Source: Prorocentrum cordatum (Eukaryota). Taken from it: a DNA stretch of 64,000 nt. The translations under genes and the position numbers were made by a program. The stretch spans positions 310,001-374,000 of the forward strand of contig CAUYUJ010000103.1 of assembly GCA_963575745.1 (NCBI GenBank), given 5' to 3'. Of the stretch, positions 1 through 64,000 are shown one piece after another; the first letter of the stretch is position 1; the number at the start of each line of letters is the position of its first letter. The notes beneath the pieces are model-generated. The model made no database searches, was not told the origin of the DNA, and worked only from the letters and a program-made list of their open reading frames with translations.

Positions 1-1763
1 GTGTTCCAGATGGTCACAGTCGACATGACGGCAAACCACCTCTTGCTTCTCTGTCGTTGAAAGATTTCAGCGTCTGCTGAACAAGAAAATCCAACACTGT
101 CTTGGCTCCCTTGTGAGCACACATGTATGTCCTGATACGGCAATATCACAACGTTGTTGAATGGTTAAGGATCTGAACGACACGCTCTTGTTGGATCGTC
201 ACGTGTGCACCGCATGGTATTGTTTAGCAAGGATCAAGGATGGGGAGACGCGTCGGCATGACGTGGTTGGTGCAACTATCTTGTACTACGAACTTGTACA
301 GCGCAATACGCGGAGGCCAGGCGATTAATCCGGTCCCCGGCACGGACATATGCTCTCATTCTGTTCAGGTGCAGGAGCGTAAGCGAATTGCTGCCATGTG
401 GTGCCACATATGGAGTACAACTTATGTGGTGCAACATGTGTTTGGTGCAGCCAAGGTGGTTCAAAATGTGCGGTGCATGTGGTGCAATATGTGTGTAATT
501 CAATCCTGCGTGGACGCCCGCCGGTGGCAAGTCCAGGAACGACAGCCAGGGCACGTGTGCGCCTCCGAGGTGCCCACTGGCGCCCACTGGCTGAACTTCG
601 GAAATGCCAACGAGCGCACGTGGGCTCCCACGAGGCGCCCACGGTGCTCACCAGCCGAATGTCCGGAACAACCAGCCAGCGCACGTGGGCGCCCGGGGCG
701 ACCACGGGCGCCACTCGCAGTATAAACTGGCCGCGCCAGCCGATTCCTCGGCAAGCGACTGAGGCCCACGCTCTCTGTGCAAGGTCTGCTTGGGTAACTA
801 AGTCTCGTTAGAAGGCAGCAGGGCTTCCAATAAGTCTTCTGTTTTTTTGAAGACCCCCCCGTTCTTCCTCGCCCCACCCGTGCGCGCGCCGCCAAGATGA
901 GGTTCTCTCTGCCGCCTCCGGAGCCCCTGGGCAGCGTGTGCGCGCGTCACAAACAAGGCCCTCGCACCCGTCGGAAGAGGCCAGAGGTGCCGTGCAGGCC
1001 TTTTCGGCGCAGCGAGTGCGCGTGAGGAACGATCGACGTCCAATCCGAGTGTGGGTTCGAGAGCTTCTTTGCAGAGGCAGACCAAACAATCGCCAGAGTC
1101 AGCGTAAGGTGCCGTTGCTCTAGAGTCACCAGAGGGGTTAGTCTCTTCCTGCGGCCCTGGGGTGAACGTGGGACGTCAAGACAGACATTCTTTTACAAGC
1201 CAGGGTGGGTTCAATTACCCAGGGAAGAGACCGTCGGCTCAGTATTGATTATGAGCTAGAGGAATTCAGTATCACGTGCAACCGCAAACATTGCAACAGT
1301 ACAGGAGGTCCAGCGAGACGCGAGGGCATGGATAGAGTGAGGAGGGTCGCAACGCAAGTGGGGAGTGGGGGAGGGGTGGGGGAGAGGGAGGGTCTGGGGG
1401 AAGGGCGGGCTTGAGGAGGAGATGGGACTGGGTATTGTGAGAGTGGGTGGAGGAGGAGGTGAGGAGGGGTAGGAGGTCCAACTCAACGGTACAAAGCATT
1501 GAGAAGACAAAGCATGCGAACATTCAAGTGTCACTGCATTGTTGCCAGGAGCTCTCCAGCCGCCTCCCTCCCCAGGGTCTCCCTCTGCTTCTCCTTCCCC
1601 CTCCCCCCGCCATATATTCCATCCCCCATCCCTCCTCTTGCCTCGCCTTCCGCTTCACCCCTCCTTCCCGCCCGCACCCCGTGCCCCTCCTCCCGCTCGT
1701 CCCGCCTCTCGCCCCGCAGCCCCCGCCCCCCCCCGCGTGGCCGGGCCCGCCGGCGGGGGGCGA

Positions 1764-1802
1764 ATGAGCGGCAGCGGCTGCGCCGCCGCCGTGCTCCCCG
1801 AG
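1764..1802 (+). CDS. Putative first coding exon of a host WW-domain gene (MSGSGCAAAVLPE)
   Basis: ATG at 1764 gives 13 codons ending GAG, followed by a GC donor. Phase-0 join to 5646 gives VLPE|GWVACQD, a typical WW-domain start (LPxGW). Confidence 0.6.
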
Positions 1803-2699
1803 GCCCGCCAGGGGGCGGCGGCCCCTGCCCGGTGCCGTGCGGCCGAGCTCCTGGTGCTGGCGCGTGCTCAGCATGCCGACGCCAGAGGGCTCGGGGGTGG
1901 ACAGAACCCCCCGCTGACACGCCGATGACTGAACTGTCCGTTTTCGGTTCTCGAGAGGGCGCCGCGGCCGTCATTTTGCAGGCTTGCGCCCGCCAGGTTT
2001 GAGCCCGAGGTCGTTTTCGCTAAACCGCGTTTTACAAGTGGGGGTTCTGTCCATCCCCGAAGGGCCCACCGCATGTCTGGGCACGCAGGGGGGGAACACC
2101 TCTCTGGGAGCAGCTCCCAGTCGTTGGCCAGAGTGCACGGGGTTGACGGGTGAAATTCCTAAGTTTTTCTGGGCGCGGCCCTTGTCCGACTCGGACCCAG
2201 CTGGCAGCGCCGCTGGCGGAGGAACGCCACAGCGGAGAATAGAGAGGAACCGGGGAGGGAAGCGAAGAGTCTTTCGCATTGTAAGGCGACCCCGAACACG
2301 TAAAGCAGATGTTTGTTCCAAGCTGCGAGGGTAGAGTCATGCGTTGGTACTCAACTCGTGTTGTCAAACTTGTAATGCTTCTCTTGTGCCACGCGTCATG
2401 CGTCTCTGTCTAGTTGTTTTGTTTATGTTCGTTATTGGGATTACCCACGCTCGGGTGTATCTGGCTGAAAGCTAGTGCAGTTCTTTTGCGGCGCCAGAGA
2501 CACTCTCGGTTGTTCGAGCACCGTTTAAATCAGATACCGGACAACAACAAACATACTGACATTGATATACACGCAAACTTTCACCAACATAATGTGTTCT
2601 GCTTGTTCAGGCCAACTCGCACGCCCTTAATCAGCCACATCACCAATTCTTGCATGCAAGGTCACCGCCCTCGCATTTCGAAGGGTTCCCTAAACTTGA

Positions 2700-3640
2700 A
2701 GCCCTGAGGTTCTTCTGAGCACGAGCCTACGGATGAGTCCGGAACTTCATTTGCACACATCGTGGCGATGCTTATAATACACATGCCGACGTTTAACTAC
2801 AGCCTGTGCGCTTGACTTGGCCGAGCATATTTTGAGTATGCGCGGCCAACCCCAAGGGGTGTCCCTGGAACGCAGAGAGGATCTACGTGTGACTTTCGCT
2901 TGGGGGCGAGCACGCCGCCTATCCAGCCTGGAGGAGTGATGGAAGAGCAACGTTCAAGAGGAGAGATCTCAATGGCCCTTCGTTGTACCGTGATCTGTTT
3001 CCCCGCCATGCTGCTCCATGCGGCATCGGTGTTCGTGTGAGCGTAAAGAGACTTTCTGACCGATGTTCGTCGAGCTGCTGATCTCGAGGCACTCAGGCGG
3101 CAGTATTTGGACTTGTTGACATATATTCCCCCCCGCCCGAGAGATGGATAGGCCAGGCCAACTGGCGTGCGGATATCGAGACCACAGACGCTCTCAACCT
3201 CCATCCCAGAACCTCGGAGGCAGAGAGGCAGCAGTTTAAGAGTTCTATCGAGAGTCTCGACAGGGTGGCGCGACTGACGGCTGCGGTCCCGCCTTGTTTC
3301 CTAAGGGTGCAGCACCAGCGTCCTCCCAAGCGTGAGCAGCCGCGCAAGGTGATTGCGAAACCAACAGACTGGCATGAGTGGGAGCCCTGGTGGTGGGGAG
3401 CTCGCTGTGGGATGTCAGGGGCTTCCAGAACGGTTGTGCTCTACTTTGGCGGAGGCCCCGGCTAATGGCCATAAGTTTGCGAACACACATGTATTAGATG
3501 AGGATTTGCATTGTTTTGCATGGTGCGGTGTAGCTACACCCTGGAGAAGATAAGGCAGCTGGCGACACTTCGTCGGCCAGAAGTGCATAGCGGTGATGTC
3601 AACGCGCTGTCACAACTCAAACGAGGCTGACACCCTTTGC
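2700..3640 (+). pseudogene. Heavily decayed 3' part of a non-LTR retrotransposon ORF (RNase H-like plus Cys/His tail)
   Basis: Frameshifted fragments SRGEISMALR, ANWRADIETTDALNLHP and HCFAWC..YTLEKIRQL..ALSQLKRG*HP. The tail resembles the one at 59500-59700. Confidence 0.35.
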
Positions 3641-4107
3641 GCGACGCGCGCGTCTCCTGTGCGGCACAGGAAGTCCCTGTATCGGGGCCTGAGGTGCGTG
3701 CGTATGCCACCGCGTCGATGAGGCAGCAACTGGCTGCCCGCGCCGCCCCACTGAAGTACCTTGCTGCCATCAGGTCCCGAATAGCCGAGAAGGAAAGACA
3801 GAGGGGATAGTAGTGCGGCTTGTGAAATTGGTTCTGCCGATGGTGCCCTCCCCCCCCCAAAACCATGGGGATCACTGGGCCGCCGAGTGGTGAGCGTTTT
3901 TTTCTCTCTGGCGTAACGCTCGTTCCCCGCGCCTGCCCCTCCCCCCCCGGGGTAACGCTAACGATCGTGCCGTGGCGGAACGGGGGCCTGCCCCTCCCCC
4001 CCCTACATGCTGAGAGCGACCCCCCGCAGGTATTGTGCTGTGCTCACAGGCATGGCGTGGTCTGAACGGCACGCACCGGTGCTCACAAACGTGTTGTGGC
4101 GCTCGCA

Positions 4108-4176
<69 letters not shown>

Positions 4177-4210
4177 CGTCGACGTCGTCGTCGTCGTCGT
4201 CGTCGTCGTC
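4108..4210. repeat. (GTC)n microsatellite
   Basis: Near-perfect GTC run read directly. Confidence 0.97.
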
Positions 4211-4559
4211 CAATGCAGCTGGCGATGGCCCAGCCACCGCAGGCTGGTTCGACCACTGTTCCGCAAGTGCAACATGCGGTGGCTCTCTCTATCTGTCTCT
4301 TCTGGCCGGTGCTCGGTCCTAGTGCGATACATTCAACGCGCCTAATAAGGACGCGCGCCTACTCCAGGGTACCCTTGTGTCTTTGCCTCTGCGTCCTGTC
4401 CTTTGCCGCTTTCATTGGCCAGCTTTTGCAACACAAATCCAACTTCGGCTTCCAAGGGTCGTGCGTCCATACCACCCGTCCTTGATGCACGTGTTTATTG
4501 TGGACCCAGCGCCATGGAGAAGATGAAGACTGGGCGGCCCCGCGCCTCCTCCCGCGGGC

Positions 4560-5060
4560 GCTGTGGTGTGCGCAGGTGCTGTGGTTCACGCGTGCAGCGT
4601 GGTGCACAGCGACGCTGCGTTGCACACGGCTGTTGCGGTGTACGCAGGTGCTGTGGTGTACGCAAGCGTTGCGGTGCACGCATGCACTGTGGTGTACACC
4701 GACGCACACAGACGTTGTGGTGTACGCAGGCATTGTGGTGAAAGCGTGCAGATGTTTTTTGTGGAATCGAGGGGCGCCCCAATTTCCAGAAGGATTCTTT
4801 TATCAAGCAATTGTGGAATTCAGAGGCGCTCCTTTTTCCATATCGATTCCCACTCAAATTCTATTTAAGAGTGGTTTTGTGGAATCCAGAGGCGCTCCAT
4901 TTTCAATGGGGGGTTCTATAATAGTTCTATTATGAATACTTGTTCTTTTTCAACGTGGTGCTGCAGTGCACGCGGTTGTTGTGGTGTACGGAAGCACTGT
5001 GATGTGTACACAGGTGGCCCTGTGTTGCACGCAGGCATTGGGCATTGTCGTGTGCACAGG
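4560..5060. repeat. Degenerate ~18-bp tandem repeat (GTGGTGTACGCAGG-like), two blocks
   Basis: Repeated gtggtg(t/c)(a/g)cgca units at 4560-4750 and 4955-5060. Confidence 0.75.
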
Positions 5061-5645
5061 CGATTGATGCGTCGTTGGCGCGGACGCACCTTGGCGGGCG
5101 CACGCCGCGGCCGACGTTACCATTACCTTCCCGCTCTCCCCCCCATCCCCCCCCGTAACGGCTGTTACCCTTGACAAAAAAAAAAACGGTCACGTGAAGC
5201 TCTCGGGCCGTCGTAGGCCGGTAATGGGCCGTCTTGAAAGGGCCGTCGTCAGCGTGTGTCGGGCCGTTTCGGGGTTGTCAGTTGTGTGGCCATGTGTCGT
5301 TTTGAGCCTTTGAAGGCTTCCTGACAGGAGGGATGCGTTTACCTCCCTGAGTCCTCGATAGCTTCTGAGTGGCCTTCTGACGGCCTCTTCGGGTTTGCTG
5401 TGGACCTGCTCGATGAACTCTGGCCTTCTTGGGGTGCACCGATGCCGTCTCAGAGGTCTCGGGACCGTCACGAAGAGTCGTCTAGCCGTCTGAAGGAGTT
5501 ACAAGGCCAGTCGTAAGTTGGACATGGGGCTGTTCTACCGTGCATTTCGGCTGTCGTGGTGCCTAACGATTTGCTCATGGCTCGCTGCCTCTCTTACCTC
5601 TCCTCTATGAGTCTTTCACTGTTCCTTGCTGTTATCATCGCCCAG

Positions 5646-5703
5646 GGCTGGGTGGCATGTCAAGATGCTGAGGGCAGGCTCTATTACGCCAACAATGCCA
5701 CAG
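5646..5703 (+). CDS. WW gene exon 2 (GWVACQDAEGRLYYANNAT-G), N-half of WW domain 1
   Basis: AG acceptor at 5644-45, 58 nt, GC donor at 5704-05. Matches the GW..D..GR.YY.N..TG WW signature. Confidence 0.85.
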
Positions 5704-6369
5704 GCATCCGTGACTGGGTGGGGTATTGCATCGCCACGTTCTGGAGGCCAGTCTGTGTTTTCTCTGCCATTGTTGATGTGGGTTTGGGACTGGCTTTGTC
5801 AATTCAGTTTTGCTTGTCGGAGACATTATGGAGAGTATGCTCCTCCAATATTTTGCAGCCGAGCGCGAAGCCATGATCTAAAAACCAACCCCTCTCACCC
5901 AGCGTAGGGAAGAGAAGTACTGGGGCCCCAATTGGTAAAACCATTTCCGAGATTTCGCCAGTGGCGACGTGGGTGTAGCTGATGCGGCTTACGCCATTCT
6001 GCCGACCCCCCAAAGGGGTAACTAATTCTGAGGGACGGCTGTGTGCGTGCGGATTTGGGAGGAGTGGAACCTTCCTGTTGATGTGTATCCCTTTTTGTGC
6101 CGCTCGACACTTACCTCGAACGTTAGAGGGGTGACGACTGTATGCTCAGGAATAAGAGAGCCCACGCCGGCGGAGGTGTCTTTACCCTTTTTCGCCTTCT
6201 TCCTCTATGCCTTCTTTCTCTCCCCCCTCTTTGCTTCAGGACAGGCAGCGGACACCCACATGCATTTAGAATCGAGTCGAGTCGAGGAGGAGGAGGAGCA
6301 GGAGGAGGAGGAGGAGGAGGAGGGGGAAACGGAAGAAAAAGAGGGGGCTGAGGTGGCTTAGGATAAAGA

Positions 6370-6975
6370 AGATGGAGACTCGTGGGGCCCTCTGGGAGCT
6401 TCGTGTGGGCCTCTCGGGGGCCTCTTGGAAGCCTTCTTGGACCTCTTTGGGGGCCTTTTTGGGCTTCTTGGGTGCCTCTTTGGCCGTCTTAGGGCGTTCC
6501 TGGTCCGTCTGACGCCATCGGGAGCCGTCTTGGATGCCTATCTGAACTGACTTGGGGTCCTCTTGGGGCGCCCTCAGGGCCGTCTTGGGGGCGATCTTGG
6601 GCGTCTTGGAGGCCTCTTGGGCCATCATCAGGCCCTCTTGGGGTCGTCTTTGCACTTCTTGGGCCGTCCTGGGGTCATCTTGAAGGCTTCTTGGGCGGAC
6701 TTGGAGGCATCTTGGACCCTCTTTGGCCGTCTAGGAGCCCATTTTGGACCATCTCGGGCGAACTTGGAGGCCATCGTGGCTGTCTTGGAGGCCATCTTGA
6801 GTTATCTTGGACCCATCTGGAACGGACAAATCCTTGCCAACCACCTCCTGGCAAGCATTCCGGGTGGCCGGCGCAATGAGCCGAAACCCCAGGGGGAGTC
6901 TTTAAATCAACCAAGAACCATCAAGCGATTAGCACGCCGGGCACTTTCGTGACAAATCAACAGGGGGCGGCGGAT
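6370..6975 (+). repeat. Dispersed repeat built of GGGCC(G/C)TCTTGG units, ending GGCGGAT
   Basis: Low-complexity gggccgtcttgg motif; the same family occurs at 5200-5500, 7600-8065, 28080-28340 and 56800-57671. Confidence 0.75.
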
Positions 6976-8065
6976 GCTTGGCAGCAGCCTGGCAGCCCGG
7001 CCCCCCTGTGATAATCAGCACGCCGGGCACCCCTGTGATCTCCGCGGCTGCCCAGCAGCAGCCTGGCAGGCGCTGCTGCCCCTTTCCCTCCTCCCTCCCT
7101 CCCCTCGTCCTCCTTCCCCCTCGTGCCGGCCTCGTCTCACGTTTTTTTCATTGCACTGCGAGGGGCTCATTTGCTTGGGTCAGGGGCGCTCGCCTGCAAG
7201 CATTTGAGTTTTCAGGCCCGACGGCGGCATCGGTGCCGCCGTGTGGAAGCTCTCCTCGAGCTGCCGCCGTGTGTTCGACCCCGCCCTTTGAACGACGACA
7301 GCTCGTCTGCCTCCTGCTCTCCTTCCCCTTCCCCTCCTCGCGAGGATCGGGTGCACCTTCTGGGCCCGCGGTGGCTGTTCAGGGGCCGTTTGGTGACCTA
7401 GATACTTGCGCGACGGGTGCGGATTTACGTGAAGAAGTGGCATGTGCTCGTCAGCTTGAGAGCTCATTGTCCAAGGGCGCAACCAGCCGCCCAAGCCATT
7501 ACTTGGCTATTGGAGGGGCAGCTGTCAGATGACCCCCCCCCAAACAAACAAATAATAATAGTGGCCTTCGACCAAACTCGCCACTTTGCCTGGGCTGTGG
7601 TTCGCGAGCCTCTTGGAAGAATATGAGGAGGGTCTCTTGGCATGCCTGTCAAGGGCTCTCCGAGGGCTCTTGGGTGCATTTCTGAAGCTTTTAAGGGCCT
7701 CTTTGGGGCCGCTGGGGTGCTTCTTGGGGGCAATGGGGCCTCTTAGAGGCACCTCGGGGTCCTCCGGTGGGCTCTTGGGGCTATCTCGGGGGAAAGGCTT
7801 GAAATATCAGATCGTATTCCCATCTTTTGCTCCTCTTGGGACCCTCTTTGGGGGCCGTCGTGGGGGCCCCTGGGCCGTCTCAGGGCCCTCTTGGGCCGTC
7901 TTGGGGCCCTCTTGGGGGTTCATCGGCCGTTTTTGTGACGATCTTCTGGGTTCGTTGGGCAGTCTTAGAAGCCGTGCTTTCAAAAAATGCGAGTGTGCTA
8001 AACATGTTTTCCTAACGGAATGAGACGATATCGGGGCCTTCTCGGTGGTCCTCTTGGAACACTTT

Positions 8066-8326
8066 TGGTTCTAAAGCGCGCTGAGGGACATAAGGAGCAG
8101 AAGCGAGCGTGTGCCCGCGGCCGCGTCGGCCCAAGCGGCCGGCCGCCCAAATATGATTGTGTTTCACCGTGCGGCACACGAATGCTATCGAGACCAAAAG
8201 GACCATCTTATTTCTTAAGATGGCACATCCTCTCCTACTGGGACTATCGTTACTACGGTACAACAGAGCAGGAGCTTGGCTTCGCCTAAGGCGAAGCTGC
8301 TGGCGGGGCCTCCCAGCCCCCTTCAA
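8066..8326 (+). repeat. 5' LTR of element A
   Basis: Aligns without gaps to 27821-28076, about 34 mismatches in 256 nt by hand count. Confidence 0.9.
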
Positions 8327-8329
8327 ACT

Positions 8330-8339
8330 TGGTAGCGGA
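8330..8339 (+). promoter_or_regulatory. Primer-binding site, likely tRNA-iMet
   Basis: TGGTAGCGGA immediately after the 5' LTR; the same 10 nt occur in element B. Confidence 0.8.
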
Positions 8340-10412
8340 ACTGGCCTATGGTGGTCAGCTCTTGCTCTACTCCTCACCATCCACGGCACTATCTGGAGAA
8401 CTAAATACATGGTGGAACATCAGGGTGCAGTGGGTTTGCGCGGAGGAATGTATATAACTACGCATGATCGCAATGACACTTGCAGCGATACCTCTGCTTA
8501 CGCGGAGGTTTCCCACTTACGTCCTACATCCCTGCGCTGTTACACTCCTGAAGTCCACCCACCTATTCCAATTCGAAGTTTTATTCGAAAACACAATGCA
8601 TGGAAATATGCGATACGACGCAGCGCCGCCTCCATCCCCACGCAGACTCACGACTACACAACGGAAGCTCCAACCGACTACATCCGACCACGACTTACGG
8701 GGCCGTTGGATTTGTGTTACTATATTTGGACTCGCGTGGGTCGCTATCGGGTGTGCGGTAGGACAAATGCGTGGTGGAGGCGACACAAGAACGACCGGCC
8801 CTCACTGGGGCCCAGCCGGTCAAGTACGTTTTCGCGAATTCGCCCGCGAGGTGCATGCCTGGATCAACGTTACCATAGGCAACATGACGCCCGCCCAGCA
8901 AGCTTCAGCCTTGCCTCGAGGTCTGGGAGGTCTCGCGCGGACCATAGCCATGAGAGACCCCCCAGCAGTCATCAACTTTGGCGTTCACATAGGTGGTCGC
9001 CATGCCGACGGCGTCACCTACATCACGTTCCTCTTCAGCACGACGTTCGAGAACCTAGGAGAGAAGAGCCAACACAACTCTTGTACAGCTCTCATCGACT
9101 TCCGAGTCCATGCGGGGGAACGCATCCACCAGGCGTTAGCACGCTTCGATATAGCCCGCTATGAAGCTGAATCGGCAGGCTTCAACATCCCCAACTTCCA
9201 AATCCTAGCAGTGATATTATTTTAGAGCTCTTGGAGTGGGGGCATCGCGTGCGCAACAACTCCTGCAGCCTCTAAATACCACATGTCGAGAGACCAGCAA
9301 CAGTTTGATGCTCCACTCGAACGTATGAGGTCATATGCTCACATTGCCGAGCGAAGCCCTGGTAATGTCGGTGGTATTGTCAGTCACGGTCTCCGAACCG
9401 AGACCTTTCAAGTGGAGGCTAACGCAGGACAGCCTGCTCACAACGTCTGGAATGATCCACATCCAACTGAGACCACTGCTCTGTTGGCTCAGAATGGTGG
9501 AACGGCCTCGGGGTCGCAAGACTCCTGGACCAGGCTTCGGGGGCCGCCCGACGCGGTATCCCCCGCGCAAACCATGGCCCTAACGGCTCAGCGGGGCAAC
9601 CTGCCGAGTCCGATTTCGACCCCGGTATTGAGACCGATGCGTCTTCGGACGATGGAGCCACAGCCCACGACTATTCGGATACACCGCACTCACATCTATA
9701 CCCCTGGGTGGGTGTATGTGCGGCCGTTTTTGCGCTGTCATGTGCGCGCATGTGCGCGGCATGTGCCAGTCATGTGCCAGGCCTGTGCGGTCTTTCTTGG
9801 ATGGACTTCCTACTGTGCACGTCGTGCCCGGGCATGTGCGGGGGCATGTGCGCTGTGTTTTGATGTATCCATCATACGCACATGCACGCACAGTCCGACG
9901 CACATGCGCGCACATGCCTGCACATGCGGGAGGTGTTCGAGAATCGCAGATCTGTCATCGGCACATGCACGCACATGCCTGTGCAACCTCTCTTCGGGAG
10001 GCCGCGCGGGCCCGCACATGCACGCACATGCGGTGAAGCGCGCGGGCGCACATGCGTGCACATCCCAATGCACATGCACGCTCATGCCCTAGGAGCTGTC
10101 TGGGACCCCTGTGCCTCCAATGCCTCCTGGCCTTCGCAGAGCTAACCTGGGGCGTGCCAGGGCTTCCTGAAAGAGTTTGTTGTGCGTTTAGACTCGCCCG
10201 CTGCTGGCGGGGGCGGTTCTTCGCCCGGTTCGTGAGCTGGCGGTGGCGCGCCCGCCTAATAAAATACTCTCCCGCGCGCCTTCTCAGCTCGGCCGGAGAA
10301 GCAGGGATGGGGGGGGGGGAGGTGGAAGGGGGGGGAGGAGGGGGGGGCGGAGGAGGCGGGCGCCCCCGGCTCGGCCGGCCCGCCTGCCTGTTCGGCTCGG
10401 CCAGAGGAGAAC

Positions 10413-10503
10413 GAGGAGGAGGAGGAGGAGGAGGAGGAGGAGGAGGAGGAGGAAGAGGAGGAAGAGGAGGAGGAGGAGGAGGAGGAGGAAGAGGAGGAGG
10501 AGG
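10413..10503. repeat. (GGA)n microsatellite
   Basis: Direct read. Confidence 0.95.
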
Positions 10504-10765
10504 TGCAAGTTGCAAGGATGTCTCGGGCGAAAGTGGCTTGACGGCCCGAGCTTAGGGAATCTCGGAATCGCTGGCCTGGCTCGGCCACCGGCGAGCTCGG
10601 CCTGTGCGAATACTGTGCGTACCTGTGCGGGGCATGTGCGGGACGTGCAAGAATGCCGGGGCCAGCGTTCGTCTCCGGACGCCGGCGCGTTCGCGTCCGG
10701 CCGGTTCCGCGTGAGACGTCGTCGGCAATCTGGAGGCCGACGTGCTTTGACATGAAGTGATCTGG

Positions 10766-11684
10766 CCACCTTCGCCTGAGACATCCTCGCAACTCTGGTC
10801 TCGGAGATGCCCTGCCCCATGGTGGCCCGGCCACTTTCGCTTGAGATAATTATCCTCGGAACTCTGGGTTTCGAGACGCCCTGAGCTGAGGTGGTTAGAC
10901 CACTTTCGCCTGAGACATCCTCGCAACTCTGACCTCAGAGATCTCCTGCCCCATGCTGGTCAGGCTACCGTCGCCTGAGACATCCTCGCAAGTCTCGATT
11001 CCGATATGCCCCGAACTGAGGTGGTCAGCCACTGTCGCCTGAGACATCCTCGCAACCCTGATCTCAATGATGCCCTGCTCGATAGTGTCTCGGCCCCTTT
11101 CGCCTGAGACATCCTCGGAACTCTGGGTTCCGAGACGCCCTGAGCTGAGGTGGTTAGACCACTTTCGCTTTAGACATCCTCGCCCGAGATGCCCTGAGTT
11201 GAGCTGTTCAGGCCACTTTCGCCTGAGACATCCTCGCAACTCTGACCTCAATGATGCCCTGCTCCATAGTGTCTCGGCCTTTTTCGCCTGAGACCCTCGC
11301 AACTCTGGGTTCTGAGATGCCCTGAACAGGTGGTCAGGCCAGTCCTGCCTGAAACATCCTCGCAACTCTGGGCTCCGAGATGCCCTGGGCTGAGGTGCTC
11401 AGACCACTCTCGCCAGAGACATCCTCGCAACTCTGACCTCAGAGATCTCTTGCCCCATGGTGGTCAAGCCACTTTCGCCTGAGACATCCTCACAACTCAG
11501 ACCTCGGAGGTGTCCTGCCCCATGGTCGTCTGGTCACCTTGACCAGCGACATCCTCGCCACTCTGGTTTCCAAGATGCCCTGCCCCATGGTGATCCGGCC
11601 ACGCTTGCCTGAGACATCCTCGGAACTCTGGGTTGCGAAATGCCCCGAGCTCAGGTGGTCAGGCCACTATCGCCTGCGACATCT
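10766..11684 (+). repeat. ~65-bp minisatellite, ~14 copies
   Basis: Unit head CCACTTTCGCCTGAGACATCCTCGCAACTCTG recurs every ~65 nt; one inverted head copy at ~10508-10536. Confidence 0.95.
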
Positions 11685-14600
11685 CTGCGGCATGTGCGGG
11701 CATGTGCGTCTATGCTTTCAGAGTTTTGCTTGACCGTGCATTCGACTGTGCGTCGGACGGTGTGGCATGTGCGCGCATGTGCGGCAATGCTGTTGAGGCT
11801 TTTGTATATTTGCATGGGCATGTGCATGCGACTGTGCGGCATGTGCCTGCATGTGCGGCCCCTTCCGGACCACAATTTCAAAGTGAACACTATAGAAGTG
11901 AGCGCTATAGAAGTGAGTCCGGTGTATGCCTACATACCTCACGGAAGAGCAACAGGCGCAATGTTAATGTTTGGGATGCCAAACACATGAGCGCAGATGG
12001 AGGCGATTCGCAATGAAACCAGTCCGCAAGGTACAGCGTATCGCACGACGAGCACTCAAAGGAAAAGGCAAGGGTCGAAGTACGGGCAAAGGTAAGCGTC
12101 GGCGATCACATGGTAGAGGCATATTAGCATTCCTAGCATCCCTTACAGGGCCACAGTGTGAAGAAGTGTTTTAGGTGCAGGCAGAAACCACAGGTATACA
12201 TCAGGAAAAGGTAGAGGACGTCGGGGAAACCCGAAGGATGCAAACGGTCAGATTATGGAGTGCGACATATGCCACAGCACACAGCACTTTCGCCGCGAAT
12301 GCCCTCAAGGCGATGGGAGAGGCAGGGGTCCGTCAATACATCTGGCTCAAACTGACTCCGACATGCAGTATGTTGACTGGGGTCTCTTTTAGCTGACCCT
12401 GCCGGTAGCTCAGCTGCAGTTGTAAACTTCATGGCTGCCGGATACCTTAGCGCCAGTATGGCCCTCGAGAGTTGCGCCGGCGCGCTGTTCGTGGTGGCGT
12501 TCACTGGCCACAGCGATGCCGATCTGGCAGAATGGCTAGGTATACCCATCGCGGGGCAAACTGCAGATATTGAATTCGTCGGGAACTTCCACATGCCCGC
12601 CGAAGGAGATGCAGACATGGCGGGGGCACCCGCGAATTCAGAAGCCACTATTTCTGCAACAGACGAGGAAATACAGTTGATGCTTCATCCTCGGGTTATT
12701 GGAAATCCGACAAACATGGAATGGAGTGACGAAGGCCTTTTGCGGGGAAGCCCGCGCGACGTTCGTTATGTGTCTGAGCGCATTCAATATGAGCCTGGCC
12801 ATGATGAAGATTTTCGACGCACATTCGTCGCATCGGCCGCTCTATGAGCCGCCGGGAGCGATCGGCAAGTCGCCAGGTCTGGATGAAAAGGTATAGCGCC
12901 GATGATGACGACGAAGAATGGGAAGACGACGCTCGTCTGGTACGCCGCGGTCGGTTTCCCAGTCGGTCACCCAATCGTGCGCGCGCGCGCCCCAGCGGCG
13001 CTCGCTCTAGCGGCCTTCAGCGCCCTCATCCTCTTGATGCGGGTGCTCCAAAAGCTTCTCCATGGCAGGCCGGGGGGCCTGGCGCCCCCCTGGGGGGGGC
13101 CGCCTGCGGGGGCATCCGCTTCAAGAAGATCAGCCGCAAGAAGAATATCCAGAGGGCGGAGTACAGCGCTTGTTGGCTACGCGGAAGCGGGGTTGGCTCG
13201 TCAGTACATGCCCCCAGGTTAGATGCGTATTGGTTGGGCTCGGTTTGGGCTGAGCATCAGATCCGCCACTGCTATTCTCTTCAAACGAGATGATGACGGC
13301 GAGATCATTCGCTCGACAATGACAGGACCTGTCAAAACACAAGCAAAGATTGCCAATCGCGACTTCAAGGGAAGTGTCATCGAGAAACGGAAGCTTTAAT
13401 TACAGAGGTGTTCGTTGCACGTGCCCCGAATATGCCTGCCGCAGGCCCGGCTGCCCCGTGGGGCGCCCATCAAGAAGCCCGAACTTTAAGAGGACACCGC
13501 GGGTTTGTTCTCATGGTGATTGTCGGGGTTACTGCACCGATCCTAATGAAACGCCATACGAGGCAGTTGGCGGAAGCCGACTACGAGTAAGCAGCGGTCA
13601 GTGAAATATTCCAATCTATCCAGATATGGAAAAGCCTTTCACCTCCTCATTATTCGAAGCAGTTCAATCGCGACTGGCACGCGGAGCACGCGGGGAAATC
13701 TGGTCCACTCAAATCAGAAGAAGATGATCGGCAAGAAGCTGATGAAGATAAAGATGGTGAGATGGCCGAAGCGGTGGACGCCGCGGGAGAAGCTCTCGAA
13801 GGGCACGCCTCAGACGACTCCATTGTCGGGGACGTCACGTGCGAAGCGGGCGCCCCTATAGATCCTGACGGTGCCGTCGCAGCAGAAATGGGCCTTTCTC
13901 CTGGAAGAAGGATTGCCCGCCGCGCTGGAGGGGTAGGTTGGATCAAGACCAGCATGGAACAAATGTTTTAGCTCTACCACGTGCCTCTTGGCCGAGGAGC
14001 AACAGGCCATTATCCGCAATGTGGCCCTCAGAATGCCGAGCGGCATCGACCTGGGCCCTGACCGGGGCCCCGTGCGATATGGGCCATGGGCACGGGCAGG
14101 GGCAGCGGCTGAGGCAGCCCCCAAGCCGAAGCCAGTTCTGCCTATTGATACTTCTCCATCTTCGGATTCGTCGAGTCCGTCGCTCGTCCTGATCAGCTCA
14201 GACCGCCGCCCAAGCAGAAGAAGAGGAAGAGCCCAGATGGCCCTAACCCAGAAGACAGCAAGCAGCAACGACCTGCGGGGCAACCTGCTGACAGACGTCG
14301 ATCCAGAGGGCCAGCGGTGGCTGCCGCAGCAGCTGCGTTTCAAGGCACCAGCGCACCTGCTCCGAAGGGCCCTGCACCGCGTCGCGGCCCTGCGCTGGGT
14401 CGGGCGCGCGGGGCTGGCTGGATGCCGGCGCTGGAGGGGCCATCAAGGGTCGCTTCTTCAACGCGGCGAAGCACGGGCAATAATTTTTTGGAGACGGGCA
14501 CCAGGGACAGCTCCCAAATAGAAGACAGCCGAGCACTACAACATCAATGACAAGAAACGCCAGGACTTTAACATCAGCGCCCCGCCAGGGGCTCCACGGG

Positions 14601-15049
14601 CGCCTAGGGGAACAGCAGGCGCTGCCTCATCATCGGCAGGCGCTCATGCACCCGCAGCATCGGCGACGGCCCAGAGTTCAGCGGGGCAACCTGCTCAGAG
14701 TTCTGCAGGGCAACCTGCTCAGAGTTATGCAGGGCGACCTGCTCTTACTTTGGAGGTGCCCGTCGATTGCCGGCAGTATTGGGGTATTCTACGCATTTCC
14801 AATCGCACGCGGATCACCCCAGCATACCATCCTCAATTTGATGACGGGCCTGATCGATACATCGCGGTGAAATGCGACCTCGAGGGCGCCGCCGTCCTCG
14901 CTGCCAAGGACGCTCGCACGCGCCAGATGGTGCGTAATAGTTTTACGTATACGCTCGATGGTCACGTGCGATTCGGAGAAGGGCGACTTGATTGGGATCC
15001 TCGACGTTGAGAACATCAAAAGGCCAACGTTGAGCCTGGAGGAGCAGCG

Positions 15050-15775
15050 CCGCTGCTCAGAGTGGCTTACGACTGCTCTTCGCCACAAACACTTTCATCG
15101 CAACTATCTCTCTGATAGGTTCCTGCGAGCAGTGCCGTCCTTCGACGAATTCGATGGGTGGGTTGAGTTATCAGAGCTGCCAACCACTGGCCACCTGAAG
15201 GACATGATTGGTATCAGCACAAACACCTGGAGACTGTGCGCCAGCGGCTCCAGATGCGGCGCTGGGCATGCCAGGCTTTAGCTGTGTAGAACCTGACTGG
15301 CATGGTCGACCATGCTGGAATGCAGAACAACTACAGGCTGCAGCTCAATAAGTGCCAGTGCGCCTGAGTCGCACGAGACGTATTCCATCCGCCCAAGCAA
15401 CGGACGCAGTAGCCTTGCGATAAAGTGCCCTGAGTCATTGTATATGAGAATGACAAATATGATTGTTCCAGGTGCACCTTGAGATTTTATTCATGGTACT
15501 CAGTGGGCTAGCATCGCGAATATATTTAGCATTGGGCTGTCGTGCCGCGCTGGCAACACCAGCAAGGAGGGGGGCAGACAGTTGGTTCATGCTTGCCCAT
15601 ACCCAGCATGCGACAATAGAATCCACCTCGGCTTGCGCGTTGACTCCGAAGTATTGGTTATGGTTACTTTGAAGAGCCTGCTTCGGGATAATCTGCCGAT
15701 TTGGCGCTCGGCAAATGATGTTATAATGTCAGCAGGTCGGGGCGGCAGAATTCCTCCGACTCACATCTTTCAGCT
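15050..15775 (+). pseudogene. Tpt1/KptA-like RNA 2'-phosphotransferase domain within element A
   Basis: Ordered motifs SEWLTTALRH, DGWVEL, NYRLQL, IRPSNGRS, FIHGTQWASIANIFSIGL, GRQLVH, GLRVDSEVLVMV, WRSANDVIMSAGRGGRIPP. Local frameshifts and stops are present. Confidence 0.8.
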
Positions 15776-17122
15776 GTTAGGTACTCTACCCAGCGAAAAT
15801 TGCAAGTGCAATCGCGTGGGGCACGTAGGGATCGAACCCATGTACCTGTGGAACATCAGTCAGCAGTATCCGTGCAGTGATATTTCTATCGAGAGAATGT
15901 ACAATTTCCGGAGTGATGCATCATCTTTGATAGATTCGTTTATCCAAGAGACACCCTCCAATTTGAAGTACCCCGAACTGACGCCCATCCAGGGAGTCGA
16001 GTCTTCAATCGTGTTCATGATGCAGGACACGTACCAAGCGGGGGCACCTGCACGGGGATCTGATGGATCTTGGATACAGGCCCAAAGTGCGGACGTGACA
16101 GGTGCGACTTCAAGTGGCATTACTCCCACCGACACGCTATGCGCCAACGACCCGTGGCGTGCTCCAGTGCAGCAGCTGCCAGTACTTGCAGGGCAACCTG
16201 TGTCGTTCGCACCTATGAGCCGAGCCACAACTCCATTTGGGGCTCCACAGAGTGCTGGGAGCACCAATAGCCTGCAGGCATGGCCCCAACGCATTCGGAT
16301 GGACCCGCAGCTCTACCAGGCTTTGCAGGCGACGTCGCCATTCGCATCGCCGCGCCCACATGCGGGGCCACCTGCTTTTCCTGATCGCCACGCTGCACAG
16401 AGGATCGAGAGCTTAGTTGGTCAGCCAGAGTGGATGTACCGGCAGATGCCCGAAGCCGCTCAGAGCATGCGAAGGGATGGCATCGACCTCCCTAGCGCCA
16501 ACTGGACGCCGCATCCGACATGCGATCCGACTGCTGCAGAACGCCCCACAGCAGCACCGATGGACTTCCCAGTGTACCCTGACTATCACGCTCAGGTAAG
16601 TGGTAATCCTCGTGTGGGGGCGCAGCCGGGAAACCCGTATGTACGAGCGACGGCCGACGACTGTTACGCGGTGGGAGTATGTTCCAGACTCAGTTGACGC
16701 GCGGCTCGGGTTACGCGTCAGGCGTGCCGGGCCAGATTCTTCATTGTGGATATTTGGCCGCTTCTATGGATTCAGATGTGCAGCAGCAGGCCCCAGGCCT
16801 TGTAGCGCCATCATCCATGGGGGAGCTGCGCCCAGAGATTCTGGCCGCTCATGAAGCGCAGCAGGCCAACATCGCGATGCAATCAGCCCGCCAGGGTCGC
16901 AACCATGAGCGTCAGGTACGCAGGATGCTGGGCCGTGCGGGGCAACCAGCTACTCCAAATACAGCAGGGGCACCTGCAATTAACCCGGCAGCACTTGCAG
17001 CAATGCAGCTACCGTCGGTCCCACCGATTCGATATGAAGTTGGTGAAACCACTCTGGGGCGCTAGACGCGTATCAGGCCACCGGCAGCACCGGCAATCAT
17101 CAGCGACGGCGGCTTTAACACG

Positions 17123-17293
17123 TGCGCCATATGCTTGGACCACTTCATGGATGACGACGAGGGGGGGGGGAGGTTTTAGTGTGGTCACTTATTCAATGCA
17201 CTGTGCTGGGACCGAGTTGCACATGCTCATGTGGGCAGACAGTTGGCTGGCAATATGGAAGGTACCGCAACAGAGGCACCCTGCGCCATCTGC
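17123..17293 (+). pseudogene. RING-H2 finger, copy 1 (frameshifted)
   Basis: CAIC..CGHLFNALCW..CAIC. Confidence 0.7.
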
Positions 17294-19173
17294 AGGGGCG
17301 TTGGTTTAATCACAGCTGAGTTGCATTATGCCCTTGCTGGGGATCAGGATGCACTGGGTCGTCGTGGAGAGATACTCCGAGGGGCTCACGAACTCAGGGA
17401 CCTTCGCGAAGAGCTCAACCGCGTCACGGCAATGATGATGCACAACAAGGCAGCCCCTACAACAACACCAGCGGGGCAACCTGCGTCATTAGCCAGAGCG
17501 GTACAGGCGACGGAGGCCACCGCGCCCGCTGTGGATACGCCTATGCCACTAATAGCGGAGACTGCCAACAATGCAGGGACACCTGCTGCAACCGCACCAG
17601 CCGCGGTGCCGGTCAACGACATGTAGTTGAGGCGATTGGGGAGAGCCACCGACAGGAGCGCTCGGTGGCCTCGGTCTCCACATACCTGCATGCCACGCGG
17701 GCGAGTGCATCAGTGGCATCAGTGCGATATCCGAGCGCGACATGCTGCATAGTGTGTTCACGGTGAACACAGATGGTCAGATGGGCATGCGCGCTGACAA
17801 AGATGCGTTCCTGAACATGCCTGCCGCGTCTGCATCGCGCCCATGCACGTTTAACGAGCATCCCACGGCCTGGATCTTCGAGAAGAGCCCCATTGCGGAA
17901 GAAGGGGCCCGTGGATACATGCACGTTTTCCCATCTCTGTCAAGAACCGACTGGGTGTTGGAGCAGAGGCGCCGCAGGGGCATGTATGGTACGACGCTGT
18001 CTGAGATGCCGGTGTTGTTTGGAGAACGCCATGTCTTGGCTCTGGCAGCAAACAGTGGAACAATGGTGGATGGCATGCTAACAATCCTTCTGGGCATTGG
18101 CAGCAACATCAACATCATTGGTTTGAAGACGGCACAGACATTCGAACAGGTATTCCGTTCCCACGACACGCCATCAAGGAGCTGTGCCTGGCGAAGAGTC
18201 TCTACTTGCCGGGAGTGGGACATGGTGCCTTTGTATGTGAAAAGTCCTTGCGCCGCAAGGTTGCGTGCAAGGAAAGGGGGGACCTGGCGGGGGCACCTGC
18301 TGTGCCGAGACTTGATACCTACTCAGCGAATGTGGCTGAGGGTTCAGGGGGGAACCTCCCTGCTATTCTGGGTTTGCGGAGCATGTCCAACATGGGGATT
18401 ATCCTGAGCCTGGAGCAGGGGCGCAAGAAGATGGCCACCCCTGGCCCTGGGACTCCACAGAGCGCTGGGGGCGCCAATAGCCTGCAGGCGAGGCTCCAAA
18501 GCATTCGGATGGACCCGCAGCTCTACCAGGCTTTGCAGGCGACGTCGCCATTCGCATCGCCGCGTCCACGTGCGGGGCCACCTGCTTTTCCTGATCGCCA
18601 CGCTGCGCAGAGGATCGAGAGCTTAGTTGGCCAGCAAGAGTGGATGTACCGGCAGATGCCCGAAGCCGCTCAGAGCGTGCGAAGGGGCGGCAGCGACCTC
18701 CCTAGCGCGAGCTGGACGCCGCCTTGGGAGTATGTTCCAGACTCAGTTGACGCGCGGCTCGGGTTGCACGTCAGGTGTGCCGGGCCAGATTCCTTATTAT
18801 GGATATGGCCGCCCCTATGGATTCAGATGTGCAGCAGCAGGCCCCAGGCCTGGTAGTGCCATCATCCACGGGGGAGCTGCGCCCAGAGATTCTGGCCATT
18901 CAAGAGGCGCGGCAGGCCAACATCGCGATGCAATCAGCCCGCCAGGGTCGCAACCATGAGCGTCAGGCAAACAGGGCGCTGGGCCGTGCGGGGCAACCTG
19001 CTACTCCAAATACAGCAGGGACACCTGCAATTAACCCGGCAGCACTTGCAGCAATGCAGCTACCGTCGGTCCCACCGATTCGATATGAAGTTTTTGAAAC
19101 CACTCTGGAGCGACAGACGCGTATCGGGCCATCGGCAACACCGGCAATCATCAGCGTCGGCGGCTTTAACAAG

Positions 19174-19341
19174 TGCGCCATATGTTTGGCTCACTTCATG
19201 CATCGCGACAAGGTCTGGAGGTTTTAGTGTGGTCACAGATTCCATGCACTGTGCTGGGACCGAGTTGCACATGCTCATTTGGACAGACAGTTGGCTGGCA
19301 ATATGGAAGGTACCGCAACTGAGGCACCCTGCGCCATCTGC
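19174..19341 (+). pseudogene. RING-H2 finger, copy 2 (one in-frame stop)
   Basis: CAICLAHFMHRDKVWRF*CGHRFHALCW...APCAIC gives the C3H2C3 ligand pattern. Confidence 0.82.
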
Positions 19342-20159
19342 AGGGGCGTTGGTTTAATCACAGCTGAGTTGCATTATGCCCTTGCTGGGGATCAGGATGC
19401 ACTGGGTCGTCGTGGAGAGATACTCCGAGCGGCTCACGAACTCAGGGACCTTCGCGAAGAGCTCAACCGCGTCACGGCAATGATGATGCACAACACGGCA
19501 GCCCCTACAACAACACCAGCGGGGCAACCTGCGTCATCAGCCAGAGCGGCACAGGCGACGGAGGCCGCCGCGCCCGCTGTGGATACGCCGACGCCACTAA
19601 TAGCGGAGACTGCCAACAATGCAGGGACACCTGCTGCAACCGCACCAGCCGCGGTGCCGGTCAACGACATGTGGTTGAGGCGTTTGGGGAGAGCCACCGA
19701 CAGGAGCGCTCAGTGGCTTCAGTTTCCACATACCTACATGCCATGCGGGCGAGACGCCCGTCCGCGCAGCCAGCGCAGAACGCAGAGCCCGGTGAGCGTG
19801 CGCAGTGGCATAAGTGCGATATCCGAACGCGGCATGTTGCATACTGTGTTAATGGTAAACACAGATGGTCAGATGGGCATGCGCGCCGACGAAGATACGT
19901 TTCTGAACTTGCCTGCCGCGCGTGCATCGCGTCCACGCGCGCATGACGAGTATCCTACGGCCTGGATCTTCGAGAATAACCCCATTCCGGAAGAGGAGGC
20001 CCGTGGATGCATGAACGTTTGCATATCTCTGTCAAGAAACGACTGGGTGTTGGAGCAGAGGCGCCGCAGGGGCATGTCTGGTACGACGCTGTCTGAAGTG
20101 CCGGGCTTGTTTGGAGAACGCTACGAGTTGGCTCGGGCAGCAAACAGTGGAACAATGGT

Positions 20160-20620
20160 GGATGGCATGCTAACAATCCTTCTGGACATTGGCAGCAACA
20201 TCGACATCATTAGTTTGAAGACGGCACAGACATTCGAACAGGTATCCCGTTCCCACGGACACGCCATCAAGGAGCTGAACCTGACGAAGAGGCTCGACGT
20301 GTCGGGAGTGGGACATGGTGCCGCGGTCTGTGGTAAGTCCTTGCACTGCAAGGTTGCGCGCAAGGAAAGGGGGGACCTGGCGGGGGCACCTGCTGCGCCG
20401 AGACTTGATACCTATTCAGCGAATGTGGCTGAGGCTTCAGGGGGGGGTCTCCCTCCTATTCTGGGTTTGAGGAGCATGTCCAAAATGAAGACTATCCTGA
20501 GCCTGGAGCAGGGGCACGAGAAGATGATCATCCCTGGCTCTGATCTGCACAGGCTTCCACTTGGAAAGGGTTCCAGAGAGCTTGATCTGATGATGGCGCC
20601 CCCTGCGCATCTGGCACTCA
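20160..20620 (+). pseudogene. Retropepsin-like aspartic protease of element A
   Basis: ILLDIGSNIDII (Asp at 20185), VSGVG flap, LPPILG. The upstream duplicate has D>G (LLGIGS). Confidence 0.75.
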
Positions 20621-22560
20621 AGGATGACGAGTGCGGGGCCGGGACTGAGGATAAAAGGGTCAATGTCGTTTACAATTGCGGCCGATCCTCAACGCGAGGA
20701 TGGCCCGCTACTTGACAGAGAGGCATCTGATCCAGAGCCAGCCGCTGGGGCACCTGCTGTGAGTGATGCCCACACATTTATGATGCCACAGGATACCAAG
20801 GGCATCAGCCATTCCATCAACGAGGAGACGCTCGCTTCCACGATCCAGCCTGGTGAATAGCATCATGAAGACCTGGCATCGCAGGGATGCGTCCTTCAGG
20901 ACCAACCCCACCTCTGCCGATCAGGACTTCGCTGTGCGCAACTTGCAGGCGAGGGTATATCAGGATTCTTACGAAGGGGGGCGCAAAGTGGACGCCGCCC
21001 GAAGCACAGGCAGGGACACTTGCGGAAGCGGCTGATCCCGCCGAGAAGTTCGATATCTCTACTTCGAGCAGCGGCTCTGCAGCGCAGCATGGCACGGGCA
21101 TTTGGACGCCCCCACCGCCAAATGAGCGACGTGGGCAGGCGCGTGCCACGGCCGCCCGCGCTTGCACGGACAGGCCGGCCGCTCAGGTGCTGTCATCAAG
21201 TGCGGGGAAGCCTGCGTTCTTTTCTCAGGCGCCCGCTGCGCGCGCCAGGGGCAGCGGCAAGCCTGGCTGCGCGGCTGCCGCGGATAGCAGTGGTCCCGGT
21301 TGTGTGGTCGCTGCAGAAAAAAGAGTCCATATCGCATCATTCTCATCATCGTGCATTTGTCATTGAGGATCTACGGACAGCTCGCGCTGAACTCCGAGCC
21401 TGTGGTCATGTGTGACCGTATTACACATGCAGAGGTCATGGCCTCCACTGTTTCACAATATTTGGGTGTCTTACTCTCGGGTGGCTACAAACTGTTATGG
21501 ATGGCAAAACCGGCTGGTTGGCACGTGAGACCGCCTGGAAAGCGGGCAGGAGCACACTTGCAACGCATCCAAATCTTGATGACTGAGGCTCGGGCTCTGC
21601 GCATGACTACTGCGCTTGCGGGGCCACCAGGATACTTCTGCAAACGGGGTCCCATACGAGACGCTACTGAAGATCTTGACTTGCAGGTCATGCGTATGCG
21701 ATTCTGCCATTTCGGTTTGAAATACGACCGTTCTAGTCAGTTGCCTAGCGGATCCCGACGCACCTGTAGAGGTGCACGTGTAAGACAGCAGGGGAACCTG
21801 CGCAACTTACTGAGCGTGCTCTGGATTGGCGTGGACAAGGGGCTTAGAAGGCCGAATGGCGTAACAAGACGTTAGCTATCATGACTGCAAGGTTGCTTGG
21901 TCAAATTGACTTACGCAAGACGCAGAGAAATCACACAAGTGCTGCACACCATAGCACTTACACTCGAGTGGATACATGAGTTCGAACTTACGTTCGGTCT
22001 TCGAACAACAGCCCTGAGTGGGACCATGTCGCCCGACGGGTAACGGTGAACCTGGATGATAATTCGATCGTACAAGGCATCAAGATCCAGGACCAGCCTA
22101 TCGGGTACAATTACAATGCGCCGTTACTGGATGGTGTAACCAACATCCGTACTCGACTTTACTGGGGACAGCCCGATCCGGCTCCCATCGGATACGGGGG
22201 CCCACGTCCACGCCGAAGACGCCGAAGGAGCCCAGTTCACCTGATGTTGCGCGACAGATTGACCAGCGGACAGCATTACCGACCGATGCCCGAATCAAAC
22301 AAAAAGAAAAACAGCAAGCAGACAAAGAAGCGGGCATCAGACCACGCAAGATACCCAAGATAGTCGAAGAAGGCAGCGATGTTTGCGGAGATGACTTTAA
22401 AGGATTAGGATGTGGCGCGTATTATACCGACGCACCCCTTGACTCCGACGCGGAAAGCGTTGATGAGGAGGAGACTTTCATCGCATTATTTGCGGGGTGA
22501 CTTGCTGAACCTTACGCAGATTTATGCTCCATAATCCCCACCTTGTGCTATGGGCGTCCC

Positions 22561-23200
22561 AACAAGGTGGACGTGTTGGAATTATGTGGAGGAAGTGGAG
22601 GTATGCCGCAGCTAGCATTCAGCCGAGGTTTGTCTTCGAGGGGAAACCTCGACGAACGCTCCTTTGTTGACCTTGGAAACAAGGATGTACAGGTTGCTGT
22701 GGTGCACTACCTAGACGTTTGTTTCGTCAATGTTGTCATATTACAACCCAGCTGCAGAAAGACTGGACTTCCTTCCTATTTCAATGCTCAGGTAAACTAC
22801 GATAACTGGTATGAGCATCACAAAGAAGATCTGCCGCATATCAAGTTTTGTGATAAGGTTGTTATGCGTCAGAACGGTCTTCGACGGTTTTCATGTACGA
22901 AAACAACCAGTGGGTACTTGGGTGGATCAGATACCACCATGGACTTCACTGGCCAAATGCAAGGGCACTTGCACGGTTAATATGGTCCAATGCACTACTG
23001 GCTTACGCGATTCCCACGGGATATTGATACGAAAGTCGACCGAGTTCATGGCCAACCACCGCTTTCTTTCTACCCTATGTGAGCAAAGACGATGGGCTGG
23101 TCATCATCAACACGCGTCGGTATGCAACAGAGAACTGCCCATGGCTGCACAGTGCACTCCAAAGATGCAGTCGCTCTTTGCCGATGCAGTTCAGATCGCA
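22561..23200 (+). pseudogene. C5 cytosine methyltransferase-like domain between PR and INT (element A)
   Basis: DVLELCGGSGG (motif I-like), ILQPSC (IV-like), RKQP (VI-like), VQCTTGL..KST (VIII-like). One frameshift. Confidence 0.7.
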
Positions 23201-23969
23201 CACGATCTCTTTCAGGTAAACCGTGACCCCTTCCATGGTCACCCTTTTCTTCCACCGTGTTAGTCACCAACCTGAGAGGATATGATTTGGACGATCCGAC
23301 TTTGCCTCGGCAGCTCGACGGCTCGATCGTGAGACCACTTTCGGGAGGGCTCGGGTGTCCCGCACGCGCAGATAATGTTAAAATGCGCTATCCCTCGCAT
23401 GACAGAAATCCCAGGCATTGTAGGTGGTATGATAAGGAAGACTACCATTGGGAATGTCAGAGCTGCAAGAAGAACTACGGCCAGAACAAGCCCGGGCATG
23501 TACTAGCACCTGGCAAATGCAAGTTTGCCAAACCCCGGAAAATACTTGGCGCTCATGGACAGGTACCACCGGCTCCTGCCGAACCGGCAGCAGGACCTGA
23601 ACCGCCGGCCCCTGCTGAACCAGCAGCACCACCACCCGAGGCGCCTGCCGCACCACCGTTCACGCGGCTAAGAGCACCAAGACCCGGCTCTAGAGCTTGA
23701 CCTACAGCGGGCGCAAGCAGTCACGATATTTCAGTAGGCAGACATGTTGTTAAACCTGCTGCAGGGCCACCTGCCTCGAGCGGAGCTGGAAGTTCGGATG
23801 GCCATCCCGGACTACCACAGGTTAGAGTCAGACGTGGCCGACAGCAAGGTGGAGATGCACCTCTTCCGCCACCAGCGGGCTTTTTGCTGCACGACCACGA
23901 TTTCCAGACTGGTCACGGTTCAACGTTCAAATCAGTTCACAACATTTCCGAAGCTTTGACCCAGGCGTG

Positions 23970-24660
23970 GTAACACGCGAGTTGCGGAAGCTACACTTGC
24001 GCTGGTTCCATGCGGAAGCGCTTAAGATGAGACTCGTCTTAGCTAAGGTAATCTGGACAACGTCAGACTCAACCTGATTAAAGGTGTCTGCGACACATGT
24101 CGGGAGTGCAGGGCTCGTGACCAGCCTGGGCATACTGTTATGCCCTCCACTGGGCTGCCTGGAAAAGTTAACGAAGAAGTGGAATGTGACGTGATGTTTT
24201 GTTATACAAGAACACCGGATCTTTCATGTCATCGACCGTTGTATTCGATATGTGGCCGGAATGGAGGTTCCAGACAAGACGATGGCCATAGTTCTAGATG
24301 CATGTCATCAGTGCTGGATGCAGCTTGGACCTGCAGAGGTACTCAACTCCGACGCAGAGGGCGCCCTCAACAACGACACTGCGAAAGCAGTTCTTAAGGC
24401 AAAGTGCATTGAACTCAGGGTACGTGCGCGTGGACAGCGCGCTGCGACGATCGAAGCCAGAAATGGCATATCACGCAATCTACTTCATGTCATGGAAGCT
24501 GAACTCAGCAGGTTGGACATACCTCTTGTGTTCACACGATTAATGCACGAGGCCTTGTTTACCGCCAGCGCGCTCACTTTCTACAACGAGGTGTCTCCAT
24601 GCAACGCTCTGTTTGGACGGCAACCATCAATGCTTCCGGACTTACCTGTCTTGGACCATT
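23970..24660 (+). pseudogene. Integrase of element A
   Basis: LRKLHLRWFHA..CDTCREC (HHCC), VECDVMF, SDAEGA, IEARNG. Frameshifts present. Confidence 0.85.
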
Positions 24661-25919
24661 AGCAGCCGACGGCAACGTCGGATCATTCTCGTGGACAGAC
24701 GATGCGCAAGGTATGCGTTGAAGCAATCACACAGGCCACAGCAGTAGCTAAGACCAATCGTGTCTTACGCACAAAGACAACTGTCACGGGTCAGCATTAC
24801 TACGATGAAGGAGACTTGGTCGATTGTCATCGCCCCACAACCGCGAAGGACTACAGGGGAGGCTGGAATGGCCCATTCCCAGTTGCAAAGAACGATCCTG
24901 GCAGGGGTCAAGTCATCATCCGAGTGGGCAAACGAGATATTCAGGTACAGTACGACGACGCACGGCATTCACTCTATATTGAAGCACTGATAGCCCGGGA
25001 AATTTTTCTCCGACAGCGCTGCACTACGGACAGCGTTGACGTTCGTGGCGAGTTTGCCAGCGGGGAGACCTGCCATGTCATTCGGCTGTGTACCGACCAA
25101 GAAAGGGACGCTTCGAATTACGAGTGCAAGCCGTTTATCTCTTAAGGTACACGTAGCCTTACAGCACCTTACTAGAAGCTTCTTCCGCATCGAGAACGTC
25201 GTTTTTGTCAAGTTAGCTAAGAGTATCCATAAGCTACCTCCGGTTGCCTACGCTGACAGCTGCGCATTGGCCCACTATGGCAACGGCGTGGGTCCAGGAT
25301 TTCACTACTATGAAGCGGAAGGCATCGCGCTGAACATACACGACATAATTGGATCAACACATTCGATAATAATCCAGCGCCTAAAGTCCACCAGACCTCA
25401 AGGGGCGTGACAAGGTTTACGAAATTGGCGGATGCACTGGCGCCGGGTGGAACCGCAAGAGAAGCCTCAGAAACCGAACCACCACATGAGGATGGACGGG
25501 GGTTTCTACGATCTACGAGGATTTCGAGGCTGGTCTCGAGTCACATGTCATGGAAGTGTGGCATGCAGAACTGCAAGATGAAAGGGAACTGCTGGAGGCA
25601 ACTCCGCGAGAGGACCTTTTCGCAATGCCCGCGCGGATGGTTCCAGACCAAAGTGCGTTGATCACTGTAGCTGATGATCAGCGGGGGGGCCTGCCTAAGC
25701 GGGGGCGCGCGCGCGACTCCGACGCCGAGGATGCGCATTACGTCCCGTTATTTTTCATGGTCGAAGACTGCAGCTACGGACTGGACTCAGACGGAAATGC
25801 GCAGCATGTAGAACTCTGCTTCACGGCAGGAATGTCAAAGGTAGTCCTGTCCGAACAACAACGCATGATACTAGATGCCGACCGTGTGACCACTATGCGA
25901 GTATAAGTTACCGCCGCTG

Positions 25920-27664
25920 CAATGCGAGCAGCGGTCGTCAAGGAAGACGACCTCCTCGCGAAAGTTGGCATCCAGGCGAATCCCGAGAAAGTATCGAAGG
26001 CCCTCTACACTGAATTCAAGACATGGTTTGACAAAGAGTGTTCCAAAACGCAAGACATATCTAAAGCGTCAAACATCTTGGCTTCGAGGTATGCGCACAT
26101 ATGGAGGCTTGTGTGAGGAACGAGAAGGGCGAGATGGAACGCGCCATCCGATTGCGCCGGGTACCCCGAGATCACATGGACCTTGAAGCCCTCGATGTAG
26201 AAACTTTGTTCAGGAACAGCGCGGCGGTCAAGCCGCGGACTACTCGCTAGCACCGCAGCGTGCAAGAAGCAATGGATCATTGTTTCCCCCTACATCAACA
26301 TGGCCTTCCTGAAAGGGTCGGCCTATCAGGAACTTGCTGAGGCAACTGGTGGAAAGGAGCGCGTGGCGTGCTTTACTTTGCCGCCTGGATCGGCCGCGGT
26401 GCTTCGGACTCTCCCAGGGTTCGAACCTTACGACGAGTCAAAGCATTGCTTGCAGTGCTTGGAACCAGGCACTGGCACCAAATATGCACCGCGAGCTCTC
26501 TCACTGAAGCGCAGGAGGGCCGCTCGAGGCTTTGGTCTCTGACCCGCGTCCTACGACGAGGAGTTCGAGACGAGCAGTAACCTGCTTACGGTCAAACATG
26601 TCGATGATATTATTGTGGCTGGCGCTGAAGACACCGTTGACAAGTCTGTCAAGCGTGTAGAATGCACTTTTGGTAGGTGTAAATTCAACGAGCACACATG
26701 CACCAACTGTGCTGTGAGATATATTAGGTATGAGGACGGCGATGTTACTTTGGACCAGTGCGAATACATGAAGCAGCTCCATCCTGCACAGCGTCTTGAA
26801 CTTTCTTGCGCCGGCGCTGGCGCCCAGGCATCCAAGATGTCTGCGTGCGCGTTCGTCAGCCTCTGGGGAGCGCTGGCGTATGCATTAATCACCCATGTGT
26901 GGTGGATGGTGTATGTTGTATCTCTACAACACGTCCAATAACCTACAAATGGTCAAACACGACGACTGAAAGTGATCGCTATGAAGCAGCATGCCTGCCC
27001 CAATAAGATCGTCTACCAGGCGATGACCCCTACGGGCGAGGTTGACCTGCACAGCGACTCAGGATACCGACGCGTGAGTGGAGACGCCGATGACGACGTC
27101 AAGGGCTATGGTATTCGCGGGGCAAGCCTGCTACGGCGTGGAAAAACGTTATTCGGTAAACCTGTCGTCGACTTCATCGACGCGCACTGCAAGTCTCGCC
27201 GCTTGCAGGTCCGCTCGATTTATTCAGCAGAGACACTAGCAGCATCCCATAATATGGAGGACTGTTATCCCACGATCGTGGCTCTGCACGAGCTCCACGC
27301 GGGGCCGCTCGCGCCCACTCAGTTGAAAGACATACTTGAGTTGGGTGGCGTGAGCTTCGAAGTCACTTTGACCATAGATGCGGAGTCTGTTTGTAAGTCC
27401 TTGTCAAGCAAAGACTTGAAGAAGCAGACTGCGTGCACCTTTTTAGGACACATAAGTTGGATACGACAAATGATGGAGCGTGAAACCGTGCACAGTGTTC
27501 ACTGGTGCGACACCCGCGATATGTCTGCGGACGGTCATACCACGGGGAGCATCGACAGATATATGCTCCTACAGGTCATGAGAGGTATACAGGCCTTCAA
27601 GCATGACCTCAACAATCATACTCCATATCGGGCTGGCCAGACATCTGGTTATGTAGCCGCCTGA
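25920..27664 (+). pseudogene. Reverse transcriptase + RNase H of element A (copia type)
   Basis: INMAFLKG, GTKYAPR, KHVDDI (26594-26608), then SDSGY, AETLA, IDAES, MSADGHT. Several stops and frameshifts. Confidence 0.88.
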
Positions 27665-27815
27665 GGAATATATTTAAATACTGAATCGTACAGGCAAGGG
27701 AACTTGCGTGCGGGTCCACTTTCCTTATGGCCCGCCCCTTTTCTGTCCTTTTGCATATTATTTGCTGTGCCTGCTGTAAAGGGGCGGCGAACTCACGCCT
27801 TGTCTCCCTCCCCCC

Positions 27816-28077
27816 GGCGACTAAAGCGAGCTCAGGGACCTAAGGAGCGGAAGCGAGCGCGTGCCCGCGGCCGCGTCGGCTCAAGCGGCCGGCCGCCCAG
27901 ATATGATCGTGCCTCACCGCGAGGCGCACGATTACAATCGAGACCAAAAGGACCCTCCAATTGTTTAAGATGGCACAGTTTCTCCTACTGGGACTATCGT
28001 TAGTACGGTACAACAGAGCAGGAACTTGGCTTTGCCTAAGGTGGAACTGCTGGTTGGGCCTCCCAACCCCCTGCAAA
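27816..28077 (+). repeat. 3' LTR of element A
   Basis: Direct repeat of 8071-8326. Confidence 0.9.
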
Positions 28078-29739
28078 CTTTTTGGGCCGTCTCGGGGGCC
28101 TTCTGGGCTGTGTTAAAGTCATCTTGGGTCCTCGTGGGGCCATTGGACCGTCTCGACGCTCTCTTCGACTGTCTTGGCGTTTTGTCTGAGCCCGACTGGA
28201 GCGTTTTGGAGGTTCCGGACGCCCCAGTGATGCGTTGACAAGTTCGTCCCCCCCCCCTCAAACGGTATTTGGGGCCCCAGGGGAGGGGGAAAGAGGGAGG
28301 GGGGCAGCCAAATGTCTCACATTGCGGGGGTAGGCGGATTCTGAAACCGCACTTTCATGCAATTGCCCTCTGGTGCTGTCAATCGCATATGAGTCGTTCA
28401 CAGTTTGCCTGTGCCTCAATCTTCACCTCCTCCGCATAAGTTGTGTGGATCAAGCTATATGATGAAAAGCCATGCGGTCCAACGTGTGGTGGTGCGAAAC
28501 CTGTGGCCCAATCGTTGCAGCCGCCCGGGGGGGCACTCGCGTGGCGCCCACGGGCTGGCACCGCGTGAATCCCCGGCAGACCACCCAGCGCACGCGGCGC
28601 CCACGGGGCCCACGGGTGCACACCCGGCGAGACCCTGGCGCACTCGCCCCCGCACGGCGCGACCACGGGGCGTCCACGACCAGCCAGCAACGGGCACCAG
28701 GCGAAGCACCGGCGGACCCACCCAGCGAACGCGGTGCCCACGAGGCGCCAAAGACAGGCCACCGACCGGGCACCAGGCGAAAGCCCAGCGGACCAATTCA
28801 AGGACCGACCAAAACGTTGTTTAGCTTGGCTCGGGCATTTGTTCTTTCGTGTCTGTTTCGTTTGGCTGTGGTGTTTTGTTTCAGTTCGATGTGTCTGAGT
28901 TTGAACGTTATCTTGCTCGCGTTCCGATGTTCGTTTTTGTTCTGCTGCATCTCCAAAGTTTTGTTTCAGTCGTTGTTTTGTATGCCCCAATCACTGCGCG
29001 TCTCGTTTCGGTTTCCGTGTTGTTTGCGCCGTCGGTGTCTTCAGATCTTCTGTTTGTGTTTGGTGTGTATTCGTTTTTGCTTTATTTGCGTTTCTTTCTC
29101 CTTGAGATCACTTCGCACGCCAGATAAGAACCCCTGAGTGCATTTTAATCCGGTGAATATGTGTGCATGTGCATGTGCACATACATACAGCGAGGAGACA
29201 ACAGGCGGCACCGTGGCGAGACCCCGTCTGACATACGTACCTAGCGCACGAGGCGGCCACGGGCGGCGATGTGGCGACACCTCGACGGACCAGCCCAGCG
29301 CACGAGAGTGCCACGAGTCTGCCACGTGCGACAGCGGGGTGAAACCTCGCTGTACCCAGCCGGCGCACGAGGTGGCCATGAGCGGCAATGTGGCGAAACC
29401 GCGCCCTCGCCAAAACCATCAAAATCTTTGGTGACAAACGAAGTAATGACCCCTAAGGGGAATTACTCTTTGCGGAATATGCACAGCCATATCCTCACAT
29501 ATGTGTGCATGCAAGTTTGCGCGTCTGCGCACATGGCAAGCTTTAGGACATTCAGGCAATCTGGCGAAAGGGGGGATCGGGAAGAGTATCGGAGGGACTA
29601 GCGGGAGGAAGGGCGGAATAGGGAGTTCGTCGGAGGGAGAACGAGCGGGAGGAGGAGGAAGAGGAGGAACGGCGCCAGGCGCGATCCAGGCCTGGGCGGT
29701 TTGAGCGTCTTGTTCCAACGAAGCGACGCAAGATATTTT

Positions 29740-30550
29740 TGTGTAACCCGTCACGCAGGGAATCGATGCGTATTCGACTCAAACAGATTTGTTCCATTCC
29801 ACTCAAATGAATCCCTTTGTGTTCCACTTGAAAGGCGCCAGTTCCTTTGACGCTGGAATTTGGGATTCTAATTACAAAAGGATTCGATTCCTTGACGGCG
29901 GAATGCAAACTGATTCTCGTTGTTGCGGAATAAAAGAGGATTCTCTTTGGTTGCAGAATTCCAGAGCATTCCCCCTGTGGCGAAATACAGATAATTCTTC
30001 TGTGGTGGACCACACAGAGATTCCTTTGGGGCGGAGTGCAACATGAGTTTTTTTTGTTGCCGGAAACAAGAGGGTCCCCCTTGTGGCGGAAAGACATAAG
30101 GGTACCTTTTGTGCCAGAATACTTAAGGATTCCTCTTGGGGCGGAATGCTAAGATATTTGTTGTGGTGGGTTACAAAAGGATTCATTTTGGGGCAGGATG
30201 CATAAGCTTCTGTGGTGGATTCCAACGAGTTTTTTTTTTGTGGTGAAGTACAGAAGGAGTTTTCTTGTGACCGACTGCAGAAGGCTTCCCTTCGTAGATG
30301 GATACGAACGGATTTCCTGCGACGCATAATACTACGAGGATTGTTTTGTTGCGGAATACTAAGGGGTTCCTTACCTGGTGGATTAATGAGGGATTCCATG
30401 CGTCGCAGAATACAACAGGAGGCCATCTGTGGTTGATACCCACAAAGGATTCCTGATGTGGTGGATTACAAAATATTTTTCTTGTGCCGCATGCAGAATA
30501 GTTCCATTTGTGGCGGAATGCAAGAAACCCGGATTTCGGGCAGATTTCTT
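29740..30550. repeat. Degenerate ~30-bp repeat (GGATTCC..TTG(T/C)GG(C/T)GGAAT); related block at 32290-32650
   Basis: Recurrent GGATTC / GGAAT motifs. Confidence 0.6.
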
Positions 30551-30588
30551 TGGGACGTCGCCACAGCTCTGCCGACACCATGGTTTCG

Positions 30589-31299
30589 TTGAACATTATT
30601 AATTCTAAAGAATAATTATTGTTGGGCCCCCTGGTGCGCGCCCCCCCCGCCGCGCCTAGGCCGCAGCCACGTTTTCATCATTTTCGTGAGGAAGCCTCAG
30701 GTAATTCGAGGTGATCAAGATCCGGCAAAAAACACTATAAAATGACATTTCTTGTTCTAATATAATCAAATTTCAAGAATCCCTTGCAAAAAATAAGGTA
30801 AAGTGGACATTCGCGCGCGCAAGACGAAATCCTTCCAAAAGCTTAGTGTTCGGAGCGATTTTAACATAAAAACATCAAAAAACCAATGGTTTTTCAACAA
30901 AAAAATGTCAAAATCTCATCCCGCGCGCTCTTGCGGATTCGTAGGAAACCCAACACTTTTTCATTTCTGTCAAACGGGCTTTTGTCAAACAACGGTTGCG
31001 CACCTGCCAGGGCCATCAACCAAATTGCGGGACACATTCGTTTTTTTTCGCGGGCACGCCGCCCAAAAACCAAGTTCTGTGGGTGTGTACCCCACGCCAG
31101 TGTAGTAGCCACGGTCGTCCGCACGCCACGAAGTGAAGTGTCCCAACGTCATAGGGCGGGAAGCTGGGTTTGGGTGGTCGCGAAGAGTCGTTTGGATATT
31201 TGGTAGAGCTTGTAATGCCCCCCCACGAAGTGGGGGTATTGCCTGGTGTCGTATGAAAACCCTGGCACTGGGGAGAACACCACGCGTTCGGGTAAAATG

Positions 31300-31335
<36 letters not shown>

Positions 31336-32136
31336 ATTGTTGAACATTATTACTTCTAAAGAATAATTATTGTTGGGACCCCTGGTACACGACCCCCCTC
31401 CAAAACCTAGGCCGCAGCTACATTTTCATTATTTTTTCGCGAAAGCTTCAGAAAAGTGGATTAGTACCGGATCCGGTTGTTTTGTTCCCCCCCGCTTTCC
31501 CTTGCAAAAAACACTATAAAATGACATTTCTTGTTCTAATATAATCAAATTTCAAGAATCCCTTGCAAAAAATAAGGTAAAGTGGACATTCGCGCGCGCA
31601 AGACGAAATCCTTCCAAAAGCTTAGTGTTCGGAGCGATTTTAACATAAAAACATCAAAAAACCAATGGTTTTTCAACAAAAAAATGTCAAAATCTCATCC
31701 CGCGCGCTCTTGCGGATTCGTAGGAAAACCAACACTTTTTAAACATTTCTGTCAAACGGGCTTTTGCGAGCAACTTTTTCGAACTTCTGCGACAACGGTT
31801 GCGCACCTGCCAGGGCCATCATCCCTGTCAAATAATACCATCCGCGCATGTGCCCAGCATGGCACAATTGCACCATGCTGGGCACATGCGCGCCCCGAAT
31901 AAGTGACCAAGTTCTGTGGGTGTGTACCCCACGCCAGTGTAGTAGCCACGGTCGTCCGCACGCCACGAAGTGAAGTGTCCCAACGTCATAGGGCGGGAAG
32001 CTGGGTTTGGGTGGTCGCGAAGAGTCGTTTGGATATTTGGTAGAGCTTGTAATGCCCCCCCACGAAGTGGGGGTATTGCCTGGTGTCGTATGAAAACCCT
32101 GGCACTGGGGAGAACACCACGCGTTCGGGTAAAATG

Positions 32137-32173
<37 letters not shown>
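30589..32173 (+). repeat. Two head-to-tail copies of a ~750-830 bp unit ending in (TTG)n
   Basis: Both start TTGAACATTATT (30589, 31340), share long identical blocks, and end GGTAAAATGA(TTG)n. Confidence 0.92.
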
Positions 32174-32174
<1 letters not shown>

Positions 32175-32711
32175 AGTTGTCAGTTTTTATTGTTTCTTTG
32201 TTTTCCGAAGGTTCCCCACAAGTTATGGCGGTTTCTTTGGGTTCCGCCCTATTGCGGGTGTCCCCATGATCGTCCTCTTCCACATTCGCCTGAAGGAGTC
32301 CTTTGGGAAACCGCCCGACAAGGATTTTTCTTTATCCGCCACATTTTTTTGGATCTTGTTAGAAAAGGAATTCTTGTGTATTCGGCCACCAAAAGTGGAT
32401 CCCTTTGTATTCCGCCGCAACAGGGATTTTTTTTTTGGGAAGTCCGACACAAAGGGGATCCTTTTGCATTCAGCCGCGTAAGGAATCATGTTGTATTCCG
32501 CCGCAGAAAGAAGTTACGTATTACAGGAGCAGTTCGTTTGCTGTGGGATATTTCAAGATGCATTCGGGTGGGTTGAATATAAGAAGGTGTCGCTTTTAAT
32601 GGAGTCCACAGAGATCTCTTGTGTGGAGGATCACACACAAATATCTGTCGTTTCTTCCTTCGAAAACAACATGCTCAAACCGCCCAGGTCTGCATCGTGC
32701 CTGGTGCCGGA

Positions 32712-32912
32712 AGAGGATGACGATGATGATGAGGAGGAGGAGGAGGAGGAGGAGGAGGACGGGGAGGACGAGGAGGAGGAGGAGGAGGAAGAACACGAGG
32801 AGGAGGATGAGGAAGAGGAGGAGGATGAGGGAGGAGGAGGAGGAGGAGGAGGAAGAGGGGGAGGAGGAGGAGGAGGAGGAGGAGGAGGAGGAGGAGGACC
32901 AGAGGAGGATGA
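32712..32912. repeat. (GAG/GAT)n microsatellite
   Basis: Direct read. Confidence 0.95.
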
Positions 32913-33675
32913 GAGGCGTGTTCCGTGGCGCATGTCGCGAATGCCCTTCAGCGGGTTGCGCAAGTCCGCGTGCCAGGGGCGGCCGGCAAAGCCCATTGGG
33001 CCCTCCGTGGGTAAGGGGAGGCAGGGTCGCTGCGTGGGCCAGACATCAGAATTTGGTGTCCCAGCGCTTCGCGAAGAACTGGGGGATTACAGGGATGAGG
33101 GCTGGAGGTTTTGAGGAGGCACACCGGTGGATGTGCTGGTCTCCCCCAGCTCCGATCACCCCTCCGTTCCTTCTCGCCTCCCCTTCCCGGCTCTCCCCTA
33201 TCGTCATTCCCTTTCCTCGGCCAGCCTTCCACTCTCCCTACCCGCCCCCCTCCATTCCTACCCCCCCTTCTTTCCAGCTGGTGCAAGAGATGGGGCGGAT
33301 AACTCGCGTATTGGGGACGCCTTCTGCGAGGAGACGTTCGCTGACGATATTGACGCCTCCTGCGACACTGACGACATGACGAATACATTCGGAGGTCCGC
33401 TCAAACTTCTTGGATCGGCCCTGGACACTCCCTGGCGCGCGGAGCGCGCCAGGGGTGACGCAGGAGGCCGCCAGGTGAGTCTAGCGCCGATCCAAAAGAT
33501 CCACGCGGACCTCGGAACGTCAATGCTTATGACGATTTTCTTTTCTTCTTCTTCTTCTTCTTATTCTTTGATGTTGCTGCCTTGCGTCGTAAAACAAAAA
33601 GAGGTGGTGCTCGTCATCCAATAGACAACATGCTGCTGCCTGGTGTTGATATGCCCCCCCCGCCCCCAGCCCCAG

Positions 33676-33716
33676 GTGAGACGAGCTGGGAACCGCCGGC
33701 GCCGCCGCTCGCGGAG
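33676..33716 (+). CDS. WW gene exon 3 (G-ETSWEPPAPPLAE)
   Basis: AG at 33674-75, 41 nt, GC donor at 33717-18. Completes the split Gly codon from exon 2 and supplies the TSWExP end of the WW domain. Confidence 0.85.
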
Positions 33717-34319
33717 GCGAGCCGCTGTGGGTTCCAGGGTGCCTGGTCAGCGGCGGTGGCTGCGGCGGCGGCGTCCGCAGTGGTCGCGCGGCAGCTGCGA
33801 CTTCGGCTGCGACGGCGGTTGCGGCAGCGACGGCGTAGCGTAGCCAATCGTCGACCGCAAGGGGGACCTGCGTCCTAAAGGCAAACAGACTGCGACCATG
33901 TTGGGCACCTCGTTATTACCTAGAGCGCAGCGACGCGGACTGTGCCAGGCGCGTGCAGAGGGTGAGCGCAACACGACGGCGACCGTGTTCTCGACGGAGG
34001 GGGATGGTCCTCACATAGTGGAAGGATGAAGCGAATCTCTCACAGAGCATCTGTGTCCATTCCGACGCCCTGACAGTCAGAGAGTTGGTGGACCAATGCA
34101 CTGGAGGTGGTGGTGGGTAGGTGGTGCGAGGTCAGCGCGCACATGACCATCCGAGGCGAAATCAGCACTGTCACTGAAATTTCGTTGCCCTTGAAGCGTC
34201 CGATGTATGAGCTACGATTTGGGCGGGGGGTCCCAAGAGACATTTGATCGGATTGTCCGCTTGAAGCTCGGCGCCCGAGATCTGCTTATAGTTGAGTGCG
34301 TTTTGGCGGGCCTTTCGAG

Positions 34320-34612
34320 GAGGAGAGGGAGGGAGAAGGTACAGGAGGATGATAACGAGGGACGACGATGGACGAGGAGGATGAGGAGAAGGAGGACGAG
34401 GAGGGGACGGGGAGGAGGAGAATTAGAGGGAGGAGGAATTAGGGAGGAGGGAGGGAGGTGGAGGTGGTGGAGAGGGGTGATGATGCTGCTGATGATGCTG
34501 ATGCTGATGATGATGATGATGATGATGCTGGTGCTGATGCCGATGCTGATGAGGATGATGATGAGGACGATGATACGGATGCGGATACGGATGAGGATGC
34601 GAATGATCACGC

Positions 34613-34669
<57 letters not shown>

Positions 34670-34976
34670 CGATGATGATGTTGATGTTGATAGTGATGAT
34701 GATGATACTGATGTTGATGATGATGCTCATGATGATCATGATGCTACTGATTATGATGATGCTGATCATGATGGTGCTGATGATGATGACGATGAGGATG
34801 AGGATGATGCTGATGCTGATGCTGATGCTGCTGATGATGCTGGTGGTGATGATGCTGATGATGATGCTGATGATGATGATGATGCTGATGATGATGATGA
34901 TGCTGATGCTGATGCTGATGATGATGCTGATGGTGATGCTGATGCTGATGCTGATGGTGATGATGATGCTGATGAC

Positions 34977-35039
<63 letters not shown>

Positions 35040-35165
35040 AAGGATAAGGATGAGGATGAGGATGAGGATGAGGATGAGGATGAGGTGAGGAGGATGATGC
35101 CGATGCGGATGAGCAGGAGGAGGAGAAGGAGGAGGAGGAGAAGGAGGACGAGGAGGAGGAGGAGA
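34320..35165. repeat. Long degenerate (GAT)n tract with GAG-rich flanks
   Basis: Direct read. Confidence 0.95.
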
Positions 35166-38100
35166 GAACATGTATAGAAAGAGAACCATTATTTTGGATC
35201 TCTGCTGCCTAACCGACGAGAAATTTGAACACATCGAAGCACCGCGTCGATCGAACCTACCCCTACCCCAGGCCGTCCCTGGGCGACACGGCTCAGCTTG
35301 AAGAGCGTTTCCTGAGGTGGGTGCCAACCTGAGCCCTTTTCGCATGATAGTTGACGGCATTTGGCCCACCCCCCCTCGGCCTGCCGTCCAGGCCCCCCGC
35401 AGCATCTGCCATGCCGCGCACGAGCTCATTCCAGCATTGGAATTGAGGAAGCGTTGACTCTGCGCTCTGCTTCGTCGAACCCTGTCGGACCACATGCTCT
35501 CTGGTGCATCAAAGCCGCCACTGCCCGCCTTCTCGCCCAGCTCGATCCCAGCAGGGGCTGGGGTCGTCGGGCTAAGCGGTTCTTCACCGCCCGCCCCCTC
35601 CCAGCCACTTCTCTCAACCGCTCGGCCCGCGTGCTCTTGACCACGGCCTCGAGCCGCTCGGGTTCCCTGGGGTTGTCGGGCCTTTGCCTGTTGCTTGAGC
35701 GTGGAGCCCGCGTCGGGTCTTGCGAACGCCAGGGATGCTGCTTAGACTGTTTCATGTCCCTCGGCTTCCTGCTGAAGTTCATGCGCTTCTTCTTGCCTCT
35801 TGGGCTGGTATCCGAAGATGTCGTTGAGCGGCTCAGGTTCTTCGATGGCGACGTCATCGTGGTCAGCGACTGGCAGGTCGACCGACTGTGTGCTCGGGCG
35901 TTCGGTATTTGTTCCCTGTGAGGGCCCAGCAGGGCATCCGCAAGGTGCTGCGACCGCCTTCGCCACCGGATTGGCTCCACGCTGGTGGAGCGGTTGGCCC
36001 GTCTTTCAAGGAGGTGGAGGGGGTGCCTTCACCTCCTACGCCCCCGCCTGCGACTACGGCTTGGTCCCGTCTTGTGCTGCGGAAGAACCAGCGTAGGATG
36101 AAACCCATCCCCTTCTAAAAGAAGCATAATCATGACATGACGTATTTCAACTCCAAGAAGCGCTACCTTCACGCTCATGCGACTCAGGAGGTGCCGCAGG
36201 TAGCGATGGCGACGGTTCAGACAGCGCCTTCGCCAGGCGTCGTCGAGAGCACGGACCCCTGAGTGAGGAAAATGGCCATGATCGGTCCAGCCGTCACGAC
36301 GAGTCCGAGGAGCGTGCTGACTTTTCACCTCCTCCAAGTCTTTGTGTGCAAACTTCACTAAGGTGCGAACACGTCGGACCACCACGGCGCCGTGAAGGCG
36401 GGCAAACGGGAATTCACGGAGGCGGAGCTGATAGAGAGGAGGAGGCCGAAGAGGATCAGGAATAAGGAGCGGACTAAGGAGAAAACATATAAGGAGGACG
36501 AGCGGATTCTCTTGGAGCAGCGGATGATGGCGCCAGCGTCAGTTGGCCAAGGGCAGCCGTTGCGAGTATTTCAAGATGGACGATGAGTTTGAGCAGTCTT
36601 CTGAGCAACAGGCGACGAGGGAGGTGTTGCCCGTGAAGCCGACGGTCTTGTACAGCCTGCAGCAGGCTTATTTGGGAGGACTACTAGGAGGTGATGTGTG
36701 GTCTATTGGTGCTGGTGATGCTGGTGGCCCTGAAGGCGCCAGTCTTTCGGCTGACGATTGCGGTGCTGCGGATGTTCCTGGTGCTGATCGTGCCGCTGGC
36801 TCATCTTCGTCTCGGAACGGCTCAGAGATGATCTTCGGGAGGGATGCGGCACGGGTGGAGGAGCTGCTGCAGTGCATGTCCGACGGCACGATGTCGAACG
36901 AGGCCGTTGGCATGGCATTGCGGGTCCCTCTGTATGGGACGGCTTCCTGAACATGATCCTCGGCCAGTTCTCGGATCCAGGTTTTGTGGTCTTGGATTTT
37001 GAGTGCGTTGCCAGTATGAGGTAGTCTTTTTCCTTTACTTCTCGCCTTCAAGTAGAGCCTCGTGTGCCCGCCCTTTTCCGCTTGCCCTCGCAATCCCCGC
37101 GGGAGATTAGTGTGGCAGTCGCCTCCAGCAGAAATGTTCTTGACCACCTCAACTGCGACCGCCTGTGTTCTCGTCAACCCTTGTCCCAGCGGGGGCTGGG
37201 GTTGTCAGGCCAGGCTTTGCTTGACCGTAAACGCTTTTCGCATAAGCTTGTCTCTGCGCCGACCGCGCTGGCTGCCACTCACTGCTTGCTGTCTCTCACG
37301 GGCGGACCTCTGCGCTCTGCGCTGTAGCAAACGACCCGCTCCCACGAACGCCGCTTGTGCAGTGCCAGATGCCGCCGCTCTGGTCTTCTGCGAGAGCCGC
37401 TCCCTGCACGGCAATGTCCACAGCCTGTTTGAAAAATTGATGACCCCCCTCCCCCCCGATCCCGGCTGCCATGAAATCGCCGCCGAAAAATTATTGTTTT
37501 AACTGTCCCCCCTGGAAAATATTCCACGGGCGGAACGATGCGAGAGATACATGCGCACATGTATGTTTGCATGCATTTACGCGTATACGCGCGCACGCGC
37601 GCGCATGCATTGGCATATGCGCATGAACTGCATGCGTGCAAATGTGCAGGCCGCTTCCGTAGACGAGTCGGTCATTTTCTTCTTATTGGGACACTGTGCG
37701 TACGTGCGCCGTCCCTGGCGGCGATCCTCACGGCATCATCTTGCTCCCTCGCCCCGGTGTTGAGACGCGGATCTCCCTGGTTCGGTCAGCTCTCTGCCAT
37801 CGGTTCTTGCTCGAGAGTGCGCGTGGCTTTACCTGATCCGGTCGCTCAGGCGCTTACGGTGTTGATTACATCCATCGTTCCCCTGGCCACTTCGCCCGTC
37901 CCTGGGGCCTTTCCGTGGACGGTCGTTTACAGGATCAGTACTCCCCTCAGGGGACTTGGTGTGCGACTTTGGTGGCGCCACCCGATGCACCAGTTTTGGG
38001 CCAGCTTGGGTACCCTTGGCAGTCGTCGCAGCGTACTGGCTGGCTGCCTCTCTGGTCACATCCTGGTTCGACCCTCGCGCCATTTTGGCTGCGCCCCAAC

Positions 38101-38359
38101 ACTGGTTGGCTAATTCTGCACGTGCGCGCCCCTGGACCTGGTCCCTGGCAGCGGCAGCTTGCACCTCCCTCGCGCCGGCCCGCCCGCCGAGGCGCTGCTG
38201 AGGTCGCCGGCCCGTCGGCGTTAGGTAATTCGGCTCTTGCGCGGCCCGCTCGGATCAGACTCGCCGCTGGCGCCCTCGCCTGCGGTTGCGACAGAAAGTA
38301 CGTGCGCACGCGGCTGCGCGCGCGTGCGGTGGCGTCCAGTTCTCGCGCGGGTTGCGCGG

Positions 38360-40410
38360 CTGACTGGCCTCATGTTGGCTCCCAGGGTCCCGAATTTACA
38401 TTTCGTTTGTATCATGCGGTTTCGGGGCTGACGCGTGTCACTTGTTTTTTGTTGTGAAGCTGAATGGCCGTTCGCACAGCCCCAATTTTACATGTTTTCC
38501 TCATGTCGGGGGTGGCTCGTGTCGCCCGTTGTTTTGGTGAGGTTGAATGGCCTTATTTCGATTCCCAGAATCCCAAATTTTCAAATGGTTCTTATTTCCC
38601 TCGCGGTTTCAGAAATGGCACGTGTTACCCGTTGTTGTTGCGACGTTGAATGGTTTTATGTGGGTTTCCAGAATCCAACGTTTACATTTGTGTTTTTCTC
38701 GCGCGGTTTCGGTGGTGGCGCGTGGCGTTCGCTGTTTTTGCGCGGCTGAATGGCTTGATGTTGGCTCGTGGAATCCCGCATGTGCATTGTATCCCCCACA
38801 CGGTTTCGGGGGAGACACGTGCCACCCGCCGTTTTTCATGAGGTTAAATGGCCTTACGCTGGATGCTTGAACCTTATATTTGCAAATCGTGTTTTTCACG
38901 CGGCGTTTAGGGTGATACGCATCACCCGCTGTTTTTGTAAAGCAGAACGGCCTCCTGTTGGCCCCCAGAATCCTAAATTTAAATTTGTTTTTTACACGGT
39001 TTCAGAGGTGACACGTGGCACCCGCTGCTTTTTGTGAGGCTGGATTGCCTTATATTGGTTTGTACAGCCCCAGAATTTGCAATTGGTTTTGGTTCACACG
39101 GTTTCGGGGGTTACACGTATCACCGGTTGTTTTTGTGAGGCTGAAAGGTCTTATTTTGGTACTCCGGATCTCAATTTTACCATTGGTATTTCTCATACGG
39201 TTTCGGGAGTGGCGCGTGTCGCCCGTTGTTTTTGTGATGCTGAACGGTGTTTTGCTGGCTCCCAGGACCTCTAATGTTCAATTGTGTTTTTCTCACATGG
39301 TTTCGGGGGTGGCACGTGCCACCCGTTTTTTGGTGAGGCTGAATGACCTTGGGGGTGACACGTCTCACCCGTTGTTTTTGCTAGTCTGGCGTTTCGTGGG
39401 CTTCCGAACTCCTGAATGGACTTGTGTTTTTTTGTTCACGCGGTTTCAAGGGTGACACGTATCCGCCGTTATTTTTGTGTGGTTGATTGGCTGTATGCTG
39501 GTTTCCAGAACCAATAATTCAAAACACGTTATTTTCGCTCGCGAGGTTTCGGGGGTGACACGCGTCACCGGTTGCTGTGGTGAGGTTGGAAAAGGCTTCA
39601 CATTGTCTCCCAAACCCACATCTGCAATTGTTGTTTTCCCGTGCGGTTTAGGGGGAGACACGTGTCACCCGTTGTTTCTTGCGAAGTTGAAAAGCCTTAT
39701 GTTGGCTCCCAGAAGCCTAGATTTACATTTGGTTTTTGTTTTTTTCCCACACGGTTTCGTGTGTGTCACGCGTCACCCGTTGCTTTTGTGAGGCTGAATG
39801 GCCTCATGTTGGCTCCCAGAATATTGAATGTACAATTGTGTTTTCTCACACGGTTTCGGAGGTGGCACGTGTCACCCGCTGATGTTGTGAGGCTGAATGG
39901 CCTCTCACACTAGAACAAATGTACGTTGTTTTCCTTACACGGTTTCTGGGGTGGCACGTGTCACCTGATGTTTTTGTGAGGTTGAAAGGCCTTATGTTGC
40001 CCCCAAAACCTTAAACTTACAATTGGTTGTTCTCATGCGGCTTCGGGGGTGGCACGTGCTGCGCGTTGTTTGTGCACGGTTGGGTGGCCTATGGCGGCTC
40101 TCAGAATCTTAAATTTATAATTGTTTGTTTTCTCACACGGTTTCGGGGGTGACACGTGTCATCCGTTGTTCTGCATGAAGTTGAATGACTTTATGCTGGC
40201 TCCCAGGATCCCAGTTACACGATTGGTTTTTATCCGGCGGTTTCGGGGGTGACACGTGTCACCGGTTGTTTTTGTGAGGTTGAATGGCCTTATGTTGGCT
40301 CCCACAGTCCCAAATTTACCATTATTTTTTTCTCGCACGGTTTCGGGGGTGAAACGTGTCACCCGCGGGTTTGTGTGAGGCTGATTGGCCTCACTGTTGG
40401 TTGGCTCCAA
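38360..40410 (+). repeat. ~99-bp satellite, ~21 copies, with palindromic core GGGTGACACGTGTCACCC
   Basis: CACGGTTTCGGGGGTGACACGTGTCACCCGTTGTTTTTGTGAGGCTGAATGGCC recurs at ~100-nt spacing. Confidence 0.95.
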
Positions 40411-40699
40411 GAATCCCAAGTTGCGGCGTGGCAGGCGTGGCCTGACCCCAAGACGGGGTGCGCAGGATTCCGCCCCTACACGCCGAGCGCCACGGCGGTC
40501 GCGGGGACGTCCCCGGCGGTCCGGTTTTCCCCGCCTTTTTATGTTTTCTATTTGCTTCCTACAGCGCTGGGAATATTTTTTGTATTAATCATCCCTCTAG
40601 CCTTTTCTGTACTAAAAACCGTTTTCAGACATTAGCTGATCCCCCCCGCATCAGCTTTTCTCGCATGCTCCAAGCGCCGCGTTGTAGCTGATGTCCGTT

Positions 40700-41290
40700 G
40701 CCCACGATCGTTCCCACGTGCAGTGCCATCTGCTGCCGCTGCTTGCCGTATCGCCCGAGCTGATCCTTACGCTGTAGCCGACGATCTGTTACCACAGTCG
40801 CCCTTTGAGCATCGTCAGCAATCAATGTCGACTCACTGTCTTCCGTTTTTCTCGCATGACCTGTTGTCGGCTTGCACTCTAATGCGTGAAATAGTCGGAG
40901 CGTTGATGCTGACGACGTCGGCTCTCGCGCTCCCGCCCGCGCTATTCGCACGAGCTAATCACACCACTGTGGCTGATGATATCGGCTCGCCGCTTCTCAC
41001 ACGATCTCATCCCAGCGCTGGTGCTGATGATGTTGGCCCGCACGTTTTTATAAGGGTTGATGCCAGCATTGCAGCCGATGATTGACGCTGTGATTCTTGC
41101 CTACACTCGTGCAGCTGCACCACGGTGGCTGACGATGCTGCTTACCTGGAGGACGAAGCGACGGGGAATGATGACGAGGACGGCTCCTGTTTGCCGCGTA
41201 CCCATTTGGTCGCATCATGGTAGCTGATGACGTTGGGTACCACGTCTGTCGATCGTGGCTCCTGTCCGCATGGCCACTCCGACGTTGGCG
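40700..41290 (+). repeat. Highly degenerate tandem repeat (GCTGATGATGTTGG-like)
   Basis: Recurring gctga(t/c)ga(t/c)g(t/c)tgg motif. Confidence 0.45.
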
Positions 41291-41522
41291 CGCAGACCGC
41301 CGTCCCGTGCCCCCTGAAGGGTGGGCCGCTTGGGCGCCAAATCTTTGGGAGGAGGCCGAGGAGGAGGAGGAGGAGGAGGAGGAGGAGGAGCAGGAGGAGG
41401 AGCAGGAGGAGGAGGAGGAGGAGGAGGTCCGAGTGAGGAAGGGGTGGGCGACGCGGCCATCATGCAGTGGAGCTCCCGACCATGGGGGTGCATGGTTCCT
41501 GGCCTTCTTTCTCCCTGGCGAG

Positions 41523-41580
41523 GGCTGGGCGGCTATGGTGGACGCCGAGGGCAGGACGTACTACGGCAACGCGGCCACTG
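41523..41580 (+). CDS. WW gene exon 4 (GWAAMVDAEGRTYYGNAAT-G)
   Basis: AG at 41521-22, 58 nt, GC donor. Paralogous to exon 2 in length, phase and sequence. Confidence 0.85.
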
Positions 41581-41899
41581 GCGACACCCCTTTTGATGCC
41601 GCCGTCGCGTTTCCTAGGTGGAGGAGGTTGAGAAGGAGGTGGTGGCGACAAAGCAGCAGACGATGGTGTTGGTGGCGGTGGTGGTAGTGATGATGGTGAT
41701 GATGTTGGCGACGAAGACGACGATGAGGATGATTATGACGGTCACGATGGTGATGACAATGGCGGCAGCAACGAACATGGCCGACATCACAGTCTTCAGG
41801 CCCATGCTCCGGATCTTCCTCATCGGGATGAAGATTTCAGCTTCAAGACCAACGCCCTCATCCAGCCTCCCCCGGCTCCAACGCGATACCTTTGACTAC

Positions 41900-44530
41900 A
41901 GTGTGACGCTACCCACTGGCACGCCCCGACTTCAGCGCTGGCGAGATTCTGAAAGCGGAGAATACGACATGGGGCATGCAGGTTTGTACCCACGCTGACG
42001 AATTCTTGACGTCTGATGGTGGACATGCCTTCTTGGGATCCGGGTTCAAAGACCACCAACGTGGAGTCGACATCTTAATGCACAAACGTTGGGTCGTACA
42101 CGTAATACCATGTCACCCTGTCAACGAAAGGGTTGCTCATATCGATACCAATAGGTAGGCCGTCTATCAAGCTACAGATCGTAAATTCGTACTTTCTCAG
42201 TGGGTACGGTGATAAGCACATTCGAGATATGTATGGCACACTATCCCGCATTAGCGAAGAGGCGCATGCAACACGCATGATGGCATTGATTGGGGCAGAT
42301 TGCACTGCCCGCGCTGGGCATGCCATGGCGGATGATGCACGATGTATTTCGGGACAGCACGGAGGTGGCCCCATGAACGCTGGAGGGCAATGGCTAACAT
42401 AATGGCCAACCAATCAACGAAGTCGTCTTGTCCACACGTTCTATTTCAAGCAGACAAGCACATTGATCACCTACACCTCCCAGACAAACAACTCGACCAC
42501 TTTCGGATTGACAACAATTGCCGAATGGTCTAAGATTGCGAGTTGAATTATGACATCGACATGGGTTCTGACCATTGAATTTTGCGATATTACTGTGTTT
42601 TCGTCACGCACTTTCGCATCGACTCGACGTATCTCTGCAAGGAACGGGGCTGTCACTACACTGCGAACATGTCGAAGAATTGGTTCGGGATGGGTTACTG
42701 CAGCGGCAACCCCCGAGCACATATCACGGCTGCAGCAGCCACCCAGTCAGAGATAAACGGACTCAGCGACTCCAGCAAGGAAGTGACACGCCAAGCCACG
42801 AGACAGCGACCAGAAGCCAGCTCAACAAACACATCCTCAAAGAGGGTTGGGCTATCAAAAGGGCAGTCCAGCGGGCAAGAAACGATCGCATGTTGTCTGA
42901 GTGCAAGGGTTTGCAACGCGTCGGTGGAATCAAGAGCATCATAGCATGAACAACCATCATGAGCATGATTGACATGGAAGGGGTGACGCAACACGACCGG
43001 CAATCCATAACAGAGATGTTGGCGGCGTTCTGTGCAGACCTCTAGGACGACAGCGCCGACAGAAACAACGCCAGCAACCAGAGAAACGACCGACACGACA
43101 GCAATCAGAGCAACGATCGAGACGACCTGTATGACGCAACCCCGCCATTTACGACCGCGACAACTACGGTCCAACGGAGCTGCCGACTATTCTGTGATCG
43201 TTGCAGACATGTTGAAAGCAGGCGGTAATGTGTTTCGACTTGTGCTCCTCGACTACATGTACAAGAACGTCATATTATCCGATTCGCCAGCACTGGTCAG
43301 CTGGTGACACGCAGTATTCAAGGTACTCCACAAGCACGGAGACACCCAACAACGAAAAGTCTTCACCAACGGCCCTACAACCGACTATACCCACTACTAG
43401 ACAGCAGCCAGAGCACTGACCAAGCAGGCTGTCGACCCCCCCGCAGCACCACCGACCACCTTATTCACAGCAGCGCTGTTGCAGAATATTGCAGACGGGG
43501 AACGAAGCAAGAATATCCCTTCAATTCATTGCTTTTCACTTGCGTCTCAGACAGTGTCATTAGGCGAGCCCCCCCAAACAGGGGCAATCATAAATCACGG
43601 TCCCAAGTTACAGTTGCATGCGAGTGACAGGCTGACAAGTTTACGTTTCGCCGACGATCTCTCTTTCTATTGCGTGGTTCACTCGGCCACAACAAGGACA
43701 TTCTTCCCGACATGACTACCGAGACGGGCGAAGCGGGCTGCACCCCTTGACAAACCAATCGTTCTGCACAGCGGTAATCGATCATTACGTTGCAAACGTG
43801 CACCCGACAGCGTAAATGTGCACGGCATGACGATCGAGGCTACGCCACCTTACTGCGCAACGGAATATTTCCGACCATTTTTACAGCACAGCACGCTGCA
43901 CCCCCCATCGCGTCGCCACAGCGTGGCGGAATTGCCACGCACTCAAGCAAGAGCTGACTGGGCCAACAGGTTCACAATCATACCGTCTTCGCTCAATCAA
44001 CGGGACCATCACACCGACTATTTCTGCGGTCGCGGAGCCTGCACACTAACGACCGACATTGGTAATCGATTCCAGCGCACACAACGGTAGATGCTTCGCA
44101 TGATCGTCAGGGTGTCCAGACGCATTGTGAAAAATAGCATCCAGCAGGCACCACAAGCAGGTGAGGATAATGTTAGCACAGGCGATCGGCACTATAATAT
44201 TCACCAGCACACCGACGACGACGACGACGGACGACTCGTTGACAGCAAGTTGGATATACGCCATGTGTTCACGATGCGGAAACAGCCGGATATAATTTTG
44301 AGCTGTAGATTGATTGGGAAAAGCAAGCTTTTATCAAGGCGACAATGAGGAGGCCGTACATCACATAGTCGGCTCCCAAACTACGACAGCGGAAATGGCA
44401 TTGGATACGAAAACTGGCGAACGTCCTCGAATACGAAATGGCTTGAGGTATTCCAATGGACTCCACAAAAGCGACCGCGTCTACACAGCGAAACGCAGGT
44501 TGGGGTGAGACAAACCCAATTGGATTGACG
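41900..44530 (+). pseudogene. Decayed LINE (APE endonuclease + RT, RTE-like)
   Basis: APE: RGVDILMHKRW, VNERVA, IGAD, QLDH, GSDH. RT: QSTDQAGCRPPRSTTDHL, RGTKQ..P..LLF, LRFADDL (43644-43658). Many frameshifts and deletions. Confidence 0.85.
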
Positions 44531-45786
44531 TCCGACATTACATTGGAATGAAGATCGCGGGGGAATGTTCCAGATATATTGTGTTTTGCGTCGGTAGATA
44601 CGTGGGACAATCTGGCACAATATTTTGCGGCATATGGCGAATTCGCGGGACAGGCGTTTAATGCAGCATTTGGCGCTTGGACGCCGCACTGGCAGCGCAT
44701 TAGACGGATCCACCGCCGCCAGTTGGAGACATTCACTTATCGACCTCCGGCTTCACCTGACCAGCCTTTGGCAGGCCTCTAGCTTCCAGCTTTCGATTCC
44801 CTGCATTCCAGCCTTCAACGTACGACGCCCACCATCCACCAACAGCTGAGGACATCCAACGTTCCACTTCCAGCGTTCGACCCCCGCTTATCGACCTCTG
44901 GCCTCATGTGGCCGACCTCCAGCCTCCGACCTCCAGAACCCAGCATCAGCTGTAGTTGCTAAGCCTCGGGCAAAATGCCCATGGCCAGGCCAGCTGCCGC
45001 GGCCCCAAACCTGGCTCGGCTCACGGTGTGGGAGCGAGGCGTGCCTTCGGAGCGCAATCCGCATGACACCACGTCGGCGCCCGAGAACGGCACCGTGTCA
45101 CTCGGGGACCATTATGGTGTCCTTTTGGCACGCCTGCACGCGGCGTGTGCGGCGCCCCCCTGGTCCTGCGTCCTGGCTTGTCCCAGCGCTCTCTGTCTTG
45201 CCCCCCTTGCGGCCCTGGCCCGTCCCGGGCCCTGCCTCCCCCCCCCCTCCCCTCCGTGCCCGCGGGTTGGGGCGCTGTCATAGCGTAAGAAGAGCCACAG
45301 CCGGCGGCGGCGTTCCATCGGGCCGCAGACTTGGCAGACCTGGCTTCGGCCATGCCGTCTCTGGCGAGGTCCGTCTTGGGCGGCCTTTCCGGGGAGACTC
45401 GGCGCCAGGCCACCCGCAGTGAGTCGGGCAGCTTGTCCGAAACATCAGGGGATTCCTCGTCGCCCTCGTTCGCCGTCGTCATCTGTCTCGTGCTCGTTCT
45501 GCCCCGTTCTGCACGGCCGCCCAAGGGGCCCCCTTCACTTCGTGAGCCCTGTTTGGTCCCTTTGGGGCTCCATGGGGTCTGTCTTAGGCCGACTCAAGCC
45601 AGTGTCTGGACAGTCGTGCTGCTCTCCGGAGCCTACTGGAGACTCCTGGAGTCCCCTTTCAGGGCGCTCTTTGAATCTAATATTGGACCCTTGCGGGCTC
45701 CTCGGTTGCGCAGAAACTATTTGAGTAATGCCACACGCGGGTCGGGCACTCGGAGCCAGGAGCTATCGCAATTGACGGAGATCAGG

Positions 45787-46108
45787 GCCTTGCAGGTGTG
45801 TATCCAGTGTAATGTGCAAAGCGTCGTTGCCTTGGGAGCGCGGATCCAGTGTGATGTATGATGGATGTGGCCCTGAGAGTGCTTGTCAAGTGCAGTTCAA
45901 TCACAAATCCAACGTCATGTGCAATGGATTATGGGCCCTGGAAACCTATGTAATGTGCAAGGGATCGTGGCCCAACGAGCGCGGATCCAGCGTGATTTAC
46001 AAGGGACGGACGCCCTTGGCGCGCGGAACCAGTGTCATTGAGTACGGGTAGTGGCCCTGGGAGCGTGGATCAGGCGTGATTTACAAGGGGTCGTGCCCTT
46101 GGGAGCGC
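45787..46108 (+). repeat. ~42-bp minisatellite, ~8 degenerate copies
   Basis: GCCCTGGGAGCGCGGATCCAGTGTGAT-like units. Confidence 0.8.
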
Positions 46109-46631
46109 GAATTTGTTTAATCTACTACGGGGGATCTTTGGGGGCAAGAACCCTGTGAGCCTTTTCAAGGATCGGCCACAGGGGGCCTGCTGGGGCCGAG
46201 GCAGATATGGACCTTACTACACTCAATCTCCTGCATTGCATCACAGCAGTACTGGTACTGACGTAGCGTGATTGCTCACAGCCTGGAGGCCCCACGGGGG
46301 ACGGCGGCGGATCACTATTTCGTTCTCTTCCTCATCATTGTCATCCTCAGCCTCCCAGCCATCTTCTCGCATTTCTTTCTGCTGTCCCGCTCGGAGTGGC
46401 TCGATGTATACACGTTGCTTGGCCTGCCAGGGAGCCAAGGATTTCCGTGCATAGATGCTCCAGCGTCTCACAGCTTGGGAAGTTGGGGCGTCCATACAAC
46501 GAGCTCCTCGGCCGACCGAGCGGCTTGGTGTGCACACTTCGAGCCCCTCCGACCCGCCCCGTGCTTCAGAGCGCGGCCTGCGCGGGCGCAGGGGGGGGGA
46601 GGGGGGGGGGGGCAGGGCCCGCGGCGCCGAG

Positions 46632-46672
46632 GCGAGACGAGCTGGGAGCCGCCCGTCGCCGCCTCGGCCGAG
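46632..46672 (+). CDS. WW gene exon 5 (G-ETSWEPPVAASAE)
   Basis: AG at 46630-31, 41 nt, GC donor at 46673-74. Paralogous to exon 3. Confidence 0.82.
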
Positions 46673-49600
46673 GCGCCTCGCTGCCGCGCCAGGCATCGGA
46701 GTGCTCGGGGTAACGCTCGACGGCCTATGGATCGCACAGTCAGGACGCCTCTTCCCCCTCCCCTGCCCGCTGTCCCCTGTGCGTCCCTCCTGCCTTGCCT
46801 TGTCTGTGGCTCTTGGCTCCCCCCTCTCCCTCTCTGTGTCCTCTCCTTGCCCTTGTGTTTCTTGGCCCTCGTGTGCGCGCTCTCCCTCTCCCTCCCTGCT
46901 TGGCTTCCCCTCCCCGTCCATCCGTCCGTCCGTCTGTCGGCCCGGTCTGTCCTTTCCTGTCGCCCTCCCTCCCTCCCTCTCCCCCTCCCTTCCTTGCTCC
47001 TCGGCTCCTCGCTCTCCTGTTCGTTTGTTTGTCCTTGCCTGGCCCGCTTTTCTTTGTCGGCCTGCCCCGCAGTCCGTATAAGACTTGCGGCGTTGCCTGT
47101 TGTACTGGGTGGACATCTCAAGCTTGTCTGGGTCAGGGGCACTCGCCCGCAGACCTGCTTGTTTCAGAGAGATGGCTCCACCCACATTGCTTTGACGAAG
47201 ATCTGGCCACCCTCTCCTTGCGATCTGTTTTTGTTTAGGTGGCCTGTGTGCCCGGCGTGCCTTCCGCAGATGAGCGTCAGCTGGCCACGTAGAGGGCCGA
47301 TCTTCGGTCAGGACGCTGATTCGGACAACTTTGGGCTCCAGAGTGGCTCTGGCTTTTGGGCTGTTGGCTGTTCCTTGCATGTGGGTCGGGGGACCTCATT
47401 GTGGCCGAGGCTCGCAGTGGCCAGAGAAGCCCCATCGTTCTTTGTGTAGCGTGCCTCACCATGGTAGTACGATGGTGATCAGATCCTCGTTGCCCGTTCA
47501 CAGGGGAGCACGCACGAGACGCGGAGCTCCAGGAAGGAACCGGGCAGCTCTTCCGCCTCCGCCGGCAGGCGGACGAGGGGGCGGCACCGGGTGCCGATTA
47601 GTGGGCCGTGCCCCACCATCAGGGGCAACGACAGGCGGGGGGGACAGGCTCAGGGGGGCCCGATTCGGACAGGCACAAAATTACTTTTTGGGCGAGTGGA
47701 TTAGCTTCTTGCGCGGATCCCTAAATTCCATATTCACTTTTGCGACATCGTCTTACGTATTGATTCGCCCGCCATTCGAGGGGGCCGATCGCGGCTGTCG
47801 GATTTGCCGGGGCCTCGACGTCGCTTGCCAGAGTCAGTGTGGAATCGAGACTTGCATCTCACGAGTGGATTGGAGGATGAGCGCAAGGTGAGTCTTTCAG
47901 CTGCGGGGGGGCGCGGGCGTTTGCCGCCACGCAGGGGCCAGGGGCAATTGGGAAACGTTCATGGAAATGGAGGGTGGCAGGTCGAGGAAGAACGGGGGAG
48001 GGGGAGGGCAAAGCAGCGGGCGGGAATGGGGATCATAGTGACCAGGCGCGATGCTCTGATAGGGGGGGCGATGTGGGCGGAGGCCGCAGTTGGAATTCCT
48101 TCGGATAGCCCTGGGGCGTTCAGACACCCCCGCCCGGAGGCTGGCAGGGGTTCAGCGGCCCTTGCCTTCCTGACTCTGCGGGCGGGGCGCGACGAAGCAC
48201 CAGACCTGTACCCCGTCCCTTCGGCTAGGTGCCGGTCTGTGCGTGTTCGCCCCGCGCGAGACATCCAACACGTTCAGAACTGCCAGGCACAAGGTGTAGT
48301 TTTGCGGGTTTCGGCGGCGAAAAACCGAGCATTTTTAGAACTACCTACACCTAGCCAGCGGGGCGGGGTGCATGTCGGGTGCCGCCACTCGCGCTCCCAA
48401 AGCGTACCGCGCCCCGGCCGCTAGTTGCCGTTCTGCGCGTGCCCCTTTTTCGCGAAGCATCGTTTGCCCGCGTTGCCCATCGCCGAGGCTCCGTCCCCTG
48501 GGCCGCTTCCCACCGACATCCCACATCCCCCGGCCCAGCGAAGCCAGCCGCATGCCTTTGGGCCTCGACCTCGCGCAGCCCGCTTCCCTCCCCCGCCTGT
48601 GCCCCACCAGCAAATTCGCGATCCGATCCCCCGCGTTTTCGAGTTTTTCTTCGTGCCGGATTTCCTGTCCGAGGGTGAAACGCTTGTTCGTGCCATGATT
48701 TCGCTTGCGGCTGCCGCCTAGCCTCGCTGTGCAACATGGTGATCGCTTCCACGCTTGGCACGCGACGTCGTCGGCACCACCATCGCCTTCCAACGTAGGT
48801 CGCGAGGCGGCGCCCGTCCATCCAGACCGACAGACGCGCCAAATCTAAGTATGATTGCCACCCCTGGTCTCCGCAACAAGGTGCAGTCTTGCCTTGTGTA
48901 GTTGTAGATGTGTTCGACCGATGGGCCACTCCGCCCAAAAGGGTGTGGTTCCGCTATCCGGGGCCCGTCGCCGATCTATCAGCGATGCGTAGTCGATTCC
49001 AGGTCGATGGCCCCTCCCCCCCTGAGCCCGCCCCCCTATCGCTGCCTCTTAACCGTGTTTCTCTGCCTCGTCGTCGTCGGCCTTTGCCCACAACGTTGGA
49101 GCCTCCAGCGGCTCGGCGCGCCACGCTTCGCCGGCACGCCTAGCTCTGGGCACATCCTCGGCGTGCGGCCGCGGCCGCGCGCCAACCCTCGGGTTCGGGG
49201 CGCTCCAACGACGCCCTGGCGCCGCCGTCTCCCGCAGGCAGTCTCAGGGTTCTGACAAGTGGCACTGGTGGAGAAGCGTTCCCGACGCGCGCTGAGTTGC
49301 CCAGCTCGCGGGCCGGCGACTGCGTTCTCCAGCTCAGCGCCGGGGATTCGGAGGCTCAGAGGAGTACTGAGTCATGATAACGACACGTTCCAAGTTTCCC
49401 CAGATTTCCTGTAGTCCCGCGAGGCCAGACACGGATGGCCGAGTGCGAATAACCGAGGGCCGTTGAACACTCCTGAACTCCCGAAGCGTATTTTGAGCCA
49501 ATCGCATCGTGGCAGTAACATCGTCATAGAGATGGCTGGCCCCCGAGGGGCCCCGACCTCGTGGACGGGGAGCTCCTAGGAACAATCCTCATCCTTGCCG

Positions 49601-49751
49601 GTGCGAATCCGACCCTCCCCGAGGCTGGGCACGTCGCGCCCCAAGCGGAGCAGGATGCGTGGGACGAGCAGATCGTGAAGGCTGTCGAGAGGTGGTTCAT
49701 GGAGACCGAGATGGAGCCCCATCAGGGAGGAACGAAGGGGGAAGAGAGTGG

Positions 49752-49808
<57 letters not shown>

Positions 49809-49891
49809 GGAGGAGGAGGAGGAGGAGGATGAGGAGGAGGAGGAGGAGGAGGAGGAGGAGGAGGAGGAGGAGGAGGAGGAGGAGGAGGAGG
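49752..49891. repeat. (GAT)n-(GAG)n microsatellite, left flank of element B
   Basis: Direct read. Confidence 0.95.
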
Positions 49892-50045
49892 TGTGAAGAG
49901 TAGTATGCCTCCGAGCGGAGGCGTGGCCAAAATATCCCGTAGTATGCCTCCGAGCGGAGGCGTGGCCAAAATATCCCGCCAGGCGCTCGCATGCAGTCAG
50001 CGTATATCTGAAGCCCCTTTTGGCCCAGGGAGAGACAAAACATTT
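49892..50045 (+). repeat. 5' LTR of element B
   Basis: TGTGAAGAG...CAAAACATTT; contains a 39-bp tandem duplication. Confidence 0.96.
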
Positions 50046-50048
50046 AGA

Positions 50049-50060
50049 TGGTAGCGGAGC
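50049..50060 (+). promoter_or_regulatory. Primer-binding site, likely tRNA-iMet
   Basis: TGGTAGCGGAGC 3 nt after the LTR, complementary to a ...GCUCCGCUACCA tRNA end. Confidence 0.85.
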
Positions 50061-50117
50061 CGTGAGGCTCCACGCGACCTTTCATAGTGGGTTCACGGTA
50101 TATTTCTTTCAGAATCA

Positions 50118-51923
50118 ATGGAGCAGTTGATCCAGCAACTGCATGATCAGGTGGCAACGTTGCAACAGCGCCAGCAGCCGATGGAAAAGATGGTCCAACA
50201 GTTGCAGCGACAGCGACAAGATATTGACAGACTTCAGGCTGCAGAACGGGAGGCGCTGCAGCAACAGCAGCAACAATATGTACGTATGGATGAGCTGAGA
50301 GCTGTAGCCAGAGGCAGCATGAAGACGGTCATCGACACGAAGAGCCTCGGCAAGCCGAAGGACTTCGACAACAAAGAAGAGCACTGGCAGGAGTTTGCGT
50401 TCAAGTACGAGAACTGGATCAGCGGCATCGAGCCGCAGGCGCGGCTATACCTCAGATGGGCAGAGCTGAGTGGCGAGGAGATAGATGATCTCGACTTGGA
50501 TGACCCGCCGGACGCGCTCAGCCAGGATGAGATCAGGCACCTCGGGAGGCAGGTGTACGTGTCCCTCGCTCAGATGCTCACAGGTGAATCGCTGGATGTC
50601 TTGAGGAATGGCCGTGAAGATAATGGTATTGATGCGTGGCGTCGGCTATGGAGGCGATGGGATCCGAAGACGGTCGGACGCAACAGGGCTGCCTACCTCA
50701 AGATAGCTCAGCCAGGCACGGCGAAGACGGTGGAGCAGGCGTCCAAGATGCTGGAGCAATGGGAAGCGCAGATCCGCGACTACGAGTCCAAGAGGAAGAA
50801 GGTGGTTGATGAAGAGCTCAAGTGTGCAGTGTTGACGGAGATGATGCCCAAGGAGCTGCGACTCCACCTCCAGCTCAATGCGAGGACGCTCACGGACTAC
50901 ACCACAATCAGGCAGGAGGTGCTGTCCTTCCTCGAGGCCAGGAAGAGCCACACCAGTGACGGTTCGGCACCGACGGATGTTGATGCCCTGCAGCGGAAGG
51001 GCAAAGACAAGAGCGGCAAGGGTAGGGACAGCAAAGGCAAGGGCAAGGACACGGACAACTCCCACTCCAAGAAGAACGTGACGTGTTGGAACTGCGGCAA
51101 GACAGGACACACGAGCAGTGAGTGCTGGACGAAGCCGCAGACATATCATGACAAGAACAAGGCCCGTGGCAAGGGCAAGGACAACAAAGGCAAGGGCAAG
51201 GACTCCAAGGGCGACAAGGGCAAAGATGGCGGAAAGGGGAACTCCCAGAACCACTTCCGGGGCTACTGCGACAAGTGCGGGAAGTGGGGTCATCGCGGAC
51301 AAGATTGCTGGGGTTCCAAGACGACGAACTCGCTGGAGACGAGCAACCAGCCGGAGCCTGAGATCGGCGGCTTCGACATCTGCGCGCTCGACGGTTACGG
51401 CAAGGACGAGACGGACAAGGACACGCAGCCCTACAAGGAGGTGAACAGCTACATGGTCGAGGCGACGGTGGACTCAGGTGCGGCGGTCAGCGTGATGCCG
51501 GTGAGCACGTGCCAGGAGTACAAGGTGAGGCCGAGCGAGGCATCACGCAGAGGGGTCCGCTATCGGGCAGCTGGGGGACAGATGATCTCGGACCTCGGCA
51601 CGCGCGTGGTGAATATCCACGCGGGAGGTCGCAACGGCGGCAAGGCTCGAGTGACGTGCTCGGTGGCCGAGGTGAAGAAGGTGCTCCTGAGCGTGGCCAA
51701 GATGGTGGACCAGGGCAACAGGGTGACGTTCGGCCCGAACGAGGGCGACAGCTACATCGAGAACATTGCCACCGGGGTCACTATCCCCATCAGGCGTAAG
51801 AACGACGTGTATGTGATGGACATGGAGATCCAGCCGCCGAAGCAGCACGAGAAGTCGATGATGCTCGCAGCGGTAGACTCGGCCCAGTCGCTGGGGGGCA
51901 GGAGGCAGGCCGCGAGGCCGTAA
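50118..51923 (+). CDS. gag: Gag-protease polyprotein of element B (601 aa)
   Basis: Intact ORF with two zinc knuckles (CWNCGKTGHTSSEC, CDKCGKWGHRGQDC), protease VDSGA and LLSV. Confidence 0.95.
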   Translation: MEQLIQQLHDQVATLQQRQQPMEKMVQQLQRQRQDIDRLQAAEREALQQQQQQYVRMDELRAVARGSMKTVIDTKSLGKPKDFDNKEEHWQEFAFKYENWISGIEPQARLYLRWAELSGEEIDDLDLDDPPDALSQDEIRHLGRQVYVSLAQMLTGESLDVLRNGREDNGIDAWRRLWRRWDPKTVGRNRAAYLKIAQPGTAKTVEQASKMLEQWEAQIRDYESKRKKVVDEELKCAVLTEMMPKELRLHLQLNARTLTDYTTIRQEVLSFLEARKSHTSDGSAPTDVDALQRKGKDKSGKGRDSKGKGKDTDNSHSKKNVTCWNCGKTGHTSSECWTKPQTYHDKNKARGKGKDNKGKGKDSKGDKGKDGGKGNSQNHFRGYCDKCGKWGHRGQDCWGSKTTNSLETSNQPEPEIGGFDICALDGYGKDETDKDTQPYKEVNSYMVEATVDSGAAVSVMPVSTCQEYKVRPSEASRRGVRYRAAGGQMISDLGTRVVNIHAGGRNGGKARVTCSVAEVKKVLLSVAKMVDQGNRVTFGPNEGDSYIENIATGVTIPIRRKNDVYVMDMEIQPPKQHEKSMMLAAVDSAQSLGGRRQAARP

Positions 51924-51961
51924 GTCCGCCTAGCAGTGAGGGCGAGGAGGCTCGGCGCTGG

Positions 51962-52480
51962 GTGACGCCCGTGTTCGAGGGCGGCAGCAGCGGGTCGGGC
52001 CAGGCAGCGGCGCCGAGCGAGCCCGGGCCAGGAGCTGAAGACGGCCGCGTCATCGAGATGGAGGCTGACGAAGAGGCAGCGGTGCCCGCACGGGTCGTCA
52101 AGGACCCGGAGGCGCCGACCAAGGAGGAGATCGAGCAGCACAACATCGGGCACATACCGTACAGGAGCTGGCGCAGGCACTGCGTGATGGGCCGAGGCAG
52201 GAGCGCGGCTCACCGCAAGCTCGAGGCGGAGAAGTCACACGTGATCCCCACGGTCGGTCACGACTATGGCTTCCTCGGGCGAGATGATAATCCTGCGATG
52301 CCGATGTTGGTGGGCAAGAGCTTTCGAACGTTGTGGCTTGGGGCCGCGATCGTCCCATGCAAGGGCGACGCGAGCGAGTGCAGTGTTGGGGTCATGAGTG
52401 GCCAGATCAAGCAGATGGGACATTCCAACTTCATCCACAAGACGGATCAGGAGTCAGCGTTGAAGGCGCTGAAGGAATGA
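51962..52480 (+). CDS. pol: Pol N-terminal part: integrase zinc finger and first catalytic residues (same frame as 52511, one TGA between)
   Basis: HNIGHIPYRSWRRHC, HDYGF, TDQES. Frame is open from 51800. Confidence 0.88.
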   Translation: MTPVFEGGSSGSGQAAAPSEPGPGAEDGRVIEMEADEEAAVPARVVKDPEAPTKEEIEQHNIGHIPYRSWRRHCVMGRGRSAAHRKLEAEKSHVIPTVGHDYGFLGRDDNPAMPMLVGKSFRTLWLGAAIVPCKGDASECSVGVMSGQIKQMGHSNFIHKTDQESALKALKE

Positions 52481-52510
52481 GCGCACCAGGCGCTGGGAAC
52501 TGCGTACAGC

Positions 52511-55500
52511 GTGGTCTCGGAGGAGGCTCCGCGCGGCAGCAAGGAGTCGAACGGTGCGATGGAGAACGGCGTGATGCAGATCGAGGGCCTGGTGAGGACC
52601 CACAGGGACGCGCTGGAGATCTCGCAGGGCATCAAGGTCGAGCACGAGTCCGCGCTCGTGCCCTGGCTGGTGCTGTGGGCGGCGTGCGTCTACAACCGGT
52701 TCTCCAGGGACGTCAACGGGAAGACACCATATGAGAAGACGAAGGGCAAGCCGTTTCGACGTGAGCTACTGCTTCTCGGTGAGCGCATCTACTGGCTCCC
52801 AGCGGACAAGAGCAAGAAGCGTGGCGATGCGCAGGGCATGAACAAGTTAGAGAACAAGTGGCGGACGGGACACTTCCTGGGCGTCCAGGAGAGCAGCGAC
52901 GAGGCGTTCGTCAGTGATGAGAATGGCGGCGTCTACCGAGCCAGGAGCATGAAGAGGCTCCCGGAGGTGATGCGCAAGTCGCCGGAGACGATCCTCAAGG
53001 TCAAGGGCGTGCCCTGGAATCGGACGCCAGAGGATGTGCCGGCGCCTCAAGTACGAGTGGAAGTCGGACGACCAGATCCACCACCAGACGCGCCGCCGGT
53101 GATCGAGACGCCACCGGAGCCAGCAGTGGTTCGGCGGAGAACGTACGTCACCAAGGCCATGATTGAGAAGTACGGTTTCGCGCCAGGATGTCGAGGGTGT
53201 GAGGCTTTACTCATCCACGGCACGACGCACGTGAGTGGAGGTGGAGTTGCGCACTCGGACTTTTGCCGAGCGCGTATCGAGGCGGCAGGGCAGCGAGCGC
53301 CTGCTGCTCCTGCAGCAGCGCCCAGCCCGCCGGCAGTTGCGGAGGGGCCAGCGGGAGGTGCCGCCCAGGCCCCGGAGGCAGCCGAGAGATCACCGATGGA
53401 GGTGGAGGCGCAGCTGGCACCGCAGGGCAGCAGCGCAGGACCCGCGCAAGGATCCCAGATGGAGGATGCGCGGGGGAGTCAGAAGCGCAGGGCTAGCGAG
53501 GAGTTGCAGCAGGATGAGGTCAGGCAGTACGAGGTGGTCGAGGAGACCAGCGTGCCGACGGCCAGGATGGACTACCTGGAGGGTGGCAGGATGCTGAGCG
53601 CGCTGGGCTACGACGCCCACGTGAGCGAGGTGTACAACCCGGAGAGGTTCAAGGAGGAGGCCGAGGCGATGGGTCTTGCCTTCGGCCATGCCTTCGACCT
53701 GCAGCTCCAGAGGCCGGACGGAGGAGGTCCGTGGGACTTCCCCCGGTCGCAGGACAGGGTGCTGGCGAAGGAGATCCTGAAGGTCAAGAGACCGCTCCTG
53801 CTGATCGGGAGCCCGATGTGCAGGATGTTCAGCTCGCTGATGACCTTCAACCGGAAGCACTACAGCAGCGAGGACTGGGAGGCGATGAAGCAGGACGCGA
53901 TCAGTCATCTCGAGTTCGTGTGCGAGCTCTATCAGTGGCAGGACGATGCTGGGCGGTTCTGGCTCCACGAGCATCCAGACCGTGCGACGTCATGGCAGGG
54001 AGAGTGCGTGAAGGAGCTGCTGAGTAGAGAGAGTACCAAGAGGGTGCGCAGCGACATGTGCCAGTTCGGCATGACGGCGCTCGACGTCGACGGCAGCTGG
54101 CAGCTGGTGGTCAAGCCTACTGGGTGGGCCACCAACTCCGACCAGATAGCGAGGCAGCTGGCAAGGAGGTGTACGAAAAAGGAGGAGCCTCCGTGGCGAC
54201 AGCACCGCCACGTTGAGCTGGTCGGGAACAAGGCAAAGGGCTGCGAGGTTTACCCGATTGAGTTGGTTCGGGCGATCCTTCATGGGTTGGTGGACGAGCT
54301 GAAAGACCGAGGTGAGTGGCACGAGGGCGAGTTCGGGACGGTTGATGCTGAAGAGAAGGAGCCGGAGTGGGACGACCACCAGGAGCTCTGGGCGCCCAGC
54401 AGCGGGCGCGACGTCTACGACTCGCTCACGGGTCTGAAGTTGGACCCGAGTCTGGTGGCGGAGGCCAAGCAGGACGAGCTCAAGGAGATCAGGGCGTTCG
54501 GGGTCTACGAGAAGGTTCCCATCCAGCAGTGCTGGGGCGAGACGGGAGCGGCGCCCATCGGCGTCACGTGGGTGTGCGTCAACAAGGGCGACGATGAGAA
54601 GCCTGATGTGCGCGCTAGGCTGTGCGCGCAGGAGATCAAAGCGAAGGGCCCGGCACGAGAGGGAGTCTTCGCCCCAGCGCCGCCGATCGAGTGCCTCAAG
54701 CTGTTGTTCAGCCTAGGCATGACAGAGGAAGAGAACAAAGACGAGCCCGACGCGTTCATGGTGCTGGACGCGACCAGGGCTCATTTCCACTGCCCGGCGA
54801 CCCGACGGGTCTTCGTGAGGCTGTGTGACGAGGACTACCAGGAGGGCTACTGTGCCCTACTTCGGAAGAGCATGTACGGGACCAGGGATGCGGCGGCGAA
54901 CTGGGAGCTGTTCTCATCTACAGTTGCTCGGGATCACGCCGGCCTCAAGCCTGGAGCGGCGAACCCGTGCCTGTTCTGGAACGAGAAGCTTCGCGTGAGG
55001 TGCTTCAAGCACGGGGACGACTTCGTGCTGGGAGGCCAGCGCGAGTCGATCAGACAGGTCAAGGAGGAGCTAGGCAAGCATATCAAGCTCAAGGAGAAGG
55101 GCGTGCTCGGGTTGCATCCAGAGCTGGGAGACACGCAGGAGGTTCGAATCCTGAACCGGCTCGTGTCCATGAAGATGAAAGAGGGCAAGCAGGTGCTCGC
55201 CGTGGAGGCGGACCCGAGGCACGCGGCGCTGATCATCGAGGAGCTGGGGCTGAAAGGTTCCAGCAAGAGTCGGTCGACGCCAGGAGAGAAGGTGTCGGGT
55301 GTGCCAGACCTGACGCCGATCAAAGACGAGATCGAAGTGCGGAGGTTCCGATCGTTGACCATGCGGGCCCACTACTTGGCGGAGGACAGGTACGACCTGA
55401 AGTTTGCGAGCAAGGAGTTGGCGCGCGAGATGAAGTGCCCCACGGTGTCGGGCATGGCCAAGCTCAAGCACCTTGGCCGGTTCCTGCTCAAGAAGCCCAG

Positions 55501-56047
55501 GTGTGTGCAGGAGTTCGTATGGCAGGATCGACAGCACAAACTGGTGACATACTGCGATTCCGACTGGGGCGGATGCGTGGTCACCAGGAAGAGTACTACG
55601 AGTGGATGTGTGCAGCACGGCAGCCACAGTATCAAGCAGTATAGTTCTACGCAGCAGACCCCATCATTGAGTAGCGGTGAGGCAGAGTTCAATGCGTGTG
55701 TGAAGGCGGCTGCGGTGTGTCTTGGAGCTCAGGCCTATGCCGCAGATCTGGGTGCTACGCTGGTGGCCGCTATCGGCACAGACTCCAGCGCGGCGCTGGG
55801 CATGATGAAGAGGTCAGGGCTAGGTCGAGTCAGACATATCGCGGTGCCACTACTGTGGATCCAAGATGCCGTCCGTGAGTCTCGCATCAGAGTCTTCAAG
55901 GAGAAGGGCCTGGAGAACGTCGCGGACGCCGGCACGAAGTACCTGAGCGGGCCGAAGCTGGAGGCGATCATGGAGCGCCTCGGCTACGTGTACCAGGCCG
56001 GAGAGAGTGCTCTGGGTCTCCGCGTGCAGCGGGGAGTAGGGGTTTGA
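52511..56047 (+). CDS. pol: Pol: integrase C-part, methyltransferase-like domain, RT, RNase H
   Basis: SNGAME (INT); KSMYGTRDAA and KHGDDF (RT); CDSDWGG, SSGEAE, TDSSAA, NVADAGTK (copia RNase H). Confidence 0.96.
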   Translation: MVSEEAPRGSKESNGAMENGVMQIEGLVRTHRDALEISQGIKVEHESALVPWLVLWAACVYNRFSRDVNGKTPYEKTKGKPFRRELLLLGERIYWLPADKSKKRGDAQGMNKLENKWRTGHFLGVQESSDEAFVSDENGGVYRARSMKRLPEVMRKSPETILKVKGVPWNRTPEDVPAPQVRVEVGRPDPPPDAPPVIETPPEPAVVRRRTYVTKAMIEKYGFAPGCRGCEALLIHGTTHVSGGGVAHSDFCRARIEAAGQRAPAAPAAAPSPPAVAEGPAGGAAQAPEAAERSPMEVEAQLAPQGSSAGPAQGSQMEDARGSQKRRASEELQQDEVRQYEVVEETSVPTARMDYLEGGRMLSALGYDAHVSEVYNPERFKEEAEAMGLAFGHAFDLQLQRPDGGGPWDFPRSQDRVLAKEILKVKRPLLLIGSPMCRMFSSLMTFNRKHYSSEDWEAMKQDAISHLEFVCELYQWQDDAGRFWLHEHPDRATSWQGECVKELLSRESTKRVRSDMCQFGMTALDVDGSWQLVVKPTGWATNSDQIARQLARRCTKKEEPPWRQHRHVELVGNKAKGCEVYPIELVRAILHGLVDELKDRGEWHEGEFGTVDAEEKEPEWDDHQELWAPSSGRDVYDSLTGLKLDPSLVAEAKQDELKEIRAFGVYEKVPIQQCWGETGAAPIGVTWVCVNKGDDEKPDVRARLCAQEIKAKGPAREGVFAPAPPIECLKLLFSLGMTEEENKDEPDAFMVLDATRAHFHCPATRRVFVRLCDEDYQEGYCALLRKSMYGTRDAAANWELFSSTVARDHAGLKPGAANPCLFWNEKLRVRCFKHGDDFVLGGQRESIRQVKEELGKHIKLKEKGVLGLHPELGDTQEVRILNRLVSMKMKEGKQVLAVEADPRHAALIIEELGLKGSSKSRSTPGEKVSGVPDLTPIKDEIEVRRFRSLTMRAHYLAEDRYDLKFASKELAREMKCPTVSGMAKLKHLGRFLLKKPRCVQEFVWQDRQHKLVTYCDSDWGGCVVTRKSTTSGCVQHGSHSIKQYSSTQQTPSLSSGEAEFNACVKAAAVCLGAQAYAADLGATLVAAIGTDSSAALGMMKRSGLGRVRHIAVPLLWIQDAVRESRIRVFKEKGLENVADAGTKYLSGPKLEAIMERLGYVYQAGESALGLRVQRGVGV
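53615..54300 (+). other. C5 cytosine methyltransferase-like domain inserted between INT and RT
   Basis: VSEVYNPER (aberrant motif I), WDF, LLIGSPMCRMFS (IV), LHEHP..ATSW (VI), DMCQFG..KPT (VIII), YP (X). Confidence 0.75.
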
Positions 56048-56107
56048 GCAGGCTGCGGCGTACAGTGCGCGGGTGCGGGCACGGTGAATGACCGACGCCC
56101 TACCCGC

Positions 56108-56116
56108 GAGGAGGAG
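56108..56116 (+). promoter_or_regulatory. Polypurine tract
   Basis: GAGGAGGAG directly before the 3' LTR. Confidence 0.8.
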
Positions 56117-56270
56117 TGTGAAGAGTAGTATGCCTCCGAGCGGAGGCGTGGCCAAAATATCCCGTAGTATGCCCCCGAGCGGAGGCGTGGCCAAAATATC
56201 CCGCCAGGCGCTCGCATGCAGTCAGCGTATATCTGAAGCCCCTTTTGGCCCAGGGAGAGACAAAACATTT
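56117..56270 (+). repeat. 3' LTR of element B
   Basis: Identical to the 5' LTR except GCCTCC>GCCCCC. Confidence 0.96.
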
Positions 56271-56790
56271 GGAGGAGGAGGAGGAGGAGGAGGAGGAGGA
56301 GGAGGAGGAAGAGGAAGAGGAAGAGGAAGAAGAAGAATAAGAAGAAGACGAAGAATACGAAGAATAATAAGAAGAAGAATAAGAATAATAATAAGAAGAC
56401 GAAGCAGAAGCAGAAGCAGAAGCAGAAGCAGAAGCAGAAGCAGAAGCAGAAGAAGAAGAAGAAGAATGAGAAGAAGAAGAATAATAATAATAATAAGAAG
56501 AAGAATAATAAGACGAAGAAAACGAAGAAGAAGAAGAAGAAGAAGAATAAGAAGAATAATAAGGAGAAGAAGAAGAAGAAGACGAAGAAGAAGAAGAAGA
56601 AGACGACGACGAAGACGAAGAAGAAGAAGAAGACGAATAAGAAGAATAATAATAAGACGAAGAAGAATAATAAGAAGAAGAATAAGAAGAATAAGAATAA
56701 TACGAAGAAGAAAAAGAAGAAGAAGGAGGAGGAGGAGGAGGAAGAAGAAGAAGATGAAGAAGGAGGGGGAGGAAGAGGAGGAAGAGGACG
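56271..56790. repeat. Compound (GGA)/(GAA)/(TAA) microsatellite
   Basis: Direct read. Confidence 0.95.
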
Positions 56791-56799
56791 TTTCGTGGA

Positions 56800-57671
56800 C
56801 ACTGGAGGCCACAGTTCACGGATGTGGGGCCTCTTGGAGGCATATTTAGCGTTCTCTAGTGGCCTCCCGCCGCCGTGCCTGGGTTGTGTATCGGAGGCAT
56901 CTTGGATGCCTGCTGGGGCCTCTTTGGATGCCCGTGGGGGCCCTCTTGGATGCAATTGTTGGGCCTCTTGGGTGCCGTTCTTGAGCCAGTTGGGCCTTAT
57001 TTGGAGCCTTTTGGTGGTGTCTTGAGTCGTCCAGGGGTCTTTTTGTGGGCCTGCTGACGGTCTCCAGGGTCCTCTTCGGGGCGGAGGCCTCGAAATGTCA
57101 GTTCGAGTTTCCCCTCTGGAGGCCTCTCTTGGGGTCCTCCTGGGCCGGGCCTCTTGGGCCGTCTCGGGGCCCTTTGGGGCCGTCTGGGAGCCCTCTTGGG
57201 GGCCTCTTGGGCCGTCCCAGGGAGATATTGGGGGCCGCTTGGGCCGTCTTGGAACGTCGGGAAGCTCGACTAGCGAGAACGCCAAAAACCTTGAGAAACT
57301 TGGGAATCATACAATCTTTAGCCCGAACAGACGAAAGCGTCAGTATTTGAAAGCCATGGGACCGTTGATGATTTTGGCACCTCGGGGCCCTCTTGGATCC
57401 ATCCTGAGTAATTTTGGGGTCTCTTGGGCGTCTTGAGCGATCTTTCGGTGACTGGGGGCCTTCTTGGACTGGGTTGAGGGCCTCTTCAAGCTCTCTTGGC
57501 CCGTGGGGGGGCCTTTGGCTCCGGAAGAGTCTCGCGAGAGCATGCGGGGAACCGCGGCACGCCCCAGAGCAATCGTCAGTTGGGGGTCCGTGCCCTCAAT
57601 ATTCATTCAGGACGGAGGACTGAAGAGACTTGAGGACACTCCAGCTCGTACCTGGCAGCACGGTGGCGGAT
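56800..57671 (+). repeat. GGGCCTCTTGG-type dispersed repeat ending GGCGGAT
   Basis: Same motif family as 6370-6975. Confidence 0.7.
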
Positions 57672-57779
57672 ATAGGAGCTGGACCCTGCAGCCGTTACCT
57701 TCAGATCAGGTAGGCGTGTCCCCTACCGTGGAGGGCTACACAGCAGAGTTGGACCCGATCGTATGCAACAACAATGCAA

Positions 57780-58225
57780 CATGTGTGTGTGTGTTATGTT
57801 CTGTATGTGTGTTTGTGTGTGTGACGTGTGTGTGTGTGTGTGTATGTGTGGGCGTGTTTGTGTGTGTTGTGTGTCTGTGTGTGCGTGTGTGTATGATGTG
57901 TGTGTGGGTGTCTGTGGTGTGTTGTGTGATGTGTGTGTGTGCGTGTGTGCGTGTGTGCTGTGGTTGGTGTTGTGAGTGCGTGTGTGTGTGTGTGTTCTGG
58001 GTGTGTTTTGTGTGCCCATGCCTGGGTGTGCGCAGGTCATGGTTGATCTCCTCGTGTGGGTCCCTGCCCCAGCTTCTCGGGGGCCGACTCGGACTTTCTA
58101 CGCCTCGACGCTGCTCGCGAGGCTGCGGCGCCAAACAATGGATATTTGTGTGTTTGTGTGTGTGGTGGGTGTCTTGTGTGTGTGTGTGCGTGTGTGTGCG
58201 TGTGTGTGTAATGTGTCAGTGTGTT
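57780..58225. repeat. Degenerate (TG)n
   Basis: Direct read. Confidence 0.9.
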
Positions 58226-58351
58226 GATATTTCCCTACCTAGGCTCTGCCTAGAAGGGTTCTCACTCTCTTGGCTTAAAGGGGCCGGGCAGTGTAAATCG
58301 CCCCGGGCGGTTCCCCCAGTATCCGCCCCGCGGTTACCCCAGTTGCGCCCC

Positions 58352-58890
58352 CTTAGCTTAGCTTTGCTTATCTCATCTTAGTTTAGCCTAGCTTAATTTA
58401 GCTTAGCTTAGCTTAGCTTTGCCTAGCCTAGCTTAGCTTAGCTTAGCTTAGCTTAGCTTGGCTTGGCTTAGCTTAGCTTAGCCTAGCTTAGACTAGCCTA
58501 GCCTAGCTTAGCTTAGTTTAGTTTAGCTTAGCGTAGCCTAGCCTAGCCTAGCCTAGCTTAGCTTAGTGTGTGTCTGTGCGCAGGCAAAGCAAACACAGCA
58601 TAAAGTAAAAGCAAACACAAAAGCAAAGCAAACGCAACAGCAAACGCAACAGCAAAGGCAAAGATAAGGCAATGCAAAGCAAACGCGACACCAATGCGAA
58701 AGTGTAGATGTAGATGTAGGTGTAGGTGTAGGTGTTGATGTGGACGTAGGTGTATATGTAGGTGTAGATGTAGATGTAGGTGTAGATGTAGGTGTAGATG
58801 TAGATGTATATTGAGTCTCGCTGTTGATGTTGATGTAGCTGTAGATGCAGGTGTAGATGTTAATGCAACTGTCGGTGTAGATGTAGATGT
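58352..58890. repeat. (CTTAG)n pentamer, A-rich (GCAAA) tract and (GTAGAT)n hexamer
   Basis: Direct read: 58352-58566, 58580-58690, 58702-58890. Confidence 0.9.
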
Positions 58891-59499
58891 TGCTTTCCTA
58901 GATGCTCCAACTCCTAGGTAGGGTCGCACTGGGATAATTTGTTCCAGATTGCAGCGTGGCAGGCACAGTGGCGGATAACATAATCCCCTGGGTGTGCCCA
59001 ACAAGTGCCAAGGCGATGGTCGTTGTCGTGTCCGCCTGCGCACGGTGGCGCGGAGACACGCGTGAACCCTTGACGTCTACGGCCCCACCTTCCCCCCTCT
59101 CCCCCTCCTATCCCTCACCTTCTCCTCCCCTTCGTCCTCCGCATCATCTTTCTCGTCGTCCTCACCATCCTCTTCCCCCTAGTTTTGTTGTTCCTCCGTC
59201 TCCTCCTCCTCTACCTCTTCCCCCTCCCATCTCACCTTCCCTCCTCTTTCCTTATTGTTTCCCTCCTCTTCAGCCCACACCCTGCCCCTTTCATTTTTTC
59301 CCCATATCCCGTTCGTTCGCCCCTCCTCCCGCCTCATTCGCCCTCCACTTCTCCTATCTCTTTTGTTCTTCGTCTTCCCTCTCTCCCTTCTCCCTCCGCA
59401 CCCTTTGCTTTGGTCGTCCTCGTCGTGGTGGTCGTTCTCGTCTTTGCGTCGTCGTCGTCGTCATCCTCCTCCTCCTCTTCTCTCGGCCGAACGGTCTCT

Positions 59500-59830
59500 C
59501 CCTGTTAGCCGTCCACCAGTCAGGTGAGCGGTGTGAAACGGTCTCGGGAAATGTCGATCGACCGATTTTCGTTTGTAGGAGATGTGGTGCCTGGGCCCAG
59601 CAGCGACGTCGCCACACGCTCAGGGCACCCTGCATCAAGCCGACGCCCAAAGGTATTGAGATCCTTCGAAACCTCAGGAGGGGCGTCGAAGCATATTGCT
59701 TGTGCGATCCCAGCCGGCAGAGTAGCGCCCACACGCCGCGCTCCTCGCACCGTGACCACCAGCGTTTCGGTTCGGCCGAATCCCGCCTCAACTTGGGCGT
59801 ATGAATTGAGGCTCGCAGCTCTCCACAAGC
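59500..59830 (+). pseudogene. 3'-terminal fragment of a non-LTR retrotransposon ORF
   Basis: IFVCRRCGAWA..LRAPC..PTPKG..LRNLRRG Cys-rich tail, similar in pattern to 3500-3640. Confidence 0.45.
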
Positions 59831-61440
59831 GAGTGCGCCAGCGAGAACTGGCGCGATCGGCTGAGGGCTCAGCAGGTGGCGCAAGCGGCAGTGTGCCACT
59901 GTGAGCCCACGAGCGCCGCCCTGCTGGGACCATCTCGGCCTAGCAGGTTGCGTAAGCGGTAGTGGGCTAGCTCGTGCCCACGAGCGCCGCCCTGCTGGGG
60001 CCCCAGAGTCCTCACGTGACAAGTCCGTCTCGGCGTGCTTCTTCTTCTTTTTCCTCCTCCTCCTCCTCCTCCTCCTCCTCCTCCTCCTCCTCCTCCTCCT
60101 CCTCTCCTCTCCCCCCCTCGTCCCCCCCGTTCGTCGTCCATTTTCCACTCGTCCTCCTCGTGCCCCTCCTCGGCGTACTCCTCCCCTCCACTCCTCGCCC
60201 CCCTGCTCCTCCACCCCTTTTCCTGATAATCACTCCTTCCTGTGGCACCCGTGGACGTGTCGGTAGGGCGGGCCGGGCGTTTCACCCAAGACTTCCTCAC
60301 CATTGCTGATCCTGAAGCTTGACCGTTGTAACAGTTTCAAGAATGTATGCCGGCCCGTTTTCAAACCGTGGTTCTCGCTTGAGCACTGCGCACATTAGGT
60401 TCACAGTTTGCAGCGGTTTCAGTGATGGAGGGCGGCTCCTTTTCAACCATTGACTCTCGCCTTAGCGCCGCGCATATTCGTTTTACACTTGGTAGCAGTT
60501 TGAGAAATTTCGGGCGGTACCTTGTCACAATTTGGCTCTCGTCCTAGCGCCGAGCATACCGGTCGTAAAGTGTGCAGCAGTTTTGAGGGCTGGTATGTTT
60601 GAAGTCTCAGGAACTGTTCTCTGACGAGGTTTCAACAGGAACGGTGTTTTGGCACGGTTGAGGATTGCCAGGACGCAGCACCCACGATGATTCGCGGCGT
60701 TGAAATCCGAAGGTTTATGCTTTTGCACGATAGAGGGTTACCAGACGTGTGTCTTCCAATGTCGCAATATCACATCTATTATTATTGTAGGGAGGGTTCA
60801 TTGCAACATCGTTGATACGTCTTGTGTTTACATTGGTCCTCCTCCTCTGGGGCCCTCCGACCGCTCAGCAGGAACGACTGTTCTTTGACGCCACCGCCTT
60901 CGCAGACCAGCACTGCGAGGCGGGCGCTGAACCCCTACTGATGCCGCAGCCGCTGGAGCCACCAAGGGGATGTCCGTCGCCCTATCGGCGTGCCGTCCTT
61001 GCAGTCAGCATTTTGGAATAAGGCTCGATTCGGTTTCGAAGTTGGCTCGATGTTCTTCGAGTCCTTCTGTGGGCTTTCTTCCGGCGCTCGTGCATGTAAG
61101 GTTCCTTACGTCAAGACTTTGACCGTGTGTTTGCGGATGGTGTGACTTTGCCGTGTTTTGACTGGATGTCTTTTCTGGCGGGTATTCGCAGCAGCCTCGC
61201 TTGTCATCTTATTTTGTGCTATTCAAGATTGGCCTGGCCGAGCCCAGGTCATCGCAGCAAGCCTAGAAGAAGGGACCTTCAAGCATCGACTTCGCTGCCG
61301 AGAATCGATCTTTTCCGAATTGCTCGCCCACGGAGATCTCACGAAGGCCATTGTTGGGAATCTCCGCAGCTCCTTCTTTGCCCGGGGATGGTAACATGCC
61401 AGTTGCGCATGAGAGTTATGCATGCGTGGCTGTCAAATCG

Positions 61441-61451
61441 AAGTAGTAGTG

Positions 61452-61509
<58 letters not shown>

Positions 61510-61574
61510 TAGTCGTAGTCGTAGTCGTAGTAGTCGTAGTAGTCGTAGAAGTGGTAGTAGTAGTCGTAGTAGTC

Positions 61575-61631
<57 letters not shown>

Positions 61632-61651
61632 TAGTAGCATAGTAGTAGTTA

Positions 61652-61708
<57 letters not shown>

Positions 61709-61743
61709 CAGTAGTTTTAGTCGTCGTAGTAGTAGTAGTCGCC

Positions 61744-61794
<51 letters not shown>

Positions 61795-61960
61795 TATAGT
61801 AGTATAGTAGTATAGTAGTAGTAGTGTAGTAGTAGTAGTATAGTCATAGTAGTAGTAGTATAGTAGTAGTAGTAGTAGTAGGAGTAGTATAGTAGCAGTA
61901 GTCGTAGTAGTAGTAGTAGTAGTAGTAGGTAGGTAGTAGTAGTAGTAGTAGTCGTAGTAA

Positions 61961-61997
<37 letters not shown>

Positions 61998-62004
61998 AGT
62001 GGTA

Positions 62005-62059
<55 letters not shown>

Positions 62060-62253
62060 CAGTAGTAGTAGCCGTAGTAGTAGTAGTAGTAGTAGTAGTA
62101 GGCGTAGTGGTCGTAGAAGTCGTAGTAGTCGAATTAGTCGTAGTAGCAGTTGTCGTAGTAGTAGTAGAAGTAGTAGTAGTAGTCGTAGTAGTAGTAGTAG
62201 TAGTAGTAGTAGTCGTAGTAGTAGTAGTGGTAGTAGTAGTAGTAGTCGTAGTC

Positions 62254-62300
<47 letters not shown>

Positions 62301-62491
62301 CGTAGTCGTAGTTGTAGTCGTAGTCGTAGTATTAGTAATGTTCGTAGTAGGAGTAGTAGTAGTCGTAGTAGTAATCGTAGGCGTAGTAGTAGTAGTCGTA
62401 GTAGTAGTAGTAGTAGTAGTAGTCGTAGTAGTAGTAGTGGTGGTAGTAGCCGTAGTCGTAGTAGTAATAGTAGTAGTAGTAGTAGTAGTAA

Positions 62492-62524
<33 letters not shown>

Positions 62525-62698
62525 CCGTAGTACTAATAGCAACGGTGGTAGTAGTAGTATTAGTTGTTGTAGTAGTAGCAGAAGTCGTCGTAGCCGTAGT
62601 AGTAGTAGTAGTAGTAGCAGCAGTAGTAGTAGTAGTAGTAGTAGTGGTAGTCGTAGTGGTAGTCGTAGTAGTAGAAGTCGCAGTCGTAGTAGTAGTCA

Positions 62699-62731
<33 letters not shown>

Positions 62732-62806
62732 AAGTAGTAGTAGTAGTAGTAGCAACGTGGTAGTAGTAGTAGTAGCAGCAGTAGTAGTAGGAGTAGTAGT
62801 CGTAGC

Positions 62807-62848
<42 letters not shown>

Positions 62849-62906
62849 CGTAGTAGTAGTAAGTCGCAGTCGTAGTAGTAGTCGTAGTAGTAGTAGTAGT
62901 AGTAGC

Positions 62907-62947
<41 letters not shown>

Positions 62948-62981
62948 CAGTAGTAGTAGGAGTAGTAGTCGTAGCAGTAGC

Positions 62982-63039
<58 letters not shown>

Positions 63040-63051
63040 CAATGTGTAATC

Positions 63052-63088
<37 letters not shown>

Positions 63089-63175
63089 TAGTAGTAGTAG
63101 TAGTTGTTGTAGTAGTAGTAGAAGTAATAGTAGTAGTTTTTAGTGGCAGTCGTAGTAGAAGTAGTATTGTTAGTC

Positions 63176-63207
<32 letters not shown>

Positions 63208-63627
63208 CGTAGTAGTAGTAGAAGTAGTAGTAGTAGTAGCAGTAGTAGTAGTAGTCGTAGTAGTAGTAGTAGTCGTCGTCGTAGTTGTAATAGTAGTAGT
63301 AGTAGTAGTAGTAGTCGTAGTCGTAGTACTAGGAGTGGTCGTAATAGTAGTTGTCGTAGTGGTACTAGTACCAGTCGTAAGAGCGGTAGTGGTAGCAGTA
63401 GTAGTAGTAGTAGTAGTAGTAACCGTAGTGGTAGCCACAGCAGTCGTAGTAGCAGTTGTCGTAGTCGTAGTGGTCGGAGCAGTTATAGTAGTCATTTATG
63501 AACCTGTACACTCGTAGTCGCAGTGTAAGTAGTAGCCGTCGTAGTAGTAATGTTAATAGTCGTCGTAGCGTAGTGGTAGCTCGTAGTAGTATGAGTGGCA
63601 GAAGTGGTAGTAGTAGTAGTAGTAGAA

Positions 63628-63679
<52 letters not shown>

Positions 63680-63813
63680 CACGAGTAGCCCCAGTAGGAG
63701 TAGTAGTAGCATTACTACTACTAGTAGTGGTAATAGTTGTAGTGCCCGTACCAGTTGCATTCGCCGTCGTAGTTGTAGTAGTAGTAGCAGCTGCAATCGT
63801 AGCAATAGTAGCG

Positions 63814-63907
<94 letters not shown>

Positions 63908-64000
63908 CCGTAGTAGTAGTTCTAGTAGTAGTAGCCGTAGTAGCCGTAGTAGTAGTAGTGGTCGGAGTCGCAGTAGTAGTAGTAGTAGTAGTAGTAGTAG
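61441..64000. repeat. >2.5-kb degenerate (GTA)n microsatellite running off the window
   Basis: Direct read. Confidence 0.98.

What the first reader, a model, noticed from the sequence alone, without database searches (positions are those of the whole stretch)
8066..28077. Cargo-laden giant copia element: Gag - Tpt1/KptA - RING-H2 - protease - MTase-like - INT - RT - RH
Seen: after removing the 2.2-kb nested TIR element and the 2.2-kb duplication, about 15.5 kb remains between matched LTRs, with all domains on one strand in polyprotein-like order. Established: ordinary copia elements are far shorter and encode only Gag, PR, INT, RT and RH. Inference: this is an LTR lineage with its own RNA-repair/ADP-ribosylation, ubiquitin-ligase and DNA-methylation toolkit, which could act as a counter-defence module. 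I know of no description of this combination. This copy is dead.
Basis: partly seen in the sequence, partly recalled or inferred. Interest (0 to 1): 0.85.

Follow-up and report, generated by a model that had tools for sequence, protein, structure and literature searches.

The report
Dead giant copia-like retrotransposon with cargo
This is a broken, full-length copy of a very large, many-copy jumping gene of a marine alga whose family carries an RNA-repair enzyme domain (Tpt1) and a ubiquitin-ligase finger (RING) inside its own polyprotein, while the proposed DNA-methyltransferase part could not be confirmed.

Summary
Two 260-nt LTRs (86-87% identical) bound 20.0 kb. A 2.25-kb TIR element is nested in Gag, and a 2.1-2.2-kb stretch is tandemly duplicated. 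About 15.6 kb remains, with every recognisable part on the + strand.

- **Confirmed by statistics:** the Tpt1/KptA domain (Pfam above cut-off) and the RING-H2 finger next to the protease-like part (Pfam above cut-off in 13 of 15 long relatives).
- **Motif level only:** protease, integrase (weak rve), RT and RNase H. Pfam RVT_2 does not hit this copy.
- **Not confirmed:** the "MTase-like" part. It is a real, conserved domain with 49 relatives and a homologue in a second, young copia in this window. Pfam, a PDB profile, hhalign against real C5-methyltransferases and a fold search all failed to link it to methyltransferases.

The cargo is not a one-off capture. Contigs of one public run cover all 30 bins of the element at 80% likeness or more. 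Distant relatives keep Gag-RING-protease but not Tpt1, so Tpt1 is the later addition.

The copy is dead. Counter-defence is untested speculation. The scan has already reported this family on other pieces of the same genome. My paper searches found no published description.

The parts
8071..8329 (+). 5' LTR
   Evidence: Direct repeat with 27821-28079; 86-87% identity.
8330..8341 (+). Primer-binding-site-like TGGTAGCGGAAC directly after the LTR
   Evidence: Read. The likeness to the 3' end of initiator tRNA-Met is recalled, not tested; there is no tRNA gene in the window.
8722..9495 (+). Gag, capsid-like part
   Evidence: tblastn with the distant relative P0157, aa 256-516, E 4e-19. No Pfam family.
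9679..11927 (.). Nested non-autonomous TIR element with a GAG microsatellite (10404-10503) and a 65-bp satellite (10757-11683)
   Evidence: 27-nt inverted ends, 85% complementary; tandem repeats. P0157 alignment jumps from 9495 to 11992 across it.
11992..12326 (+). Gag C-terminal part with a CX2CX4HX4C zinc knuckle (12261-12302)
   Evidence: tblastn with P0157 aa 582-697, E 8e-10. Knuckle read.
12327..15029 (+). Unassigned stretch between knuckle and Tpt1. It is part of roughly 1,260 extra codons that relative P0157 lacks between knuckle and RING.
   Evidence: No Pfam hit. Lowest summed contig depth of the element, 135-139 in bins 12750-14083. Carries the element's 14-nt hairpin motif at 12551, 14275, 14681, 14705 and 14729.
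15030..15737 (+). Tpt1/KptA domain. The Pfam-supported part is 15369-15737. The N-terminal lobe from about 15030, with 'LRH' at 15078-15086, is seen by eye only.
   Evidence: PF01885 at 28.8 bits (cut-off 26) in the natural ORF 15483-16694. Read through three in-frame stops as X: 42 bits, E 1.4e-10, profile positions 70-177 of 177. PDB 7yw3 (TRPT1) at E 2.1e-6.
16238..18449 (+). Tandem duplication, copy A (holds RING A 17123-17293 and a partial protease-like part 18078-18631)
18448..20542 (+). Tandem duplication, copy B
   Evidence: 91.8% identical to copy A, K2P 0.087.
19174..19341 (+). RING-H2 finger, copy B (C-X2-C ... C-X-H-X2-H-X2-C ... C-X2-C), with an in-frame stop at 19225-19227
   Evidence: tblastn with P0043, P0044 and P0143. 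Relatives reach Pfam zf-RING_2 / zf-RING_11 above cut-off. The window's own fragment reaches only E 0.17-0.83.
20143..20649 (+). Protease-like part, 'LLDIGS' with Asp at 20185-20187 and a downstream 'ILGLRSM'
   Evidence: tblastn with P0157, P0168 and P0043, E 1e-18 to 3e-21. No Pfam protease family. hhalign to the Pfam-supported protease of the second copia gives probability 0.2%.
22560..23260 (+). It has 'LELCGGSGG' at 22576-22602, 'QPSC' with Cys at 22753-22755, and a frame change near 22892.
   Evidence: 49 relatives at 54-81% identity. hhalign to 53678-54460 of the second copia: probability 76%, E 2.3e-5, 146 columns. All methyltransferase tests were negative or inconclusive.
23952..25049 (+). 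Integrase
   Evidence: Pfam rve at E 0.007 (17 bits, cut-off 32.6) in ORF 24195-24659; E 0.018 when read through. Copia-like motifs read.
25990..26938 (+). Reverse transcriptase, by motif only: 'YINMAFLKG' from 26291, 'YAPRA', 'HVDDIIVAG' from 26597
   Evidence: Read. Pfam RVT_2 not hit at E<=0.1 even when read through. BLASTP to the RVT_2-positive RT of the second copia aligns only motif C, E 0.52.
26942..27661 (+). RNase H-like C-terminal part (240-codon open frame)
   Evidence: Motifs by eye. AlphaFold without an alignment gave pLDDT 31.6, unusable. Atlas: nearest clusters unnamed at 0.93-0.94; RVT_2 on 12% of one cluster at 0.87.
27821..28079 (+). 3' LTR
9591..25073 (+). 20 dispersed copies of the 14-nt hairpin motif GCGGGGCAACCTGC (up to 2 mismatches), all on the sense strand and all inside this element
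   Evidence: 20 matches against 1.0 +/- 0.97 expected from 100 shuffles of the window. GNRA-loop hairpins with stems of 5 or more: 28 on +, 4 on -, 5.4 +/- 2.5 in 30 shuffles.

Best explanation
**What it is.** Window 8071-28079 is an old, dead, full-length copy of a high-copy family of very large LTR retrotransposons. Without later additions it is about 15.6 kb. It has Ty1/copia-type order: LTR, PBS, Gag with a CCHC knuckle, a long insert holding a Tpt1/KptA domain, a RING-H2 finger, protease, a conserved roughly 230-aa domain of unknown family, integrase, RT, RNase H, LTR.

**History at this site.** After insertion the copy took up a 2.25-kb TIR element in Gag. It then tandemly duplicated 2.1-2.2 kb covering RING and protease. 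Both RING copies share the same in-frame stop, so the duplication post-dates the inactivating mutation.

**Shown.**
- Tpt1 and RING are parts of the element lineage.
- The RING-protease pairing is old: it is kept in relatives only 27-45% identical.
- Tpt1 sits in roughly 1,260 extra codons that a 1,671-aa relative lacks, so it is a younger addition.

**Inferred working model, for intact family members.**
1. The Gag-side polyprotein is cut by the protease, which frees Tpt1 and RING modules in or near the particle.
2. Tpt1, using NAD+, most likely removes 2'-phosphates left on the element's RNA after breakage and resealing by a plant/fungal-type RNA ligase, so that reverse transcription is not blocked (my odds about 0.25). 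Alternatively it ADP-ribosylates 5'-phosphate ends of RNA or cDNA (about 0.15).
3. The RING-H2 finger recruits a host E2 to ubiquitinate a host restriction factor or Gag itself (about 0.3 that it acts as an E3 at all).
4. The unknown domain is more likely a non-catalytic or nucleic-acid-binding module than an active DNA methyltransferase.
For: **LTR element**
-.

**Colinearity with a distant relative**
- P0157 (1,671 aa) aligns in order to Gag 8722-9495, knuckle 11992-12326, RING 17105-17347 and 19168-19395, protease 18188-18631 and 20143-20649.

**Tpt1**
- PF01885 above cut-off, 28.8 bits in the natural ORF and 42 bits read through with X.
- PDB TRPT1 7yw3 at E 6.9e-5 and 2.1e-6.

**RING**
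- 13 of 15 relatives of 400 aa or more carry Pfam RING above cut-off, 130-250 aa upstream of the protease-like part.
- 6 of 10 further cluster members do too.

**Family trait, not a one-off**
- phmmer over 1.84 billion representatives found 370 proteins at E<=1e-3 and 140 at E<=1e-10 for the RING-protease frame.
- The unknown domain has 49 relatives, 41 from one EukProt data set and 8 from ENA.
- In run X1, 22,334 contig pieces at 80% likeness or more cover all 30 bins. This includes the Tpt1 bins (summed depth 190-292) and the unknown-domain bins (741-879). At places 15516-15525, 15 contigs carry another letter.

**One unit**
- The element-specific 14-nt sense-strand hairpin motif occurs in Gag, in the cargo stretch, in RING-protease and near integrase: 20 of 20 matches inside the element on the + strand.
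- No internal LTR-like repeat pair brackets the cargo.

**Tpt1 is the younger part**
- P0157 has 330 aa between knuckle and RING and no PF01885 at E<=1.

**Duplication after death**
- The same in-frame stop sits in both RING copies.
- K2P is 0.087 for the duplicates against 0.153 for the LTRs.
Against: - **No sister copy was seen as one piece.** The contigs laid are short (listed pieces 322-700 nt) and four scans for related DNA found nothing. Linkage of Tpt1, RING and Pol in one open frame is therefore not shown here.
- **Depth over the cargo is lower.** Depth over 12750-16084 is 4 to 17 times lower than over RT-RNase H (135-292 against 1217-2329). Either only part of the family carries this stretch, or it evolves faster, or RT recruits other families.
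- **RT, RNase H and protease have no statistical support in this copy**. Integrase is below Pfam's cut-off.
- **Only the C-terminal two thirds of the Tpt1 profile align** (positions 70-177). The N-lobe and the catalytic residues are read by eye in a decayed copy.
- **No selection test was possible**, because no DNA of sister copies was available.
- **No function was tested.**
Confidence: 0.78

Rival explanations
1. Composite element. The stretch from about 12.3 to 17 kb, with Tpt1, is a separate mobile sequence or a subfamily-limited insertion nested in a RING-bearing copia. Tpt1 is then not an integral part of the polyprotein.
For: - The distant relative P0157 has only 330 aa where this copy has about 1,590 codons, and it has no Tpt1.
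- Summed contig depth is lowest exactly here, 135-292 against 800-2,500 elsewhere.
Against: - No repeat pair, direct or inverted, brackets the stretch.
- It is on the same strand as the rest.
- The Tpt1 frame is broken by in-frame stops only.
- The element-specific hairpin motif occurs 11 times between 12551 and 16937 as well as outside that stretch.
- The stretch is itself many-copy.
Confidence: 0.12
2. One-off capture. This single copy picked up fragments of host Tpt1, RING and methyltransferase genes.
For: Nothing found. The only weak point is that no sister copy was seen whole.
Against: - Every bin of the element is covered by many diverged contigs in run X1.
- There are 49 relatives of the unknown domain.
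- There are 140 relatives of the RING-protease frame at E<=1e-10.
- RING sits next to protease in proteins only 27-45% identical, from other sources.
Confidence: 0.03
3. The cargo is a family trait but inert. Tpt1, RING and the unknown domain are passenger or structural modules (spacers, protein-protein contacts) with no enzymatic role in transposition.
For: - The unknown domain matches no enzyme family.
- Its counterpart in the second copia lacks the glycine-rich loop.
- No selection or activity data exist here.
Against: - By eye, the Tpt1 part still shows the family's conserved HGT, GLS, R-x-x-V-H and SAN motifs after about 15% neutral decay.
- RING metal ligands are kept in relatives 27-45% identical.
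Confidence: 0.2
4. The domain between protease and integrase is a divergent but genuine C5 cytosine methyltransferase that methylates the element's own cDNA, as proposed for DNMT-bearing retrotransposons.
For: - By eye the family consensus is colinear with C5-methyltransferase motifs. Motif I matches LELCGGxGG, IV matches QPNCRTTG (SPMCRMFS in the second copia), VI matches REQP/HEHP, VIII matches DQCxTG...KPT...N, and X possibly matches GN...YP..L.
- hhalign places motifs I-II and IV on the right columns.
- In the Atlas, the nearest named cluster is PF00145 on 46% of members, score 0.85, which is a lead only.
- Earlier notes of this scan (e1-7630509, e1-7693708, not checked) call it methyltransferase-shaped but catalytically dead.
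Against: - Pfam DNA_methylase hits 0 of 49 members.
- The profile against PDB sequences finds no methyltransferase.
- hhalign probabilities are 2.3%, 8.7%, 0.5% and 1.8%.
- The AlphaFold model has pLDDT 53, and Foldseek and VIA-align give no match.
- The Pro-Cys and Glu-Asn-Val signatures are replaced.
- There is too little sequence between motifs VIII and X for a target-recognition domain.
- de Mendoza et al. 2018 (PMC5890265, passage read) state that Symbiodinium Copia elements lack any DNMT domain.
Confidence: 0.3

Closest known systems
Ty1/copia (Pseudoviridae-type) LTR retrotransposons, e.g. the ~10-kb SmTCL elements of Symbiodinium microadriaticum (PMC5776459, passages read)
   Same: Paired LTRs, a PBS-like site after the 5' LTR, Gag with a CCHC knuckle, a protease motif, and integrase upstream of RT and RNase H.
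   Different: - About 15.6 kb against 5-10 kb.
- Carries Tpt1 and RING between Gag and protease, and an extra conserved domain before integrase.
- Pfam RVT_2, protease and gag models do not recognise this copy.
- LTR ends are not TG...CA.
DNMT-carrying retrotransposons: SymbioLINE-Dnmt, SymbioDIRS-Dnmt3, KnitGypsy-Dnmt3 (de Mendoza et al. 2018, PMC5890265, passages read)
   Same: A retroelement polyprotein with an extra enzyme-like module next to Pol domains, in marine algae or protists.
   Different: - Those are LINE, DIRS and Gypsy elements with Pfam-recognisable DNMT domains.
- That paper says Copia elements lack DNMT.
- The domain here is not recognisable as a DNMT by any test run.
Cellular Tpt1/TRPT1/KptA RNA 2'-phosphotransferases (Pfam PF01885; PDB 7yw3, 7yw2)
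   Same: Sequence match above Pfam's cut-off over the NAD+-binding or catalytic lobe (profile positions 70-177).
   Different: - Embedded in a retrotransposon polyprotein, not a free-standing ~180-250-aa enzyme.
- Has an 8-residue insert before the conserved Arg.
- The N-lobe is not aligned by HMMER.
- This copy is broken.
Viral RING E3 ligases (herpesvirus ICP0, poxvirus p28; recalled, not searched)
   Same: A mobile genetic parasite that encodes its own RING finger.
   Different: Here the RING-H2 lies inside a Gag-protease polyprotein of a retrotransposon. No target or activity is known.

Membership tests
Ty1/copia LTR retrotransposon | Two long terminal direct repeats bounding the element | tested here: met
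   8071-8329 and 27821-28079, 86-87% identical.
Ty1/copia LTR retrotransposon | PBS complementary to a tRNA 3' end next to the 5' LTR, and a 5-bp target-site duplication | tested here: inconclusive
   TGGTAGCGGAAC follows the LTR, but the tRNA match is recalled. A TTTGG / TTTGG duplication exists only if both LTR limits are shifted by 1-2 nt. With the limits used here the flanks are TGGTT and TTTTG.
Ty1/copia LTR retrotransposon | Integrase upstream of reverse transcriptase | tested here: inconclusive
   rve reaches E 0.007, 17 bits, below the cut-off of 32.6, at 24216-24425. RT motifs A, B and C are seen by eye at 26291-26622. The order is as in copia, but neither domain reaches a curated threshold.
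Ty1/copia LTR retrotransposon | RT of the RVT_2 (PF07727) type | tested here: not met
   No RVT_2 hit at E<=5 on single frames or at E<=0.1 read through. BLASTP to the RVT_2-positive RT at 54461-56044 gives E 0.52. As a lead only, an Atlas cluster that shares the unknown domain carries RVT_2 on 94% of members.
Ty1/copia LTR retrotransposon | Gag with zinc knuckle and a retropepsin-type protease | tested here: inconclusive
   CX2CX4HX4C at 12261-12302. Relative P0157 hits zf-CCHC only at E 0.1. Protease motif DIGS...ILG is present, with no Pfam hit and hhalign probability 0.2%.
Tpt1/KptA (PF01885) | Pfam score at or above the gathering cut-off (26 bits) | tested here: met
   28.8 bits, E 1.5e-6, in ORF 15483-16694. 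42 bits, E 1.4e-10, with X at three stops.
Tpt1/KptA (PF01885) | Both lobes and the Arg-His-Arg-Arg catalytic set (residue names recalled) | tested here: inconclusive
   Only profile positions 70-177 align. 'LRH', 'IRP' and 'GRQLVH' are seen by eye. The copy is decayed.
Tpt1/KptA (PF01885) | NAD+-dependent 2'-phosphate removal or ADP-ribosyl transfer | not testable with these tools
   Needs an enzyme assay on an intact copy.
RING-H2 finger (PF13639 / PF17123) | C3H2C3 ligand pattern | tested here: met
   Copy B, 19174-19341, has all eight ligands but an in-frame stop in the first loop. Copy A has His to Asn at one ligand.
RING-H2 finger (PF13639 / PF17123) | Pfam score above cut-off | tested here: inconclusive
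   The window's fragment after the stop reaches E 0.17-0.83. 13 of 15 relatives of 400 aa or more, and 6 of 10 cluster members, are above cut-off.
C5 DNA methyltransferase (PF00145) | Recognition by the family profile | tested here: not met
   0 of 49 family members hit PF00145 at E<=1. hhalign against a 6-sequence DNMT profile gives probability 8.7% or 1.8% and covers motifs I-II only.
C5 DNA methyltransferase (PF00145) | Pro-Cys catalytic dipeptide (motif IV) and Glu-Asn-Val (motif VI) | tested here: not met
   The family consensus has QPNC and REQP; this copy has QPSC. The second copia has SPMC and HEHP.
C5 DNA methyltransferase (PF00145) | Methyltransferase fold | tested here: inconclusive

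The most novel reading that the evidence does not exclude
These elements belong to a widespread, undescribed marine clade of virus-sized copia-like retroelements. They have built an RNA-end-repair enzyme (Tpt1), their own E3 ligase finger, a methyltransferase-derived module and a dispersed sense-strand hairpin 'code' into one replication machine. In this reading Tpt1 clears 2'-phosphate scars from the genomic RNA, so that host RNA-cleaving defences followed by ligation do not stop reverse transcription. That would be a retrotransposon-encoded counter-defence by RNA repair.
Probability: 0.15. Interest if true: 0.85.

Novelty: new variant of a known kind. Interest (0 to 1): 0.6.

Why it matters
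- LTR retrotransposons are thought to carry few accessory enzymes. A family with Tpt1 and a RING finger in its polyprotein would widen that list.
- Tpt1 has a conserved but poorly explained distribution. A retrotransposon-borne copy would give it a concrete, testable job in the life of an RNA that must be reverse transcribed.
- The negative result matters as well. The claimed methyltransferase is not supported, so the published statement that copia elements lack DNMT stands for now.
- This window also shows that the same unknown domain sits at different places in two unrelated copia lineages, before integrase in one and between integrase and RT in the other. That suggests a module which moves between elements.

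Tried and rejected
**Sister copies as DNA**
- The search for related loci found nothing in metagenome contigs with P0001 and P0168 or in viral contigs with P0157 and P0001.
- No genome is held for this window.

**Longer relatives**
- The 'longer' protein searches with P0002 and P0001 found none. The tool itself calls this weak evidence.

**Expression**
- No RNA holder was listed for 12000-21999.
- Runs X2 and X3 lay almost only on low-complexity bins.

**Methyltransferase tests**
- Pfam on 49 members, the PDB profile and tblastn of P0191 against phages gave no match.
- hhalign against E. coli Dcm and a six-member DNMT profile gave nothing significant.
- AlphaFold on the 49-row alignment gave pLDDT 53. 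Foldseek pdb and VIA-align wide found no match, and no methyltransferase was among the rows listed. This says nothing about the true fold.

**RT, RNase H, integrase and protease**
- Pfam on single frames and read-through found nothing above threshold.
- PDB sequence searches were empty.
- BLASTP and tblastn against the second copia gave nothing significant, and hhalign of the protease alignment gave nothing.
- AlphaFold of the 240-aa RNase H frame without an alignment gave pLDDT 31.6.
- The Atlas gave only a weak RVT_2 lead, 12% of one cluster at 0.87.

**Other checks**
- The N-lobe of Tpt1 alone has no PDB or Pfam match.
- Rfam over 7500-28600 found no ribozyme or other family; the only match was mir-466 at E 0.84, which is chance.
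- No dinoflagellate spliced leader within 3 mismatches and no tRNA genes in the window.
- dN/dS on accessory domains could not be computed, because no sister DNA was available.
- The search of earlier findings by sequence and by six words returned nothing.

Full report
**Anatomy**

The window is GC-rich (41-64% per 2-kb window) and no whole genome is held for it. A 260-nt direct repeat lies at 8071-8330 and 27821-28080, 86.9% identical. On a MAFFT alignment there are 36 differences in 262 columns, K2P 0.153. TGGTAGCGGAAC follows directly after the 5' copy. I recall this as close to the complement of an initiator-tRNA 3' end, but it was not tested, and the window holds no tRNA gene. A clean 5-bp target duplication appears only if the LTR limits are moved by one or two bases.

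Two later additions are present inside the element.
- A 2,249-bp element with 27-nt inverted ends lies at 9679-11927. It carries a GAG microsatellite and a 65-bp satellite.
- A tandem duplication joins 16238-18449 to 18448-20542, 91.8% identical, K2P 0.087.

**Which domains are really there**

I ran Pfam on 120 + strand frames of 50 codons or more. It gave only two relevant hits: PF01885 (Tpt1/KptA) at 28.8 bits against a cut-off of 26, and a weak rve hit at E 0.007.

The Tpt1 stretch is in one frame broken by three in-frame stops. Read through with X it scores 42 bits, E 1.4e-10, over profile positions 70-177. It also matches human TRPT1 (7yw3) at E 2.1e-6. The N-terminal lobe is seen by eye only.

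The RING and protease parts were settled through relatives.
- The 495-codon frame 19228-20712 found 370 proteins at E<=1e-3 among 1.84 billion representatives.
- 13 of the 15 relatives of 400 aa or more carry a Pfam RING above cut-off, 130-250 residues before the protease-like part.
- 6 of 10 further cluster members do so too.
- In the window both duplicate copies show the C3H2C3 pattern, and both carry the same in-frame stop in it. The duplication therefore came after the inactivating mutation, which fits its lower divergence.

A 1,671-aa relative (P0157) aligns in order to Gag, knuckle, RING and protease. It skips the nested TIR element. It has 330 residues where the window has about 1,590 codons between knuckle and RING, and no Tpt1 at E<=1. 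So RING-protease is the old pairing and Tpt1 lies in a younger insert.

Protease, RT and RNase H rest on motifs alone: DIGS...ILG, then YINMAFLKG / YAPRA / HVDDIIVAG, then a copia-like C-terminal pattern. None of the following gave support:
- Pfam RVT_2, even read through
- PDB sequence searches
- BLASTP against an RVT_2-positive copia RT in the same window
- hhalign of the protease
- a single-sequence fold of the RNase H frame

The copia label therefore rests on domain order and on relatives.

**The 'MTase-like' part**

The frame 22501-22977 has 49 relatives at 54-81% identity. Of these, 41 come from one EukProt data set and 8 from ENA assemblies, so it is a genuine conserved domain. By eye the family consensus lines up with C5-methyltransferase motifs I, IV, VI, VIII and perhaps X.

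Every test failed to link it to methyltransferases.

| Test | Result |
|---|---|
| Pfam PF00145 on family members | 0 of 49 |
| Family profile vs PDB sequences | no methyltransferase |
| hhalign vs E. coli Dcm | probability 2.3% |
| hhalign vs six-member DNMT profile | probability 8.7% and 1.8% |
| AlphaFold model | pLDDT 53 |
| Foldseek and VIA-align | nothing |

The ESM Atlas gave two leads. A PF00145 cluster scores 0.85. A structural neighbour cluster carries RVT_2 on 94% of its members.

One new point came from the window itself. A young 6.4-kb copia lies at 49891-56273, with LTRs 99% identical. It has zf-CCHC, gag-asp_proteas and RVT_2 hits. It holds a homologous domain at 53678-54460: hhalign probability 76%, E 2.3e-5, 146 columns. 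There the domain lies after the integrase-like part and before RT. In the giant element it lies before integrase.

**Is the cargo a family trait?**

One public run (X1) holds 22,334 contig pieces at 80% likeness or more. They cover all 30 bins of the element. Most pieces are under 95% alike, so they are other copies. The Tpt1 bins have summed depth 190-292, the unknown-domain bins 741-879, and RT-RNase H 1217-2329. The lowest depth is 135-139, at 12750-14083. At 22892, 14 contigs lack one base, which is where this copy changes frame.

The cargo is thus many-copy, which rules out a single capture. Its lower depth leaves open that only part of the family carries it. I could not obtain any sister copy as contiguous DNA. 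Linkage in one open frame and dN/dS therefore remain untested here.

One argument for unity comes from a 14-nt sense-strand hairpin motif, GCGGGGCAACCTGC. It occurs 20 times with up to 2 mismatches, against 1.0 expected. All 20 are on the + strand and inside this element, spread from Gag through the cargo to integrase. GNRA hairpins with stems of 5 or more number 28 on + and 4 on -, against 5.4 in shuffles.

**Source organism**

The closest proteins, and one 100% identical fragment, come from an EukProt set labelled Pyramimonas sp. CCMP1952. More distant relatives come from ENA, JGI and NCBI assemblies. No dinoflagellate spliced leader is in the window. Earlier notes of this scan guessed a dinoflagellate. 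I leave this open.

**Earlier work and literature**

The scan has already reported Tpt1-bearing giant copia elements on other pieces of this genome, along with their RING, a 'dead DNMT look-alike' and GNRA hairpins. I treated these notes as leads. I re-tested the hairpins (confirmed), Tpt1 and RING (confirmed) and the methyltransferase likeness (not confirmed).

- de Mendoza et al. 2018 (PMC5890265, passages read) describe DNMTs in LINE, DIRS and Gypsy elements and state that Symbiodinium Copia elements lack DNMT.
- Chen et al. (PMC5776459, passages read) describe ~10-kb copia elements with RT, INT and RNase H only.
- Searches for Tpt1 or KptA with retrotransposon terms, RING with copia or LTR terms, and Pyramimonas with retrotransposon returned no description (listings only).

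**Verdict**

This is an ordinary event (a dead TE copy) from an unusual family. The structural reading is well supported for Tpt1 and RING, weak for the Pol domains in this copy, and unsupported for the methyltransferase. All mechanisms are inferred.

Noticed in passing
window 49891-56273: A second, young copia element of 6.4 kb with 158-nt LTRs 99% identical. Pfam hits are zf-CCHC and gag-asp_proteas in ORF 50088-51920, and RVT_2 (E 1e-9) in ORF 52481-56044. It carries a homologue of the giant element's unknown 'MTase-like' domain at 53678-54460, but between the integrase-like part and RT. It has SPMCRMFS where C5 methyltransferases have PCQxFS, and it lacks a glycine-rich loop.
   Followed up: partly
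window 9591-25073, + strand: The 14-nt hairpin motif GCGGGGCAACCTGC (5-bp stem, GCAA loop) occurs 20 times with up to 2 mismatches, against 1.0 expected. All copies are on the sense strand of the giant element and none lie elsewhere in the window. Some copies are explained by the 2.2-kb duplication and by a 24-bp tandem repeat at 14672-14744. In one frame it encodes AGQPA, a peptide that also recurs in distant relatives, so RNA-level and peptide-level readings are not separated.
   Followed up: partly
window 17180-17182 and 19225-19227: Both copies of the duplicated RING finger carry the same in-frame stop, where relatives have Gln. The local duplication therefore happened after the copy was already inactivated.
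   Followed up: yes
window 6372-7938 and 28082-28129: A repeat family of the CTTGGGGCCTCTTGGG type lies on both sides of the element (repeat finder family D4, 17 copies). The element seems to have inserted into a tandem-repeat array.
   Followed up: no
window 9679-11927: The nested TIR element has subterminal GCACATGC-type repeats in opposite orientation at its two ends and an internal 65-bp satellite. Its bins are many-copy in run X1 (summed depth 942-2135 outside the microsatellite).
   Followed up: partly
whole window: The tools label the closest proteins as Pyramimonas sp. CCMP1952 (a green alga), while earlier notes of this scan on the same genome guessed a dinoflagellate. The window has no spliced-leader match, no tRNA gene, and no clear host gene among 61 frames of 130 aa or more scanned outside the element. 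The only Pfam hits there belong to the second copia, apart from two low-complexity matches.
   Followed up: partly

What the first reader, a model, noticed from the sequence alone, without database searches (positions are those of the whole stretch)
15050..15775. Tpt1/KptA 2'-phosphotransferase-like domain inside an LTR retrotransposon
Seen: the Tpt1 motifs in order - ALRH (15075-86), DGWV, YRL (for RF), IRPSNGRS (for IRAxQGHS), HGT..I...GL (15492), RQLVH (for RxHVH), GLR, SANDVIM..G.IPP. Candidates for all four Arg-His-Arg-Arg catalytic residues are present. Established: Tpt1/KptA uses NAD+ to remove the 2'-phosphate left by tRNA ligation, and some members ADP-ribosylate 5'-phosphorylated RNA/DNA ends. 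Inference: the element may use it to process its tRNA primer, repair cleaved RNA, or cap cDNA/RNA ends against nucleases.
Basis: partly seen in the sequence, partly recalled or inferred. Interest (0 to 1): 0.88.

Follow-up and report, generated by a model that had tools for sequence, protein, structure and literature searches.

The report
Tpt1 enzyme domain inside giant copia retrotransposon
A broken copy of the RNA-repair enzyme Tpt1/KptA sits inside an old 20-kb copia-type jumping gene of a GC-rich alga-like eukaryote, and related copies elsewhere keep the enzyme's key residues, so this retrotransposon lineage seems to carry an enzyme not so far reported in retrotransposons.

Summary
Against intact relatives the window copy is a pseudogene, with three frameshifts and two in-frame stops.

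It lies between a 259-bp direct repeat pair (8071-8329 / 27821-28079, 87% identical). The 5' repeat is followed at once by TGGTAGCGGA, a 10-mer found only once more in the window, right after the 5' LTR of a second, intact copia. Downstream RT/RNase H has relatives carrying RVT_2.

The domain belongs to a distinct, multi-copy clade of Tpt1-like sequences: 100 cluster representatives at E<=1e-10, and one side of a branch with support 100. These relatives keep the Arg-His-Arg-Arg positions and fold like TRPT1.

No second full-length element was available, so membership in the polyprotein is well supported but not proven. Function (2'-phosphate removal or 5'-phosphate ADP-ribose capping of element RNA/cDNA) is inferred only.

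Five literature searches found no report of Tpt1 in a retrotransposon. The scan had not noted this family before.

The parts
8063..8068 (+). TTTTGG, candidate target-site duplication (5' side; 2 nt before the aligned repeat start)
   Evidence: The same hexamer directly follows the 3' repeat at 28080-28085. The 2-nt offset makes this only moderate evidence (inference).
8071..8329 (+). 5' LTR (conserved core)
   Evidence: Direct repeat with 27821-28080, 87% over 260 nt. The end was fixed by the PBS at 8330.
8330..8344 (+). Primer-binding-site-like TGGTAGCGGAACTGG
   Evidence: TGGTAGCGGA occurs exactly twice in the window, at 8330 and at 50049. Each lies directly 3' of a 5' LTR. Expected by chance 0.13; 0 of 100 shuffles reached 2.
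8458..10092 (+). gag-like coding region (by position only)
   Evidence: One frame is open with a single stop. Fragment P0179 matches 8986-9081 at 69%. No Pfam hit.
10695..11683 (.). 65-bp satellite-like array inside the element
   Evidence: Repeat families D8/D9 and self-BLAST.
12261..12302 (+). CCHC zinc knuckle CDICHSTQHFRREC
   Evidence: C-x2-C-x4-H-x4-C read from the translation. Not scored by Pfam.
13398..13785 (+). Cys-rich knuckle and acidic stretch upstream of the Tpt1 module
   Evidence: Collinear weak tblastn matches of P0188 residues 9-48 and 79-126, E 7e-4.
14702..14938 (+). Conserved N-terminal extension of the module (CRQYW...RYIAVKCD...)
   Evidence: Aligns with P0007 (61%), P0006, P0046, P0047, P0056 and P0073.
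14940..15179 (+). Tpt1 N-lobe, first part (ALRH 15075-15086, DGWVEL 15153-15170)
   Evidence: 65% identical to P0007, 58% to P0003. The R-H pair aligns with the LRH of 8 canonical Tpt1.
15188..15364 (+). Tpt1 N-lobe, second part, in a shifted frame, with TAG at 15287-15289
   Evidence: 59% identical to P0006 residues 109-166.
15360..15800 (+). Tpt1 C-lobe (NAD+ lobe): IRPSNGRS, HGT, GRQLVH, SAND; TGA at 15480-15482
   Evidence: PF01885 profile positions 70-177. 65% identical to P0004. PDB 7yw3/7yw2.
15801..16235 (+). Conserved C-terminal extension in the same frame (GSDGSWI 16056-16076)
   Evidence: P0045, P0083 and P0088 align in frame up to 16118-16235 at 39-44%.
16238..20542 (+). Two tandem copies of a ~2.1-2.2 kb unit (16238-18449 and 18448-20542)
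   Evidence: Self-BLAST, 89-93% identity.
17123..17299 (+). RING-H2-like finger, copy 1 (fifth ligand position is N)
   Evidence: Sub-threshold RING family hits, best 18.2 bits; motifs.
19174..19347 (+). RING-H2-like finger, copy 2 (CAICL...CGHRFHALC...CAICRG)
   Evidence: 10 RING families below cut-off; best zf-RING_11 at 23.3 bits, E 5.2e-5, cut-off 27.
20100..20640 (+). Retropepsin-like region (DIGSN 20185-20199); the copy at 18093-18107 reads GIGSN
   Evidence: Motif reading. The atlas gives leads only to RVP, RVP_2 and Asp_protease_2 clusters at 0.83-0.85. No Pfam hit.
23991..25383 (+). Integrase-like region, decayed (H..H / CDTCREC motifs)
   Evidence: Motifs. The N-terminal parts of RT relatives P0010, P0017 and P0038 map to 24492-25383. 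No rve hit in Pfam.
25502..27661 (+). Copia-type reverse transcriptase and RNase H (HVDDI 26597-26611)
   Evidence: 33 relatives at E<=1e-3, 16 with precomputed PF07727. P0008 (66-68% identical) scores 47.6 bits on RVT_2, cut-off 31.6. The window copy itself has no Pfam hit.
27821..28079 (+). 3' LTR (conserved core)
28080..28085 (+). TTTTGG, candidate target-site duplication (3' side)

Best explanation
Window 8071-28079 is one old, decayed, unusually long (~20 kb) Ty1/copia-type LTR retrotransposon. All of its coding remnants lie on the + strand. The Tpt1/KptA-like module (about 14702-16235) sits between the gag/zinc-knuckle part and the integrase-RT-RNase H part. It is an accessory module of this retrotransposon lineage, not a stray host gene.

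The module belongs to a separate, multi-copy and deeply diverged clade of Tpt1 domains. That clade has two clade-specific insertions in the RNA lobe and conserved flanking extensions, and its members mostly keep the Arg-His-Arg-Arg catalytic positions and the HGT / SAN(D) NAD-lobe motifs.

Shown here: domain identity, fold, retention of catalytic positions across copies, multi-copy status, LTR/PBS framing, and a copia-type RT.

Inferred: in active elements the domain is made as part of, or alongside, the Gag-Pol polyprotein and uses NAD+ to act on a phosphate of the element's own nucleic acid. My preferred reading is removal of an internal 2'-phosphate, which hinders reverse transcription, from template RNA or primer tRNA that a plant/fungal-type RNA ligase has joined. 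The second choice is ADP-ribose capping of 5'-phosphate RNA or cDNA ends.

The copy in this window is dead (three frameshifts, two stops).
For: Identity:
- PF01885 scores 39.3 bits for the window read-through and 45.9 bits for the intact relative P0003, profile 28-173.
- P0006 covers profile 3-83, including LRH.
- PDB sequence hits are TRPT1 only.
- The AlphaFold model of relative P0045 (C-lobe pLDDT 86-96) gives 21 Foldseek hits at E<=1e-3, all Tpt1/KptA. The best is 7yw2: E 3e-10, TM 0.55 on the target, rmsd 4.0 A.

Catalytic positions, in an alignment of 87 clade members and fragments:
- R52: 32 of 33.
- H53: 26 of 32.
- R155: 36 of 41.
- R217: 25 of 37.
- These columns align with LRH, IRAxQGHS and RxHVH of 8 canonical Tpt1.
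- The four residues are essential in Runella, yeast and E. coli enzymes (PMC6097658, passages read).

Separate clade: 14 TE-type rows against 24 canonical rows form one branch with SH-aLRT 100.

Multi-copy status:
- The profile search gave 323 hits at E<=1e-3 and 100 at E<=1e-10.
- 131 of the 150 listed hits map by tblastn onto the window. All Tpt1-related matches fall within 14708-16235.
- 22,318 contigs of run X1 lie on 8001-28000 at >=80% likeness, with cover in all 30 bins. Single variants in the Tpt1 span are shared by 13-16 contigs, against 29-44 in the RT span.

Element framing:
- LTR pair at 87% identity.
- The PBS 10-mer is shared only with the second copia's PBS position.
- TTTTGG lies at both flanks.
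- RT relatives carry RVT_2.

Linkage in other copies:
- P0179 joins the Tpt1 N-extension to gag-like sequence (8986-9081, 69%).
- P0148 joins sequence like 20485-20628 to the Tpt1 mid part.
- P0188 is collinear with 13398-15578.
- The tetrapeptide AGQP recurs 10 times on the + strand between 9424 and 19530. The whole window has 12 occurrences against 2.3 expected, with a maximum of 6 in 50 shuffles. It also occurs in other members.

Against: - No second full-length copy was available, so Tpt1 and RT are seen together between LTRs only once.
- A search among proteins of 456-2000 aa found no fused form (0 of 874 candidates).
- The 12.7-16 kb span has the lowest summed contig depth in run X1 (126-414, against about 960-2040 over 22.7-28 kb). 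The tool warns that this is not a copy number, but it would fit a module carried by only some copies or a nested insert.
- Pfam does not recognise the window's RT, integrase, protease or gag. Their identity rests on relatives (RT) or on motifs (the others).
- The chimeric fragments P0148 and P0179 could be assembly artefacts of repeats.
- The second copia in the window has no Tpt1.
- The LTR termini are not TG...CA, and the duplicated hexamer is offset by 2 nt on the 5' side.
- No self-cleaving ribozyme, tRNA gene, RNA ligase or ADP-ribose-processing partner was found in the element. Nothing in the sequence therefore points to a specific substrate.
- Expression is not shown.
Confidence: 0.6

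Rival explanations
1. Passenger or nested insert. The 12.7-22.6 kb block, including Tpt1 and the RING fingers, is a different repeat or a captured and amplified host gene fragment. It landed inside, or was transduced by, a copia element and plays no part in retrotransposition.
For: Summed contig depth is lowest over 12.7-16 kb. Canonical copia elements, including the second one in this window at 6.4 kb, go from protease straight to integrase. A DPAGSS motif at 12389-12412 just after the zinc knuckle could be a first, decayed protease (motif reading only). If so, the block would lie between protease and integrase.
Against: The block has no terminal repeats or duplications of its own in self-BLAST. 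It has the same strand and a similar degree of decay as RT. Clade members at about 40% identity keep open frames of 250-280 aa, the catalytic positions and both flanking extensions, which argues for long-term constraint rather than a dead passenger. Fragments tie Tpt1 pieces to gag-like and protease-like sequence of this element, and the AGQP motif is shared with the gag part.
Confidence: 0.2
2. Counter-defence or host-directed enzyme. The domain is part of the element but does not service its RNA. It ADP-ribosylates or de-phosphorylates host nucleic acids or signalling nucleotides, working with the neighbouring RING finger to blunt host control of the element.
For: A RING-H2-like finger, of the class that includes E3 ubiquitin ligases, follows in the same coding direction. 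KptA and other ART domains are common in virus-host conflict systems, and KptA is embedded in a few RNA-virus polyproteins (PMC9503650, passages read). TRPT1/KptA can ADP-ribosylate 5'-phosphate ends (abstracts of PMC12678800 and PMC10415124 in the search listing).
Against: No test here separates this from RNA servicing. The full Arg-His-Arg-Arg set and the RNA lobe are those of the 2'-phosphotransferase reaction.
Confidence: 0.12
3. Ordinary multi-copy host gene family. The Tpt1-like ORFs are cellular genes of these protists and the neighbouring copia parts are coincidental.
For: P0188 is an annotated (partial) protein of a dinoflagellate genome. All database members are short and lack context.
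Against: In the window the module is a pseudogene framed by LTR/PBS. It is repeated in thousands of short diverged contigs together with the rest of the 20 kb. It is separated from 24 canonical Tpt1 by a branch with support 100.
Confidence: 0.05

Closest known systems
Eukaryotic tRNA 2'-phosphotransferase Tpt1/TRPT1 (Pfam PF01885; PDB 7yw2 mouse, 7yw3 human, 7yw4 yeast)
   Same: Two-lobe architecture, the LRH / IRxxxGxS / HGT / RxxVH / SAN motifs, and candidates for the Arg-His-Arg-Arg catalytic set. It is the best sequence and fold match.
   Different: Low Pfam scores (25-51 bits, against 95-510 for 26 canonical proteins). About 11-aa and 22-aa insertions in the RNA lobe and conserved N- and C-terminal extensions. 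Multi-copy, on a separate branch. Located in a retrotransposon rather than being a single cellular gene.
KptA domains embedded in polyproteins of a few positive-strand RNA viruses, and KptA of jumbo phages (Iyer et al. 2022, PMC9503650, passages read)
   Same: A Tpt1/KptA domain carried by a selfish replicon inside a large polyprotein, thought to service RNA ends or repair RNA.
   Different: Those are RNA viruses and DNA phages. That paper has no occurrence of 'retrotransposon', 'retroelement' or 'reverse transcriptase'. Here the carrier is a reverse-transcribing LTR element.
Retrotransposons that captured host enzymes: SymbioLINE-Dnmt, SymbioDIRS-Dnmt3, KnitGypsy-Dnmt3 (de Mendoza et al. 2018, PMC5890265, passages read); chromodomain and DnaQ-like exonuclease in LTR elements (Morozov et al. 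2019, PMC6338049, part 1 of 4 read)
   Same: An accessory enzymatic domain of cellular origin kept within retrotransposon coding sequence across many copies in algae or protists.
   Different: The enzyme is different (an NAD+-dependent phosphotransferase, not a DNMT). Tpt1 is not mentioned in the passages searched. That paper states that the Symbiodinium Copia superfamily lacks a DNMT domain.
Ty1/copia LTR retrotransposons (Pfam RVT_2, PF07727)
   Same: LTRs, a PBS beginning with TGG, gag with a CCHC knuckle, integrase-like sequence before RT, and an RT lineage whose relatives score on RVT_2.
   Different: About 20 kb instead of about 5-7 kb, with roughly 11 kb of extra + strand coding remnants (Tpt1, RING-like fingers, a second protease-like domain) between the zinc knuckle and the integrase. 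The RT is too divergent and decayed to score in Pfam itself.

Membership tests
Tpt1/KptA (Pfam PF01885, PTS_2-RNA) | Score at or above the curated Pfam gathering cut-off (26 bits) | tested here: met
   Window read-through 39.3 bits; ORF 15483-16694 28.8 bits; relatives P0003 45.9, P0004 40.1, P0005 29.6 bits.
Tpt1/KptA (Pfam PF01885, PTS_2-RNA) | Two lobes: N-terminal RNA (winged-helix) lobe and C-terminal NAD+/ART lobe | tested here: met
   P0003 covers profile 28-173 and P0006 covers 3-83. The P0003 model has N-lobe pLDDT 84-95. The P0045 model has C-lobe pLDDT 86-96, and all 21 Foldseek hits at E<=1e-3 are Tpt1/KptA. The alignment used for P0045 included canonical Tpt1 rows, so the model leans toward that fold.
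Tpt1/KptA (Pfam PF01885, PTS_2-RNA) | Catalytic Arg-His-Arg-Arg (essential in the yeast, E. coli and Runella enzymes; PMC6097658) | tested here: met
   Window: ALRH, IRPSNGRS, GRQLVH, aligned to canonical motifs. Clade counts: R 32/33, H 26/32, R 36/41, R 25/37. P0003 itself has Ile at the fourth position.
Tpt1/KptA (Pfam PF01885, PTS_2-RNA) | Intact reading frame in this copy | tested here: not met
   Three frameshifts and two in-frame stops relative to P0003, P0006 and P0004.
Tpt1/KptA (Pfam PF01885, PTS_2-RNA) | NAD+-dependent removal of RNA 2'-phosphate / complementation of yeast tpt1-delta | not testable with these tools
   Needs expression of an intact natural copy.
Ty1/copia LTR retrotransposon | Pair of long terminal direct repeats | tested here: met
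   8071-8330 against 27821-28080, 87% over 260 nt; nothing alignable beyond this core.
Ty1/copia LTR retrotransposon | Primer-binding site directly 3' of the 5' LTR | tested here: met
   TGGTAGCGGA at 8330 and, for the second copia, at 50049; no other occurrence; 0 of 100 shuffles with 2 matches. The primer tRNA itself is not identified, and no tRNA gene is in the window.
Ty1/copia LTR retrotransposon | Target-site duplication | tested here: inconclusive
   TTTTGG at 8063-8068 and 28080-28085, but 2 nt from the aligned 5' repeat start.
Ty1/copia LTR retrotransposon | RT of the RVT_2 (PF07727) type | tested here: met
   The window RT has no Pfam hit, so this is met only through relatives. 16 of the 33 relatives carry precomputed PF07727. 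P0008 scores 47.6 bits and P0038 48.9 bits, cut-off 31.6.
Ty1/copia LTR retrotransposon | Integrase upstream of RT (copia order) and an aspartic protease | tested here: inconclusive
   The N-terminal parts of RT relatives map to 24492-25383, upstream of RT, and H..H / C..C motifs are present, but there is no rve hit. The protease is supported only by motifs and by atlas leads at 0.83-0.85.

The most novel reading that the evidence does not exclude
A lineage of giant (about 17-20 kb) copia-type retrotransposons of marine algae or protists encodes an active NAD+-dependent Tpt1/KptA enzyme in its polyprotein, packaged with Gag-Pol. It clears 2'-phosphates from, or ADP-ribose-caps the 5'-phosphate ends of, the element's RNA, primer or cDNA. 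That would be the first retroelement-encoded RNA 2'-phosphotransferase. A second, independent link (Tpt1 fused to a C5 DNA methyltransferase in protein P0172) hints that retroelements have recruited Tpt1 more than once.
Probability: 0.3. Interest if true: 0.8.

Novelty: new variant of a known kind. Interest (0 to 1): 0.62.

Why it matters
What Tpt1/KptA does outside fungal and plant tRNA splicing is a long-standing puzzle. A retrotransposon lineage that has kept the enzyme through deep divergence would be a natural system in which its substrate must be a retroelement RNA, primer or cDNA.

It would also add a new enzyme class to the short list of accessory domains of LTR retrotransposons. And it would suggest that 2'-phosphate or 5'-phosphate chemistry can limit reverse transcription in cells that use the plant/fungal-type RNA ligase.

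None of this is shown yet. Here only the domain, its conservation and its place in one dead element are shown.

Tried and rejected
- Whole genome: none is held for this window.
It was replaced by 150 + 53 stop-free ORFs.
- Pfam on the window's RT/IN read-through: no RVT_2 or rve hit. PDB phmmer on the RT: nothing.
- Search for longer fused proteins: none of 874 candidates.
- Metagenome scan with the C-lobe alignment: one locus (L001, 1556 nt, 38% over 47 residues). By its ORFs it looks like an unrelated bacterial contig, so I set it aside.
- Viral contig scan: none.
- Sequencing runs: no RNA holder listed. One DNA(?) run (X1, share 0.25) was laid. Its summed depths cannot be read as copy number.
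- Rfam: no family at gathering score in the window. Within 7800-28300 at E<=1 only a chance mir-466 match. So there is no ribozyme to tie to Tpt1.
- tRNA genes: none.
- A dinoflagellate spliced-leader motif recalled from memory: 2 matches with 3 mismatches, 2.04 expected. No evidence either way.
- SAM-methyltransferase reading of 22579-22755: only Cons_hypoth95 at E 0.28. Not supported.
- RT-like reading of the P0172 C-terminus: no Pfam hit at E<=10 and no PDB hit. It stays a lead.
- Earlier findings of this scan: none on this genome or on these sequences. The word search returned only unrelated bacterial, phage and giant-virus Tpt1 notes.
- Literature: five searches and passages of PMC9503650, PMC5890265 and PMC6338049 gave no report of Tpt1/KptA in a retrotransposon. 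Subscription journals, Repbase notes and supplements were not seen.
- Source organism: searches for 'Pyramimonas + genome assembly + Copia' and for 'CCMP1952' found no paper.
Full report
**1. Observation**

The window is GC-rich (about 53-64% over most of its length). It reads as eukaryotic repeat-rich DNA, and no genome is held for it.

- The frame starting at 14871, read through its stops as X, scores 39.3 bits (E 9.1e-10) on Pfam PF01885 (PTS_2-RNA). The curated cut-off is 26, and profile positions 70-177 are covered.
- The stop-free ORF 15483-16694 alone still scores 28.8 bits.
- Against PDB sequences only tRNA 2'-phosphotransferase 1 is found (7yw3, 7yw2).

**2. State of this copy**

Five close relatives (49-81% identity) came from a word-indexed search (5 of 182 candidates). 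One of them, P0003, is an uninterrupted 284-aa protein.

- Aligned to these relatives, the window copy changes frame near 14938/14940, 15179/15188 and 15360/15364.
- It also carries TAG 15287-15289 and TGA 15480-15482. It is a pseudogene.
- The conserved module is wider than the reported span. An N-terminal extension from about 14702 and a C-terminal extension to about 16235 are shared, in frame, with relatives at only 39-44% identity (P0045, P0083, P0088).

**3. The family**

A profile of the five relatives was searched against 1.84 billion cluster representatives. It gave 323 hits at E<=1e-3, 100 at E<=1e-10 and 22 at E<=1e-30.

- The top hits are short fragments (about 60-280 aa).
- Ten of them were looked up. 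They come from a EukProt data set labelled Pyramimonas sp. and from ENA and JGI metagenome assemblies. One weak member (P0188) comes from the dinoflagellate Prorocentrum cordatum.
- I cannot tell whether the EukProt entries are transcripts, so expression is not shown.
- I scanned 35 of the longer hits with Pfam, and 33 match PF01885. Of these, 26 score 95-510 bits (ordinary Tpt1, some fused to other domains) and 7 score 25-51 bits (the clade of the window).
- A quick maximum-likelihood tree used 14 of the longer clade members and 24 canonical domains. I left out the shorter fragments and the canonical proteins P0146 and P0149. The tree puts the two groups on either side of a branch with SH-aLRT 100.
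- In an alignment of 87 clade members and fragments, the four catalytic columns are R 32/33, H 26/32, R 36/41 and R 25/37.
- These columns align with LRH, IRAxQGHS and RxHVH of eight canonical proteins.
- The four residues are essential in the yeast, E. coli and Runella enzymes (PMC6097658, passages read).
- The clade has its own insertions in the RNA lobe, of about 11 and 22 residues.

Structure prediction:
- P0003 gave a confident N-lobe but a poor C-lobe (mean pLDDT 71.7). Its 20 best Foldseek hits were all Tpt1/KptA, but with low TM (0.19-0.26 on the query, 0.28-0.34 on the target).
- P0045 was modelled with an alignment that also held canonical Tpt1 rows. It gave a C-lobe at pLDDT 86-96.
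- That model produced 21 hits at E<=1e-3, all Tpt1/KptA. The best is 7yw2, with E 3e-10, TM 0.55 on the target and rmsd 4.0 A.

**4. Surroundings: is it inside an LTR retrotransposon?**

Framing:
- Self-comparison finds a direct repeat, 8071-8330 against 27821-28080 (87% identity).
- The 5' copy is followed at once by TGGTAGCGGAACTGG.
- The 10-mer TGGTAGCGGA occurs only twice in the window. The other occurrence is at 50049, directly after the 5' LTR of a second, young and compact copia element (49882-56273).
- That second element has LTRs 98.2% identical, a gag with zf-CCHC, and a pol scoring 38.7 bits on RVT_2.
- None of 100 shuffles gave two matches of the 10-mer. This makes 8330 a primer-binding site and 8071-8329 a true 5' LTR.
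- TTTTGG lies at both outer flanks, 2 nt off on the 5' side.

Downstream coding:
- 25502-27661 has 33 relatives at E<=1e-3, of which 16 carry precomputed PF07727.
- The closest relative, P0008 (66-68% identical), scores 47.6 bits on RVT_2.
- The window's own RT does not score in Pfam.
- The N-terminal parts of three RT relatives map upstream, at 24492-25383, where integrase-type H..H and C..C motifs can be read. There is no rve hit.

Between the 5' LTR and the integrase-like part, all on the + strand, lie:
- a gag-like frame (8458-10092);
- a 65-bp satellite (10.7-11.7 kb);
- a CCHC knuckle (12261-12302);
- the Tpt1 module;
- a tandemly duplicated ~2.1-2.2 kb unit (16238-18449 / 18448-20542).

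Each copy of the duplicated unit carries a RING-H2-like finger. These score below cut-off on 10 RING families, the best being 23.3 bits at E 5e-5. Each copy also carries a retropepsin-like DIGSN/GIGSN region, supported only by atlas leads at 0.83-0.85.

**5. Evidence that the Tpt1 module belongs to the repeat family**

- Contigs of run X1, laid at >=80% likeness, cover all 30 bins of 8001-28000 (22,318 contigs).
- Single variants inside the Tpt1 span are shared by 13-16 contigs, and those in the RT span by 29-44.
- Summed depth is lowest over 12.7-16 kb (126-414) and highest over the gag and IN-RT ends (about 825-2500, leaving out the satellite bin).
- The tool warns that this is no copy number. 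It may reflect weaker conservation, or a module present only in some copies.
- Two fragments join Tpt1 pieces to other parts of this element. P0179 joins the N-extension to gag-like 8986-9081 (69%). P0148 joins sequence like 20485-20628 to the Tpt1 mid part. These may be rearranged copies or assembly chimeras.
- P0188 is weakly collinear with 13398-13523, 13636-13785 and 15387-15578.
- The tetrapeptide AGQP occurs 12 times in six frames, against 2.3 expected and at most 6 in 50 shuffles. Ten of these lie on the + strand between 9424 and 19530, in the apparent coding frames.
- AGQP also occurs at the module's borders in other members. This fits a recurrent site of one polyprotein (inference).

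**6. What could not be shown**

- There is no second full-length copy.
- No fused protein longer than 455 aa was found (0 of 874 candidates).
- The metagenome scan gave only a spurious locus, and the viral contigs gave none.
- No RNA run was listed.
- The element holds no ribozyme and no tRNA gene. No RNA ligase, 2H, macro or Nudix partner appeared in the Pfam scans. Nothing in the sequence names the substrate.

**7. Mechanism**

Established: Tpt1 transfers an internal RNA 2'-phosphate to NAD+ in two steps that need the Arg-His-Arg-Arg set (PMC6097658). Family members also ADP-ribosylate 5'-phosphate ends (abstracts of PMC12678800 and PMC10415124, search listing). A 2'-phosphate left by plant-type RNA ligase impairs reverse transcription and is removed with Tpt1 in library protocols (PMC8782182, passages read).

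Inference: an element whose replication depends on reverse transcription gains from carrying this activity into its particles. I rank the possible uses in this order:
- removal of 2'-phosphate from template RNA or primer;
- 5'-phosphate ADP-ribose capping of RNA or cDNA;
- a host-directed counter-defence role together with the RING finger.

**8. Comparison with what is known**

- The closest enzyme is eukaryotic TRPT1 (7yw2/7yw3).
- The closest precedent is KptA embedded in a few RNA-virus polyproteins and in jumbo phages (PMC9503650). That paper never mentions retroelements.
- Retrotransposons are known to capture host enzymes, for example DNMTs in dinoflagellate LINE/DIRS and charophyte Gypsy elements (PMC5890265). 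In the passages I searched, Tpt1 is not mentioned there.
- Five full-text searches found no report of Tpt1 in a retrotransposon. Subscription literature and Repbase were not seen.

**9. Verdict**

The Tpt1 domain is real but dead in this copy. It lies inside an old giant copia-type element and represents a conserved, multi-copy, previously undescribed Tpt1 clade.

- Membership of the domain in PF01885 is met on all sequence and fold criteria. Activity is untested.
- Its being an integral accessory domain of the element is likely (about 0.6-0.75) but rests on one full-length locus plus indirect family evidence.
- Novelty: a new variant of a known kind, namely a retrotransposon with a captured enzyme.
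- Interest: 0.62.

Noticed in passing
window 49882-56273: A second, young, compact copia element. LTRs 49882-50048 / 56108-56273 are 98.2% identical and the PBS TGGTAGCGGA lies at 50049. The gag ORF 50088-51920 has zf-CCHC (23.1 bits) and a DSGA protease motif. The pol ORF 52481-56044 scores 38.7 bits on RVT_2. It has no Tpt1 and no tblastn similarity (E<=1e-3) to the big element. Its pol has an unidentified stretch ('LLLIGSPMC...HEHP') between the integrase and RT parts.
   Followed up: partly
window 9424-19530, + strand: The tetrapeptide AGQP recurs 10 times in the apparent coding frames of the big element. The whole window has 12 occurrences in six frames, against 2.3 expected and a maximum of 6 in 50 shuffles. 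It also occurs at the borders of the Tpt1 module in other family members. It may be a recurrent cleavage or docking site.
   Followed up: partly
protein P0172 (ENA metagenome contig, 1513 aa): One protein joins a canonical-type Tpt1 (123 bits) to a HaeIII-like C5 DNA methyltransferase (108 bits). Its C-terminus looks RT-like by eye, but neither Pfam (E<=10) nor PDB confirms this. It is a possible second, independent link between Tpt1 and retroelements of the DNMT-bearing kind.
   Followed up: partly
window 17123-17299 and 19174-19347: RING-H2-like zinc fingers inside a tandemly duplicated ~2.1-2.2 kb unit (16238-18449 / 18448-20542) of the element. Both are interrupted by a stop and score below Pfam cut-offs on 10 RING families.
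   Followed up: partly
window 22579-22755: ELCGGSGG followed by QPSC resembles motif I and motif IV of SAM-dependent methyltransferases. The only hit is a chance-level Cons_hypoth95 match (E 0.28).
   Followed up: partly
window 10695-11683; 38351-40422; 34200-35200; 56200-56800; 61300-63500; 58327-58581: Several satellite and low-complexity arrays: a 65-bp array inside the element, a ~100-bp array at 38.3-40.4 kb, long triplet-periodic purine-rich arrays, and a (CTTAG)n pentamer array.
   Followed up: no
proteins P0086, P0116, P0138, P0185, P0151, P0183: Among the canonical Tpt1 hits are proteins with two to four tandem Tpt1 domains, and fusions to an RNase_T exonuclease or a prolyl-oligopeptidase-type hydrolase.
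   Followed up: no
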